A program made the position numbers and the translations under genes. A stretch of 64,000 bases of DNA from Ginglymostoma cirratum (taxonomy: Eukaryota): positions 8,588,328 through 8,652,327 of the forward strand of contig JAHRHZ010000004.1 in NCBI GenBank assembly GCA_024137785.1, read 5' to 3'. Within the stretch, counting starts at the first letter, position 1. Each line of letters starts with the position of its first letter. The notes below the pieces were generated by a model, which saw only the letters and a list, made by a program, of their open reading frames with translations, did no database searches and was not told where the DNA came from. Positions 1-64,000 of the stretch are shown piece by piece.

Positions 1-671
1 GATCTCGCTGCAGAACAATGCTGTGGATTAGTAGAATTTGCTGCAAAGCCCTGAGCTAATTGGATGGAAAGTTTGCTTGCTTTACCCCTGTCTATGTGAA
101 AGTCCTTAAGCTGGTGTGTCTATCTTGTAGCTGTTAGGCCCATCTGAGCTATTAAGCCCTAGGAGTTCAACCTTCATATAGAGCAAACTGCTCTGTTGTA
201 TTTGTGCTTACAAAAACAGATTTTTCTAAGCCCTCAGTTGTGCTGAGTTACCGGCCTTGTCTCAATCATTGATAGGGGGATAAATAAGCATTTGTGATGC
301 CCTGACTTGGAGTGAGCTGGATTATTCAGCCTGTGCAAGGACTCAAACAGGCAGCCAAATGTTTTGGTTTAACCAGCTTGGTCTCTACTGCCTGGGCCAG
401 ATGTGTAGATTTAATGCCTTTTGCCTCATTTAATGGATAAGTACGAAATTGGAAGACTTAAATGCACAATCTGAGATGTAGCTATGCAGTCACGGATTGG
501 AAGTTTAGAAAAGTGGCCAAGACGATCAGCACTTGTGCATTATGAGAACCTTGTATGAGGATGCCCATCATCAGGTGCCCTTACATTGCTGAGTAAGTGG
601 CTGTCAATTCCCAGCCCTCCAGTTTGTAAACTATCTGTGAACAATGCTATAAGTGGATAATGAAGGGCTGC

Positions 672-808
672 AAAGTTAGTTTGCAGGTACAGCAAGTAAC
701 TAGGAAAGCTAATTTATAGCAAGGGGAATTGAATGTAAGAGTAGGGAGGTTATGCTTCAGTTATATAGGGCATTGATGAGACTTTGTCTAGTTCACCACA
801 TTTTAAGG
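672..808 (+). mobile_element. CR1-clade LINE ORF2 fragment (degenerate)
   Basis: Encodes relic 'QVQQVTRKAN...RGIECKSREVMLQLYRALMR', typical of CR1 RT C-terminal region. Confidence 0.7.
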
Positions 809-1704
809 ATAGGTCATAGACTGTTGGACAAAATCTTCTGCTTTTAAAAAAATCAGTTACTGGCTGATGTGTAGGAGCAGCTGAAATTGAACAGGGACCT
901 GAGAGAACTTCATGCAATGATCCCATTAGCTGGAATTTGCTAAGACTGTTTGAAATTCCTTTTGCTTAACCACAATTTGCACATGAAGAGAATGGTCGAC
1001 TGCTGTCACAGGTCAAGCACTGCACCCTCCGAATTTAAATTCTGCAAAAGAGAGTAGTCATTGGGCGTCTCTCTCACCATTGGTATGTAGTGAATATTTC
1101 TTTTGTTTTGCAACATTTGCTTCATGAAATAGAGGGTGTGAGTGTTTTACTGGGGTGGCTGATGGGGCAAGGGGGCGGGGGGGTGATGTTGACTGTTGTG
1201 ATATTTTCCTACAAGACTACTCTTGCATCTCCTGCCATCATTCACTACCATAATTTTTCCTTTGTCCTTTTTAATCTAGTGATTTAGTGGTAGAGCATAG
1301 ACCAACGTAGGAGATTCTTGGATAACAAGGGTGCAAATTGCATGAAAACAGTAAATGCAGCTGCAATAGATCAGGCATAATAACTTGCTCCTTAGGGAGC
1401 TGATACAGATACGTTTGCTCCTCACAAAAACTACAGTAGGACTCCTTGTCTCCACTACAGATTGTGTGTGACCCCTGTAGAGCAGGGGAGCTAATAGAGC
1501 ATGACCATTAACCCCTTTAGAATCATTGCCTTAAACAATGGCTACAGATTTTGGGGATCGGAGATGTATGCAAATGTTAAATTTGTAATGAAAGAGCTTT
1601 CTGCATGATTAGGATCACCAGATTGCCCAGTGATATTCAAGGACAAATACATGGTGTATTGAACCAGACTGATCTTTGTCTTAGGCTGTTGAATTTTTGA
1701 AAAT

Positions 1705-1890
1705 TCATTCGTGGAATGTGAGCATCACTAGCTAAGCCAACATTTGTTGCCCATCTCTAAACGTTTTAGAGCAAGTGTACATGAGTCTTCTTTAACTGCT
1801 GCTATCCATGTGGTGTGGGTGCATCAACACAGAGATGTGAGGAAGGACATTCCAGGATTTTGACTGAGTAAAGTAAAAGTGAAGGAATAA
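1705..1890 (-). mobile_element. 3' end of LINE sharing its tail with SINE family B
   Basis: 'attcattcgtggaatgtgagcatcactagctaagccaacatttgttgcccatc...ttccaggattttgac'; similar copies at 27440-27630 and 39478-39710. Confidence 0.55.
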
Positions 1891-2007
1891 CTCTAGTGCA
1901 GTGTGTTGCTAGCAGGGACTGCAGGCTAGAAAACGACAATTCATTATTGTACTCTACATTATGTTTCATTATATCTGTCTAGAATGAGAGGTCATGGTTG
2001 TAGATTT

Positions 2008-2231
2008 TGTAGTGATTTTGTGACAAGGTCAGCCAACTGGACCTTATAGGGTATGAGTTCCCTGACTGGACCAGATTAACGGTGCCAATCAGGGAACTCC
2101 AGCTGACATTAAGAGACTGGAGTGTCAAAGATACTTACACTGGTGCCTAACTCTGTATGAGTTAGTCAAGGAATGTTCATGTGTAAAGGGTGACTTGGCG
2201 ATGAGATACTGGCCTCTGTAGAGCTATTTCA
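2008..2231 (+). mobile_element. Short solo LTR (TG...CA), family shared with 42803-43185
   Basis: Starts tgtagtga, ends tatttca; internal 'ccaatcagggaactcc' and 'aaagggtgacttgg' match the copy at 43000-43185; no TSD seen. Confidence 0.6.
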
Positions 2232-3702
2232 GTCATGTCATGATCCTAACTCTGCCTCCTATCTGATGGGATTTCCTGAAGGGCTTGACCTTGCAATTTT
2301 GGGTGTTTTGATGATTGGCCACTTGGTTAAGACCACAGAGGCAATGATGTGTAAGAAAGCTGTACTCTGTGTAAAATATAATTTTGGATGAGGAAGGAAA
2401 TGGGGGAGGTGGAAGTAAAATGGATTAACATTTGTATTCCGTTTTGAATGTGTTATTTGTCTAGAGGGAGGATGTTGAGGATCTATATGCTAGACCTTTC
2501 CTAGAAACAATGTGTAGGAAGCTTGTTAGCAACTCAGTTTGTCACGGTCGTTTTTCAGTATTGTGTTTTTTTTCACTTGTTTCTAGATGTATCTTTGTTA
2601 AGCTGCCAAAAGGACTGACTAAAGTAAAATTGTATTTTGCACCTGACTATTGTAAAATGCTCACATTGCCCCAAATGATATTGTCTCTCCTTCATTCGAG
2701 TTGTGTCAAATTCCTTTGTTTTACAAAACAAACCAGCAGCCGCAGACTGAAAGCTCATCTGGCTGTCTGGAATTGAAAGAGTGAGTCTCCAGCTGTCATA
2801 TGCACGGGTATTTCCTTCAGATGATGGGAATAGGTGTATCACCAGGGATTGCATCTATTAAAGACACCCACTCACCAAATCCAAATCCAAAGCCCTCCTG
2901 TCCTGCCTGCACATCTGACCCCGTCTTTCCTGTTCCCCTCTCCTCCTGAAGGCTGGTTGAAGGATAATACAAGTAGATCCTCAATATCTCAATGAGGTCA
3001 TGGGCATGTCTAGTCTGTGAGGGCTGGTTATTATGGGCCAAGAGTATTGCAGCTAATGTTAACTTCATACCCACAAGTGTGCTTCACGTACATGTCTCTA
3101 AATAAGGAGAACAGTTTAACTTGTTTTTCACCATTTTTAAAAAAAAATCCTTAAGTGGCAATCAATGATCAAGAACCTTCCTAGTGAACTATAGACCAGG
3201 TATGAGAAAAATAAGCTCCTTTTTTCTAAGTTATTTTTTGTTTTTCCTGCTCATTGAGTGATTCCTGCTAACTGCACACTACACTTTTCTGTTTTGTTTT
3301 TACAATGACACCATGCAAACATAACTTTAGTTCTAATGGGTCGTGAATATCAGTCAAGAACCTGACCAAAGTGGACTGCTTTTTTCAAAAAAAAAGGTTT
3401 TTTTTTGTAGCTTTCCTCAGGGAAATTTTGAAATGATGGTTGTGGTCGAGATAGCAGTTTTCAAAATAAAAGAAAAATCACTGTTTGGAAGCAGAACATG
3501 AGGGGATGATATCTCGTACTGCCATAGACATTTTACCACAACTGGATCACCTATGCTTTGGAAGGTTAAAGAAACTTGCTGAGTTTCCTACCTTCTCATA
3601 CATATCACAGTGAATATTGACTGCAGCACAAGCAGACAGATTGCTAGAAATCTGGCCATCGTCAAATCTCCCAGCTGTGGTCCTGCTATTTATTTCACTC
3701 TC

Positions 3703-4460
3703 TTTTTTTCACTGGAAGTGCTGACCAGGCCACCAGTTGTTGATTACCCCTAATTGCCCTTGTATTCAGTGGCTCTCTAGGTCATGTCAGAGGGCAGTTA
3801 AGAATCAATCATATTGTGTGGTTTTGGAGTTGGACACAGGCCTGACCAGGTAAGAACCTTCTGAGCATTAGTGAACCACATGAGTCTTTACATCAGTGAT
3901 GGACTCATCGTCGTCATGGTCATTGTCATTATGATCATCATCATTTGAGACTAATGGATTTTATTATACAGCCATACAGCATGGAAACAGATCCTTTGTC
4001 CACCACGACCATAATCCCAAATAAACTAGTCCCTGCCTGCACTTGACCAAAATCCCTCAATATTTGTTATTCATGTACATGTATAAATGTCCTTTGAATG
4101 TTGTATCTGTACCTGCATTCACCATTTCCTTTGGAAGTTCCTTCCACACACGAGCCACTCAGTGTTACTTAAAAAAAAAATGGCCCTGCATGTCCTTTTT
4201 TTAAAATCTTTCTCCACTTACCTTTAAAAAAAAAAATGCTCCCTTGTCTTGAAATCCCTCACCCTAGGGAAAAGACACCTGCCATTTACCTTATCTATGT
4301 CTCTTATGATGTTATAAATCTCTATAAGGTCACCCTTCTACCTCCTACTTAATACTAACTGAATTTAAACTCCACCAGTTAGTGTGGTGGTATTTGAGCC
4401 CATGACCCTGAACATTAGATTACTAGTCCAATGATCTTACCACTGCACCACCATCTCCCC
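3703..4460 (-). mobile_element. tRNA-derived SINE family B, interrupted by a CR1 fragment
   Basis: Head 'ggggagatggtggtgcagtggtaagatcattggactagtaatc' on minus strand; tail 'agggcaattagggg'. Confidence 0.7.
3966..4347 (-). mobile_element. CR1/HER1-like LINE 3' fragment nested in SINE B
   Basis: Same sequence family as 5847-6385 ('catacagcatggaaacaga...ccctagggaaaagac'). Confidence 0.8.
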
Positions 4461-4508
4461 ATCAGGCATAGGGAACCTTGTACTTTTTAATTATAGCCTT
4501 TTGTAAAA

Positions 4509-4729
4509 ACCAAAAGAACTGCATATGCTATAAATCAGAAACAAAAACCGAAATTGTTCGGAAATCCTAGCAGGCCTGGCTGCACTTGTAAAGATAAATC
4601 AGAGTTTAACATTTTGAAACTGGTGACTGTTCCTCAGAACAGGACCTGTAAATCTCAAACTCTTATCTCTCTTCACAGATGCTGCCAAACCTGCTGTGCT
4701 TTTCCAGCAATGTTGGTTTCAGTTTTTGG
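4509..4729. mobile_element. PLE-derived fold-back insertion (older family)
   Basis: Inverted PLE terminal arms; TSD gccttttgtaaaa 4496-4508 / gcctttcgtaaaa 4730-4742. Confidence 0.7.
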
Positions 4730-5204
4730 GCCTTTCGTAAAATGTTAATTGAAGCCTGTTTTTAAAACAAAAAATCTTCTTCCTTTTTTGAAAGTTCCAT
4801 CTTTATTGTATCGGGTTCCCTCTGGAGTGGGATTACTGTGTATCCAGGTAGATTCCAAGCTAAGGGAATGGGTTGGGATGATGGTCTGACAGGAAAACCT
4901 GAGCTCTGAGGCAAAATTTGCAAAACGCGTGCAATTGAGAATGGTGTGCGGAATTTACTGCAGCAGGAACTGTTTAATCTCAGATCCATTGGCTCACAGT
5001 CATGAGTGTGCAGTGCAGCTGGTTCCTAAAGTCCATTTGTTCACTCTTAGAAAGGCATTTGACTGAGATCAAGTCATCTGCCAAGCTCGAATGTCATTGC
5101 ACCATCAGAGTATCACTATCAAATGGACCTGGGTTAAGTCCCACCAAAGAGACCTGCTCTTTGCTTAATTGTCTGAGCTTTTTCACTTGGACTGAGGTGA
5201 AAAA

Positions 5205-5820
5205 AAGGTTTCATTCGTATAGTGCCTTACACGACCACCAGGCATCCCAAAGCATTTTGCTGCATAAGCAGTATTTTTGTTTTAAGTGTGGTCACCATTG
5301 TTGTGATGTGGAAAAGTACAGCAGCTAACCTGTGCACAGCAAGCCCCTACAAACAGCACTGCAATAATGTGTGGGGGATGGTTAGCTCACTTAGCTGGAT
5401 GGGTGGTATGTAGTGTGGACCAGTGTGGGTTCAGTTCCTATCTGGGCTGAAGTTCCCATCTTCTCTGTCTCTCTCCTTGCATCAGGAGTCTGGAGTTAGC
5501 ACCAACCACCTCTTTTTAATGGGATTATGATGACTTTACTAATGGTGAGATAACCTGTTCCTGTGATATTGATTTGAACGATGAGTATCAGTAAGGACAC
5601 CAGAGAGAATCCATTGCTTAACTTTGGAGTAGTGCCACAAGACCATTTAAATTTTCAGAGCCACTGGGTGGTATGGTACTGAAAGAAGGCATAGGATTTC
5701 TCATTACTTGTGCTGGGATCAGGGGAAGGAGCTGGTCCGACTTGATCTTTGGGTTCAAGCCTAGAGTGGGACTTGAACCCACAATCTTCTAAGTCAAAGA
5801 CACATATACTACCGACTGAC
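5205..5820 (-). mobile_element. SacSINE1/DeuSINE-like element
   Basis: Head 'ttgtgggttcaagtcccactc' and tail 'aaatgctttgggatgcctggtggtcgtgtaaggcactatac' on minus strand. Confidence 0.65.
5372..5540 (+). mobile_element. Short tRNA-derived SINE family C nested in DeuSINE
   Basis: 'ttagctcacttagctgg...gtgggttcagttcc...gactttact'; related copies at 35135-35325 and 53845-54105. Confidence 0.55.
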
Positions 5821-5851
5821 GTGAAGCAGCCTCTGCTGCACTGAGCTAGAG

Positions 5852-6447
5852 TCATACAGCACAGAAACAGACCCTTCACTCCAACTTGTCCATGCTGACC
5901 AGATGTCCTAAATTAATCTAGTCCCATTTGCCAGCATTTGGCCTATATCCCTCTAAACCCTTTCTATTCTTGTACCCATCCAGATGCCTTTTAAATGTTG
6001 TAATTATACCAGCCTCCACCACTTCCTCTGGCAGCTTGTTCCACACACACACCATCCTTTGCATGAAAATGTTGCCCCTTAGGTCCCTTTTAAATCTTTC
6101 GCCTCCCACCTTAAACCTCTGCCCTCTAGTTTTAGACTTCCCTACCCTGGGGAAAAGACCTTGACTGTTTACCCTATCCATGCCTCTCATGATTTTATAA
6201 ACGTTCTGTAAGGTCACCTCTCAGCCTTTGATGTTCCAGGGAAAATAGCCCCAGTCTATTCAGCCTCTCCCTGTAGCTCAAACCCTCCAACCCTGACAAC
6301 ATCCTTGTCAATCTTTTTCTGAACCCTTTCAAGTTTCACAACATCTTTCCTAAAAGAATTGAATGGATTATTCCAAAATTGGCCTGAATTCTGGTCTCTC
6401 TGCTATAGAAAAGATGTTGTGAAACTTGAAAGGGTTCAGAATAGATT
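5852..6447 (-). mobile_element. CR1/HER1-like LINE 3' fragment with fold-back 5' end
   Basis: ORF 5918-6217 'VYKIMRGMDRVNSQGLFPRVGKSKTRGQRFKV...WNKLPEEVVEAG' is CR1 ORF2 C-terminus; TSD agctagag 5844-5851 / 6448-6455. Confidence 0.9.
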
Positions 6448-7529
6448 AGCTAGAGGAGAGGTTTTGAAACATCAGCCAGGTTTCTCACTCCCATCGCTGT
6501 CCAGTGACTACTCTGGGAACGATGTGGGTAGAGGCAACTTGCCAACTGAGCTGTACCCATGTGCTGGCTGCATTTGGGAGAGGAGACCAGGGAACCTTTT
6601 TCTGCAAAAAGCAGTTACTTTTTAAAATGATGAAACCCAGGCAAAACAATCCACAGTATCCAACAGTTACCGTGCTGCCAAAGATTAATGTCATTGGGAC
6701 TGGAATGTGAGCTTTATTCCATGCATGAGAAAATAGCCTGATTCTCAAGGTTTTTTTTGTGTGTTGCACCTATTCACAAACTTGGATGTGGTTCAGAATT
6801 CCCAGAGAACAAAGAGACCTGTATCCTACTGGCTCAGGGAGTGAACCTGGTGAGTATAGCTATGTACAATACCGTTCTCTCACTCAACACTGATGCTGTG
6901 ATAACTTGTTAAAAGAAAGTGTGTTGGACTGGATGAATTGTGTGACCTTTTAAGAGACAATGTTGATCTTCTTCAGTACAACCCAGACATAAATTTCAGA
7001 AAAATAAGAGTCCATTCTTGTTTTCTGCTTATTTTGACCACACAGTCATACTGCGGAGCTGGAAAGTGGTGAAGAAACATCATTTAGAGTTCCTGATTGA
7101 CCCTGAGTACCTCGTGTTCCTGATCAACACCTGGTGAATGCTGCAGGGAAGTTGCGCCTGTGTGCATTCCTGGTGGAGATCTGGCCAGTCTTGGCTGTGA
7201 GGTCTTCCTCATAGTCAACATCTGGTATCTAGAGCTGTAGGTAAAGGGTAGTAGTTTGAGGTGAGAGATCAGAAAATGGCCATCAACTCTGCAATTGTAT
7301 GTAATAAACACAACCAGTACCCTATGAAGGAGAAATATATTAGAAAGGGGTGGAGGTGTCTACCTATTGCATAAAAACAGTCATGACCCAGACCTTTTCT
7401 TGAGCAGTCTCTTCCAATAATGTGAATTTCCACTTTAGCATTGTGTGCATGTGAACGACCATGAGTTCCTGCCTCATTGGAAGAATGTTTGGATGAGGTT
7501 ACATCAACAGGAGTTCTTGGAGAAGTTAG

Positions 7530-7632
7530 AACAAAAAGTGTTGGAGAAACTCAGCAGGTCTGGCAGCATGTGTAGAGAGAGAAACAGTTAATTTTTTGAG
7601 TCCAGTATGACTCTTCCTGATGAAACGTCTGC
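7530..7632 (-). mobile_element. PLE terminal-repeat fragment
   Basis: 'gttggagaaactcagcaggtctggcagcatgtgtagagagagaaacag' motif shared with other PLE ends in window. Confidence 0.65.
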
Positions 7633-8001
7633 TTTCACTGGCCAGTTTTCTAGTACAAATGAAGTGATCCAATGATAACTTGCAGTATAATGGTACACTG
7701 GTCTGTGCTCAAGAATTCAGACATTACCTTCTCGTGAGAAAAAACATAAGTGAAACAACGTATTCTACACAAACATCAGCAGTGCATAAATTTGCATGGT
7801 AGAGTTTTCACGTGAAGACTGATGAGTGACATGTAGCGTTGTCTGAAACTCTGATAATCCCTATTGTCACTACAATTTAATTTTTCATGGTCTATTGCAA
7901 AGCAGCACCAGCTATTTGTCCTGGTATCTTCCTTTCTAATAGTTTTACAATTGGAGTAACATGATAGAATAAGCTTCTTCCAAGTTGGAATAGCACCAAT
8001 G

Positions 8002-8395
8002 AAAGAACTTGCATTTAGATATAACCTTTTGCAATCCCTGCCACCCTAAAATGCTTTACGGTCAATGACATACTAATGAATGGTAATCCTCATGGTCATA
8101 AAGGTAGATTCAGCAGAGAATTTGCATGCAGCTAAGTTCCACAAATGGCAATGAGGTGACTACTGTGTAGTTGACATGATCTCTGTTAAAGGGTAAATGT
8201 TGGATGAGACAGCTATCCTGTGCTTCAAACAAATGATCTTATGGGATCACTAATAATCATCAGAGAGGATAGTCAGGGTTTTGGTTTATCCTTCCCCAAG
8301 AGGTAGCAGCCCACATTATTGCAGAAGGTGCTGTACTAACCACCCAGTACAGCCTGAACCCGGGGTGAGTGTTACCAATCGCCAAGGCTGACACA
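8002..8395 (-). mobile_element. Degenerate SacSINE1/DeuSINE-like element
   Basis: 'aaagaacttgcattt...aatttgcatgcagc...tgggatc...ggttt' matches Deu-SINE layout. Confidence 0.55.
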
Positions 8396-9324
8396 CAATG
8401 CTTTGTTTTGTTTTACTCCCCGTGACCAAATTCGAAACATGATTACAAGTCAAACTTAGAAAATATTGGAAGTCCCTGTGGAGCAATGAATCTGAAGCAC
8501 TTTCAGCATAAATTAACCAGCAAAGTTCAAATTACAGATGCTACATCCACTGCAGCACACACCTACCACCTACACCCAAGTGGGCTGTGTGCAAGAGAGC
8601 CCTCTATCAACTTTTGTCATGCATTCAGTGTCAGGTTGCTCCAGCAACTTTGCTTTCAGGAAGTGGAAGATTTCTAGATGACAGTTCAGCTTCTGTAAAA
8701 TTTCTATTAAAATAGAAGTTTTGACCTAAGCACTGCTAAACTCCTCCGAGGCCAATGAATCAAAGGCTTTGACTCCACCCAACATTCAGTTCCTTCTATA
8801 TTCTAACCTTGAGATGGCAAATTCCCGAACATTTGGGGAATGTTGTTAAACTGAGAGCAGCTTGAAAGCCCCTGCTTCCCACTGACAAGCTGATATTCCT
8901 TTAGTTGGGATGGTGGCAGGATTAGGATAGGGATGACATTTATCCAGTGTATTCAAGCTTTAAAAAGGTGACATTGTCAAAGGTGTGACACAAAGATAGG
9001 TGAAGGGGCACATAAAGTTGGGGAAACATGGAAGCTGTAGAGGGATCTGGACAGGGTAAGAGAGTGGGCAGGTGGAATACAACGTGGGAAAGTGTGAGGT
9101 TATGAGCCTTGGTAGGAAGAATGGAGATGTAGACTTTTTTCTAAATGGTGAGAAGCTTTTGAAATCTGAAGCATGGAATGTCTTCATAGTCTTAGTTCAG
9201 GATTCTCTTCAGGTTAACATGCAGGTTCAGTTGGCAGTTAGGAAGGCAAATGCCACGTTAGCATTCATTTCAATAGGATTAGAATACAAAAGCAGGGATG
9301 TAATGCTGAGGCTGTATAAGGACC

Positions 9325-9578
9325 ATCGGAACACTGGAATTAAGAGCAGGAGAAGGCAATTCACCCCTCATGCCAGCTCCACCATTTAATATGATCACGA
9401 CTGATCTTATTCTTGCCTCAACTCTACTTTCCTGCCTGGCCCCCATAGCCCTATATCCCACATTTCATTAAAATATGCCAACTTCTTTCTTGAATCTGTT
9501 TGACTCTGCCTCCATTGCAAGTCTGGGGCAGTGAGTTCCACAGATTCAAAATGCTCCTGAGAGAAGGAGTTTCTCCTC
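9325..9578 (-). mobile_element. CR1 3' fragment inserted antisense within another CR1
   Basis: 'gagcaggagaaggcaattcaccc...gagttccacagattc' is a reverse CR1 tail. Confidence 0.75.
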
Positions 9579-10091
9579 CTCTCGGTTTTGAACCCAAGGC
9601 TGTGGTCAGACTGCATTTGGAATGTTGTGAGCAGTTTTGGGCCCTTCTAGGGAAGGATGTGTTGGCCTTGGAGGCCATCTGGAGAAGGTTATGTTTAAAA
9701 AAAAAACAACCCAGGAATGAAGGGATTTTCACATGAGGAGTGGTTGAGGACTCTGGGTCTGTACTTGATGATGGAGTTTAGATGGATGATCGGGATCTGA
9801 TTGAAATTTACCGAATATTGAGAGGCCTGGATAGAGTGGATTTGGGAAAGATGTTTGCACTAGTAGGAGAGACTGGGACCTAAAGGCACAGCCTCAGAGC
9901 GAAGGGACAGCCCTTTAGAACTGAGACGAAGAGGAATTTCTTCAGCTAAGGGGTAGTTATTCTATGGAATCTGTTGCCACAGTGGTCTGTCACTGAGTGT
10001 TTTTAAGATAAATAGGTTCTTTTTAGTAAGGGGATCAAGGGTTACTGGGAGAAGGTAGGAGAATGAGGTTGAGAAACAAATCAGCCATGAA

Positions 10092-10375
10092 GGGTGACAC
10101 AGTGGCTCAGTGGTTAGCCCTGCTGCCTCACAGTCCCGGTGACTGTCTGTGTGGAGTTTGCACATTCTCCCCGTGTCTGCGTGGGTTTCCTCTAGGTGCT
10201 CCAGTTTCCTCCCACAATCCAAAGGTGTTCAGGTTAGGTGGATTGGCCCATGCTAAACTGCCAATAATGTTCAGGGATGTGAAGATTAGGGGAATGGGTG
10301 TGGGTGGGATGCTCTGAGCATCAGTGTGGACTTGTTGGGCTGAAGGGCCTGTTTCCACACTGTAGGGATTCTATG
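10092..10375 (+). mobile_element. HE1-type V-SINE
   Basis: tRNA head 'gtggctcagtggttagc', V-domain 'tgtgtggagtttgcacattctccccgtgtctgcgtgggtttcc', tail 'gtagggattctatg'. Confidence 0.9.
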
Positions 10376-10875
10376 GTCAAATGGTGGAGCAGACTCAATG
10401 GGCCAAATGGCCTAATTCTTCTCCTGTACCTGATGGTCTGATTGCAGTAATTGTGTACTTTCCACTTTCATAAATCCAATAGTCTTCTTCCTCTCTCCAT
10501 GAAAATTTCACTTTGTTATGTTACTTCCCTTGAGAATAAATTGCTCTTTGGCTGGACCAATAATTTCCTTATGGGTCTGTAATATCATACAAGTGAGTGC
10601 TTGCTAGGGTAAGTTTTGTTCCATAGCTGCCTTTTGCTCATAAATGAAGCTGGAGAGTTTGTTCACAGGCAGTTCAACATCGGTAAAGGCCGAGTGCTAA
10701 ACTTAGTCTGTGTCTTTGCAAGCACACATTTTCCAGTAGAATCCTAGAATGGTGACCAGGAATGGGAGTTGAGGAAGACTGCCTACACCTGAGATCAGTT
10801 AACTCCATGTTGACCAGGGAATAAGACTGGGCTCATCCTGGTTTGTAGGGTTCAGTTACACTTTGCTAAGTCCCT

Positions 10876-11265
10876 AGAGATAATAAGAACTGCTCACGCT
10901 GGAGTCAGAGACAACACAATGTGGACCTGGAGGAACACAGCAGGCCAGTCAGGAGCAGAGGAGCAGGAAAGTTGACATTTTGGGTCGGGACCCTTCTTCA
11001 GAAATGGGGAGGGGGAAGGGAGCTCTGAAATAAATAGAGCAGGGGTGGGAATGGGGAAGGTAGGTAGGATGGTGATAGATGAGTGCAGGTAGGCAGTGGT
11101 GGGGATTGATGAGGAGGGAGGAGCGGATAGGTGGGAGAGAAGACGGACAGGTTGTGTCAGGTCAAGGAGGCGGGATGAGAGGGAGGGTTGGTCATGGGAT
11201 GAGGCCGGGAGTGGGGAGATTTTGAAACTAGTAAGACCCACATTTAGGCCTATGGGTGGTAGGCT
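10876..11265 (-). mobile_element. PLE 3' fragment (GIY-YIG tail plus terminal repeat)
   Basis: 'LTSFKISP' end of PLE ORF; pyrimidine-rich UTR; decayed hammerhead CTGAAGA-agggtcccgaccc-AAAA. Confidence 0.85.
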
Positions 11266-11294
11266 GGTAAGTCTGGCTTTCTTAAACTATGTGC

Positions 11295-11460
11295 GAAGAT
11301 GTGCAGGTTAGGTGGATTGGCCATGCTAAATTGCCCGTAGTGTTCAGGGATGTGTAGATTAGGTGGGTTACAAGGGGACACGTGTGGTTGGGATACTCCG
11401 AAGTTCGATGTGGACTTGTTGGGCCGAAGGGCCTGTTTCCACACTGTAGGGATTCTAGAT
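11295..11460 (+). mobile_element. HE1 SINE, 5'-truncated
   Basis: 'gatgtgcaggttaggtggattggccatgctaaattgccc...gtagggattcta'. Confidence 0.85.
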
Positions 11461-12011
11461 TCCAGAGTGAAACAAAAGTAACTTAATTGTACAACATCTT
11501 TAATGAAGGAGCAAAATGAAATGCTTCATCATTGTAGCAAAACTAACTCTGAACAAAATGACGGTTGATTTAAGGCCCATCTTAAAAGCTGCCGCTTTTA
11601 AAGATATGGGAGCAAGGTGGAGAGGAAAAGGGCTAAGATCAGAAAGAGGAATACTTGAGCATTGGGATTAGACACCAAAGACATGATCCACTGGACATGC
11701 AAAATGCGCAAGAAGGTGGATGTTGGTGGAAAGCAGACATCTTTTATTGCGCATCATCAAAAAACCAAGAATCAGACCATCAAGAATGAATTGTGTGTTC
11801 ACCTGTTGAAATTTTGGGAAGGTGCAAAGCAGAGTTTAAAAGCTTGAGCATTTTCATGCAATACAAATCTGAGCCTTCACTCCATCTTTTAACTGATCAT
11901 ACCCACCCATACTCCTGATGCCTACACTGCTGCAACTCGCCGTAACTATTTGTTTGTACTTTCTGATGATAAAATGCCTTGCTGATACAGTGCTGAGCAT
12001 ACGTGGTTGCT

Positions 12012-12088
12012 TGTGCGTGCACAGTTGTGTACGCATGCGTGCACATATACACACATATACATGTGCACATATGCGCACATGCACATGT
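12012..12088. repeat. Alternating purine-pyrimidine (CA/TG/CG/TA) microsatellite
   Basis: tgtgtacgcatgcgtgcacatatacacacatatacatgtgcacatatgcgcacatgcacatgt. Confidence 0.85.
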
Positions 12089-12848
12089 TGGACCAAAGCC
12101 TGGCCAGAGCGGTGCTGTTTGAGAGCGTGGGGCAGCACTGTTGCCAGACATGTGAAATGAAATATTTGAAATACCAGAGGAGATTGACTTTGCTGGGGGT
12201 ATGGCCAAACTTTCACATCAAATTCACTGAGAAACCCCAGGCTGGGTGAGAATTTTTTTTCTTATAAACTAATACCTGCTATTTCTTCCCCTTTATTTTT
12301 GTCTCCGCTGCTCCCTTAATAGTTGACCAGCCTCGTTGGATAATACACAGAGCAAAAATGTAGACATGTGACCTCTGTTTTAATGCTAAGTGTTAGCTCA
12401 GCTGGTCTCAGGTCTGGCTGACCTTCATAATCCCGTGGGAGTGGAAATTTAAAGTGGAGTAATTGGTTGGGTTCTGAATCTTGCTTCAGATTGGTGAAGC
12501 ACCTGTCACCCATTGGAAATCACGTCAAGCTACCGCCTCAGTAATGTCCTTTTGTTCAATGGACAGAATATCCATGGAACCTGAGAGAGAAACGTTAGCC
12601 TCGATACTGCTTGCTCTTGTTTCAATATTAAACAGTATCAACTTTGTTCACCTGGAGAGGTAGGTGGAACTGTGCCACATCTAAAGGAGAGGGGAATGCA
12701 AAGGTTCCTAATGGGCATGGTAACCTTGCTATTGTCCCTTCTGTCTCTTGCCATTCTCCTCCTGTCAATACTTGTACTTGAACTGTGATAAACTTCAATG
12801 AAATGTTGTGAGAGTAAGTAGAGTAGGTTTTTTTCCCCATAGCCCTCT

Positions 12849-13177
12849 GGGCGGTATGGTGGCTCAATGGTTAACAATGCTCCCTCACAGTACCAGGGAC
12901 CTGGGTTTGATTCCAGCCTCGGGTGACTGTCTGTGTGGAGTTTGCATGTTCTCCCCATGACTGCATCGGTTTCTTCTGGGTGCTCAGGTTTCCTCCCACA
13001 GTCTGAAGATGTGCAGGTTAGGTGGATTGGCCATGCTAACTTACCCCATGGTCTAGTGATGTGCAGGCTAGGTGGAAATGCCACAGGGATGGATTGGGTC
13101 TGGGTGGGATGCTGTTCAGATGGACGGTGAAACTTGATGGTCCGCATGGACCTTTCTGCACTGTAGGGATTCTATGA
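12849..13177 (+). mobile_element. HE1 V-SINE, full length
   Basis: A/B-box head, V-domain and 'gggattctatga' tail. Confidence 0.9.
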
Positions 13178-13189
13178 CTTTAATACTCT

Positions 13190-13378
13190 GTCTTAGCCTT
13201 GAATATACATAATGGTCTTTTGCAATAAAGAATTCCACAGATTCACCATCCTTGGAGAGAAGAAAATCTTCGTCACCTCTGCATTAAATGGGCAACCCCT
13301 GAATCTGAGGTTATGCCGTCTGGTCCTAATCTCCCAAAGGGGAAGCGTCCTTGCTACATCTATCCTGCCAAGTCTCTG
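13190..13378 (-). mobile_element. CR1 3' fragment
   Basis: 'RTRRHNLRFRGCPFNAEVTKIFFSPRMVNLWNSL'. Confidence 0.8.
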
Positions 13379-13384
13379 ATTCTC

Positions 13385-13490
13385 CACGTTTAACTCTTGT
13401 TTCTCTATTTCAGACACTGCCAGTCTTGCAGAATTTTGCAGCACTTCCTGTTTTCAGATCAGCAGCATCTGTTGTCTGTTGCTTTCAGTT
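13385..13490 (+). mobile_element. Degenerate PLE terminal fragment
   Basis: 'taactcttgtttctctatttcagacactgccag...cagcatctg'. Confidence 0.55.
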
Positions 13491-14379
13491 TTGTGTATCA
13501 TCTTAATCTCTGGAATGTGCGCAGTGATTCTTTTGCAGAGTAAGGCATCGTTTCCAAGCTCTCTCGCCACGCATCTATTAAATGATTTCATTGCACATTT
13601 TCTGAACAGAGTGGATAATCTTCCAAAGACAAACTAAAATCTTAGCCAATGCTTTACAATGAAAAGAAAAACCTGATTTCTTTCTCTTTACACCTACCAG
13701 TGGACTAGCTGTGTACTTGTTTCATGAATTCACTTTTAAATATTCTACTGTGAGTCTTTAAGCTGAGCTGTTAGAGTTAATGGAGGTGGAGGAGAGAAGT
13801 CAAGATTCCTCGAAAGATAAAAGTTGGCCACAGAAAATATTTAAATTTCCTGCCAGTTCAGCCACTGATTCCTGTGACAGAAGTTTACAGACAAACAGCA
13901 AGCGCCAAACTGAATCTTCACATGTGACTGGAGAAGTAAAAGTGCAATTGTGTGTTTATTGATCCTGTCATTATTAAAGATTGAATAGTTAATTTTAAAA
14001 CTGTGATTGGGCTTTGAGTGAGCCACTCAGTCACAGCACAAGGATGGGAAGTCAATCTTATTAACCTTGAAGAGATTTGAAATTGAATGCCATAATCATT
14101 CTCAGTGGTTGCAGAGATGAACGGTTCAGAAAATATTACAAACAGCAGTGGGTCCTGTTCTTCCCAGCTGTTGTATATTTACCTCAATCATTCTGAGAGC
14201 GAGAGTTCGCTTTTAGAGCTCTGTTTTTAGACAATACCAAATAGATATCCTCCTTTACCCTTTCTCATCGTCTTCATTCAGATGTGTTTGCTACTAAAGA
14301 CTTGAGCTCTGTCTATGCCATCATTTGCACCAACTCTCACCCATTGAACATCACAAACCTCAAATAGTTTCAGATCTGC

Positions 14380-14750
14380 TGATATCCTTTCCGGATTGTC
14401 AAATTCTTAGTATCCTTTTTTTTTCAAATCCTCCCATTGCCACACCCCTGCTTTGCTTTGTCACCTCCTCCGAGATCTCTGTGCTCTTCCAGTTCCAGCC
14501 TCCTGCAAAACCAACCCCCATGCCCACATTTTCATTGGCCTCCCCGTGCTTTCTGTTATCAAGTATCAAAACTTGAGTTCCTTTCCTGAACGAGCCTCCA
14601 CCCCTTCCTTTTCTAACATGCTCCCTGTAAGTTTCCGTTTGACCAAGGTAACCTGTGCTGATATGTTCTTGTGGCTCAGTGTCTGATTTTGTTTGGTGCT
14701 CCTATTAAGTTCTATCTGGGTCATTTTACTCTGCTTTATGCTGTAAATGG
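14380..14750 (+). mobile_element. Old L2-clade LINE 3' end
   Basis: 'aaattcttagtatcc...ttgaccaagg...cttgtggctcagtgtc...ctcctattaag' resembles L2 3' UTR; similar relics at 30510-31000 (-) and 37680-38060 (+). Confidence 0.5.
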
Positions 14751-15016
14751 ACCAGTTTTTCCCCGTGGCAGCACAACTGTGGGTCTGCTCTAGACCCTTC
14801 TCTTCATGAGTTGGTCTGGGCCAGTGTTGTGGGCCAGCCCACCCTGTGGGTCAGTGGGCACATGGTGCAGATTTGGGTGCTTTTAAACCTGATGATCTCT
14901 CCCACTTGACCTTTGAACTTTGAGTTTGTCCCATCTCCACTGGAATCCAGAGGTGCTGTATGGAAACTTTGTGGCGGGACAATGGGGAGAGAGGAAACAT
15001 TTGACAAAGTTCATGC

Positions 15017-15163
15017 AGAGGTAGTAAGAACTGCCGATGCTGGAGTCAGAGATAAGACACTGTGGAGTTGGAGGAACGCAGCAGGCCAGGCAGCATCAGA
15101 GGAGCAAGCTTTCCTGCTCCTCTGATGCTGCCTGGCCTGCTGTGTTCCTCCAGCTCCGCACTG
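15017..15163. mobile_element. PLE-derived fold-back insertion
   Basis: Arms 'ggaggaacgcagcaggccaggcagcatcagaggagca' / 'tgctcctctgatgctgcctggcctgctgtgttcctcc'; TSD tgacaaagttcatgc 15002-15016 / tgacaaggttcatgc 15164-15178. Confidence 0.85.
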
Positions 15164-15540
15164 TGACAAGGTTCATGCTCCTGGTTAGTATCGAGTAACT
15201 CTGAAGTGAGATGCAATGACTGATCAGGGGAAAAGCCAGCACTAGCTTTGGCTGTGATTCTGCGGCATCTTCCAAAGAAGCCTTGGGTATTGCATGAGCT
15301 GAAACAAATCACTCATTTTCGGGAACAAGTAAGTTACTTTTCCTTGACCCCTGGTCTTCTGTCCCCAGGATCCCAACTGTCACAAATTCTTGATAACAAG
15401 CATGGGGCTGGATGAACACAGCAGGTCAAGCAGCATCATAGGAGCAGGAAAACTTGACATTTCGGGCCTAAACTCTTCTCTATCCGCCTCCCCCTCTCTC
15501 CCTATTTATTTCAGAACCCTCTTCCCCTCCCCCATTTCTA

Positions 15541-15940
15541 NNNNNNNNNNNNNNNNNNNNNNNNNNNNNNNNNNNNNNNNNNNNNNNNNNNNNNNNNNNN
15601 NNNNNNNNNNNNNNNNNNNNNNNNNNNNNNNNNNNNNNNNNNNNNNNNNNNNNNNNNNNNNNNNNNNNNNNNNNNNNNNNNNNNNNNNNNNNNNNNNNNN
15701 NNNNNNNNNNNNNNNNNNNNNNNNNNNNNNNNNNNNNNNNNNNNNNNNNNNNNNNNNNNNNNNNNNNNNNNNNNNNNNNNNNNNNNNNNNNNNNNNNNNN
15801 NNNNNNNNNNNNNNNNNNNNNNNNNNNNNNNNNNNNNNNNNNNNNNNNNNNNNNNNNNNNNNNNNNNNNNNNNNNNNNNNNNNNNNNNNNNNNNNNNNNN
15901 NNNNNNNNNNNNNNNNNNNNNNNNNNNNNNNNNNNNNNNN
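15541..15940. other. Assembly gap (400 N)
   Basis: Run of N. Confidence 1.
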
Positions 15941-15989
15941 CGCCTCCCCCTCTCTCCCTATTTATTTCAGAACCCTCTTCCCCTCCCCC

Positions 15990-16025
15990 ATTTCTGATGA
16001 AGGGTTTAGGCCCGAAACGTCAAGT
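15990..16025 (+). ncRNA. Minimal type I hammerhead ribozyme motif in PLE terminal repeat
   Basis: CTGATGA-a-ggg-tttagg-ccc-GAAA-C-GTC; short stem I attt/aagt. Confidence 0.65.
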
Positions 16026-16204
16026 TTTCCTGCTCCTATGATGCTGCTTGACCTGCTGTGTTCATCCAGCCCCATGCTTGTTATCTCGGATTCTCCAGCA
16101 TCTGCAGTACCTTTTATCTCTGTCACAAATTCTTATTCAGTCCTCCACATTTGTCTTTGTAACAGCATTTCTCAAAGTCTCTCAGGAAATGCATCAGACT
16201 ATTT

Positions 16205-16735
16205 GATTTGATTTTTTTTTTATTGTCACTCGAACCACGATACAGTGAAAAGAATTGTTTTGTGTGCTAACCAGAAAAATCATACCTTACATAAGTATAT
16301 CAGGGTAATAGGACAGAATGGAGAATATAGTGTTACAGCTACAGAAATGTTGCAGAGAAAAATCGACTCTAAAATATGAGAGGTCCATTCATAAAGTCTG
16401 GTAACAGCGGGGAAGAAGCTGTTCTTGAATCTGACGGTGGGCATTTTCAAACTTTTGTATCTCTGCCCGATGAAAGAAGGTGGAAGAGAGTGTAACCCAA
16501 ATAAGAAGGGTAGTTTTGATGATGTTGGATGCTTTCCCACTGCAGTGGGAAGTGTAGACTGAGTCAGTGGAAGGAAAGCTGGTTTTTATGATGGACTATG
16601 GATACAACTGTCATTTCTTGCAGCCTTGGACAGAGCAGATGCCATACCAGGCTGTGATGCATCTGGTTAGGATGTTTTCTGTAGTGTAGCTATAAAACCT
16701 GGTCAGGGTCGTTGTGGACATGCCGAATTTCTCTG
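16205..16735 (-). mobile_element. Rex1/Babar-clade LINE 3' fragment
   Basis: 'GQRYKSLKMPTVRFKNSFFPAVTRL'; tail 'ttttcactgtatc...gtgacaataaa'. Confidence 0.8.
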
Positions 16736-16739
16736 TCTG

Positions 16740-17152
16740 TCAGCTGCGGCACAGTGGTAGAATCCATCAAATCTCAAGATTTCCATTTCAAGTCCCACTC
16801 CAAGGCTTGAGCTCAAGACTTGAAGCTGATGTGCTGAGGCAGTGCTGCATTGACCCATCTTTTAGTCAAGGCAGTAAACTGAGGTCCTGTATATCTACTT
16901 GAATGGCAATTAAAATCGCAATGCAATATTGGAAGGAAGCATGAGGCATATATCTTGCTAGTGCCCAGACCAGTAATAATCCTTCATTTAGTACCATTAT
17001 TACCTCTGATAACAGTATGATCTTGCCCTGTTCCCTACATTACAAGTGTGATTACATTTCAGAAGTACTTTATTGGCTTCTATACAGTAGATGGTTATGA
17101 GAAGGGTTGTGCAAAAGTGAATCTTACAGTTGCAATATAAATGCAAGGTGTT
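16740..17152 (+). mobile_element. SacSINE1/DeuSINE-like element
   Basis: 'ttcaagtcccactccaaggcttgagc...taaactgaggtcctg...cctacattacaag...atataaatgcaag'. Confidence 0.65.
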
Positions 17153-17429
17153 GTTTTAATCAGACTAGCATTTTAAGGTTGGAATAAAGCGGCAAAGTAA
17201 GCTGTGCCTCAAAAAGATGGGGTCATTTCAGAAATTCTGATTACAATGTAGTTTAGATTTGATGTAAAAATAGCAAAAGATATGGGAAAGGCAAGGCTAC
17301 TTCACTGGGCAAGAAACAAATTGTTACATGGTGAATAAAAATGTGGCCCAGCTTGAAATTGTTGCGTAGAATTTTAGATGAGGGATCCTAAGTATGTAAG
17401 TTGGTTTGTGGATAGAACCCAAATCACGT

Positions 17430-18588
17430 AGGGTCCAACAATTTATTAAAAAAAAAGACAAGTATAGCTAAGGTTTGGGATTTCTCAGTTGTTAAAAATT
17501 GTAAAGGGTTTTTGATCAAGTGAACAAGGACACATTGTTTCCACTGGCAGGAGAAGCAGTAATGCAAGGCCAAAAATAAGATAATTGACCAAAAAATAAC
17601 CAGAAGGAAGATGAGAATTTATTTTTAGGCAATGGGTTATTTTGATCTGAAATGCATTGTCTGAAAGGATGGTGGAAATAGGGATGCATGAATGATTTTT
17701 ATTGTCATGAGTATTTTACTGTGAGAGAAGCAGTAAAATACAGTGAAAATCTTTTCCACTGTCACCACAATCCAGCACCACTTTAAACAGTTTAAAGAGT
17801 AAGAAAAAAAAATAGACAGACATAGCTTTAAAGAGAGTCCATCAGTCCCGAGCCAGCTCATCAATGAAACCTGCGCACCGCCCCTTCTCCACTGCCGCTT
17901 TGCAGTCTACACTGGAACCAACCAACGTCAATGTTGTCCCTCTTCAGGTGCCATCTTTTGTCGCTGGGTCAATTCTCCTCCATCACTGCTTGTACTGGAT
18001 CCGCCAACATTACAGTTGCATCTCTTGCCAGGGGGTCCAACTCGTTGATGTCACCTTGACACCTTTCTGCCACCGCTTCGCCAGCACCGGACCCAACCAA
18101 TGACAAAGTTGCTGATCTTCAGGCACCATCTTTTGCCCCGGGCCTATCTTGCCGACTTGGCCTTCGCTGATGTGACAGCTGCTGATTCCGATACCAGGCC
18201 CCATGCTCGCCCCAGAAAAGTAACTAGGGGATCACTCGAGTCTGTGATGGGCCCATTTGCTGCTTCCGACATTGTCTGAGCTCAGGGAAACAGGCAAATA
18301 AGGGAAAGGAGAAGAAGGAAACATAAACAAGAAAAGAGGAAGGAGAAAAAGAAAAGAAAAAGTGGTCAGGGTGGATGAGCCCTGGCTCAGGAGTGCTAAT
18401 CCGCTGCCATTTTGATGACATAGAATCGGATGCATTTGAACATACTTGGGAAGGAAAGCAAGCCTGTAGGGCTATCAGGGAAAGAGCTTGGGAACAGACA
18501 GTGTTTGGTCTATTTGGAAGAATCTCTGAAAGAGCTTTCTCAGGTATGATGGACTGAATGGCTGTCACTCCTACTGTAGGATTCTGAG
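17430..18588 (+). mobile_element. Degenerate CR1 3' end split by the 17696-18414 insertion
   Basis: 'tgtttccactggcaggaga...gaaatgcattgtctgaaaggatggtggaa' continues as 'tagggctatcagggaaagagc...ggactgaatggc...ggattctg'. Confidence 0.6.
17696..18414 (-). mobile_element. Non-autonomous bipartite element with LINE-like 5' UTR and Rex1-type 3' tail
   Basis: Minus strand begins caaaatggcagcg, ends ttttcactgtatttta...tgacaataaa; no RT-coding sequence between. Confidence 0.55.
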
Positions 18589-18624
18589 GCAGGCCCTGCC
18601 TCAAAATACTGCTCCCAGGACACT

Positions 18625-18940
18625 TCTTTTTATCCGAAGTGGAAGTCAATGGCAAGGCCAGCATCTGTTGCCAATCCTGATGGTTTGTTCGGCCATTTAG
18701 AAATCAATCACATTACACGTGACTCCAGACCCACATGCTGATTTTCTTCTCTTAAAGGGCATTTGTAAACAAGCTGCGGTTTTGACAATCCAGTCATAGG
18801 CATCATTACTGAGATTAATTTTATATTCTCAATTTTTAATTAATTTTAATTCCACAGGCTGCTGTAATGAAATTTGAACTCATTTGCTATAGCTTCAGCT
18901 TAACAGTCCAGCAACATTACCATTCTTCCCTGCGTCTCCC
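18625..18940 (-). mobile_element. tRNA-derived SINE family B (degenerate)
   Basis: 'gcaaggccagcatctgttgccaatcc...taacagtccagcaacattacca'. Confidence 0.6.
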
Positions 18941-19124
18941 CTCATGAAGTTAGGTCCATCATTTTTTCCCGGGCTAGATTCCAAATTAAAAACAAATTGC
19001 TTTTTATTCATTGGTCATAGAAAGACGAGTTTGAGCAAGTTAATGAGGAAAGGGTTAGTCCGGGCACTGAGTTTGAGGGGAAGTTGGGAATACAGGAAGA
19101 CAAAATGCACTGTCTTAAGGTCTC

Positions 19125-19545
19125 AGCGAAAATTTGTAGCTTGGGTCACGGATGTGTTTGCTCGCTGAGCCGGTTGTTCTGTGGTGTGCAGATGTTTCGT
19201 TACCATTCTAGGCTATATCATCAGTGTGACCTCTCATCAAAGTGTTGGTGTTTTGCGCCATTCTGGATTTATATGATCCTCTAGTATGTTGGGTCTTGTC
19301 ACTTCTGGTTCTTTCGTTTTAGCAGCGGTCTATATATGGGGCCTATTTCTGTGTTTGTTAATGGACCCTTGTGTTGAGAACCAGGCCTCCAGAAATTCCC
19401 TTGCATGTCTGGTGTTCACTTGTCACGGTATGGTCACTTTGTCCCAGTCGAACTGATGGCACTCGTTGTCTGTGTGTATTGAGACAAGTGAATATTGGTC
19501 ATGTCTTTTTACTGCCAGCTGGTGTTCGTGTATCCTGGTCATCAG
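19125..19545 (-). mobile_element. Poseidon-type PLE: GIY-YIG C-terminal part plus terminal repeat
   Basis: 'TRIHEHQLAVKRHDQYSLVSIHTDNECHQFDWD...RHAREFLEAWFS'; hammerhead-like core CTGATGA...GAAACATC at 19191-19224. Confidence 0.85.
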
Positions 19546-19825
19546 ATCCCCACACGTGTTCCATTGGGCCCAAGAATTTCTCCTACTGCTCAAGGACACA
19601 AAAATCCAAGAGAACGAGATCATGATCTCCTTCGATGTTACAGCACTATTTATGTCCTTTGACATACCGTTAGCCAGACGGACACTAGCCACACTACTTG
19701 ATGGACCAGGAGCACTGAACCTGAATGCTGGCAATAACATCAGCAAGGACAACTTACTGAAGCTGCTAGATTTATGCCTCACAACGCACTTCATGTTTAA
19801 CGGACAGATATACAAACCGATCAGG
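19546..19825 (+). mobile_element. PLE reverse transcriptase fragment, inverted relative to its endonuclease
   Basis: 'EIMISFDVTALFMSFDIPLA...LLKLLDLCLTTHFMFNGQIYK' contains the PLE RT SFDV..LF motif. Confidence 0.85.
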
Positions 19826-20187
19826 AAATTTGCATTGCCTCAACTTCCCATATCCCATAACCAATAATGCTGATAAAGTCTTTGAGGGAACATTTCTCAT
19901 CTATCCTTTAAGTGTTGTGCGTAACTTGCTGGAATTGACAGAGAGATGTCTGCACTTGAACCCTATGTAATTACAATCCTTCAAAAGTGTGGCTAAGAAA
20001 TACCTAGGCTTGTAGTTTTTGCTTTATTTTGCGCTTCAAGCCAATATTTGTTAATGGCATGTTGAAATACCAGCCTGAAGTAACTTTGGCTGGTGGTGTC
20101 TGCACATACAATGATCCTGAGTCTACTTGTTCCTTATCGTTTGGTAGGGTTCTTCAACTCCTTACGTGCTGTAATGCTGTTTTTTAT

Positions 20188-20799
20188 TGTGCCGATACTA
20201 TGGCTTAAAGAGGTGTATTTTATCCCCTTTTTTTGAGTGATTTTAAGGCAGAGGTACAAGTAGTCTACTCAGAGCCACTAGAGTAAACAATTTGTGAGGC
20301 CATGGGACTTTCTTTAAAGTTGGAACAATAGAAGCAGCATGAATGGGTGGGATCAAGCTCCAACAGAACCAGGATTTTGTTTTAGTTTTTCAGTAGCAGT
20401 CACTGTGGTCTTGAAGCTGGGTTTGGAAGCTGCAGTACATCTCTCTCTCTTGAGTTTTCTCAGTGTTTTTCCTGCTGGACTGTAGAATTGCCTGTGAAAC
20501 AATCTGATTTACTGAATTTGCCTTTTGCTAAGGGTGTGTTTATGGGATGTTATTGTATTGGAACAGGTACAGTTTAGTAGTTAAATCTATTATTCTGTTC
20601 AGTTTTCCAGTGGAATTAAGTTATTCCAATTTCTTTTCTCTTGTATTTTTAACTATAGTATGTATTATTTTGTTTAGTTTGACCAATCAAATTGCATCTG
20701 AAAGGCAACAACTAGCACTTGCCATTTAAAATAAGAAAAAGATAGGGTCTAGGCTATCTTTTTAATGCATTCTGAGGGGGTTTGGTCTGTTCCATAACA
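20188..20799. mobile_element. Solo LTR (Gypsy-like), 612 bp
   Basis: TG...CA termini (tgtgcc...cataaca) flanked by 4-bp TSD ttat at 20184-20187 / 20800-20803. Confidence 0.8.
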
Positions 20800-22197
20800 T
20801 TATCCATGCGTAATAGGCCCTCAAGTACATCTCTCTAGTGCAGTGACTGAGACCCCTCTCTTCGTACGCTCATTCTAGACTGGTATCTACTCTCCTACTG
20901 GTGTCGAAACCATACAATCAGTTAAATGATTATTGATCTCCATGAATCTTATTACACCACAGTTTTTGTTTCTAATGCAATGGTGAAATTTTTGTATATT
21001 CCCACCATTTGTTTGATCTCCATACGTGACTGGCCTTAAACCTATCAAATGCCCTGCTATTTATTCTAACAAAGCCCATTTTTTTTGTTTCCTACAGTTA
21101 AGTTGGCATTTCCCAGATCATTCAATGAAATGGTAGAGCATTGTTGAAAATAATTCTGCTTGCCAAGGATCGGAACAGCATTTAAAAAAGACTTAATTAC
21201 TACCTCCGTGAACAACAGGGAAATAAATATTGGCCTCCTTGGAGTGTTAAGGGAAAGGTTGAAGGATTTTTTTTTTATGCTCAGTACAAAGCCTCCATGA
21301 TGATTTAGTTGGAAGAAAAAAAAACCTGTGAAAATGTTTAGTGGGATTTCTGTTCGCCCAATAGTGAACCTCACCCATTTCAACTGTTAAATTATTCCTC
21401 ACAAAGAAATTCTTCTTTAACATCTGCCTCTAAATTGTCCTTTTTTTAGAAAGATTAGTTTTGAACAAGCCTCATGCTCCAGTATCCATGTACTATGGGC
21501 GAGTGAGTGGGACTGGAGCAGGTAGTGGTTATTTTTCATGGCACAGACTCTTTTTTGTATCTTTCCATGATAACGTCATGTTCAGGTTTCACCTTTTTAT
21601 TGTGTGGAACATTTATACTTCCCTGAAATCTCTTCTGTGTCACTTATGTTCAGGTTCCATTTCTTCACTCTCCCACTAATTCGATCATTGATGGTTTTAA
21701 AAAAAAACCTTGTGCCCCCTCTGTGTCTTTCATCCATTTCACTGGCATGTTAACTACTTCCTCTGGCTTCTGACCAAAGCAGTAGTCTTCACATAACCTC
21801 CTCTGACTTATACACAACTGATGTAAGGATATAATGATAAACTCTGTTTTGATTTCCCAGTTGTCGGTGTACCTATGGTAGGCAGTGTGAACACACAAGA
21901 ACATAATGAGCTGAAGGACTGGTTTGGGTAGCAAGCGCTCGGAAGAAGTCTTTTTTTGCCTCAAAATTGTAAAATTTTTTAATATACCCTAAAGTTTCCC
22001 AGGTTCGGTATTCATCAAAGAGACGGATAGCTAGGGTCAGAAAAGTTTATAACTGTTGAAACCCATCTCTCTAAGGAAGCTTCTGACTCCTATTTTACTG
22101 TCAAGGAAGCTACAATGGGATAGCCAGGAATGCTGCCAAATATGGCAATAATTTGTTGGATGGCAAAGATGGAAGACTGGAAAACCTGAGCTCATTA

Positions 22198-22255
22198 ATT
22201 GGGACATCACTGCAACTGTGAACATGTCTGTTCATAGTTGCAGTGATGTCCCAAT
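22198..22255. repeat. Near-perfect inverted repeat (27-bp arms, 4-nt loop)
   Basis: attgggacatcactgcaactgtgaaca-tgtc-tgttcatagttgcagtgatgtcccaat; one G:T pair. Confidence 0.95.
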
Positions 22256-23104
22256 AAATATTCATAGTTAGTTACTTTAAACAGCACCCCTCAAGCCCTC
22301 ACATCCTGCTTTCATGATGAAGCCCGTTGGAAAAATTGATTATTTGTTTCCTGTGTTGCAAATGTCCTTTGTTATGAATGCCTGGCTGATTTCCAATAAC
22401 ACCTACTCTACCAAACTCAGCAGGGAATGTTTGAAAGAGGAATTCTAACCACCTCTGTTATTTTGTAGCATCCTGAATTTCCTTTGTAGTTTTCTTTTAT
22501 TGCTTGTGTGTTTGTGAAAGATTAAAAGTTTTGAAGCATACAAACCTTTTTTTAAAATTAATACCTTGAAAATGGCTGAAGTCGAATGATAGTTAGACAT
22601 GAAAACAAGAGGCAGATTGTACTGCAATGGGAATATTGAATGGCTTTTAGTAGCTTATTTAGAAATAAGGTTCCTCCATGATTCTCAATCCCTAAAAAAG
22701 CATGACTCCCATCAAAACTACAGAGCGGGGAGGTCGAAATCCCAAACTTAGGAGTGTTGTGTATAGGCTGACTCTGGGAGTGGGAATCCTGAAATCGGGT
22801 TCCACCCAGCAGTTTGCAAGCCTCCTGAATCCACAGATTTGATGGAAATCTGGGCCTGTCGTCGACTTGATTTGCATATTCTTTCTAAAAAAGAGTTCTG
22901 GTTGGTTCATCTGGAATGATGTTCCCCTCTAAAGATTACCTCCCAAAGCCAGTTTGACCTGCGAATTATTTCTGTGCACGTTGATCCCAATAATCAACTT
23001 TAATTTTAATGGATGTTGCTCAGTGGTGAGTTAGTGGATGTTCAGGTTAAATATTTGACGTTTACTACATCTGTTGGTTTCTCATCTAGGATAACCAACC
23101 TAAC

Positions 23105-23245
23105 ATTCTCACTCCTTCTCATTCTCTCTTCTGTGTGTGTGTGTCTCCAGCTGTCTCTCTCCCTCTCTATCACACTCATGTTCGCACTCTCAATCTTTCT
23201 TTCCCTCTTGCTCTCTCGCTCTCTTTTTTTCCCCCTCGCCTCCTA
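23105..23245. repeat. CT-rich low-complexity tract
   Basis: Degenerate (CT)n/(GT)n. Confidence 0.75.
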
Positions 23246-23684
23246 TAAATCCCAATTAATATGTCTTTCCCCTTTGAGATATGTCAGCATCGAGCCCTTT
23301 CAGCCTGATTACAATATCTACCTCTTTAAATCCACTTGGATTATTCTTGCAATGTGCTACTGTTCAGCGCTCTGATTATTTCACACAAGTATTCATTTCA
23401 GTGTATTTATCTTCATTGCTCAACCTTCATTACATTTTAATTGCATTGACACTCTTTAAGCTTCTCCTCTTAACTGTGACTGAACTTTAAGAACTCGAAG
23501 AATTACTAGCTACAGTTTTCAATATCAACAATTACACTTCTCCAGACAACATTCTCACTCATTGTCCTTTTGAACTGACCCTGAAGTTTCCTGACCTCCT
23601 TCCTCTAACCCTTTAAAGATGGACTTCTATTGAAGGTGTTCATCAGTGTTTTTCAACCTGGCTGTGGGCACAGCTGATGTATTA

Positions 23685-24200
23685 GGAGAGGTGATGTCCT
23701 AATGGTATTATTGCTGGATTGTTAATTCAGAGGCTGAAGTAATGTTCTGGAGACTGGGTTTCGAATCCTGCCATGGCAGATGGTGCAATTTTGAATTCGA
23801 TTTTTAAAAAAATCTGGGATTAAGGGGTCTAATGACCACAAATCCATTGCCAGGGAAAAACCTGTCTCATTCACTAATCCCCTTTGGGGAAGGAAACTGC
23901 CATCTTTACCTGGAGATAGCAAGAACTGCAGATGCTGGTGTCAGAGACAACACAATGTGGAGCTGGAGGAACACAGCAGGTCAGTCGACGTTCTGAAATG
24001 TCGACTTTCCTACTCCTCTGATGCAGCCTGACCTGCTGTGTTTCTCTAGCTTTGTTGTCTCTGCCATCTTTACCTGGTCTGGCCTATGTGACTCCAGACC
24101 CCTAGCAATTTGGTTGACTCCTAACTGCCCTCTGGGCAATTAGAGATGGTCAGTAAATGCTGGCCTCGCCAGAGATGCTGTCATCCTGTAAATAAGTAAA
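23685..24200 (+). mobile_element. tRNA-derived SINE family B, interrupted by PLE fold-back
   Basis: 'gggtttcgaatcctgccatggcagatggtg...ctgccctctgggcaattagagatgg'. Confidence 0.8.
23914..24060. mobile_element. PLE-derived fold-back insertion
   Basis: Perfect 17-bp TSD ctgccatctttacctgg 23897-23913 / 24061-24077; inverted arms 'aacacagcaggtcag' / 'ctgacctgctgtgtt'. Confidence 0.9.
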
Positions 24201-24391
24201 TTCTGTGATATTCCCCTCACATTTGCAGATTTTTTTTAAAAAAATTAATTCAATTTTAATTACTATCTTCTATTTTGACAACGTTGAGAACAGTATCACC
24301 ATTCTCCTCCACAATCATGTTTGCGATTTTTATAATCTGATGTTGCTTGAGGGAATCATTCTCCTGCATTTTCATCAAACATAGATTTTCT

Positions 24392-24654
24392 AACGTTTTA
24401 GAGTAGATTTATAGCTTGGGTTGTGGGTGTTGAGGTCGGTTGGCTCGCCGAGCTGGTTTGTTTTTCCGCAGATGTTTCATTGCCGTGCCGGGTAATATCA
24501 TCACTGCAGCCTCTGATGAATCGCTGTTGTGTTTTCCCACCTGTTATTTAAACACAACGGCGCTTCGTCAGAGGCTGCACTGAAGATGTTACCCAGCAGG
24601 GTAATGAAACTTCTGCAGAACAACCAACCAGCTCAGCGAGCCAATCAACCAGAA
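24392..24654. mobile_element. Poseidon-type PLE fold-back insertion with two opposed hammerhead-like cores
   Basis: Perfect 16-bp TSD caaacatagattttct 24376-24391 / 24655-24670; roughly 95-bp inverted arms. Confidence 0.9.
24575..24618 (+). ncRNA. Hammerhead ribozyme-like motif (cleavage-site base altered)
   Basis: ctgca-CTGAAGA-t-gttaccc-agca-gggtaat-GAAA-C-TTC-tgcag: 5-bp stem I, 7-bp stem II. Confidence 0.55.
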
Positions 24655-24694
24655 CAAACATAGATTTTCTTTCAACTTTTTCTGTATAAGAAAG

Positions 24695-24828
24695 TTTAGG
24701 GAATGAAACTTCCATCCTTACCTGGTCTGGCCTACATGTGACTCCAAACCTACAGCAATGTGGTTGATTCTTAACTGCCCTCTGGGCAATCAGTGTTGGC
24801 CGTATCCTGTTAATGAATTAAAACAAAA
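24695..24828 (+). mobile_element. SINE family B 3' part
   Basis: 'ccttacctggtctggcctacatgtgactcca...ctgccctctgggcaat'. Confidence 0.75.
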
Positions 24829-24929
24829 TGTTGGAAGTAGTCTGATGCCATTCACTATTGCTTCCATATTGCTTATACTTCCACTGGGTCACATACTGTT
24901 GCTGAGTTGAGAGTGTCCTTAGATGTCAT

Positions 24930-25147
24930 TGCATCCCTACAGTGCAGAAGGAGACCACTTAGCCCATCATGTCTGCACTGGCCCTCTGACAACATCCCTG
25001 GACGTCATGGGCAATTTAGCATGGTCTATCCACCTAACCTGCGCATCTTTGGACTGTGGGAAGAAACCCACGCAGAGAGTGTGTAAACTCCACATAGGCA
25101 GTCACCTAGGTCCCTGGCACTGTGCTAAACACAGAGCGACCATGCCA
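24930..25147 (-). mobile_element. HE1 SINE (internally deleted)
   Basis: 'gggcaatttagcatggtctatccacctaacctgcgcatctttggactgtggg'. Confidence 0.8.
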
Positions 25148-25225
25148 CAAGCACGTCTCTCAAAAGCAGATGCAATGTTTTGGAAACCTGGGCAGGTGCT
25201 GTGTGCCGTAATTCTCTCAGTAGGT

Positions 25226-25465
25226 GGATTTGTGTGGGTTTCCTCTGGGTGCTCCAGTTTCCTCTGGGTGCTCCGGTTTCCTCCCACAGTCCAAAGATGT
25301 GCAGGTGAGGTGGATTGGCCATGCTAAATTACCCGTAGTGTCCAGGAATGTGTAGATTAGGTGCGTTATGAGGGATGGGTCTGGGCGGGATGCCCTGAGA
25401 GTCGGTGTGGACTTGTTGGGCCGAAGGGCCTGTTTCCACACTGTAGGGATTCTATGATCTATGAT
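25226..25465 (+). mobile_element. HE1 SINE, 5'-truncated, with short internal tandem duplication
   Basis: 'gtttcctctgggtgctcc' repeated twice; tail 'ttctatgatctatgat'. Confidence 0.85.
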
Positions 25466-26070
25466 CATAAAAAGGAGCAAAACAGTGTCCTTTCCACTGG
25501 AGCACCATCTGCTACTAGCTGCAGCGTGCTGTTTGCATATTTCACTTTTTGAAAGCATGTGCCATGTGGTCCATATTGTTAAACTCCACAGTGTGCTCTT
25601 CCATCTCCTAGTACACACTCTCAGTCAATAGGGCACAGATAATGGAATATGAATGATCAAATACGATGCTTTTTGGCACAAGGCAAAACTTCAGCAATGA
25701 ATCAATGGTGTAGAAGCTCTGGTCCACTTTGGAGTTGCCAAGTCAACAATCAACCATTGGATGCTAAGATTTGAGGTTGGTCCTTGTACCTCATCAGCTA
25801 AATTGCAAAGAATTTTGTACATGAGTGTCCAGATTCTCTCTCACTCCTATTTGCACCTCCTCCAGGAATCATACAGTCTACGATTCCAATGATGTAAACT
25901 ATACTGAAAAAGAAAAAGTATTTTAAAGTTCAGTCACTTTAACTTGAATAAAATGCAATTTGCAGAGCTCTGGGGAAAGAAACAAGGGAATAAGACCAGT
26001 TGAGCTGCTCTTGCAGGGAGTGAACATGGTGGGCTGAATGGAGACCATCTCTGCCACCATTCTGTGATTT

Positions 26071-26355
26071 TAAGACCGTAAGATGTAGGGGCAAAAGTAG
26101 GCCATTCAGCCCATTAAGTTTGCTGCACCATTCAATAAGATCGTTCCTGATCTAATAATCCTCAACTCCACTTTATTGTCTTTTTCTCCATAATCCCTGA
26201 TTCCCTTTATTGATTAATCATTGTCTATCTCAGCATTGAATATATTTAATGACAGCAGTCCTCTGCTTTAAAGACTTCAATAGATTCACTACGCTCTGAG
26301 AGAAGAAAGTCCTCCCAATCTCCCTTTTAAATGTGTGACCCTTTGTTCTGAGTTT
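26071..26355 (-). mobile_element. CR1 3' fragment, tail-to-tail with a CR1 tail at ~25955-26068 (+)
   Basis: 'taagatgtaggggcaaaagtaggccattcagccc...agattcactacgctctgagagaagaaa'. Confidence 0.8.
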
Positions 26356-26955
26356 CAAACTGGATTTCGCACTTTATCAGTATTTTAAACACTGGGCTTC
26401 TTTTATATTGAAGTGACTGCAATAGAGGCAGACAAACCAGCCATTCTGTGCCAGTAGTTTAGTGAGATTAGATCTGTAATGATCACCGTGTAGACCAACC
26501 TGAAGAATTGGTTACAGGGTGGGAACTGTTAACATTCACCTGAGCAAAGTGGGTCATTCACCTGGGTTTGAACCCAAGAGCAAAATATGGTGTCAGGAGT
26601 ATTAGGCTCTTGTGTTTAAATTAGGCAATTTGCTGCCCATGAAACACTCCAGGATGCTCTGAGGACATTAGAAAGCATATATAAATATAAACTGTCTCTG
26701 CACTAGCATATCAGCCTGGATTAACCTGTTTAATATGGACCCATAAGCTTCACATCACGATGGCATTACCATCATTTATGAAAAAGATCATTTTGAACAG
26801 GAACAGAGGAAAAAAGTGACTTTGTAAATGGTCAGGTTTATGAGGGGAACACCGTTCATTAAACATTAAATTACTGAATGGAGTGTCAGCATTTGTGGTT
26901 GGTTCCAGATGCCAAATAGGGAGAGAACTGGTAGAATGCATTTTCCAGTAGGATG

Positions 26956-27320
26956 GAGGAAGTGATGGTGTAGCGGTGATGTCACTTCACTAGTGATGCA
27001 GAACCCGAGGCTAATGTTTGCAGGACATTGGTTTAAGTCCCATCATAGTGGATGGTGGCATTTAAATTCATTGAAAATCTGGAGTTACAAACTAGCCTAA
27101 TGGCCACTATGTAACTAGTGTCAATTGTTGCCAAAGCCCAATTGGTTCACAAATGACCTCCTTTGGGAAGGAAATCCTATTCTTGTATGATTTGGCTTCT
27201 GTGACTCTAGCCCCATAGCAATGCAGTTGACTCATAAGTGCTCACTGGGCAATGAGGTATAGACAATAAACACTGAACTAGGCAGTGTCACTGACATCCC
27301 ATGAGTAAATATATAAAAGA
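26956..27320 (+). mobile_element. tRNA-derived SINE family B
   Basis: 'gatggtgtagcggtgatgtcact...tttgggaaggaaatc...gacatcccatgagtaaat'. Confidence 0.75.
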
Positions 27321-27895
27321 AGCCCAGTAGAATGTGAATATGATTGGAATATTCCTACAACAATGACCACATTTCAAAAGCACTACAATGGCTGGAAAGT
27401 GTCCTGAGGTCATGAAAGATGCTAAATAATATTTCTTTTTGTTCATAGGACTGTTGCTGGCAGGGCTGGTAGTTCTTACACCTCCCTAATTGCCCCTGAG
27501 AATGTGATGGCAGGCTGCCTACTTGAACTAAGGCAGTTGATGTGGGATGTCATTAAACCTACAGTGCTGTTAGGGAGCAAGTTCCAGGATTTTGATTCTG
27601 CGACGCTGAAGGAATGGCAATATATTTCTAAGAATCAACATTCCTTCTAGCCACCCCACAGCTCTGAGGTTCCTCTAAGGCATGCCAATGCGTTGACTTC
27701 CTGTTTCAGAATTCAGTGCCACATATGGGCCTTGGAGATCTGCGCACCCAAACAAAAATTAGAGGGTATAGTGGTCAGACTGGTATTTGGCTTGAAGGGG
27801 AAGTTGCAGATGAAGTATGGTGAGCCTTAGGGGCTGAATGGCCTGTTAAATCGGAAAGTTTACAGAAACACTCAATTGAAACTTACCACAATTAC

Positions 27896-28214
27896 AGCAG
27901 TACAGTGGCTTAGTGGTTAGCACTGCTGCCTTAGTGCCAGGGATCCAGGTTCAGTTCCAGCCTTGGCAACTCTTGTGGAGTCTACACATTCCCCCAGTGC
28001 CTGCATGGGTTTCCTCCCACAGTCTGAAGGCAGTTAGGTGGATTGGCCATGCTGAAATTTCCCATAATGTCCGGGGATCTGCAGGCTTGGTGGATTAGCC
28101 ATGGGAATTGCAGGGTTACAGGGATGGGGTGGGTCTGAATGGAATGCTCTTTGGAGTGTTAGTGAGGACTCAAAGGGCTGAATGGCCTGCTTTCACACTG
28201 TAGGGGTTCTGTGA
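27896..28214 (+). mobile_element. HE1 SINE
   Basis: 'gtggttagcactgctgcc...ggattggccatgctg...gtaggggttctgtga'. Confidence 0.85.
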
Positions 28215-28490
28215 TACCATAATGTCAATCCCAGGGGTCCTGTTGCACCCCAGCCCCCATAAGGCTCACCTATCCTAGAAGGCATGTTTTTATGCTTAAG
28301 CACTAAATTCACAAACGATTGAGTATCCCCGGTGGAGAATTGCAACAGAATCTCAAATGGTGAACACACACTTGTAAGTTTCCATTCATTTTTTTAAAAT
28401 ACTAAACCAAAATCTGGGGTGATATGAACCCTCCCAAATGTGTCTGAATTGAGCTACGTGCTTCATGATCGTAGCCCCCACATTCCACCA

Positions 28491-28799
28491 CAGCACAGCG
28501 GCTCAGTGATTAGCACTGCTGCCTCGCAGTGCCAGGGACCCGGGTTCGATTCCACCCTCTGGTGACTGTCTGTGTGGAGTTTGTACATTCGCCCTGTGTC
28601 TGTGTGAGTTGCCTCCTGGTGCTCTGGTTTCCTCCCACAGTCCAATGATGTGCAGGCTAGGTGGATTGGCCATGCTTAATTGCCTGTAGTATTCAGGGAT
28701 GTGTAGATTAGGTGGATGGGTCTGGGTGGGATACTCTGATAGTCGGTGTGGACTTGTTGGGCTGAAGGGCCTGTTTCCACACTGTAGGGATTCTATGAT
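28491..28799 (+). mobile_element. HE1 SINE, full length
   Basis: Intact B-box 'gggttcgattcc', V-domain, tail. Confidence 0.9.
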
Positions 28800-28924
28800 T
28801 CTGGCTGTTGGGACAGCTCAATCTATGCCTGTTCCCATTCCAGGACGTAGCTGCATCTGGAATGCTAAAACTGCTCATCCCGCTGGCTATCCCTGTGAAC
28901 TTCCTCACCTGTACCAGGCAGGTT

Positions 28925-29101
28925 TGGTGTGAGGCTGGAAAAGCACAACAGGTCAAACAGCATCCAAGGAGAAGGAAAATAAACGCTTCAGCCCAAAATG
29001 TTGACTTTCTTGCTCCTCGGATGCTGTCTGACCTGCTGTGTGCTTTTCCAGCCTCACACCTATAGACTCTAGCTTCCAGCATCTGCAGTCCTTATTGTCT
29101 T
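28925..29101. mobile_element. PLE-derived fold-back insertion
   Basis: Arms 'ggtgtgaggctggaaaagcacaacaggtca' / 'tgacctgctgtgtgcttttccagcctcacacc'; TSD only weak (caggtttg/cagatttg). Confidence 0.8.
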
Positions 29102-30107
29102 CAGATTTGAGGTAAGGATGTTAGTAGAATTGAATGCATGCAACTACCATGAGAGATTGAATGAATAACCTGCAGCTCGCTCTTATTCTCAGGAAAGTCA
29201 GACTGCCTGACCCACTGAGCATTCTCCACACTGTCTTGCTCTCACGTTTCTAGCATTGACAATATTCCTTTTGTTGTAGACAGGAGATCTGGTAGAGCTG
29301 TTTAACATCACACAGTGTTTGAATAGAGTGGAGGTGGATAAACTATTGTCTTGTGCCTGGTCACTGGTCTGGAATAAGGAGGCACAAATATAAAGTAGCT
29401 GCAAATTGATCGAAGGAAGAATTTCGAAAGTGCCATTAAATTGTCAATGATTAGTCGTTTTGAAATTCTGACTCAACAAGTGCTTAGCATTTTTTTTCAA
29501 AATTAACGGCCTAGCCTTTGCATGTGAAAGGTATGGAGATAATTTCCTGAAAAGCAGATGACATTTTAAAAATTTACATCGAAGTGTTGCCTAAACAACT
29601 AGAATTGGGTTTGGGCGGGGTATCTACTTCATGAAAGGGCTTCTCGAACTAACTTCTTGTGTTGTGCTGAAGTATTTTAACTATGTACAATGTTTAAAAA
29701 TTAGCAGTACTGAAGTCAGTCATTTAGAACGATAAAAAAGAAGCAGTCAGTTGTGGCCCCAAGGAGTACCTCTGTCTTTTTAGTTTTTAACAAAGGGTTT
29801 AGCGGATGCAGAGCCCAAGGGGAAACAGTGGTGAATTTATTTAGCGGGGGCTGTCAGCATCTCCATAATCACTTAGGCCCTGTAGGTTTTTTTTGTTAGA
29901 TTTCCTCTTGTGGAATCTTGCTAAACAAACATCTTATCCAAGTGTGGAATTCCAGTATAGTCACTAATTGCTTGTTTTATCTGCTTTTAACTTTGTATGC
30001 CTTCCTTTGCTGTCTTGACTGTAGTAACCATTTCACAGAATTGTAAACCACCTGCCTTTGAAATATTTCTTAAGGCACTTGCATCGCAAGACAGTTATCA
30101 TCAGCAG

Positions 30108-30339
30108 AGATAGTAGGAACTGCCGATGCTGGAGAATCTGAGACAACAAGGTGTAGAGCTGGATGAACACAGCAGGCCAAGCAGCATCAGAGGAGCAGGA
30201 AAGCTGACGTTTCGGGTCTAGACCCTTCCTCAGAAAAAAGTTTTTTCTTAAGAAGAGTCTAGACCCGAAACGTCAGCTTTCTTGCTCCTCTGGTGCTGCT
30301 TGGCCTGTTGTGTTCGTCCAGCTCTACACCTTATTGTCT
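30108..30339. mobile_element. PLE-derived fold-back insertion with ~100-bp arms
   Basis: TSD cagttatcatcagcag 30092-30107 / cagttatcataaacag 30340-30355. Confidence 0.9.
30206..30233 (-). ncRNA. Minimal hammerhead ribozyme motif
   Basis: Reverse complement reads CTGAGGA-a-gggtctagaccc-GAAA-C-GTC; opposite-arm copy 30247-30274 is mutated (CTTAAGA). Confidence 0.6.
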
Positions 30340-30658
30340 CAGTTATCATAAACAGGTAGAAATAATCTGGTCGACTGGCACTAACTAGGGAGTGTAACCT
30401 CTGCCACTAGGAGCGATGATCTTAGTGTCTTCTCCAATCTGCTGAGCTCTGACGATTGCGTTCTAACAGAGTGGAGCTGCGGGTCAGTGTGTCATTGTTC
30501 CTGCAGAGTACAATAACAGCTTAAGTTTACATGGCGTTTCAATGTGGCTAAGTGGGCCCCAAGCTGCCTCACAGAAACTCGACAAAAGTCAACACTGAGC
30601 CACAGGCAATGTTCGGAGATATGGTAACTTTTGGTGAAACAGGTGAGTTGCAGGAATT

Positions 30659-30861
30659 ATAGAAGCCCTACATTGTGAAAATAGGCCCTTCAGCCCAACA
30701 AGTCCACACCGACCCTCAGAACATCCCACCCAGACTCATCCCCCTAATCTATACATCCTTGGACACCACGGGCAATTTTGCCTGGCCAATCCACCCAGCC
30801 TTTGGACTGTGGGAGGAAACCGGAGCACCTGAAGGAAACTCACACAGATGCGGGGAGAATG
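30659..30861 (-). mobile_element. HE1 SINE, 5'-truncated, inserted in an L2-like relic
   Basis: 'caacaagtccacaccgaccctc...tttggactgtgggaggaaaccggagcac'. Confidence 0.85.
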
Positions 30862-31084
30862 GGGAGTGCGAGTAAAGGCAGAGTGGAAGGCAGAGAAGAC
30901 TTGGTAAGGAATTCTAGGGCACAGGAGTAGTGAAGGGAATGGGATGGTAAGCCAGATGGCCATGGTTGAGCGATGCAGAGTTCTTTGAGGGAATGTGAGT
31001 GGAGTCATGATGAGAAATTGAGCTGTGGTCTCAGTGCACTGTGGTGTTTGCCCCAGTGACCGCCTACATCACTCTAATTTCATA

Positions 31085-32732
31085 ACAACAAGAATGAGAG
31101 GGCATAGATTAAAGTAAGCTTCAAAAGAAGCAAGGGTGAAGCAAGGAGAAACATTTTTACTCAGTGAGCGGCTCGAGTATGGAATACACTGCTGGGAAAT
31201 GTGTCGAAGGCAGGTTTCAGTTGAGGCATTCAGGAGAAACATTGGATGATTTGGAGACAGTAAGGTCTGCAAATGTTGGAAGTTGGAGCCAATAAATGTG
31301 GAGCTGGAAGAGCACAGCAGGTCAGACAGCATCTGAGGAGCCTGGGGAGGGGTAGGGGAGCCCAGCAATAAGTGGAGGGGGTGGGGCTGGGGGTAGGGTA
31401 AGTGGGATGGAGACAGGTGGATGTAGATAGGGGTTTATTATTGATGGGAAGTGGGAAGGATGGAGTGGATACGTGAGTCGGAAGATGGACAGGTTGGGAG
31501 TGGAGAGATTATGAAGCTGGTGAAGTCAATATTCAGGCCACTGGGCTGTAAGCTCCCAGGGTGAAATATCAGGTGTTGTTCCTCCAGTTTACGTTTGGCC
31601 TCACTCTGACAGTGGAGGAGGCCCAGGATGGACATGTCACCAGAGGAGTGGAGGGGAAGTTAAAGTGGATGGCAACCAGAAGTTTAGGTTAGTTGGTGCA
31701 TGCAGAGCACAGGTGCTCCACAAACCAGTCCCGGCGTATCCATTTATGGCCTCTCTGATATAGAGGAGACCACTTCAGGAGCAACGGATACAGTAGATGA
31801 GGTTAGATGAAGTGCAGGTGAATCTCTGTCAGATTTGGAAGGATTGTGTGGGGCTTTGGACAGCGATGAGAGGGGAGGTGTAGGGACAGGTATAGCACCT
31901 CCTGCGGTTGCAAGGAAAGGTACTGGGTGTGGTGGAGGCATTGGTGGGACGTGTGGAGCTGACGGGGACGTCGCGGAGTGAATGGTCCCTGCAGAAAATG
32001 GACAGGGTTGGGGAGGGAAATGTCTTTTTGGTGGTGGGGTCTGATTGTAGGTGGTGGAAATGTCGGAGGATGATGTTTTGTATTCGGAGGTTGATGGGGT
32101 GGTATGTGAGGACTAAGGGACTTTATCCTTGTTGTTTTGGGGAGAAGGTTTGAGGGCAGAAGCACGGGAAATGGGGGAGATGAAGTTGAGGGTATCCTTA
32201 ATAACAGAGGAGGGGAAATTATGGTCCCTAAAGTAGGAGGATAACTGGGAAGTCCTAGAGTATAACGCCTCATCCTGGGAGCTGGTGCAGCGGAAGAATT
32301 GAGAGTATGGGGTTTTTTTGCAGAAGGGTGGGTGAGAGGAGGTGCAGTCGAGGTAATTGTGGGAGTCAATTGGTTTGAAATAGATGTCAATGGTGAGTCA
32401 GTTACTGGAGATGGAGATGGAGACGGAGAGGTCCAGGAAGGAGAGAGAGGTGTCAGAAATAGTCCAGGTGAATTTGAGGACAGGGTGGAAAGTGGTGACA
32501 AAGTTGTTGAACTGTTCGAGTTCCTCCTGGAAGCATGAGGCAGCACCGATAAAGTCGTCAGTGTTGTGGAAAAAGAGGTGTGGAATGGTATCGGTCTAGT
32601 TATTTGGATAGAAATAGTGTGTTGGGATATGGGGGAAAGCAGGAGATTGGCAGTAGGGAACGATGCTCATCTGCAGAGCTGGTACAGGATAATAGATCAA
32701 GTGGCCTCTTCTCCAGTGTAATAATTCTGTGA
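31085..32732 (+). mobile_element. CR1 3' end split by PLE (31085-31253 and 32596-32732)
   Basis: 'gaatgagagggcatagattaaag...tggaatacactgc' resumes 'atttggatagaaat...caagtggcctc...attctgtga'. Confidence 0.65.
31254..32595 (-). mobile_element. Penelope-like retroelement, 1.3-kb 3' part (RT C-terminus, GIY-YIG endonuclease, terminal repeat); frameshifted
   Basis: Relics 'DFIGAASC..ELEQFNNFVTTFHPVLKFTWTISDTSLSFLDLSVS', 'CTSSNLIYCIRCS..GLLYI', 'KRKLEEQHLIFHPGSLQPSGLNIDFTSF'. Confidence 0.9.
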
Positions 32733-33364
32733 CACTATAAGTTTGATATTGTCTGTATGGTACCCCAAAGCCCATGCATGACAGCAGCTTTGGAAACAGC
32801 ATTGGCAATCTGATCAGTGTGCAGGGGATGCTGATGACCACTTCTGGCTCTTTGTGGTATTTTCCCCCTCTACCACTGTCTGGTATTGGGCAAGAGCTCT
32901 GTGAGAGAATTCGCTGCCTCCAGTCCTATTTTGTATTTGCTTTAAGTCGGGCCTATCTAATGATTAGATACACCACCTGCTTGGGATATCTCCAGAAGAG
33001 ACACTGTTCTTGGATGACAAAGTTTATTGCTTGACAGCAATAAGTGGTCATATTTTGGTCCTACATAATGACCAAGATTTTAAGGAGCTGGTACGGATAC
33101 ATGTGTTTCCTCTGAAAGCTGAAGTAGAATTCTTCGTCTCCACTCACTAACTGGCTCTCACCATTCTACAAAATATTACATACAATGTAACATGAGCATT
33201 AACTCCTTCAGAACCAATATGTTGTACAACATGTGCCACTGGATTTAATCATTGTCCCTGATGTGGAAACCTCACTGTACAGTATGAGTGGCCGACTGAC
33301 TGGTATGTGAGAGTATTTTTTTACTGTTTGAATTGGCCTTATCGTTAGCTGGAACCTATTCACT

Positions 33365-33930
33365 ATACAGTTGAAGAGTCCGGTACTCTCAGCCCAACAG
33401 TTTATTTTGTGGTGCTGTGGAGTCCATGGACCATGATCGTGTTGGTTGTGGGCGATTGCCCTTTCAAGTATTGGAAAAATCTCTTGTTGTGTTTTTGGCT
33501 GCGCTTCAGCCCCATGGCTCCTGATCTTTGGGTACCCAGTGTGGAGGGTTACGGCCAGATCGGAGGACCTCCTCATGGGTCTGCTCCTGGGTCTGGCCAG
33601 ACTGGCTATAAAGAGGTCTGGACGGGGGGGAGGGCGGCTGGTGGTGATCTCTGCCAACTGTCTGCTGTGATTACATTCATGCCTTGGTGCCCTTGGAGAA
33701 GGAGCACATTGGTGTCCATCAGTGCTCTCGATGTCTTTAGAGGGAGCTGGGCACTGTGGAGGATATTGTGCTTTATTGCCCCCTCCAACTCCATTTTGAT
33801 TTAGCCTCTTCCGTCTCTCCCGACATCCCCCACCACCTTTGGTTTGCCTTGCCTATAATGGGCTTCGCTTGTAGATACGCAGTTGAATACACAGAGTTTT
33901 TTCCCACCATCGGTGGAATAAATGATAAAC
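33365..33930 (+). mobile_element. Tx1/L1-clade LINE ORF2 C-terminus and 3' UTR (frameshifted)
   Basis: Zinc-knuckle relic 'xLFCGAVESMDH...GC', then 'KNLLLCFWLRFSP', 'LLIFGYPV..RSEDLLMGLLLGLARLAIKRS', ending 'IAPSNSILI*' at 33804; AATAAA near 33917. Confidence 0.75.
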
Positions 33931-34804
33931 AAGAGCCATGTAAGAAGATGGTACTTCTCTCCCACCTTTACTTGGGTTGGGGCGGGGTGGGGGGGCATGA
34001 AATTTGCTACAAATCTTTGGAAGCTGGCTATCTCTTGGGCGTAGTAGCTGTGAATGTTTCAAATTGAGCTGTTAAGAGATACTGAACAAGTACAATTGCT
34101 GAGCAGTAATTCGGTGAAATGTCACATTTTGTGATCTTTATCCCAATTTCCTTGGAGCCATTACCTCCTCCACAGACTGCTAAAGATAAAAAGACAAAGG
34201 TGGTGTGAAATGAGCCCACGCAGTTTACAGAGTCTCCGGTTCAATCCCAAATCCGTGGGAAGTCGTTCCAAGTGAGGATTAACTTCCGGTCATGTGTGAG
34301 AAAATGAGTAACAGTTATTTATCTATTAAACAACAGCTGGTATGATAATGATATTGTTTGACCATTTGTGAAGAAGGATCAGAAATTTAAAATAAACAAT
34401 TTGAAGTAGGTCGTGGCGCACAGGAAAGTGGTGGGTGCAGTATTTCTGTTGCTCTCATGGGATATCTATTTAAACCCATTTCCTCCCATCCCCCCACCCC
34501 AAAACACTTCCTTGTTAACTATTCAATGTCAATTCAAGTTCTGTACATTTTAGTAGCAGACGTTCAATTGTGCTAAATTGGTTGTGAGGCTCCTACCATC
34601 CTGCAGTCTAAGGCTTGCAGAGACTTGTCAAATTTAGCAAGAATTTAAACATTTCTTTTCAGTTTTAGCTTCCACTTAAACAGCCTTTCTGTAATTTAAT
34701 GCGTGTCTCACTTGGCAACAGTTATCGCTCAGAGGATCGTTTCTGTACGAGTGAGTTAGTCATCTTTGCTTTTTATTTTTTTTCTCCTTTCTTGGGTACA
34801 GTGT

Positions 34805-35130
34805 TTTTTTTTGAAATTCACTCACGGGATGTGTGCATTGCTGGCCACGCCAGCATTTATTGCTCATCCCTAATTGCCCAGAGGCCAGTTAAGCATCAAC
34901 CATATTGCTGAGGGTCTGAAGTCACATATAGGCCAGACCAGGTAAGGATGGCAGATTTCCTTCCCAAAAGGGCAATTAATTAGTTAGTGAACCAGGTGAG
35001 TTTTTCTGACAATCAGCAAAGGTTTCATGGTCATTAGAACTTTAATTCCAGATTCATTTCATTGACTGACATTAGCTGAGTTTCTAGATTAATAGCCTAG
35101 TGGTAATATCACTAGGCCATTGCTTCCCCA
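34805..35130 (-). mobile_element. tRNA-derived SINE family B, near full length
   Basis: 'ggggaagcaatggcctagtgatattaccactagg' head and poly-A tail on minus strand. Confidence 0.85.
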
Positions 35131-35134
35131 CAAT

Positions 35135-35325
35135 TTGATGCAGAGTGATGTCAACAGCATGGGCTCAATTACTACATTGGCTGAGGTTACCATGAAGGTC
35201 TCTCCTTCTCAACCTCTCCCCTCGCCTGCGGTTTGGCGACCCTCTGGTTAAACGATCACCAGTCGTGTCTCTCTAAAGAGATAGCAGCCCTATGGTCCGG
35301 TAGGATCATGGCAACTTTACTTTTT
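35135..35325 (+). mobile_element. SINE family C (head partly lost)
   Basis: 'gatgcagagtgatgtcaacagcatgggctcaatt...gcagccctatggtcc...gcaactttac'. Confidence 0.7.
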
Positions 35326-35407
35326 ACAGCTCAGATACTGGTGAACCTATTTGTAATTGACCTTAGAACACTAGTGGAGATTGGCGCAGTTAAGACATTG
35401 GCACAGA

Positions 35408-35620
35408 TCAATGATGTGCAGGTTAGATGGATTGCCATGCTAAAAGTAAAATGTCCGTAGTGTTCAGGGATGTGAAGGTTGGGTGGATTAGCCGTGGTAA
35501 AGGTGGGGATATGGTAGGGTGGCTGGATCTGGGTGGGATGCTTCTTGGAAAGTCAGCGCAGACTCGATGGGCTGAATGGCCTTCTGCACTGTGGAGATTC
35601 TGTGATTATCTATGATTTTG
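35408..35620 (+). mobile_element. HE1 SINE, 5'-truncated
   Basis: 'gatgtgcaggttagatggattgccatgc...gattctgtgatt'. Confidence 0.8.
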
Positions 35621-36164
35621 ATTTGAGGAGAAGATTGGTGCTGCGTTGGCATCTATTGGCCTCCACGATGATGCTGATGATTCCCAGCAGGTCTCTATAA
35701 GATGCAACTTATTTCCATTGATTAGGGCCATGAGTCGAGAGTCATGAGGTGCTTTCAAACATCCCAAGAATGTGATAAGATGCTACCTAAATGTAAGACC
35801 GGTTTTGGTTATCTTATCATTACTAAAAGTTGCAGATGTCAGCCAGTATACGAGTGAGATAAGGATTAGCAGTTGTGACAATAAATTGATGTTCTGAATA
35901 TGCAGGTTTACCATAAGTTAAGTCATCATGTCCTTCCTGGGTGAATTGACATCCAAATTCACTGAAGAAATCGTTAAAAGCAGGCACAATGTCAGAGACT
36001 CATCCAGGATACCATGATCTGAGCATTGTTACTTCCACAGGGCTCACGGAGCGAAACATTTTGGTAGGTTTCCTTTTATAGTAAACATTTTAATATTTAA
36101 TTCCCTTTTCTTTAAACATTTTTTAAGTTTTCAATTACACTATTATCCAAGTTAGCAAGTGGAC

Positions 36165-36360
36165 AAATGCAAAATGCTGGAAATCTGAAGTAAAAATTGA
36201 AAGGCATGGAAATAATCAGCGACTGTAAGCCAGCAGTGGAGAGAGTAATTGAATTAAGCTTTCATTAGAAAGGTTATTGATTGGAAGCTTTAACTTTGTT
36301 TCTCAATCCACAGAAGCTGCCCGACTTGTTGAGTATTTCCAATATTTGAATTTATTTCTC
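36165..36360. mobile_element. Old, degenerate PLE fold-back
   Basis: 'atgctggaaatctgaag...gtggagagag' / 'ctcaatccacagaagctgcccgacttgttgagtatttcca'. Confidence 0.6.
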
Positions 36361-36435
36361 TTTTTTAAAAAAATTTATCAACTAATTATCGTTGCATTTA
36401 ATTGGTTCAGCTCAAAAAGCCACCGAGAAGACATT

Positions 36436-36945
36436 ATATAGGAGCAGAAGTAGGCCATTCAGCCCATTGAGTCTGCCCTGCCAGTCAATGAGATTGTGGC
36501 TGATTTGCTAATCCTCCACTTCTCTTTCCTGCCTTTTTCATATTACCCCTGGTTCCTTTGCTGTTTAAAGAATCTGTCTCTCTCAGTCTTGAATATATCT
36601 AATGACCCAGCCTCTACAGCTCTCTGCTATATAGAGTTTCACAGACTGTCTACTCCCAGAAGAACTTTCTCCTTATCTCTGTCCTAAATGTGTGACCCAT
36701 TATTCTGAGATTGTGCCGTCTGATTCTGGACACTCCCATAGGGGGGAAACAACCTTCAGCATCTATCCTGTCAAGTCCACTGAGAATTTTGTATGTTTCA
36801 ATAAGGTTGCCTCTATTCTTCTATATTCTGAATCGAGGCCCAACCTACCAACCTCTCATAAGACAGCTCCTCCATACTTGGTAACAGCCTAATGAACTTC
36901 TTTGGACTGCCTCCGATGCCAACGTACCCTTTCCTTAGATAGGAG
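36436..36945 (-). mobile_element. CR1 3' fragment
   Basis: 'taggagcagaagtaggccattcagccc...tttggactgcctccgatgcca'. Confidence 0.85.
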
Positions 36946-39106
36946 TTCTCTGTCTGCTAAGACAAGGGCCAACTTTTATTGTTGCAAATCCTTGTCAAAG
37001 CCACCCTGCTTCTATCAGACTGGTCAAAATGAAGGCAAGGGCAAGAACTGTCTTTAGATTTGGGCTTATTTCTAACACAGTTTTTTTAACATATTAATAC
37101 CAAATACAACATACACAATATTCAGAGATATACCAGGCTCTAATATTACTGTTAACTGAGTTGTTGAAAGACCACTGAGTGTACTCCACATGCTTCTCTG
37201 CACATGTCCATTCACATTCAGATGGTTGGACTTCCCGTTTCTGCCTTGCTTCCCATGTGTTTCACACTATTCTTAACTCCACCTACATTGTACTATTTAT
37301 GCCCAGTGAGGTGTAGTGGCATGTCATCGTCGCAATATTGTTCCAGGGTCCTAAAGCTCTGACACCAGTTGCCTCTCTCCCATTTTACAGTGGGCTATCG
37401 TGGCATGTCTGCCCCTGGTTTACTAATGTCCTTGCATGGCCAATTAGTGCCCACCTAAATGCCTCATCCTGTTTGTCCCCCCCCACCGACTCCATTCAAC
37501 CCTCTATAACTGAGTCCTGCACTGTGTAGAATGCCTGACATCTTAGATGGCTCTGTGACCAGCCATTCAATAAAAATCTTAAGTGGAAGGAGCAGTCATT
37601 ACTTCAGCATTTAGTATTGATTTTTTTTTGCCAGTGGAGAGAGAGTGTAATTTTTGATTTTGATGGGCAAAGTTTACAGTATCGTGTAAGTAATGATGCT
37701 ACTCATTTAACCACAGTCTTCCCAATCTCTGCTGCCTCTTTCAGTTTTGGAGCTGTTCGGTGATTTCTCCCCTAATTCTAGTCTCCTGGACATTCCCCAC
37801 TTGCTGCGTACATTATCGGTATCTGTGTCTCCAGCTGCCTACGCCGAAAGAAGTTGTAAAATTTCCTCCCCAGACCTTTTGGCCACTCCACCTCTCCCTC
37901 CTGCCTTTAAGACGCTCCTTAAAATCTTCGACAAAAAGAACATGCGTTCAGCTGATTTAATGGTTTCCTCCTTTGTTTCTCTTTATTTGCTGCTTTACTG
38001 GTCTGCGAATCTCTTTGTGATGTTTTCCTATGTTAAGGGAGCTATATAAATTCATGTTGCCGTTGCTATGTTACAGCTCTGGAACTCCTGCAGAGTGCAA
38101 TATAGATATGCTGTTATAATGGTTGCAGGAAATTCCAAACCATAAAGTTTTCCCCTCTCTGTGCATTGAACAACCAGCCATACACATTCTGTTTGGCAGC
38201 CTTACCGCTGCAGTATGAGTACTTCTGACCAGAGATTTGCAGTTGGTATTCTCATCGTCACAGACTCTCTGACCTGTGGTGCACCTTTCTTACAACTTCC
38301 ATGTCTAGGATTTTCTTGTCCCTTGATCAAGTTTGGGGAATGATGCAGGTACAGGGTACTACCATGCATTAAATACCATTACAGTGTCCACACTCTGAAA
38401 AGTGCAGTGCATTAGCCAATTTGTCTTTCTTGAGTTGAGAGTTTATATAAGGCCACCTTTTGGCATACAAATTCCCTGAGATTACAGAACAAGCCCTGCT
38501 CTGTGTGCTGTGAAGTCATGTGCTGTGCTCCGGAATGTAAACAGTGCCCAGAGACTGACAAACAGTCAGAAGTTTATTAATTAGCATTTCCCAGTGGGGG
38601 AAGTTTCTCATTTTATGATGGCACTTTCTCACATTTTTTTAAGCTTGTCTTCTCACCCTCCAATACTACTATTGTAAAGGCATCCTTAGGAGGAGAATGA
38701 GGAAACTGCACTGTAATGAGGCAAGGCAATGTATTAATGGTCATGCTAATGCAATGCTATTGCTGCTCACTGGTAAGAACCTTGCATTTCTGTTTGACAA
38801 AATTGGAAGCTCCTTGCTGGCCATTTCATGCAGTTCTTCCAACTTTCTCACCATTGCCCAGGGCTGAGAAGGTTCTGCTCAATGTTCTGGGTCAAATATG
38901 ACTCTTCAGTTGTGATTCTACTCAATACTGTTTCTCCCACCTCAAGGCATTTTCTGTTCTTTTTAACTCTGATTTCCAGTGTTGACAGTATTTTGTTCCT
39001 AATAAAGACCCCTCTGCTGCAGCACAGTTCAATTAATCTCCTCTTGTTTGAGATAGACAGGACCATAGGAGGGGGTCTCTCTTGCTGGCTAATTCTTTGT
39101 TTCTAA

Positions 39107-39396
39107 TCATAGAATCCCTACAGTGTGGAAACAAGCCTTTCGGCCACACAAGTCCACACCGACCCACACAGCATCCCACCCCACTAATCTACACATCCCT
39201 GAACACTACGGGCAATTTAGCATGGCCAATCCACCTAACCTGCACATCTTTGGACTGTGGGAGAAAACCGGAGAACCCAGAGGAAACCCACGCAGACACG
39301 AGGAGAATGTGCAAACTCCACACAGACAGTGGAATCAAACCCAGGTCCCCAGCACGGTGAGGCAGCGGTGCTAACCACTGAGCCACCGTGCCACCC
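39107..39396 (-). mobile_element. HE1 V-SINE, full length, young
   Basis: Head 'gggtggcacggtggctcagtggttagcaccgctgcctcac' on minus strand. Confidence 0.92.
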
Positions 39397-39799
39397 ATTT
39401 CATTTGTCTGTTCTTGAATGATCCCTTTAAGTGTGCACCAGTACGTTTAAGACCTCTATGACCAGAGGTATCTGCCTGTGAGATGTGGGTGTCGCTTGCT
39501 GGGTCATCATTTATTTCCCATCCCTAGTTGCACTTGAGAAAGTGGGTGATCAGCTGTTTTCTTGAGCCACTCCATGTGCTGTAGGTAGACCCACAATGCC
39601 ATTAGGAAGGGAATTCCAGGATTTTTATTGGGAGACACTGAGGGAATGGTGTTATATTTTCCAAGTCAGGATGGTGAGTGGCTTGGAGTGAAATTTACAA
39701 GGTGATGGTGTATAGATGGGATAACTGTATCTTCACAGTGAGATTTATGATTTAATTATGCCTTGTGTTGGTACCTCAAACATAGTTCACTGTTTATGA

Positions 39800-40330
39800 A
39801 GATTGGAAGAACTAATAGTGCAAAAACAATGATCAAGATAAATGGTCAACAGCTGGAATAGGTATCTCAATTTCAGTACCTTGGAAGTAACTTTTCAGTT
39901 AATGGTTACTGGTGTTGAGGTATGGTAAATAATTTGTTTTTCAAACATTAAAACAATTGCTCAGCATAGGAATGGGATCTTGTAGAAAGAATGGCCGGGA
40001 CTGCAGTTTGAACTATCTTGTACTGAGCTGAAAAGAGACCTCGAGGAGTGCTTTGGACTAGAAAGTAAATCTGGAGAATGTAGTGGGTCAGTTGTTGAGC
40101 CACAAAAATATCTCTGAACGATGGAGGAGATAAGTTTGTATGTAAGTATCTAATTAAAATGGATAACCAAGGTTGGTTTGGTCATACTCAAACTTGCTGA
40201 AGGAGGTAACGAAGGAAAATTAGGGGGCTATAAAACAAGGAGGAAGAGATGGTAGTCAATGTGAGACTGAAAATCGCAGGGCTCCTACAAGTAACTGGAG
40301 AGGAAAACGAGGTGTGGAGAAATGAGCAGA
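39800..40330 (+). mobile_element. Ancient RTE-clade LINE RT fragment
   Basis: 'IKINGQQLE*VSQFQYLGS', later 'WFGH' and 'EGKLGG.KTRRKR'. Confidence 0.55.
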
Positions 40331-40455
40331 GGACCAGCCTCTGATGATGGTCAGAGACCAAAACAGCTATGTATTCATGGTGGCCTAAGCCAAGAACTGT
40401 TTTCTCTTTTGATGTTTCTGACTGGCAACACTGGGGCAATTCGGTATTACCGCAC

Positions 40456-41030
40456 CTACATAGGAACAGGAGTAGGCCATTCAGCCCTTCAAGCCTGTTC
40501 CACCATGCAGTGAGATAATGGCTGATCTGTGGTCTGACTCCATATACCTGCCTTTGGCTCATATCCCTTAATAGCTTTGCTTAAAAAACATTTATCTCTC
40601 TCCGACTTAAAATTTAACAAGTGGTCCAGCATCCATTGCTGTTTGTAGAAGAAAGTTCCAAACATTTACTACTTTTAGTTTTGTGTGTAACAATGCTTCC
40701 TCACCCATCTCCTTAATGGTCTGGCCATTATCCTAAGATTATACAGCCCCTAGTTCTAGAATCCCCAACCAGTGGAAATAGATCATCTACCCCATCTTTC
40801 TCTGTTAATATCTTAAAGACTTTGATCACTCGGCCTTCTAAAATTCGAGAGAAAAGAGGCCTAATTTCTACAGACTTCCCCTCATAACTTAGCCCTGAAC
40901 TTACAGGGTTTTGTTAATGTAATCCGCCAAGATGTCCTTCCTAAGGTGTGGTGCCCAGATCTGCTCACAATACTCCCAAGTTGGGCCTAAATAAGGTTTT
41001 GTGTAACTGCAGAATAACTTCTGTATCCCT
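40456..41030 (-). mobile_element. CR1 3' fragment
   Basis: 'WEYCEQIWAPHLRKDILA' and CR1 tail 'cataggaacaggagtaggccattcagccc'. Confidence 0.85.
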
Positions 41031-42494
41031 AACAAATCAAGAAAACATCTCCAGGGATGCTTTATGTGAACCCAGCTGGAGGACAGGCTGTTTAAATACC
41101 GGTGCCTGTGACCTGGTTGGCAAAATTGGTTTTTTTTCACCAGCCTGGTACTGCTAGTTCTTAATGTCTAACTCTCTGGCATCCAGCAACATGGGTTTAG
41201 CTGGCTGGCTGGCCGACTGTCAGACAGATAACTCTCTCACTACCAGGCAGTTTACTGTTTGACAAGGCATCCTAAATTCCATCAGCAGACCGCAAGGATT
41301 TCCTGACCATCAGCCGTGGTGAATCTAGAAAGTATACCTTTTTACAGTTCTCCCTGGCTGTCCTGCTCTAGCAGAAAGGAGGCTAATGGAATTGAAAATG
41401 AACGGAGAAGGTTTCCATTCCTCACCACCTTACTGCATTTGTCAGCTGAAGGGCAGGCACACTGCTCTTCTGTCTCCCTTTTTCCTCCTGTTTCTTTTCT
41501 CGCTTGGTCTTGTGAATGAGGCTTGTGCTGTCAGACATGCCGTTCCCCCACCCCCTAGTTCTGGAGAATCCGTTCAGAATCCCTGGGAGGGGAATCCAAG
41601 TGTGTGCGAAACTGGGAAATTGTTCTGTCTGGGAATCTGGGTTGGGTCGAAGACAATTGAGCAGCTCTGTGCTCCAAATGGGTAATTAATGTAAGAGTAA
41701 TGGTAAATACAGCTGGCACCATCACTGCTGTACAAGATTAATGTTGCATCATTAAGTATGGAGGGAGGGGCATGAGTGGAGGTTCATGGATTGGGGGCTG
41801 GGATGGGGGTTGGGAGGCTTGCTATTGAGGTGAAACAATCCTCATTTAGCATACAAAGGCAGGCTTCACAAGAATGTGGAGCAAACTGGAAGTCTGCATT
41901 TGCTTTGCCCCTCCCCCAACCCAGCAGCATCCACAATGTTGAGTGAAGATTGAGCGATCAGTTGGAATGCAGTCTGCATCTCGATGAGCTTCATTCTTCT
42001 GTCTGCCTGTACATGAAAGCTCAGGGAGGGTACAACTCAAGAGACCCTTCTCTATTGAATCTTTTCCACACCCTCTCTTTCAGTGGAGGGCAGCAAGCAC
42101 AAAATGCTGCAAATGCTTTCTTTTTATTTACAGTAATCAAATTTGTATTCTTTTTCCTTCCTTTTGTTTTCTCTTTTTTTTGTTATTTTCTATATCTGGA
42201 AGTGCTATCACGCACACCACCAAAGAAACAAACTTTGTATTTTTAAGACCTGGTTTATTTTGCACCAGCAAGCTAGCACTTGAAGACCCCAAACCTGCAA
42301 TTTATCTTGATTTCAGGTGGATGTGAGATCAGCTGCCTTCAAAACCACTAATAGGCATGGAATCAGAATCACATCTTCAGCCAGCGTCTAAATATTCATT
42401 CTAAATAAAAACTTTTTAATGTGTTCCCCTTGAGCAATCATCTGATTTAATTTCTCTGCATTCTGTAAAGCATTACTCTAAATGATTTCAGCAG

Positions 42495-42632
42495 AGGTTC
42501 TGAGGAAAAGCCATTGTTCTATTTAATTTTCCCTATTTTCCTCTGTCTGCAGGTATTGTCTGAATGTTTCTATCATGCGCTGTATTTATTTATATCTTAG
42601 ATTTCCACGTTCTGCAGTATTTTGCTTTTTTT
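42495..42632 (+). mobile_element. Degenerate PLE terminal fragment
   Basis: 'ttctgaggaaaag...agatttccacgttctgcagtattttgctttt'. Confidence 0.5.
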
Positions 42633-42802
42633 TTGGGGAGGAGTGGAACTTTTTTCTTTCCAGTTCCTTCCAGATTGCTGCTGATCTAATATATATTAAG
42701 TGTCAGTTTCTGAGATGGAACTAACAACCTTTTAAAGTAATTTAGTTTGCTTCGTTCACATAGGAACGATGGGGACTCCTGTGGAATCCAGGCCTCTTAT
42801 AA

Positions 42803-43185
42803 TGTCATGATTGGAACCATGGCTAGGTCAGTCTCATTAGAGTCATAGAGATATACAGCACAAAACAGACCCTTCGATCCAACTCGTCCATGCTGACGAG
42901 ATATCCTATATAAATCTAGTCCCATTTGCCATATCCCTCTAAACCTTTCCTATTCATATACTCATCCAGATGCCTTTTAAATGTTGTAATTGTGTCAGAT
43001 CCTTGATTGGGGCTGTTAACCTGGTCTAATCAGGGATCCCTGGTTGACAAATATAGACGGGAGATTCAGAAGGTCCCCTCAGTCTAGGGACTGACTTTGA
43101 GCTGGCTGGTCAGTGCCCATGTACAGTGAACATGTAAATAAAGGGTGACCTAGTGACAGGATAGCGCCTCTGTGCTGTTACTTCA
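42803..43185 (+). mobile_element. Short solo LTR interrupted by a CR1 3' fragment (42838-42995, minus)
   Basis: 'tgattggggctgttaacctggtctaatcaggga...tgtaaataaagggtgac...ttacttca'. Confidence 0.65.
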
Positions 43186-43563
43186 CACCGTATACCTGCC
43201 CAGGTTGATTTTAAAAATATCTAAACTGGAAATTGCCTGGTGGTGACAGTTATCTGTCAATAAGATGAAAATATTGATTCAGTTGGTGCTAATTACTGCG
43301 TAACGAGAGGTTAATCCAAGAGGTCATCAGAGCCTCCTTAAACGAGACAGATTGAATGCATAGTAAGGGATACACTGTCAAGAAACAATGCCTGAGACAT
43401 AGACCAGATGAGTAGCAAGTGAGGTTCACATGGAAATTTGGTGCAGTTAGCTGTGTTAAGTATAAGTTGTGATTATCAGTAGTTGTAAGGTTTGCCAGTA
43501 GCTGGATTTATTAATATAAGGCCAAGTAAAATAAAGTTAATATAACTGAAGTACAGTTATGGC

Positions 43564-44075
43564 ATGGTAGAGCAGCTCAGTCACCTGGAAGAAGGGTCCA
43601 GACTCGAAACGTCAGCCTTCCTGCTCCTCTGATGCTGCCTGACCTGCTATGTTCATCCAGCTCTCACCTTGTAATCTCGGATTCTCCAGCATCGGCAGTT
43701 CCTACTATCTCTCAATCACGTGGAATGTGTCTCCTGTAGTATGTGGGAATATGTATGAAGCTACCAGTGACCTAGACAACCATATGTGTAGGAAGTCTTG
43801 TCAATTCCAGAAAATTGAACTCTGGGTTTTGGAGCTCGAGTGGCAGCTGAGTCACTGTGTTGCATCTGTGAGGCTTAGAGCCATATTTGTGTAACATTTT
43901 TGCCACAGGCTAGGGACATGGGGACAGAAAGGGAAGGTTGACCAGCAGGCAACCCGGGAAGTGGTGATGGACTGCTCGCTAACCAGTTTCCAGTTTTGGG
44001 TACTGGTAAAGATGTTGGCTTCTCCAGAGGACTGTTGCCAGGAACGAGTCAGGCTATGGGTGACCATCACTGCCA
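43564..44075 (+). mobile_element. CR1 ORF1 N-terminal relic (zinc finger/leucine zipper)
   Basis: 'MVEQLSH|VECVSCSMWE...DNHMCRKSCQFQKIELWVLELEWQL'. Confidence 0.7.
43585..43710 (+). mobile_element. PLE terminal-repeat insertion into CR1 ORF1
   Basis: TSD ctcagtcac 43576-43584 / ctcaatcac 43711-43719; altered hammerhead 'ctggaagaagggtccagactcgaaacgtc'. Confidence 0.85.
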
Positions 44076-44454
44076 TGCATGCCTTACCTTATTCTACACA
44101 GTAGCTATAGGAACTGTTCACTGCATCTGCCTCTTTTGCAAAGCTATACCCAGCCGGTGAAGGCTGTTCCTGACATTCCTTGTCCGGTATAGGGCAGGGT
44201 TCAGTGGAAATGGTTAGTGGCAATTTGACAGATGCAGCCAACTAGATAAGACTGCCTGGTGGTCTCTCATATTTGCACACCGTTACTGTGAAACATGGTG
44301 ACCTGTAAACAGGATTCATCTGAGAGAATATCTGACGACACTTTCACATCGTTTCACTGCCAGATCTGTGTTGCTTTTACCAAGCTGGTTATTTCACATT
44401 GGCTGCAGATGTGGGCATCCAGGTACCAAGATGGTGGGCACTTCCATGGTAAGG

Positions 44455-45080
44455 TAGAGCCTGAAGGCATTTATTAATAGGGGCAGAGAGTACAAGAATA
44501 TGGAGGCAATGTTGAATTTGTGTAAGACACTTGTTAGACCTTAGCTGGAGCATTACGTGACCTCATTCTAACTCTCAATTCGTACAGGTTACGGTAAGGT
44601 GGGTAAGATGTTTTCCCTGGTAGGTGGTGTTGAGAACCAGGGGATGTTAACTCAGGACTAGATTAGACCATGTAAAACTGAAATAAGAATGCATTTCTTC
44701 ATGCAGAGGGTGGTGAATTATTGGAATTCTATACCTGAGAAGCTGTGGAACTCGATCAATGGGCAGGCTCAAGACAGAAAAACAAACACCAAGAATGCTT
44801 GAGAAATGCAGCAGAAACTGGGAAGTTCTGAGCAAGCGTCATACTGGACTCCAATGCAGTTTCTCTGTCCGTGGATGCTGCCAGTTTCTCCACCATTCCC
44901 GGGCTTTGTTTCAGATATCCAGCATCTGTAGTATTTTGCTTTTAAGGTCAAGGCAGAGTTCTGGAGGTTAATAGCATCAAAGGAATTGGGGAAAGTGGCA
45001 TGGAGGTAGATGATCAGCCATGATCTTATTGAATGTTGGAACAGGTTTGATGGGCTGAATGGCCTACTCCTGTTCTTATT
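44455..45080 (+). mobile_element. CR1 3' fragment containing a degenerate PLE fold-back (~44779-44946)
   Basis: 'gagtacaagaatatggagg...cagagggtggtgaatt...gggctgaatggcctactcctgttc'; flanks tcaagacaga/tcaaggcaga. Confidence 0.8.
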
Positions 45081-46442
45081 GCCACTGTTGGTTAGTGCCG
45101 GGTTCTAGCTCTGTAACAACAGGGTCCTAGGGTGCAAAGCTGTGGGGCCTGTTCCCTCAATCCATGACTTGAACTTGGTGCACACCCACACATCTGTGGA
45201 TCTGCAATACCTTGTTTATCAAGATGGAGGCTTTGGGCACTTTAGTGTTGAGATGACTCCTTCTTCTTGCAGTTGTTCTTGGACTGACCTCTTTCCAATG
45301 GTAACTGCAGGTTATTAGCAGTGCACTGCTTTTTTGTTAACCAGGCTGCCAGGGTCTGGATTGGAGATGGGTAGGTGCTAAAAGTAGCTTTACGTACTGA
45401 CTGTGTAGGTGCCTGATTCTAACCCTGTGTCTCTCCCCAGTCTATGCTTTTGCAGAGAGTTCTCAATCTAGCAGGGCATCTCAGCAGCCCATGGAACAGT
45501 GAGCCGATCAGCTTTATCTGAGAGCCTTGACTGAGGCCAATTAAAGGCAAATAATTGTAACGTTTGTCAGGAGAAACCCGCGTCATCACATGATGTCAGG
45601 AGATCTGAAGATTGGCCTTTGGCCTTTATTTATGTTTCATGGTGGCAAATTCCAGCGAAGGAGCTCAGACTCAATACAGCGCCAGTGTTGACTTTAGCCA
45701 TGTACTCCAGCTGTGTGACGTCCTTGTGTTGCAAACAGTCTTGAATTGCAACTGCCAGCCCTATCAATTTGACATTGTGTAGAGAAAACTGTGTGGGTGT
45801 CAGTGTGCACAATGGAACACAGGGGAATAAGGGGAGATCTAAAGCTCATTGCCTCTCAATGAGTACTAGAGATGGACTGGCTATCACAGCTGTATAATTG
45901 TGCATCATGATAACAGGACGATAGATCTTTTCCCACACTGCGTTCCCTTGTATTTGATCAGATTACAGTTTTCTCCACTACCCGCATTTCCCCACCTCCT
46001 CCCCCAGCAATAAGGCTGGGAAGCGAGTGGGAGGTGAACTTATCTCTCCATATTTTTCCTTCCTGTGAATTGAGAGTAAAAGTCTCCTGGGGGATCTCCT
46101 TTATCTAGAGAGAAGCTGAATACTTTGTGTTGCTCAACAGGAACAGGATCCCAACACTTTTCTAACAGACAGAGCAGTGTGATTTCAGCAATTTGTATCG
46201 GGAAGTGGCCTCAGCTTAGGCGGCCTGTACACGTCAACCTATATTTTAAGCTCAACCATGCTATTATTCCTTTGCCCAGACTGCTTTTGGTTTATCTCTA
46301 ATCTTAAACCGATGCTTGCTTTCTCCCTCTATTCCAGAGGCTGATTGTTTGTTTGCCACAGCTAGTTAACACTCCGGTAAGGTTGCTATCCTCAAGGAGC
46401 AGGCTTTATGATGTGTTTTGGTAACTCTTTTCCCACTCCAAC

Positions 46443-46715
46443 ACATGGAGAAGATGTTTCTATGAGTAGGAGAGACTAAGAGCCGAGGGCACAGCCTCAG
46501 AGTGATGGGTTGACCCTTCCAAACTGAGATGAGGAGGGATTTCTTCAGCCAGAGGGTGGTGAATCTGTGGAGCTCATTGCTGCAGAGGGCTGTGGAGGCC
46601 AAATCATTGAGTGTATTTAACGACCGAGATGGGTTCTTGATTGACAAGGAGATCAAGGGTTATGGGGAGAAGGGAGAAGAATGGCATTGAGAAACCTATC
46701 AGCCATGACTGAATG
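46443..46715 (+). mobile_element. CR1 3' fragment
   Basis: 'gggcacagcctcagagtg...ttcttcagccagagggtggtgaatctgtgg'. Confidence 0.85.
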
Positions 46716-46799
46716 ACAAGCGACAGTGGCTTTCCTTTTGTCAATGACTGACCCCGTGACTTATAGGATAATAATTGTGCTAGAAATGCATGTGTATGG

Positions 46800-47455
46800 A
46801 CTGATTGATTCATTGCCACGTGTACCAAAGTACAGTGAAAAGCTTTGTTTATGAGTAGTACAGGCAGATCATAGTAAGCAAGGATGCACAGATCAGAGGT
46901 TGTAAAAAGATTTAGACAGAGGGATACTGATTACATTGCACAGGGTGTGCACTAGGCAGGATCAACGTTAGCAAGATCAGCATTATTTGAAATTAGAGGG
47001 TCCATTCATCGGTCTACTAATGGCTGGGAAGAAGCTGATCATAAACCTGCTGGTGCGTGTGTTCAGGCTTTTGTATCTTCTGCCTGATGGAAGAGGTTGT
47101 AGGAGAGCATTACTGAGGTATGATGGGTCTTTGATGTTGGCAGCCTTTGCGCAGCAGTGAAATGTGTAAACGGAGTCCATGGATGGAAGGTTGTCTTCTG
47201 TGATGGTCTGGGTGTGCACACCACCTCCTGTAGTTTCTTACTGTCCTGGGCAGAGCAGTTGTCGTACCAGGGCAGTATGTTTTCAATGATGCATCTGTGG
47301 AAGTTGGTGAGGGACCGTATCGACATGCCAAATTTCCTGAGCTGCCTGAGGAAGAAGAGATGTTGTGCCTTCCTGACCATCACATCTATGTGAGAAGTCC
47401 AGGAAAAGTTGTCAGTTATCCTCACTCAGAGGACCCTGACGCTCTCCACCCTCTT
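46800..47455 (-). mobile_element. Rex1/Babar-clade LINE 3' part
   Basis: 'ITDNFSWTSHIDVMVRKAQHLFFLRQLRKFGMS..LTNFHRCIIENIL', 'LQPLPSGRRYKSLNTRTSRFMISFFPA'. Confidence 0.9.
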
Positions 47456-47683
47456 GGAGCCTACATTCTTGTTCAGCCCTTCACACCGTTTAGTTAAAAT
47501 CATGGTGCATTGCTTCATTAAGTTAACAGGTTTACTGCCGTCATGGTACATGATGGCATATAGCACGGAAACACAGACCTTTCGGTCCAACTTTTCTGTG
47601 CCAAAAGGACATTCCAATCTGACCTAGTTGCGGTGACCAGCATTTGGCCCATATCCTTCTAAACCTTTCCTATTCATGTATCC

Positions 47684-48333
47684 TAGATAACAAGCATGGG
47701 GCTGGATGAACACAGCAGGTCAAGCAGCATCATAGGAGCAGGAAAACTTGACGTTTCGGGCCTAAACCCTTCATCAGAAATGGGGGAGGGGAAGAGGGTT
47801 CTGAAATAAATAGAGAGAGAGGGGGAGGCGGATAGAGGATGGATAGAGGAGAGGATAGGTGGAGAGGAGGCAGACAAGTCGAAGAGGCGGGGATGGAGCC
47901 AGTAAAGGTGAGTGTAGGTAGGGGGGTAGGGAGGAGATAGGTCAGTCCAGGGAGGACGGACAGGTCAAGGGGGCAGGATGAGGTTAGTAGATAGGAGATG
48001 GGGGTGTGGCTTGAGGTGAGAGGAAAAACAGGTTAGGGAGGTGGAGATGAGCTGGGCTGGTTTTGGGATGCGGTTGGGGGAGGGGAGATTTTGAAGCTTG
48101 TGAAATCCACATTGATGCCATTGGGTTGCAGGGTTCCCAGGCTGAATATGATTTGCTGTTCCTGCAGCCTTCGGGTGGCATCACTGTGGCATTGCAGGAG
48201 GCCAAGGATGGACATGTCATCTGAGGAATGGGAGGGGGAGTTGAAATGGTTCGCGACTGGGAGGTGCAGTTGTTTGTTGCGAACTGAGCGCAGGTGTTCT
48301 GCAAAGCGGTCCCCAAGCCTCCGCTTGGTTTCC
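47684..48333 (-). mobile_element. Young PLE 3' part: GIY-YIG endonuclease C-terminal region and terminal repeat
   Basis: Open frame 'ETKRRLGDRFAEHLRSVRNKQLHLPVANHFNSPSHS...RRLQEQQIIFSLGTLQPNGINVDFTSF'. Confidence 0.92.
47746..47781 (-). ncRNA. Minimal hammerhead ribozyme motif, intact core
   Basis: Reverse complement CTGATGA-agggtttaggccc-GAAACGTC, identical to 15994-16021. Confidence 0.65.
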
Positions 48334-48344
48334 TGATGCCTTTT

Positions 48345-48665
48345 CATAGAATCCCATATTTATTAAATAGAATCCCTGCAGTGTGGAAACAGACCATTTG
48401 GTCCATCGAGTCCATACCGACTCTCCCAAGAGCATCCCACTCAGACCCACTCCACCACCCTATAACCCTGCATTCCCCAAGGCTAATCCACCCAGCCTAT
48501 ACATCTTTGGACTGTGGGAGGAAACTGGAGCACCCGGAGGAAACCCACGCAGACACTGGGAGAATGTGCAAACTCCACACAGACAGTCACCCGAGGCTGG
48601 AATCAAACTTGGGTCCCTGGTGCTGTGAGGCAGCAGTGCTAACTACTGAGCCACCGTGCCACCCC
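48345..48665 (-). mobile_element. HE1 V-SINE, full length
   Basis: Head, V-domain and duplicated 'gattctat' tail. Confidence 0.92.
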
Positions 48666-49178
48666 ATGTTGTAATTCTGCCAGCCTCTACCACTTCCTGT
48701 GGCAGCTTGTTCTACACACACACCACCCTCCTGTATGACTAAGCTACGCCTCAGGTCCCTTTTAAATCTTTCCCCTCTCGCCTTAAACCTATTCCCCCTG
48801 GTTTTGGACTCCCCTACCCTGGGAAAAAAAGACCTTGGCCATTCACTCTATCTATGCCCCTCACGATTTTATGAACCTCTATAGGATCACTCCTTAGTCT
48901 CCAACACTCCAGGGAAAGAAGCCCCAGCCTATTCAGCCTCTACCTATTGCTCCAATTATAGGTCACTTTGGTTCTGATCACACCAATGGTGCTTCACATT
49001 TGGTTTGTTTCTGCCCTGGGGACCTTTGATATTTGTACGCAAGAAATGGCCTCTGAAATGGAGAGTCAGTGTTTGGAACAGTGCTGGCACACTGATTAAC
49101 ATGCGCGGAACCTCTCAGCAGTGAATGTCTGATCCTACCACAGCAGCTGGTGAACATTTATTTTAGTGAAACATTTGA

Positions 49179-49516
49179 TCATAGAATCCTATAGCATGGA
49201 AACAGGCCTTTTGGCCCAGCAAGTCCACACCACCCATCCGAAAAGCATCCCCCCCCCAGACCCATTCCTCTACCCCTGCATTTCCCCATGTCTAACGCAC
49301 CTAACCTAAATCCAGACATCCCTGAACAGTATGGGCAGCCCACCTAGCCTGCACATCTTTGGACTGTGGGAGGAAACCGGAGCACCTGGAGGAAACCCAC
49401 ACAGACACGGGGAGAATGTGCAAACTCCACACAGACAGTCACCCAAGGGTGGAATTGAACCTGGGTCCCTGGCGCTATGAGGCAGCAGTGCTAATCACTG
49501 AGCCACCGTGCCACCC
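49179..49516 (-). mobile_element. HE1 V-SINE, full length
   Basis: Head 'gggtggcacggtggctcagtgattagcactgctgcctc' on minus strand. Confidence 0.92.
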
Positions 49517-49669
49517 ATAAAGTTATTAGTGAGGTCACTTGAGGAAAGTTGTGTTTAATTCTGGTCACTCTGCTACAGGAACGACATTGTTTAACTTGAG
49601 AGGGTGCAGAAAAGATTTGCAAGGATGTTGCCGAGTGAGAATGAGGGGGAGAGTGAACATAATAGAATA

Positions 49670-49825
49670 GACCATCCTTTATTGTCACGTATACTCAAAT
49701 ACAGAAGTGTAAGAGTACAGTGAAAAGTTTTACACTGTTGGCTGTTACAGCGTCACCTTAGATACAAGTACCTAGGTACAAATCTTAGGTAGAAAAAAGA
49801 GGAATAAATAGAAAGGTGTTATTTT
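49670..49825 (-). mobile_element. Rex1-type 3' tail fragment
   Basis: 'tttattgtcacgtat...tacagtgaaaagtttt'. Confidence 0.55.
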
Positions 49826-50371
49826 AGTGATAAATAGTAGAAGTTATAAATATGGCTGAAGACTGAAGATTGATCTGCATAAGGTAGACTAATGATTGAA
49901 CTTGGTGTCCTGTGTAGAGGGATTGATGCAGGTTATCCTCACCCATGTTCATCGATGTGGAAAATGGCCATTGTTGGTAAGATGCTGAAAGGTGGCTCTT
50001 TATCCTGTTCACTTCTCATCTGGAACTGGGTTTATTATCTTGGATTATACTGGCACTCCTTTCAGACAGAATGCTGGCTGGTTTTAAAAAAATCAAAGCA
50101 GATAGAACAGAATTCAATTTTAATTTAAACCGTTGTGCGGGGGAGACCGGAAGTTGAAAAACTACTTGCGGTCACATGTAGGAGGGCAAGATAAATTTAC
50201 CTGGATCTTGCTTCAAACCCACCAAATTCCTTACCCCTACCTTAGCCCTGAACTAATGTGCTGGCAGAGATGATCTGGTAAACCAGGTTTCTGAGGTATT
50301 CAGACTAGCCCTGATTAGTGTGGCGGAAATTTACTAGGATTTAGACCAGTATTGAATTAAAGTAAACAATA

Positions 50372-50990
50372 AAGACAAAAAGGATTTGCACTTATGAAAT
50401 GTTTTGAGCTGTAAAGTGTTTTATAACTAGTGAAGTACGCGGTGAAGTATTGTTACTGGTATTGTGCAGGAATTTTGGCAAACTATTTGCACTCGGCAAG
50501 CTTCTGTAAACAGCAGTATGATGATCTGATCATTTTTGTTTTGATTAAGCCTTTGCCACTCTTCTTCACAATAGTGCCATTGAATTTTGTACATCCACTT
50601 GAGCTGTGGAGATGGTGCAGTAATTTAACTGCCCATCTACAGGATGGCACTTCTAACAGTGCAGCACTCTTTCTCAGCACTGTCTTTTTTCCTAATAGAA
50701 TCCCTACAGTGTGGAAACAGGCCCTTCGGCCCAATATGTCCACACCGAACCTCAGAGCAACCCATGCAGACTCATCCCCCTATAACCCACCTAATCTAGG
50801 GCAATTTAGCGCGGCCAATTCGCCTAACCTGCACATCTTTGGCCTGTGGGAGGAAACCAGAGCACCCGGAGGAAACTCACACAGACACAGGGAGAATCCT
50901 GTCGTATCAGCCATGATTTTTGTACTCCAGGTCTAGTTTACTTATTTGAATCTGGAATCTTATGACTTGAATGTGCCACGGTTGACAACA
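50372..50990 (-). mobile_element. SacSINE1/DeuSINE-like element interrupted by HE1
   Basis: 'atagtgccattgaattttgtacatccacttgag...atggcacttctaacagtgcagcactc' is Deu-domain-like. Confidence 0.65.
50695..50897 (-). mobile_element. HE1 SINE, 5'-truncated
   Basis: 'atagaatccctacagtgtggaaacaggcccttcggccc...gggagaat'. Confidence 0.88.
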
Positions 50991-51867
50991 CTGGAATATG
51001 CATGGACCAAATTTTGGACAGCCATGATTTCTTGGCCTCAATTTGCCTTTTCAGATAATAACCAAAGTGCGGTTAATTCCATTTTTTAAAGTGATTTCTG
51101 TAATCTTGCTGGATTTGACAAGTAACAACAGCAGAATAAGTATGCAGAAACAATTGGTTGTGTGTCTGTATGACAGGTTCAATTCACCTGGCTGTTTAAG
51201 CAGATTTAATGACCCGTTGCTGTCTCCTTGAGGGATGCTTTGGATGTTTGAGATTCACGGCAAAAGACAGAGAGGCTGTGTCAGAGAGGCTGCTTGGATA
51301 GAGGATCAAAAAAACACAACACAGCACCATAACCTGGCTCACCAAACATGTGATGGGAAACAAGAGGAGTTCAAACTAGCGACGATTCTGCCAATGATTC
51401 ATCTTCTGATGAAGGAATCCTGCAAAACTAAATTACTGAAGGAGGGAACTCAACAATACAGTGGAATAATTAAATCAAGCTGTTGATGCAGCCATTTGTG
51501 AAATAGCTGTTATTCCACGAGTGCCATTTCTAATATTCCTTTTCAATTACTTATCTAATTTCCTTTCCAAATGATATTGTTTTCCTGTATATGGTAAAGC
51601 ATTTTGTGTTCTAACAATCCTCTGTGATGTCTGTCTTCTGACTTTCCACTTTTCTGTTCTTCTCATAATTCCTGGTCATGGATTAGCAAGCCAGGTGAAA
51701 TAACCTTCATGCACCCTTTGTAAACCTCTACTAAATTTTCTCTTAAAACTGTCTTCCTGGTGGAATGGAACGTGGAACGACTATTTTGTATATCCTCCTG
51801 AACCGTAATCAAGTTACTGCCACTCAAAGAGACCTCGGAGTGTAGCTTCATAATTCATTTGAGGGTA

Positions 51868-52532
51868 GAGTTGCAGGTAGTCAGGATAGTGAAGAAGGCG
51901 TTTGGTACGCTTGCCTTTATTGGTCATTGCATTGAGTATAGGTGTTGGGAGGTCATGTTGTGGCTGTACAGGACATTGGTTTGGCCACTATTGGAGTACT
52001 GCGTGTAATTCTGTTCTTTCTGCTATTGGAAGGATGTGTAAAAATTGGAAGAGTTCAGAAAAGATTTACAATGATGTTGCCAGGGTTGGAGAGTTGAGTT
52101 ATAGGAAGAGGGTAAATAGGCTATGTCTATTTTTCCTGGAGCATCAGAGGCTGAGGGTTGAACTTACAGACGTTTATAAACTCAGGAGGGGCATGGATAG
52201 GGCGAGTAGCCAAGGTCTTTTCCCCAGGGTGGGGGAGTCCAAAACTAGAGGCAATGGGTTTTAAGTGAGAAGGGAACGATTTAAAAGGGACCTAAGGGGC
52301 AATTTTTTCACACAGAGGGTGGTGCATGTATAGAGTGAGCTGCCAGAGGAGGTGGCGGAGGCTGGTCCAATTACAACATTTAAAAGGCATCTGGATGCAT
52401 ATATGAATAGGACGGATTTAGAGGGCCAAATACTGGCAAATGGGACTAGATTAATTTGGGATATCTGGTTGGCATGGATGAGTTGAACCGAAAGGTCTGT
52501 TCCAATGCTGTACAGGTCTATGAGCCTATGAC
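51868..52532 (+). mobile_element. CR1/HER1-like LINE 3' part
   Basis: 'LEHQRLRVELTDVYKLRRGMDRASSQGLFPRVGESKTRG'; tail 'ctatgagcctatgac'. Confidence 0.9.
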
Positions 52533-52769
52533 TTTACTCAGCTATACTTCTATAGCATTCTGCCCGGGGATAATACTGTTTTCTGTGTGCAATGTTTTTG
52601 GATATGTTTGTGTAGATTGAGAGGAAATGAGGACTGACTGCAGGAATGTTTTCTGTTCACTCTTAATGAGAAAAAAAATTATTTAGTTTCAATAAAATTT
52701 CAAACTGTACCAGTTCATTTATAACACTTCCAGTGAACTGATACAACAGATGTTCTGTCTCATTCACAT

Positions 52770-52982
52770 TTTCACTCTCTGACACTCTCTCCCACCTGCT
52801 CGCATGCGCTCTCAGTTGCGCTGTCACGTTGTATCTCTCCCTCTCTCACTCACACTCTCATGTTCTCTCTCATCACACTCTTTTGCTGTTTGATGTTCTT
52901 GCTCTCCTCCCTCTCCTTCCCCCTTCTCCCTCGCTTTCTCTCGTGCACACTCTCACCCTCTCCATTCTCTCTCTTACATTCC
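52770..52982. repeat. CT/CA-rich low-complexity tract
   Basis: Degenerate (CT)n. Confidence 0.75.
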
Positions 52983-53844
52983 CTTAACAATAGGAAGAGA
53001 TATTTTGACGATTTTGGGTTGGCAATAGTTCTGGAATAACGTTGTTTTGTGTTCGGAGGCCAATGGGAAGGTAGATTGGAGGGTGATCAGTTCTGTTCCA
53101 ATAACATGTTCTTGCTGCCGATCCGAATGCTGATATCCCACATAAGCTGAAACATATTGTAATGGATGTTTGTTGGCAATGATTACATAGTAGCCATGTT
53201 ACAGATTTCAATGCCACATCTGGAAAGTGGGACTGTCCTTGCCCTCATTGAATTTCTAACTTTCTAAAATAGAATGGTTTTACATATTGCAATTGGTGAA
53301 ATGCTGCAGCCACACCCATAACTCATCTTCAAATCCTGAACATCAAGTGCCTCCTGTGATTAATGAAAATGTGCACCCTCTGGCTGTCTCACCACACCCA
53401 GTTTCTCTGAAGTCGGTTTGGATGTGTGGTGGCCCAGTTAGGAAGAAGAAATGAACCTTGTTATATCCAGGGTACAGTTTCCAGTCTATTTCCTTCTCCC
53501 TTCTGCTCTCCTCACAGGAATGGCCATGAGCACCCCAAAATTTGTGTGTATCTGCACAAATTTAACAGTAAGCAATTAGAATGTGGAATACTTCAATTAT
53601 CTAAACGTTATCGATTTCTCCAGGCTTTCTGTGTAAATTATATCAGTACCTAGATTTTTTTTTCACAAAAGACCGTAGCACCTCTCGCAAACTCAAGACA
53701 TTCCAGAACACTTCACAGCAAAAGAACTTCTTTTTGAAATGCGTTCATTGTTGTGGTGTAGGTCACTGATAGCAAGCTCCCAGAAACAGTAATGAGCTAA
53801 CGTCCAGCTAATTTGGTTTTGTGTTGCAAATAATAAAACAAACA

Positions 53845-54105
53845 CTGCTCGGTTGGCTGGAACGGGCTGGTTTGTGATGCAGAGTGTCACCAACAGTGTG
53901 GGTTCGATTCATGCATGGGCTGAGATTACCATGTGGGTTCACAACCTCTTTCCCCTTGTCGTTGGCGTAGTGTTCCTCCGGCTCAACTCTCCCATTCTCT
54001 CTGTCACTTCCTCCCTCTGTCTCTCACTCTCTTACACTCGCGCTCTCTCTCTCTCTCACATGAGGGAGCAGTCCTATGGACCCCTGGGCATACAGTGACT
54101 TTACT
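53845..54105 (+). mobile_element. SINE family C with internal (CT)n expansion, next to a DeuSINE tail (53670-53825, minus)
   Basis: 'gctcggttggctggaacgggctggtttgtgatgcagagtg...gggttcgattc...gtgactttac'. Confidence 0.7.
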
Positions 54106-55106
54106 TAAGCACTGAGGGGGACACTGGAGAGTGAAAATTTTTTGTCTTATCTGAAAGATGGCAAAATCTGCAGCGTCATTTCGGAGTGTATTGTACAAGA
54201 CATGTCAACTTTGGTAACTGGGCCAGAACTTGAAATGCTGCAATTGATCACGGCTGACAATGCAGAGGGAAGCGTTGTACTCTGTGCTACAGAACAGTGC
54301 TCTGTTATGTGCATGTATTTTGTTAAATATCTTAAAGTCTTTTGCTGACAAGTTTTTGAAGAGGGGAGGTTCTGGATCCACAGGAAAATTAGTTTAAACC
54401 ATTTTAAGAGTGTATCCAACCATACCGTAAATTTAGAATGTAAATCTGGGCCAGATTTACATCAAATTTAAAGCTTTGTGGTTAAAAGTCTTTTGTTCTG
54501 TGTAAAACAAATGAATTCCACTTGCTAACTGTCTGAGATGTATTTCTGACTGTGGTTCTGAATAACAGTGAGTTTGAATTAGCTGATTTTTCTGAAGGGG
54601 GATTAACCTTGGGCTAACCCATGTCTCTGGGCTGGGACAAAGGAAAAATTAGCTGCAATAATTGTTCCATGGTCCCTTTCTGGAACGTTTGCAGGTCTGG
54701 TTCGTGCAGGTTATGGGGTGTAGTGAACAGGATTCCAAGTCAACAGTTGGCAATGATATACGCTCATGTGTAAAGGTTGTGGCTTGAATGAACTATCAGC
54801 AAGCTCTCAATGCATGTTCCCATTGCCCAAAAATGTGTTCTCCATTTCTTTTGGAAATGGGAACAAAAAGTAACACACTAATCTACCAAACGTGTTTTTG
54901 CTAACTTACTGTGAGTGCCACAGTAGAAAAAGTTCACGTTGTGGTAGACATTGTATTTTGCTGCATTGCGAATTTTCCCACTACCGGTTAATTGGGAGTT
55001 TTAGAGTAGGCCCTTTCGAAAACTGATTGGAAGGGCATTTTAACAGCAGCTACAAGCATTTAAAGGATGACAGTTGCCAAGCTCAAAACCTTTTGACTGT
55101 TAGACT

Positions 55107-55120
55107 GTTGCTATAGTAAC
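55107..55120. promoter_or_regulatory. Candidate RFX X-box
   Basis: GTTGCTATAGTAAC, near-palindromic match to GTTGCCATGGCAAC, in a TE-poor stretch. Confidence 0.3.
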
Positions 55121-56427
55121 AAACGTAGACTGGGTTTGTAATGATGTTCAGAACCACTTCCCCATTCTGCACTTGGAACTGGAGACTGGTCATCTTGCAA
55201 TTGATAGGTTAAGCACAAAATGAATTCTCCTGCCATCAAGCTGCTAAATGCAGATCAATTTGGTCATTTAATTTCATACATAAATCTTATTACTTTTTCT
55301 ACGAGTCATAAGCCACTCCACTCAGTGCACTGTATTGAATTGCAATATTGGAAACCCTCATTTGTAATTAACTTAAAACCTCTTTAAAGAATCTAATGAC
55401 AGTGTCAAGTATTTATAGCATGGATGCTTCATACCAAATAACTTCAAAAATAATTCTTTTATCTGAAATGCAGTGAAATCAGTAACAGAGGCGCTGAGGT
55501 TTGTCTTCATGTGCTCCAAACCCCAAGTGAATTCTTAAATCTGTCTGTATTTCTCAAAATCCATTTTTAGTGACTTAAAAAAAAACTTTGAGTGAGTCAA
55601 GAAGGGTTTTGTAACTGGATGAATTGGCTATTCATTTTTAAATAAAGACCCTCATTTTAACATTCTTCCAGACTTATCACAATCAACTTCAAAGCAATTT
55701 TTGAGGAGTTGTGCGGGGGAGCTGGTGGTGTAGGGAAATACAGTTATAGCATTCCCATCAATGAAGTTTTAGTCCTTTTTATTCCCTTTTTTGTTCTGTT
55801 GCGATCTGACTCTGAATGGTATCACACACTGCACAATTGTACCCATGGGTTTGGCTAAGAATTGACCGTCTTTTATGCTGAAACCACAGTCAGTATTCAT
55901 TGGGCTTGCAACAAGATAATGGTTCATGAGGAGCTAATGCAGATTCCCAATGGGTTAGTGGGTAAATGAAATGCCAGCCACACAGATCATGATTTAAATC
56001 TGGGTTTGTGTTCAATTGCAGAGTCTGACATAACATCGATTGTGGAGAACATGTATCAGGGACCGAGTACTAAACACTTGACAAAACATTAGGTGACCAG
56101 GGAGAGAATGGAATTGGGATATGTGGCTCCTAGCTAATCGAATTGACTAAGAGGTCGCCGGCATTAATAGATAAGACAGTGTTAGCATTTGTTGCTCATA
56201 TTGTCCCGCAGAAGGCATTGGTAATGTTCCACACAATATTGAAGGCAAGCATAAGTGCATAGAATTTGGAGATAATATTGTTGCATGGTTGTTAATCAGC
56301 TGACAGTCAGTGGACAGAGAATAAAGATAATATTCTTGTTTCTGAGCAACAGGATGTGACCAATGGTTTACCCGTTGGGAGGGACTCTTGTGATGCAGAG
56401 GTAGTGTCCTGACCTCCGAGCCAGAAG

Positions 56428-56545
56428 GATAAAACAAAGAACTGTTGGAGGTCTGAAATAAAGTGCTGGAAAAACTCAGCAGCTCTGGCAGCATCTGTGG
56501 AGGGAGAAAAACAGAGCCAATGTTTTGAATCCAGTGACTCTTCAT
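56428..56545 (-). mobile_element. PLE terminal fragment inserted in a tRNA-like SINE head (56385-56630)
   Basis: 'gctggaaaaactcagcagctctggcagcatctgtggag'; host resumes 'gagttcaagtcccacctgctccag'. Confidence 0.7.
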
Positions 56546-56679
56546 TGGGTGAGTTCAAGTCCCACCTGCTCCAGATATGTCATTACATGGTGACTAAAAA
56601 TCAGTCATCAAGCCGAACAGGTTGATTTAAAATATTTACCCATTTTAGATTGCTACAGGTTTCAGCTTTTTATTGTATA

Positions 56680-57990
56680 CGTTGGAACAAACCAGCACTA
56701 CATTAGTTTGCATAGTAACTTGTGTAATTGGGAGAATTGAGTCAATTAGTGACAGGCTAAATAATTTGATAGTTTTACCAATGTCAAAGAAAAGTTTTAC
56801 AAAAGTCTTTCTCCTTGTATCTGTGAAAGACAAGTTGGAATTCTTTCTTAATTCCGGAGTCCCACATGGCAGATTGATACAAAAACTAAAATCACATGGG
56901 ATTCAGGGCAGGTTGACTAGATGGATACAAAACTGGCTTGGTCATACAAGACAGAAGGTAGTGGTGGAAGAGCATTTTTCAGAATGGAAACCGGTAACTA
57001 CTGGTGTTCCACAGGGATCGGTCTTAGACCCTCTGTTATTTGTAGTGTATATATGAATGATCTGGACGAAAATGTGAGTGGCCTGATTAGTAAGTTTGCA
57101 GATGACATGAAGATTGGAGTTGCTGATAGTTTCAACAATTGTGAAAGCATGCAACAGGCAATAAATTCGCAACTTGGGCACAGAAATGGCAGATGGTGTT
57201 TAATCCAGACAAATGCGAGGTGATGCATTTTGGAGAATCAAATTTAGGTGAGAATTAAACTGTTAATGGCAGAACCCTTAGGAACATTAACATACAGCTG
57301 GAACTGGGCAGGTCCACAGTTCCCTAAAAGTGGCAACACGGGTGGCCAAGGTGATTAAGAAGGCATATGGCATGCTTGCCTTCACTGGCCGGGGCATGGA
57401 GTACAAGAGTTGACAATTCATGTTGCAGCTATATAAAACCCTTGTTGGGCCTCACTGGAGTGTTGTGTGCAGTTTTGGTCACCACATTACCAAAAGGACG
57501 TGGAAGCTTTGGAGAGAGTGCAGAGAACGTTCATCAGGATGTTGCCCAGTCTCAAGGGCATTGGCAATAAGGAAAGGTTAAAAAGTCTAGGATTGTTTTC
57601 ACTCAAAAGACTGCGGCTGAGAGGAGACCTGGTAGCAGTCTACAAAATTAAGAGGCGTAGATAGGGTGAATAGTTAGAGGCTTTTGCCCAGGGTTGAAGT
57701 TTCAGTTACAAAGGGGGCACAGATTCAAGGTGAGAGGGGGAAGTTTAAGGGAAATATGCAAGGCAAGTTTTTCACGCAGAGAGTGGTAGGAGCTTGGAAC
57801 GCACTGCCAGATGAGGTGGTGGAAGCAGGACGTTGGTGACATTTTAAGAGGCGTCTGGATGATTACATGAATAGGGAGGGAATAGAGGGATACGGACTGA
57901 ATAAGGACAGAGGTTTGTTTTTCTAGTTTAGTCAGGGCATGATGTTCGGCACAGGCTTGGAAGGCCAAAGGGCCTGTTCCTGTGCTGTGC
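56680..57990 (+). mobile_element. CR1-clade LINE RT core to 3' end (frameshifted)
   Basis: 'VPHGRLIQKLKSHGIQG..WIQNWL...TGVPQGSVLDPLLFVVY', 'NDLDENVSGLISKFADDMKIG', 'QFWSPHYQKDVEALERVQR'. Confidence 0.95.
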
Positions 57991-58039
57991 TTCTCTTGTT
58001 TTTAGTTTTAGGCTATAAACATATATAAATATGCACAAT

Positions 58040-58635
58040 ATAGAAGATATTGGCCTAGATTACAAAAGTGTGGAAGATGCTTTAGTTGTACAGTGCCTTC
58101 GTCCTACCCCAGTTTTCATCGTGCATTTGTATCTGAGCACCAAATCTTAGCAAAGGTATATTTGCCTTGGAGAGAATACAGTGTAGATTGCCAAGAGTTA
58201 TACTAGGGTTTTAAGGGTTGTAATTAGTGACAGGCTGCATAAATTTGGTTTGTACTCCCTTGTGTTTAGAAAGTTGATGAGTGATCTAATTGAAGTGCTC
58301 AATAAAATAAAGTGTATGAAAGGGTAGAAGCAGAAGTCGTTTCCTCTTTGGAGGCCTCCGGACTAGAAAGGAAATAAACTTTAAATTTAGAGTGAGATCA
58401 TTTCAGAGTAAAATCCGAAAGGATTTTGTGACCAGAAGGCTAGCATAAGTGTTCAATAAGCGTTTGTACGCTAGATTAAACTGACTTCTGCAAGTGAGAA
58501 TGGTTGATGAATTTTTGTTTGATACGCATTTTGGGATTTATAGCAAAGGCAGGTCAATGATGTACAGGTTGCGGATCAGTTGAGACTTCTTTATGTAATG
58601 GAACAGTCATGAGGGGGCTACTCCTGGTCTGATGT
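58040..58635 (+). mobile_element. Older CR1 3' fragment
   Basis: 'ggcctagattacaaaag...tttgccttggagagaatacag...gatctaattgaagtg...gctactcctg'. Confidence 0.65.
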
Positions 58636-58734
58636 CATCAGTGTCTATGATTTGGTGATAACTGAGCAGAAGACCATTAACCTGTGGTATATATGCTTTT
58701 ATTTTGAACCATTCTGTGGGACATTATGAAGCAT

Positions 58735-58910
58735 AAAAACATGGAAACTTAGGAAATAGAAGCAGGAGTAGGTGATTTAGCCAATTGAGCATTACTTGAT
58801 CATGTGTGACCCAAACCATTTCCCTGCATTATCTCCATATCCTTTTAATGTCTGTTGGTGTCTAACGATCTACCGATCTCTGTCTTGAACATAGCCAGTG
58901 TCTGAGCCAG
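58735..58910 (-). mobile_element. CR1 3' tail
   Basis: 'aaatagaagcaggagtagg...tctctgtcttgaacata'. Confidence 0.65.
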
Positions 58911-59314
58911 TGCCTTGGAAAGGTCACTTGGAGATATGACCATATCCAATCAGTATCATGCACTGGCCCATTTATTGTAAACTAGATTGCCATCAGGAGA
59001 AGGAAGGAAAGATGACAAGTTGAGTCTGAATTATGTGTGATTCTCCACACCAAACCTCACTGTTACCATAATCAATGGTAGAATAACTGTAGGCTTAATT
59101 TATTTTGAACTGTAAATTAAGACCCATTCATCTTGGGTGTGCCCCTTCTGTACTCTGATGATCCGTCAAGTGGTTAACATAGAAATGCCAAATATCCATT
59201 GGTATCAGTTGGATCCTGGGAGGTGATGCTGCAAAGTGGCTGGTTAGAGGGAATTTCAGAAAGTACGTTCATATAATGTCCCTAAATAATATCAAACACC
59301 ACAGTTGTGAAACA

Positions 59315-59410
59315 AAGATAGAGGTTGCTGGAAAAACTCAGCAGGTCTGGCAGCATTTGTGGAGAGAAACCAGAGTTAACGTTTTGGGTCGAGGTGAGCC
59401 CTCCTCAGAA
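59315..59410 (-). mobile_element. PLE terminal-repeat insertion
   Basis: TSD ccacagttgtgaaaca 59299-59314 / ccatatttgtgaaaca 59411-59426. Confidence 0.75.
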
Positions 59411-61819
59411 CCATATTTGTGAAACAGAATTACTCCCTCAAGTCTGCTGTCTTATATTTTAAAAAAAGCTATAAGCTCATTCGTAACAAGTAATTTTGAA
59501 ACAGCAACACTGAAATTAACAGAAAATGTTGGATTGCATTTATAATTTGCTTTTAACAAAGTGCTGATGGTTCTTTTTAGTTAGATTAACTTGGCTTAAT
59601 TCCACTAATGGATCCTGCGCCAGCGTGTGCTTTATTCAAAGTTATGAATTTGACAATAAATAAGATTTTTGCCTCGGAAGCTTTGGTTTTGAAGTGTTCT
59701 TTTTAAACTTGGAGTTGTACAGCAAAGAAACTACACAGTTATCGTAGGACCAGAGGACAAGCCCCAAAGGAACAGCTCAGCAGCTGAGTAATAACTTCCA
59801 ATTCTTCCTTTTTTCCGGTGTTATGGTTTCAGGCTGCCCCTTTGGGAGCAGTTTCCTGCAAATCCATGACATCCTTCTTGGACATTTGAAGATTTCAATT
59901 CTGGCGTGTTTGGTTAATTTTCAATGAATGAATGGTGTATTCCCAGAGTCGGAGCTTCAGAATTCCCACTTAACTTCGCAGCTGGAAATAATATTGATAA
60001 GGGCTAAGTTAAACATCTGGACTGTTTTTAGAAGGATTGTAATTGTAGCAGAAGGGAGAAGAGTAACTAGCACAGTTCAAGCATTATGCCTCGTCTAAGG
60101 GACCTGCATGCTTGATTTGAAAATGTGGAAGTATAATTGGCGAAGGCTGATTGCTGCCTGATGTCTCTTATAGGTTTTGGTCTCTGAAATTTTCCTATAA
60201 GAAGCGCACTTCCAGAAAAAAAAACAATCTTCCATTTGAGTCCCAAAATGTTTAGTCCTTCCAACACTCTGTGCACATGTATATGTGCGGAGGAACCTGT
60301 AACTCCTACACATCACACACAATGTTTGTTGCACACTTAACATTAACTGCTGACACGTTTTGAGGTTTGCATGTCCAGACAACTCCATGGATGCTTCAGT
60401 AGATGTTGGAAGCAGTGATGTTGGGGGTGAGGGAGTAAAAACATTTTCTAAAAGAGGGACTTTTATGTAGCTGCTTTCTAACCCAAATTCATCGTATGCT
60501 TTACTTACAAAATAATACAGTGATCACCTTCTTTTTCCAGTTCGTCCAAAGCAAGTAATCAGACGATTTTTGCTTGCAGATTTTTTTGTACGTCCTTTGT
60601 TGACACTTGTTTAGAGGTTCCTCAAACATTCTCCCCTTTGCCTCTCCCAACCCCCACTTCTCTCTACTCCAAGGTTCTGAGTTTGTGTTGACCTACACAA
60701 TGGGTGCATTTATTTGATCCTGCCCTCAACAATTATTGTCACTTTGCAATAGGTTTCAGCGAAAAGGGAAAGGCTTGCAATTGTATAAAACCTATTCTTT
60801 TGATGTTCTCACAATTCTGATCCCCCACAGAAATGATGATGTGAATGCAGGTTCGATTTAGAATTGCAGCTAAATCTGATACTGGAACCATGCAGAATGA
60901 AATACCTGGAGCTTGAGCTCTCAAGTCCGTTTGCCCTCCCTGTTTAGTTGCAACTTCACCAACATTAAAGTTATGAAGTATAAATCGATGATGTTTCCGA
61001 GTGCCTTGTGTGTAAGATTATCTAATTTTGCCTGTGTGGTCATCACCCTGTTTCACCCAGTAGAATGAACACTGAACACTGATTGGTCTTGTTTGCCGTG
61101 GTCCCGTCAAATGAAATCCACATACACACTCATTTTTTTCAGCCCCTGTATCTGATCGAACATAGTTTGGTTGAAATATACATTGCATGCTAATGAAATT
61201 GCATTCAGCATTAGAAAGAACCTTGGTGAATAGACAGACTCCATGCACAAACAGTGCAGCAAAACAGATAAAGGCTGCTTGAATCAACAGTGCGATCCAA
61301 AAATGTATGTGCAGGCTGTGGAGTAGATCTTTTGGCCCCTTAACCTGTCACGGATTCTGTGGGTCCTTGTGTGGCTGATGACTCTGATCCGAGAGCCGGC
61401 TCTCTGACCACGCATTTGACAGGTTTTTCCAGGAGGTGAAAACTGGTCCTTGGCCTTGGGTTCACTAGCATTCCTTTCTCCACTTCCTTTCCCATACTCT
61501 CTCTTGCCGCTGGGTGCCCTCAAAGAATTGTCCCAGGCTATTCGTCCACGTTGGTCTCTTCTGAACTAGGGTCTCCCAGGCACTGACATCTATGTTGCAT
61601 TTCTTGACGGAAGCCTAGTTACAGTGGAATCTAGTGGTCAGACTACATTTGTAATATTGCTTTCTGTGTAGCAATGAAAGTGGTAGAACATCACAAAGGG
61701 TAAAGAATAAACTGAATGCAATTAAAAATGATTTAGCTTCCGTTCAAAGGCTGCAGCGAAGGGAATGGAATGGAGAGTTTAATGAACGCGTGAACAGGAG
61801 CAAACCATTGAAATATTTA

Positions 61820-62140
61820 GGGCGGCACAGTGTTTAGCACTGCTGCCTCAGTGTTAGGGACCCAGGTTCGATTCCAGCCTTGGGGGGGGTGATTGTCTGT
61901 GTGGAGTTTCTACATTCGCTCCATATCTGTATGGGTTTCCTCCGGGTGCTCTGCTTCCCTCCCACAGTCCAAAGATGTGCAGGTTGGGTGGATTGGTCAT
62001 TCTAAGTTGCCCATCGTGTGCGGGTTAGGTGGGTTAGCCATGGTAAAGGTGGAGTTTTGGGGATAGGGTGGGATACTCTTTAGAGAGTCTGTGCAGATTT
62101 GATGTGCTGAGTGACTTCGTTCTGCATTGTAGGGATTCTG
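61820..62140 (+). mobile_element. HE1 V-SINE
   Basis: 'gggcggcacagtgtttagcactgctgcctc...aggttcgattccagcc...gtagggattctg'. Confidence 0.9.
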
Positions 62141-62298
62141 AGGCCCTCAAGTCAAACTGTTTGGATTATGGTTGATCTGTACTTCACCACCTCATGTGAC
62201 CACTGCTGATGATCCATATTCCTTAATGTCCTTGTTCAGTAAAGCTCTACCTATCACAGTCTAGACGGTTTCAATTGAGCAACATCTACAATGCTTTT

Positions 62299-62332
62299 GA
62301 GAGAGAGACAGAGAGTGAGAGAGAGAGAGAGT
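62299..62332. repeat. (GA)n microsatellite
   Basis: gagagagagacagagagtgagagagagagagag. Confidence 0.9.
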
Positions 62333-62530
62333 CTCATATTTTTCACTGAGCCTTTGTTGCACAATAGAGGTAAAGTATGTTAAATGGAGCAGATCAATTA
62401 AACTCATCGCTACAGTATTGCCAAGTACACCGGAAGATATGATTGGAAATTATTTAAACATAGTTCATAACAAGCATCAGCAAGCACAATCTCCTGTAAT
62501 TCTTTGGCATAATCTCCAAAATCTAATTTA

Positions 62531-62865
62531 GGGAGGCAATGGCCCTAGTGGTACTATCGTCGGACTCTTGATCCAGAAACTCGGCTAATGTTCTTGGTAC
62601 CAGTGCTCCTATCACTGTGGCAGATGGTGAAATTCGAATTCAATTAACAAAAAAACTGGAAATAATGATGACCATGAAATGATTGTCAATTGTGATTTAA
62701 AAGCCTATCTAACTAGCTGAAGGAAATCACCTGGTCTGGCCTACATGTGACTCCAGACCCAGAAGCATGTGGTTGACTCATCAATGCCCTCTGGTTTATT
62801 GGCGGTGGGGCAATGAATGTTTGCCTAACCAACGATGCCCACATCCTGTGAATGAATAAAAAAAA
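62531..62865 (+). mobile_element. tRNA-derived SINE family B
   Basis: 'gggaggcaatggccctagtggtac...gatgcccacatcctgtgaatgaataaaaaaaa'. Confidence 0.85.
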
Positions 62866-62930
62866 GGTTTGTGTATTGGTGACATTGGGTTTATTTTGCA
62901 CATTCTGTCCGTTTCTGTGTAGATTTCTTT

Positions 62931-63260
62931 GGTGAGGCGATGGCCTAATGTTATTATCTCTGGACTGTTAATCCAGAAACCAAGATAACATTCTGGGGAT
63001 GTGGCACAGCAGATGGTGGAATTTGAATTCAATAACTATATTTGGAATTAAGAATCTATTTATGATCCTGAATCTATTGTTGGAAAAACCCACCTGGTTC
63101 ACTAATATCCTTTAGGGAAAGAAACTGTCGTCCTTACCCAGTCTGGCGTACATCTGACGCAGCAATGTGGTTGATTCTGAACTGCCCTCTGGGCAATTAG
63201 GGATGGGCAATAAATGCTGCCTAGCCAGCGATGCCCTCATTCCATTAATGAATTAAAAAA
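62931..63260 (+). mobile_element. tRNA-derived SINE family B, adjacent second copy
   Basis: 'ggtgaggcgatggcctaatgttatt...gggcaataaatgctgcctagccagcgatgccc...aattaaaaaa'. Confidence 0.85.
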
Positions 63261-64000
63261 CTCAATATATATTTGAACTGTCAGAATAACATGCAGAGAT
63301 AGCCAGCAAAAGATCTTGCAAACTTTCTCATTTTTTTCAATGAAGGTTCCTTTTAAAACCTTGATGCTATGTGTGTGTAGTTCCTTTAGTATACAGCTAA
63401 GTATGTATTCTGTTCAATATGGAACCGGGTTGGAACCATATGGCATATGCAGAACTCAAGGCTAGTCTAACGTCCTCGGTCTGTCTGGGTCAGTGTTATA
63501 TTGCACCTTGTTCTTTCTCAGTTGCACGGGGGACAGAGTACGCAACATGAACAGGATGCAAAAAAGATTTGCAAGGGTGTAACCTTAACTCATGAAAGAC
63601 TGAACAAGCTGAGGCCCTTATCCGAATACAGGTTGTGATTAAATATGTATAACATGGGTTAGCTCCTGGATTTGAAAATGAAGCAGATGCATGTGCATTT
63701 GTCCTATGAAGATTTTCTCTTGAAAAATGGTCAGAAATTCATTCTGGGAGAGTGAACCAAGTACATCAATTCCAAAAAGATGCAATGAATTTAATCGATT
63801 GCCTGGCAGACCTTTCTAGTGTTAATGGAGAAGATATTTATAACTTTTGAATTTATGACATGCAAAGTAAATGAATATAACTATTAATTTTGTTTTGAAA
63901 GGCATCAAAAAAGTTTTTAGCTCAAAAGAAAAAAGGCTTTCCCTGAACAGGAGGGTTTTTTTTCCCCCAGCTGAGCTCAGGGGAATGAGTCACAGTAATT

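Follow-up and report, generated by a model that had tools for sequence, protein, structure and literature searches.

The 64-kb window, i.e., the whole stretch of shark DNA that was analyzed, contains 18 end loci of Penelope-like elements (PLEs), and nine of them are head-to-head hairpins in which an inverted, 5′-truncated copy meets a direct copy of the same terminal repeat. All counts given here are small and derive from this single window; a weak profile match at 29203-29261 (E 0.054) was left out of the 18. In each hairpin an antisense arm is followed by a sense arm, with both element 3′ ends facing outward and a target site duplication (TSD) on both sides where one was detected. The inserts measure 147 to 272 bp, those at 15017 and 23914 having 147 bp each; the 272 bp of the insert at 15392 hold only if the gap at 15541-15940 is an unmerged overlap, because its two sides share 55 identical bases. 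The sequence-only reading that preceded this work had listed the nine hairpins, and each was confirmed at its stated position as a pair of arms from the same repeat, one antisense and the other sense, although that list had missed a TSD-flanked single arm at 43591 and three coding-linked copies. The loci are as follows.

Hairpins
4509..4729: old Neptune-like family; the tail is on the antisense arm (4509-4640), the sense arm having none; TSD 4496-4508 / 4730-4742, 13 bp, 1 mismatch
15017..15163: Neptune-type; antisense arm with tail, sense arm without; TSD 15002-15016 / 15164-15178, 15 bp, 1 mismatch
15392..16119: hairpin interrupted by a 400-N assembly gap; antisense arm (15392-15478) without tail, sense arm with tail; TSD 15377-15391 / 16120-16134, 15 bp, exact
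23914..24060: Neptune-type, nested in another repeat; TSD 23897-23913 / 24061-24077, 17 bp, exact
24392..24654: Poseidon-type; antisense arm with a 38-nt tail; TSD 24376-24391 / 24655-24670, 16 bp, exact
28922..29101 (hairpin 28925): Neptune-type; tail on sense arm; convincing TSD not found
30108..30339: Neptune-type, best preserved; arms 92% alike, 33-nt tail; TSD 30092-30107 / 30340-30355, 16 bp, 2 mismatches
36160..36360 (hairpin 36165): decayed; tail-less arm extends 19 nt further 5′ than the tailed arm; no TSD above chance
44779..44945: decayed; sense arm tailed; candidate TSD 44769-44778 / 44948-44957, 10 bp, 1 mismatch

Single arms and coding-linked copies
7521..7617: minus strand, decayed single arm of the old Neptune-like family; TSD not found
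10878..11274: minus strand, tailed Neptune-type copy carrying the last codons of the ORF
13390..13472: plus strand, heavily decayed single arm (E 3e-5 in the profile search); TSD not found
19117..19822: Poseidon-type insertion with non-overlapping inversion; 3′ end and EN fragment on the minus strand (to 19536), RT fragment on the plus strand (19535-19822)
31255..32583: minus strand, tailed Neptune-type copy that retains a disrupted C-terminal part of RT, the Cys-rich linker, and a GIY-YIG domain
43591..43710: plus strand, single tailed arm; TSD 43576-43590 / 43711-43725, 15 bp, 2 mismatches
47686..48332: minus strand, young tail-less Neptune-type copy; terminal repeat joined to a GIY-YIG C-terminal fragment; long TSD not found
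56432..56541: minus strand, decayed single arm of the old Neptune-like family; TSD not found
59315..59409: minus strand, single tail-less arm; TSD 59298-59314 / 59410-59426, 17 bp, 2 mismatches

The arms within one hairpin differ by 2 to 28%, with a mutation-like spectrum. When eight of the hairpins (15392 left out) were folded as DNA and compared with 50 base shuffles each, six gave z-scores of -6 to -22, and the remaining two, 44779 and 36165, gave -3.1 and -2.1, respectively. In the 30108 hairpin, about seven of eight mutations lie in the tail-less arm, a count of too few sites.

Coding sequence and family assignment

The proposed PLE origin is borne out by terminal repeats that are joined to RT and GIY-YIG fragments inside the window. 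Specifically, the copies at 47686 and 31255 continue from the terminal repeat into sequence 62 to 96% alike to the whale shark RT+GIY-YIG protein P0001, and the GIY-YIG fragment of the former (48057-48332) reaches 96%. The profile score of P0001 is above the cutoff for GIY-YIG and below it for RVT_1 (E 9e-5), and the repeats are those of a one-ORF element in which RT precedes GIY-YIG. A Pfam search matched none of three PLE fragments of the window, and two of 16 long frames were matched, neither to a PLE. A zinc finger-like Cys motif is present between RT and EN, in the form of a Cys-rich linker seen both in P0001 and in the copy at 31255; from this linker and from what is known of vertebrate PLEs, these copies are probably Neptune rather than Nematis. 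A Cys linker at this position is described as a Neptune feature that is common to Nematis too (PMC8557442; this and the other papers given by PMC number are cited from the portions of their text available to us).

The segment 19117..19822 matches proteins that are probably Poseidon-type, and the homolog P0042 has no Cys linker, being 24% alike to P0001 and 56% alike to a Schistosoma protein. Through this copy, the family of the 24392 hairpin is linked to coding sequence. At least three PLE families had been proposed for the hairpins, and two of them are tied to coding sequence, whereas the third, an old family found at 4509, 36165, 44779, and 59315, is tentatively assigned by a hammerhead-like motif and about 70% similarity to a Neptune-type end; no coding-linked copy of it was found within the window. 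The minimal hammerhead core pattern has seven matches in the window, five of them at arms. Hammerhead-like motifs lie at 24580-24610 in the 24392 hairpin and at 30209-30233 (minus strand) in the 30108 hairpin, and the tail-less sense arm of the 15017 hairpin begins at a predicted hammerhead cut. Stem II of the motifs is 84% paired, with lower values in slid controls and equally high values in 175 of 500 shuffles; one of five motif regions folds better than shuffles, and an Rfam search returned no hammerhead match.

Ends, junctions, and target site duplications

Exactly one arm carries a 3′ tail in all nine hairpins (p=0.002 if each end picked its site independently at 50:50). The tail is 26 to 41 nt long (median, 33), and the short arm ends at a fixed site 26 to 41 nt short of the 3′ end. 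This tail-less end also occurs as the sole 3′ end, in the TSD-flanked arm at 59315 and in the copy at 47686, the latter terminating exactly where the tail-less arm of the 15392 hairpin does. Paralogous contigs stop at 30105 (at least 1232 records) and at 30145 (at least 1050), with unrelated letters beyond, as listed for one of four contig runs. The tailed arm contains the tail-less arm in six hairpins, and three appear non-nested. Of these, 15017 may also represent a symmetric palindrome that later lost 4 nt, 23914 shows a difference of only some 5 nt if an internal deletion is assumed, and 36165 has decayed heavily. The junction is different in each of the nine hairpins, and both arms of one insert belong to the same subfamily, in agreement with the earlier view that the inserts were made anew each time, with the PLE 3′ terminus kept on one arm and a variable inversion point.

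TSDs of 13 to 17 bp were found at eight of the 18 loci (mean, 15.5; SD, 1.3), and a single TSD pair surrounds both arms in six of the nine hairpins. Among 3000 random boundary pairs, two reached the lowest score of a clear TSD and none reached 11. The lengths claimed beforehand were reproduced for 4509, 15017, 15392, 23914, 24392, and 30108, whereas the duplication around 59315, where the first seven target bases resemble the continuation of its family, has 17 bp with 2 mismatches rather than 16 bp. Of the three weaker cases, 44779 has 10 bp with 1 mismatch (0.8% of the null) and 28925 has 8 bp with 1 mismatch (4.7%), and at 36165 nothing exceeds chance (46%). The 23914 duplication is a true TSD, since four uninterrupted paralogs of the host repeat each contain the 17-mer once. 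The detected TSDs cluster near 15 to 16 bp, as expected from the suggested stagger of about 16 bp, although the peak is biased because short TSDs are hard to detect; a clear TSD of 13 to 17 bp is absent at ten loci, including the young copy 47686, which has few duplicated bases at most. The stagger between the nicks is not invariant. The arms of the 24392 hairpin diverge by 17% despite an exact TSD, and TSD detection is biased.

The hairpins are 5′-truncated insertions of ordinary Neptune-type and Poseidon-type PLEs, in a minimal form of the published "inverted pLTR plus tail" layout that is already known for these elements. They are not MITEs, as judged from asymmetric termini with one arm always 26 to 41 nt short, junctions that all differ, and TSDs of 13 to 17 bp; nor are they the separate non-coding retro-system that had been suggested.

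Further copies were sought with arm pattern scans, which gave no match in viral contigs, none and then ten matches in metagenomes (one inspected match was bacterial coding DNA), and 120 matches in prokaryote genomes. All 130 were dropped as chance matches, because their longest alignment to the arms, 39 nt, stays within the searched word. No relative of P0001 was found in viral contigs. Four contig runs were aligned on 14800-31000, an alignment dominated by repeats with only part of the joints listed; none of the listed joints skips an insert, and no orthologous empty site was found. One 459-nt contig from another organism ends at 30082 with 72 further letters unaligned, which hints at an empty site. 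Another contig starts within the right arm of the 28925 hairpin, which may mean that the insert is shared.

Origin of the inverted arms

Coupled twin priming is the probable origin of the hairpins: two nicks separated by about 15 to 16 bp would each start a cDNA, at one or the other of the two known start sites of RT. In its favor we count the one-tail rule, the tail-less ends that occur by themselves, and the two positions at which paralogous contigs stop. GIY-YIG domains would nick both target strands at this distance, and each freed 3′ end would prime a cDNA on the element RNA, one starting at the distal site and keeping the tail, the other starting about 33 nt upstream and yielding the tail-less arm. 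Both cDNAs would stop within the hammerhead region or close to it, after which they would be joined head to head, gap filling would turn the stagger into the TSD, and priming from one nick only would leave a single arm with or without a tail. The Anolis Poseidon protein PAc behaves similarly in vitro (Frangieh et al. 2024, PMC11167929): both strands are cut and extended, two RT start sites bound the tail, and a hammerhead lies upstream of them. That work concerns the biochemistry of one Poseidon element, whereas most shark inserts are Neptune-type, and its available text neither studies Neptune, addresses TSD length or inverted products, nor links inverted insertions to its result. In L1 twin priming (Ostertag and Kazazian 2001, via PMC9148063), both overhangs likewise prime on element RNA and the inversion lies within one TSD, but the second primer lands mid-RNA. 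In the shark, the second primer is proposed to meet the RNA at a fixed point, about 33 nt away from the first, so that both arms would copy the same sequence, and poly(A) is absent. The 19117..19822 insertion fits the L1 scheme directly: its halves correspond to amino acids 19-101 and 354-415 of P0042, separate regions of the ORF, and therefore cannot be produced by one cDNA copying back on itself. This insertion could be a later rearrangement, its TSD being doubtful (13 bp, 3 mismatches).

Against twin priming, nesting in six of nine hairpins is predicted equally by fold-back or self-priming, in which a short palindrome lets the target-primed cDNA turn back, or change template, and then copy its own sequence, with endonuclease-mediated resolution defining the tail. 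Self-priming of this kind, which the sequence-only reading had also adopted, is close to the explanation of PLE inversions favored by Arkhipova et al. 2013 (PMC3846280), and the resolution step was suggested by Craig et al. 2021 (PMC8557442). It would suit the short palindromes present at two junctions, those of 15017 and 28925, and the finding that, in well-preserved inserts, the arms are closest to each other or of the same subfamily. We nevertheless consider it unlikely as the route to the short arm: it offers no simple reason for the second arm to stop where free tail-less ends do (59315, 47686), it cannot produce 19117-19822, three of the nine hairpins appear non-nested, and both strands are extended in vitro (PMC11167929). 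Of the earlier interpretation, PLE origin, de novo formation, and TSD clustering are thus kept, whereas fold-back and the separate system are not.

It is very unlikely that the hairpins are ready-made, non-autonomous units resembling MITEs or retrozymes, each copied in full from one of a few masters. Their similar sizes and the great abundance of the terminal repeat in the aligned contig runs would fit such units; non-autonomous PLE derivatives are known (10.64898/2026.07.22.740005), and a short template of this kind is possible for the old family, given its missing coding-linked copy. The differing junctions, the asymmetric termini, and the long and variable TSDs speak against copying from masters. 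The non-LTR retrozymes of that report are likewise short, non-coding, and PLE-derived, and carry hammerheads, comparable to the putative motif of the shark inserts, but they form head-to-tail tandem units, whereas the shark inserts are head-to-head pairs or single arms, and no head-to-tail array with hammerheads was found in the window. An origin after insertion, through inverted duplication in repair or a second adjacent insertion, or through misassembly, is highly improbable. Two non-PLE inverted duplications do occur in the window (6317-6441, 22194-22259), and the 15392 hairpin lies on an assembly gap; yet the TSD pairs that enclose both arms, arm differences unlike those of an assembly mirror, and the one-tail rule in every hairpin all speak against it.

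A stricter form of coupled twin priming, which we put forward tentatively, is that PLE integration is obligately coupled, with an RT-EN dimer that places its nicks about 15 to 16 bp apart on the target and its two RT sites at a spacing of about 33 nt along the RNA. If so, TSD length and tail length would be two molecular rulers of one complex, the minimal hairpins of sharks would be a genome-wide record of its geometry, and they would settle the origin of PLE inverted repeats and tails, which is stated to be open in the field (PMC8557442). Because ends, junction, and TSD all lie within 300 bp, the question becomes one of countable predictions, namely, nesting, end position, and TSD length by type.

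Relation to published insertions

The inverted pLTR-plus-tail insertions published for EN+ PLEs (PMC3846280; PMC8557442) show the same head-to-head inverted, 5′-truncated copy, a tail of 30 to 40 bp at one end, a TSD around the whole unit, and palindromes at some junctions. The shark inserts differ in that both copies are truncated to 45 to 180 nt, so that little but the hairpin is left, and in having TSDs of 13 to 17 bp versus the 8 to 10 bp described there for rotifer PLEs. A minimal hammerhead core in the terminal repeat, comparable to the putative motif in the shark, is described for metazoan PLEs (Cervera and de la Pena 2014, PMC4209133), where opposite-strand motif pairs 100 to 700 bp apart were noted in Schistosoma; the available text of that study contains neither an analysis of TSDs, tails, and junctions nor shark data. 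For annotation, MITE-looking hairpins in shark genomes should be read with the warning that they are retrotransposon stubs. Shark PLE hairpins also score, below threshold, as microRNA-like hairpins in Rfam models, which we rejected as generic hairpin matches.

The hairpin inserts and their anatomy

Nine hairpins derived from Penelope-like elements (PLEs) were confirmed by arm-to-arm alignment at the places proposed by the sequence-only reading, and the better ones were also recovered by inverted-repeat and self-BLAST scans of the window, which is repeat-rich animal DNA of ~42% GC with a single 400-N gap. Searching with a profile made from 15 arms (terminal-repeat copies) of the window gave 24 matches at 17 loci, those on the 15 building arms being by construction, and none in the reversed window. 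Setting aside one weak match and adding two Poseidon-type loci yields 18 loci (nine hairpins, eight single arms, and one non-overlapping inversion), all counts referring to this window:

4509, 15017, 15392, 23914, 24392, 28925, 30108, 36165, 44779: hairpins (start positions)
59315, 43591, 7521, 56432, 13390: single arms
47686, 31255, 10878: single arms linked to coding sequence
19117-19822: inverted Poseidon-type insertion

Every hairpin reads target duplication (TSD), antisense arm, sense arm, TSD, with the element 3' ends facing outward. Exactly one arm retains the last 26 to 41 nt (median, 33), the tail, in all nine cases; this arm is the left one in six hairpins and the right one in three. 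Relative to the predicted hammerhead cut, Neptune-type tail-less ends lie at approximately +57 to +65 and the tailed end at +98. Inner ends differ among hairpins but fall mostly within or near the hammerhead region. Well-preserved inserts carry the same subfamily variants on both arms. In 15017, the start of the short arm coincides with the predicted hammerhead cut and sits on a 4-base palindrome (15106-15113; n = 1), possibly the result of run-off on self-cleaved RNA.

The 15392 hairpin spans the 400-N gap; because 55 identical bases lie on both sides (15485-15539 = 15941-15995), the gap is probably an unmerged overlap, the assembly having broken inside a PLE hairpin. Two Neptune-type copies 32 kb apart (15985-16085 and 47686-47790) are identical across 101 aligned bases and 98.7% identical over 151; judged by this identity, their subfamily is very young.

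Families and target duplications

Among named proteins, the nearest homologs of the window PLE fragments come from whale shark and zebra shark, which makes a carpet shark the likely source. In 47686, 31255, and 10878, the main repeat is followed first by a pyrimidine-rich region and then by coding sequence, which matches the whale shark protein P0001 at 96%, 62 to 64%, and 58%, respectively. P0001 contains RT, a Cys-rich linker, and a GIY-YIG endonuclease (EN), the layout described for Neptune/Nematis (PMC8557442); we call the main family Neptune-type, a provisional label taken from the domain layout common to these two groups rather than from a tree. A relative of the 24392 repeat stands at 19117; it leads into an EN fragment and abuts an RT fragment, with matches to Poseidon-type proteins. 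An old family (4509, 36165, 44779, 59315, 7521, and 56432), ~70% alike to the Neptune-type end, has no coding link within the window. A minimal hammerhead core pattern with weak covariation support is present in five arms, and an Rfam search of the window returned no hammerhead match. In each of two runs, one deep contig connects the hammerhead region of the Poseidon type (24610) with the Neptune-type tailed end (30107), with short sides of 25 to 26 letters, possibly a nested insertion at another place.

Clear TSDs flank 8 of the 18 loci (six hairpins and two single arms), with lengths of 13, 15, 15, 17, 16, 16, 17, and 15 bp (mean, 15.5; SD, 1.3); 2 of 3,000 random boundary pairs reach the score of the weakest one. 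Against a flat distribution of 10 to 25 bp, this narrowness has a p of ~0.001, and adding three weak hairpins (range, 7 to 20) gives 0.014, both values being rough since short or decayed TSDs are missed. Four further host-repeat copies have the 17-mer of 23914 just once, which makes it a true duplication. By the same comparison, the young copy 47686 has a few duplicated bases at most. The previously suggested stagger of ~16 bp therefore stands as common but not obligatory. The hairpin at 24392-24654 has an exact 16-bp TSD, yet its arms are 17% apart (9 transitions, 9 transversions), which could mean two different template RNAs.

Origin of the inverted arms

Combining the window evidence with the both-strand nicking and extension, the two start sites bounding the tail, and the predicted dimer reported by Frangieh et al. 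(PMC11167929), we consider it fairly probable that twin priming from two nicks makes the hairpins. Nicks ~15 to 16 bp apart would each prime one cDNA, one per RT start site; the cDNAs would stall near the hammerhead and then be end-joined. Retention of one tail in nine of nine hairpins has a p of 0.002 if ends are independent at 50:50, which argues that the two primings are coupled, perhaps by sharing one RNA. Target bases beside tailed and tail-less ends often match the element continuation over 2 to 3 nt (7 in 59315, by eye); this fits priming and end-joining alike and does not decide between them.

The sequence-only reading had favored a fold-back or template switch. Fold-back requires the second arm to lie wholly within the first and makes the tail-less end secondary. 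Self-priming is preferred by Arkhipova et al. (PMC3846280), six of the nine hairpins are nested, and two junctions carry short palindromes, but the tail-less end also stands by itself: 59315, flanked by 17-bp TSDs, consists of one tail-less arm alone, the 650-bp copy 47686 is tail-less and shares its end base with the short arm of 15392, and paralog contigs of one run stop, among the matches listed, at two points (30105 and 30145). Moreover, the insertion at 19117-19822 joins ORF parts ~250 codons apart in opposite orientation, and three hairpins appear non-nested, although each can be explained otherwise: 15017 by a 4-nt deletion, 23914 by an internal deletion, and 36165 by decay. We regard fold-back as rather unlikely.

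Twin priming would make the hairpins resemble, in their working, the L1 process summarized in PMC9148063. Their form matches the published PLE layout of a truncated, inverted terminal repeat (pLTR), a 30- to 40-bp tail on one end, and a single TSD enclosing the unit (PMC3846280, PMC8557442). Work from 2014 describes hammerhead pairs on opposite strands at spacings of 100 to 700 bp (PMC4209133), Chlamydomonas has very short PLE insertions with 5' truncation (PMC9977147), and PLEs are described generally in PMC8969392 and PMC5718144. The window inserts are members of the EN+ PLEs, the old family probably included, and the hairpins are real, well-preserved cases of a known insertion structure, not the separate retro-system initially envisaged. 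As anticipated, they failed the tests for MITEs, and they also failed those for tandem retrozymes (10.64898/2026.07.22.740005). The open-access literature consulted yielded no proposal of twin priming for PLE inverted repeats and no shark PLE TSD table, an absence of little weight. The value of the hairpins lies in a testable coupling between TSD length and tail length.

Other repeats and gene models

A second abundant dispersed family of ~200 to 330 bp with a short tandem tail, which we take to be SINE-like, occupies 22 window intervals (e.g., 9848-10439, 24925-25459, and 28491-28801), and two of its copies, in opposite orientation, make up a loose inverted pair at 24926-25457. Another dispersed repeat, which has paralogs at 49557-49630 and 52007-52085, contains a non-PLE inverted duplication at 6317-6441 (36-nt arms, 97%) around which no TSD was found. 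An isolated palindrome at 22194-22259 (31-nt arms, 94%; 4-nt loop) has no TSD and no paralog within the window. Shark gene models P0037, P0002, P0027, and P0044, whose names include calpain-10 and receptor-transporting protein 3-like, run into PLE ends or contain PLE fragments, which is annotation read-through. The frames at 56649-57056 (RVT_1; E = 2e-6) and 47063-47425 (ALKBH8_N; E = 8e-7) are likely pieces of other retrotransposons.
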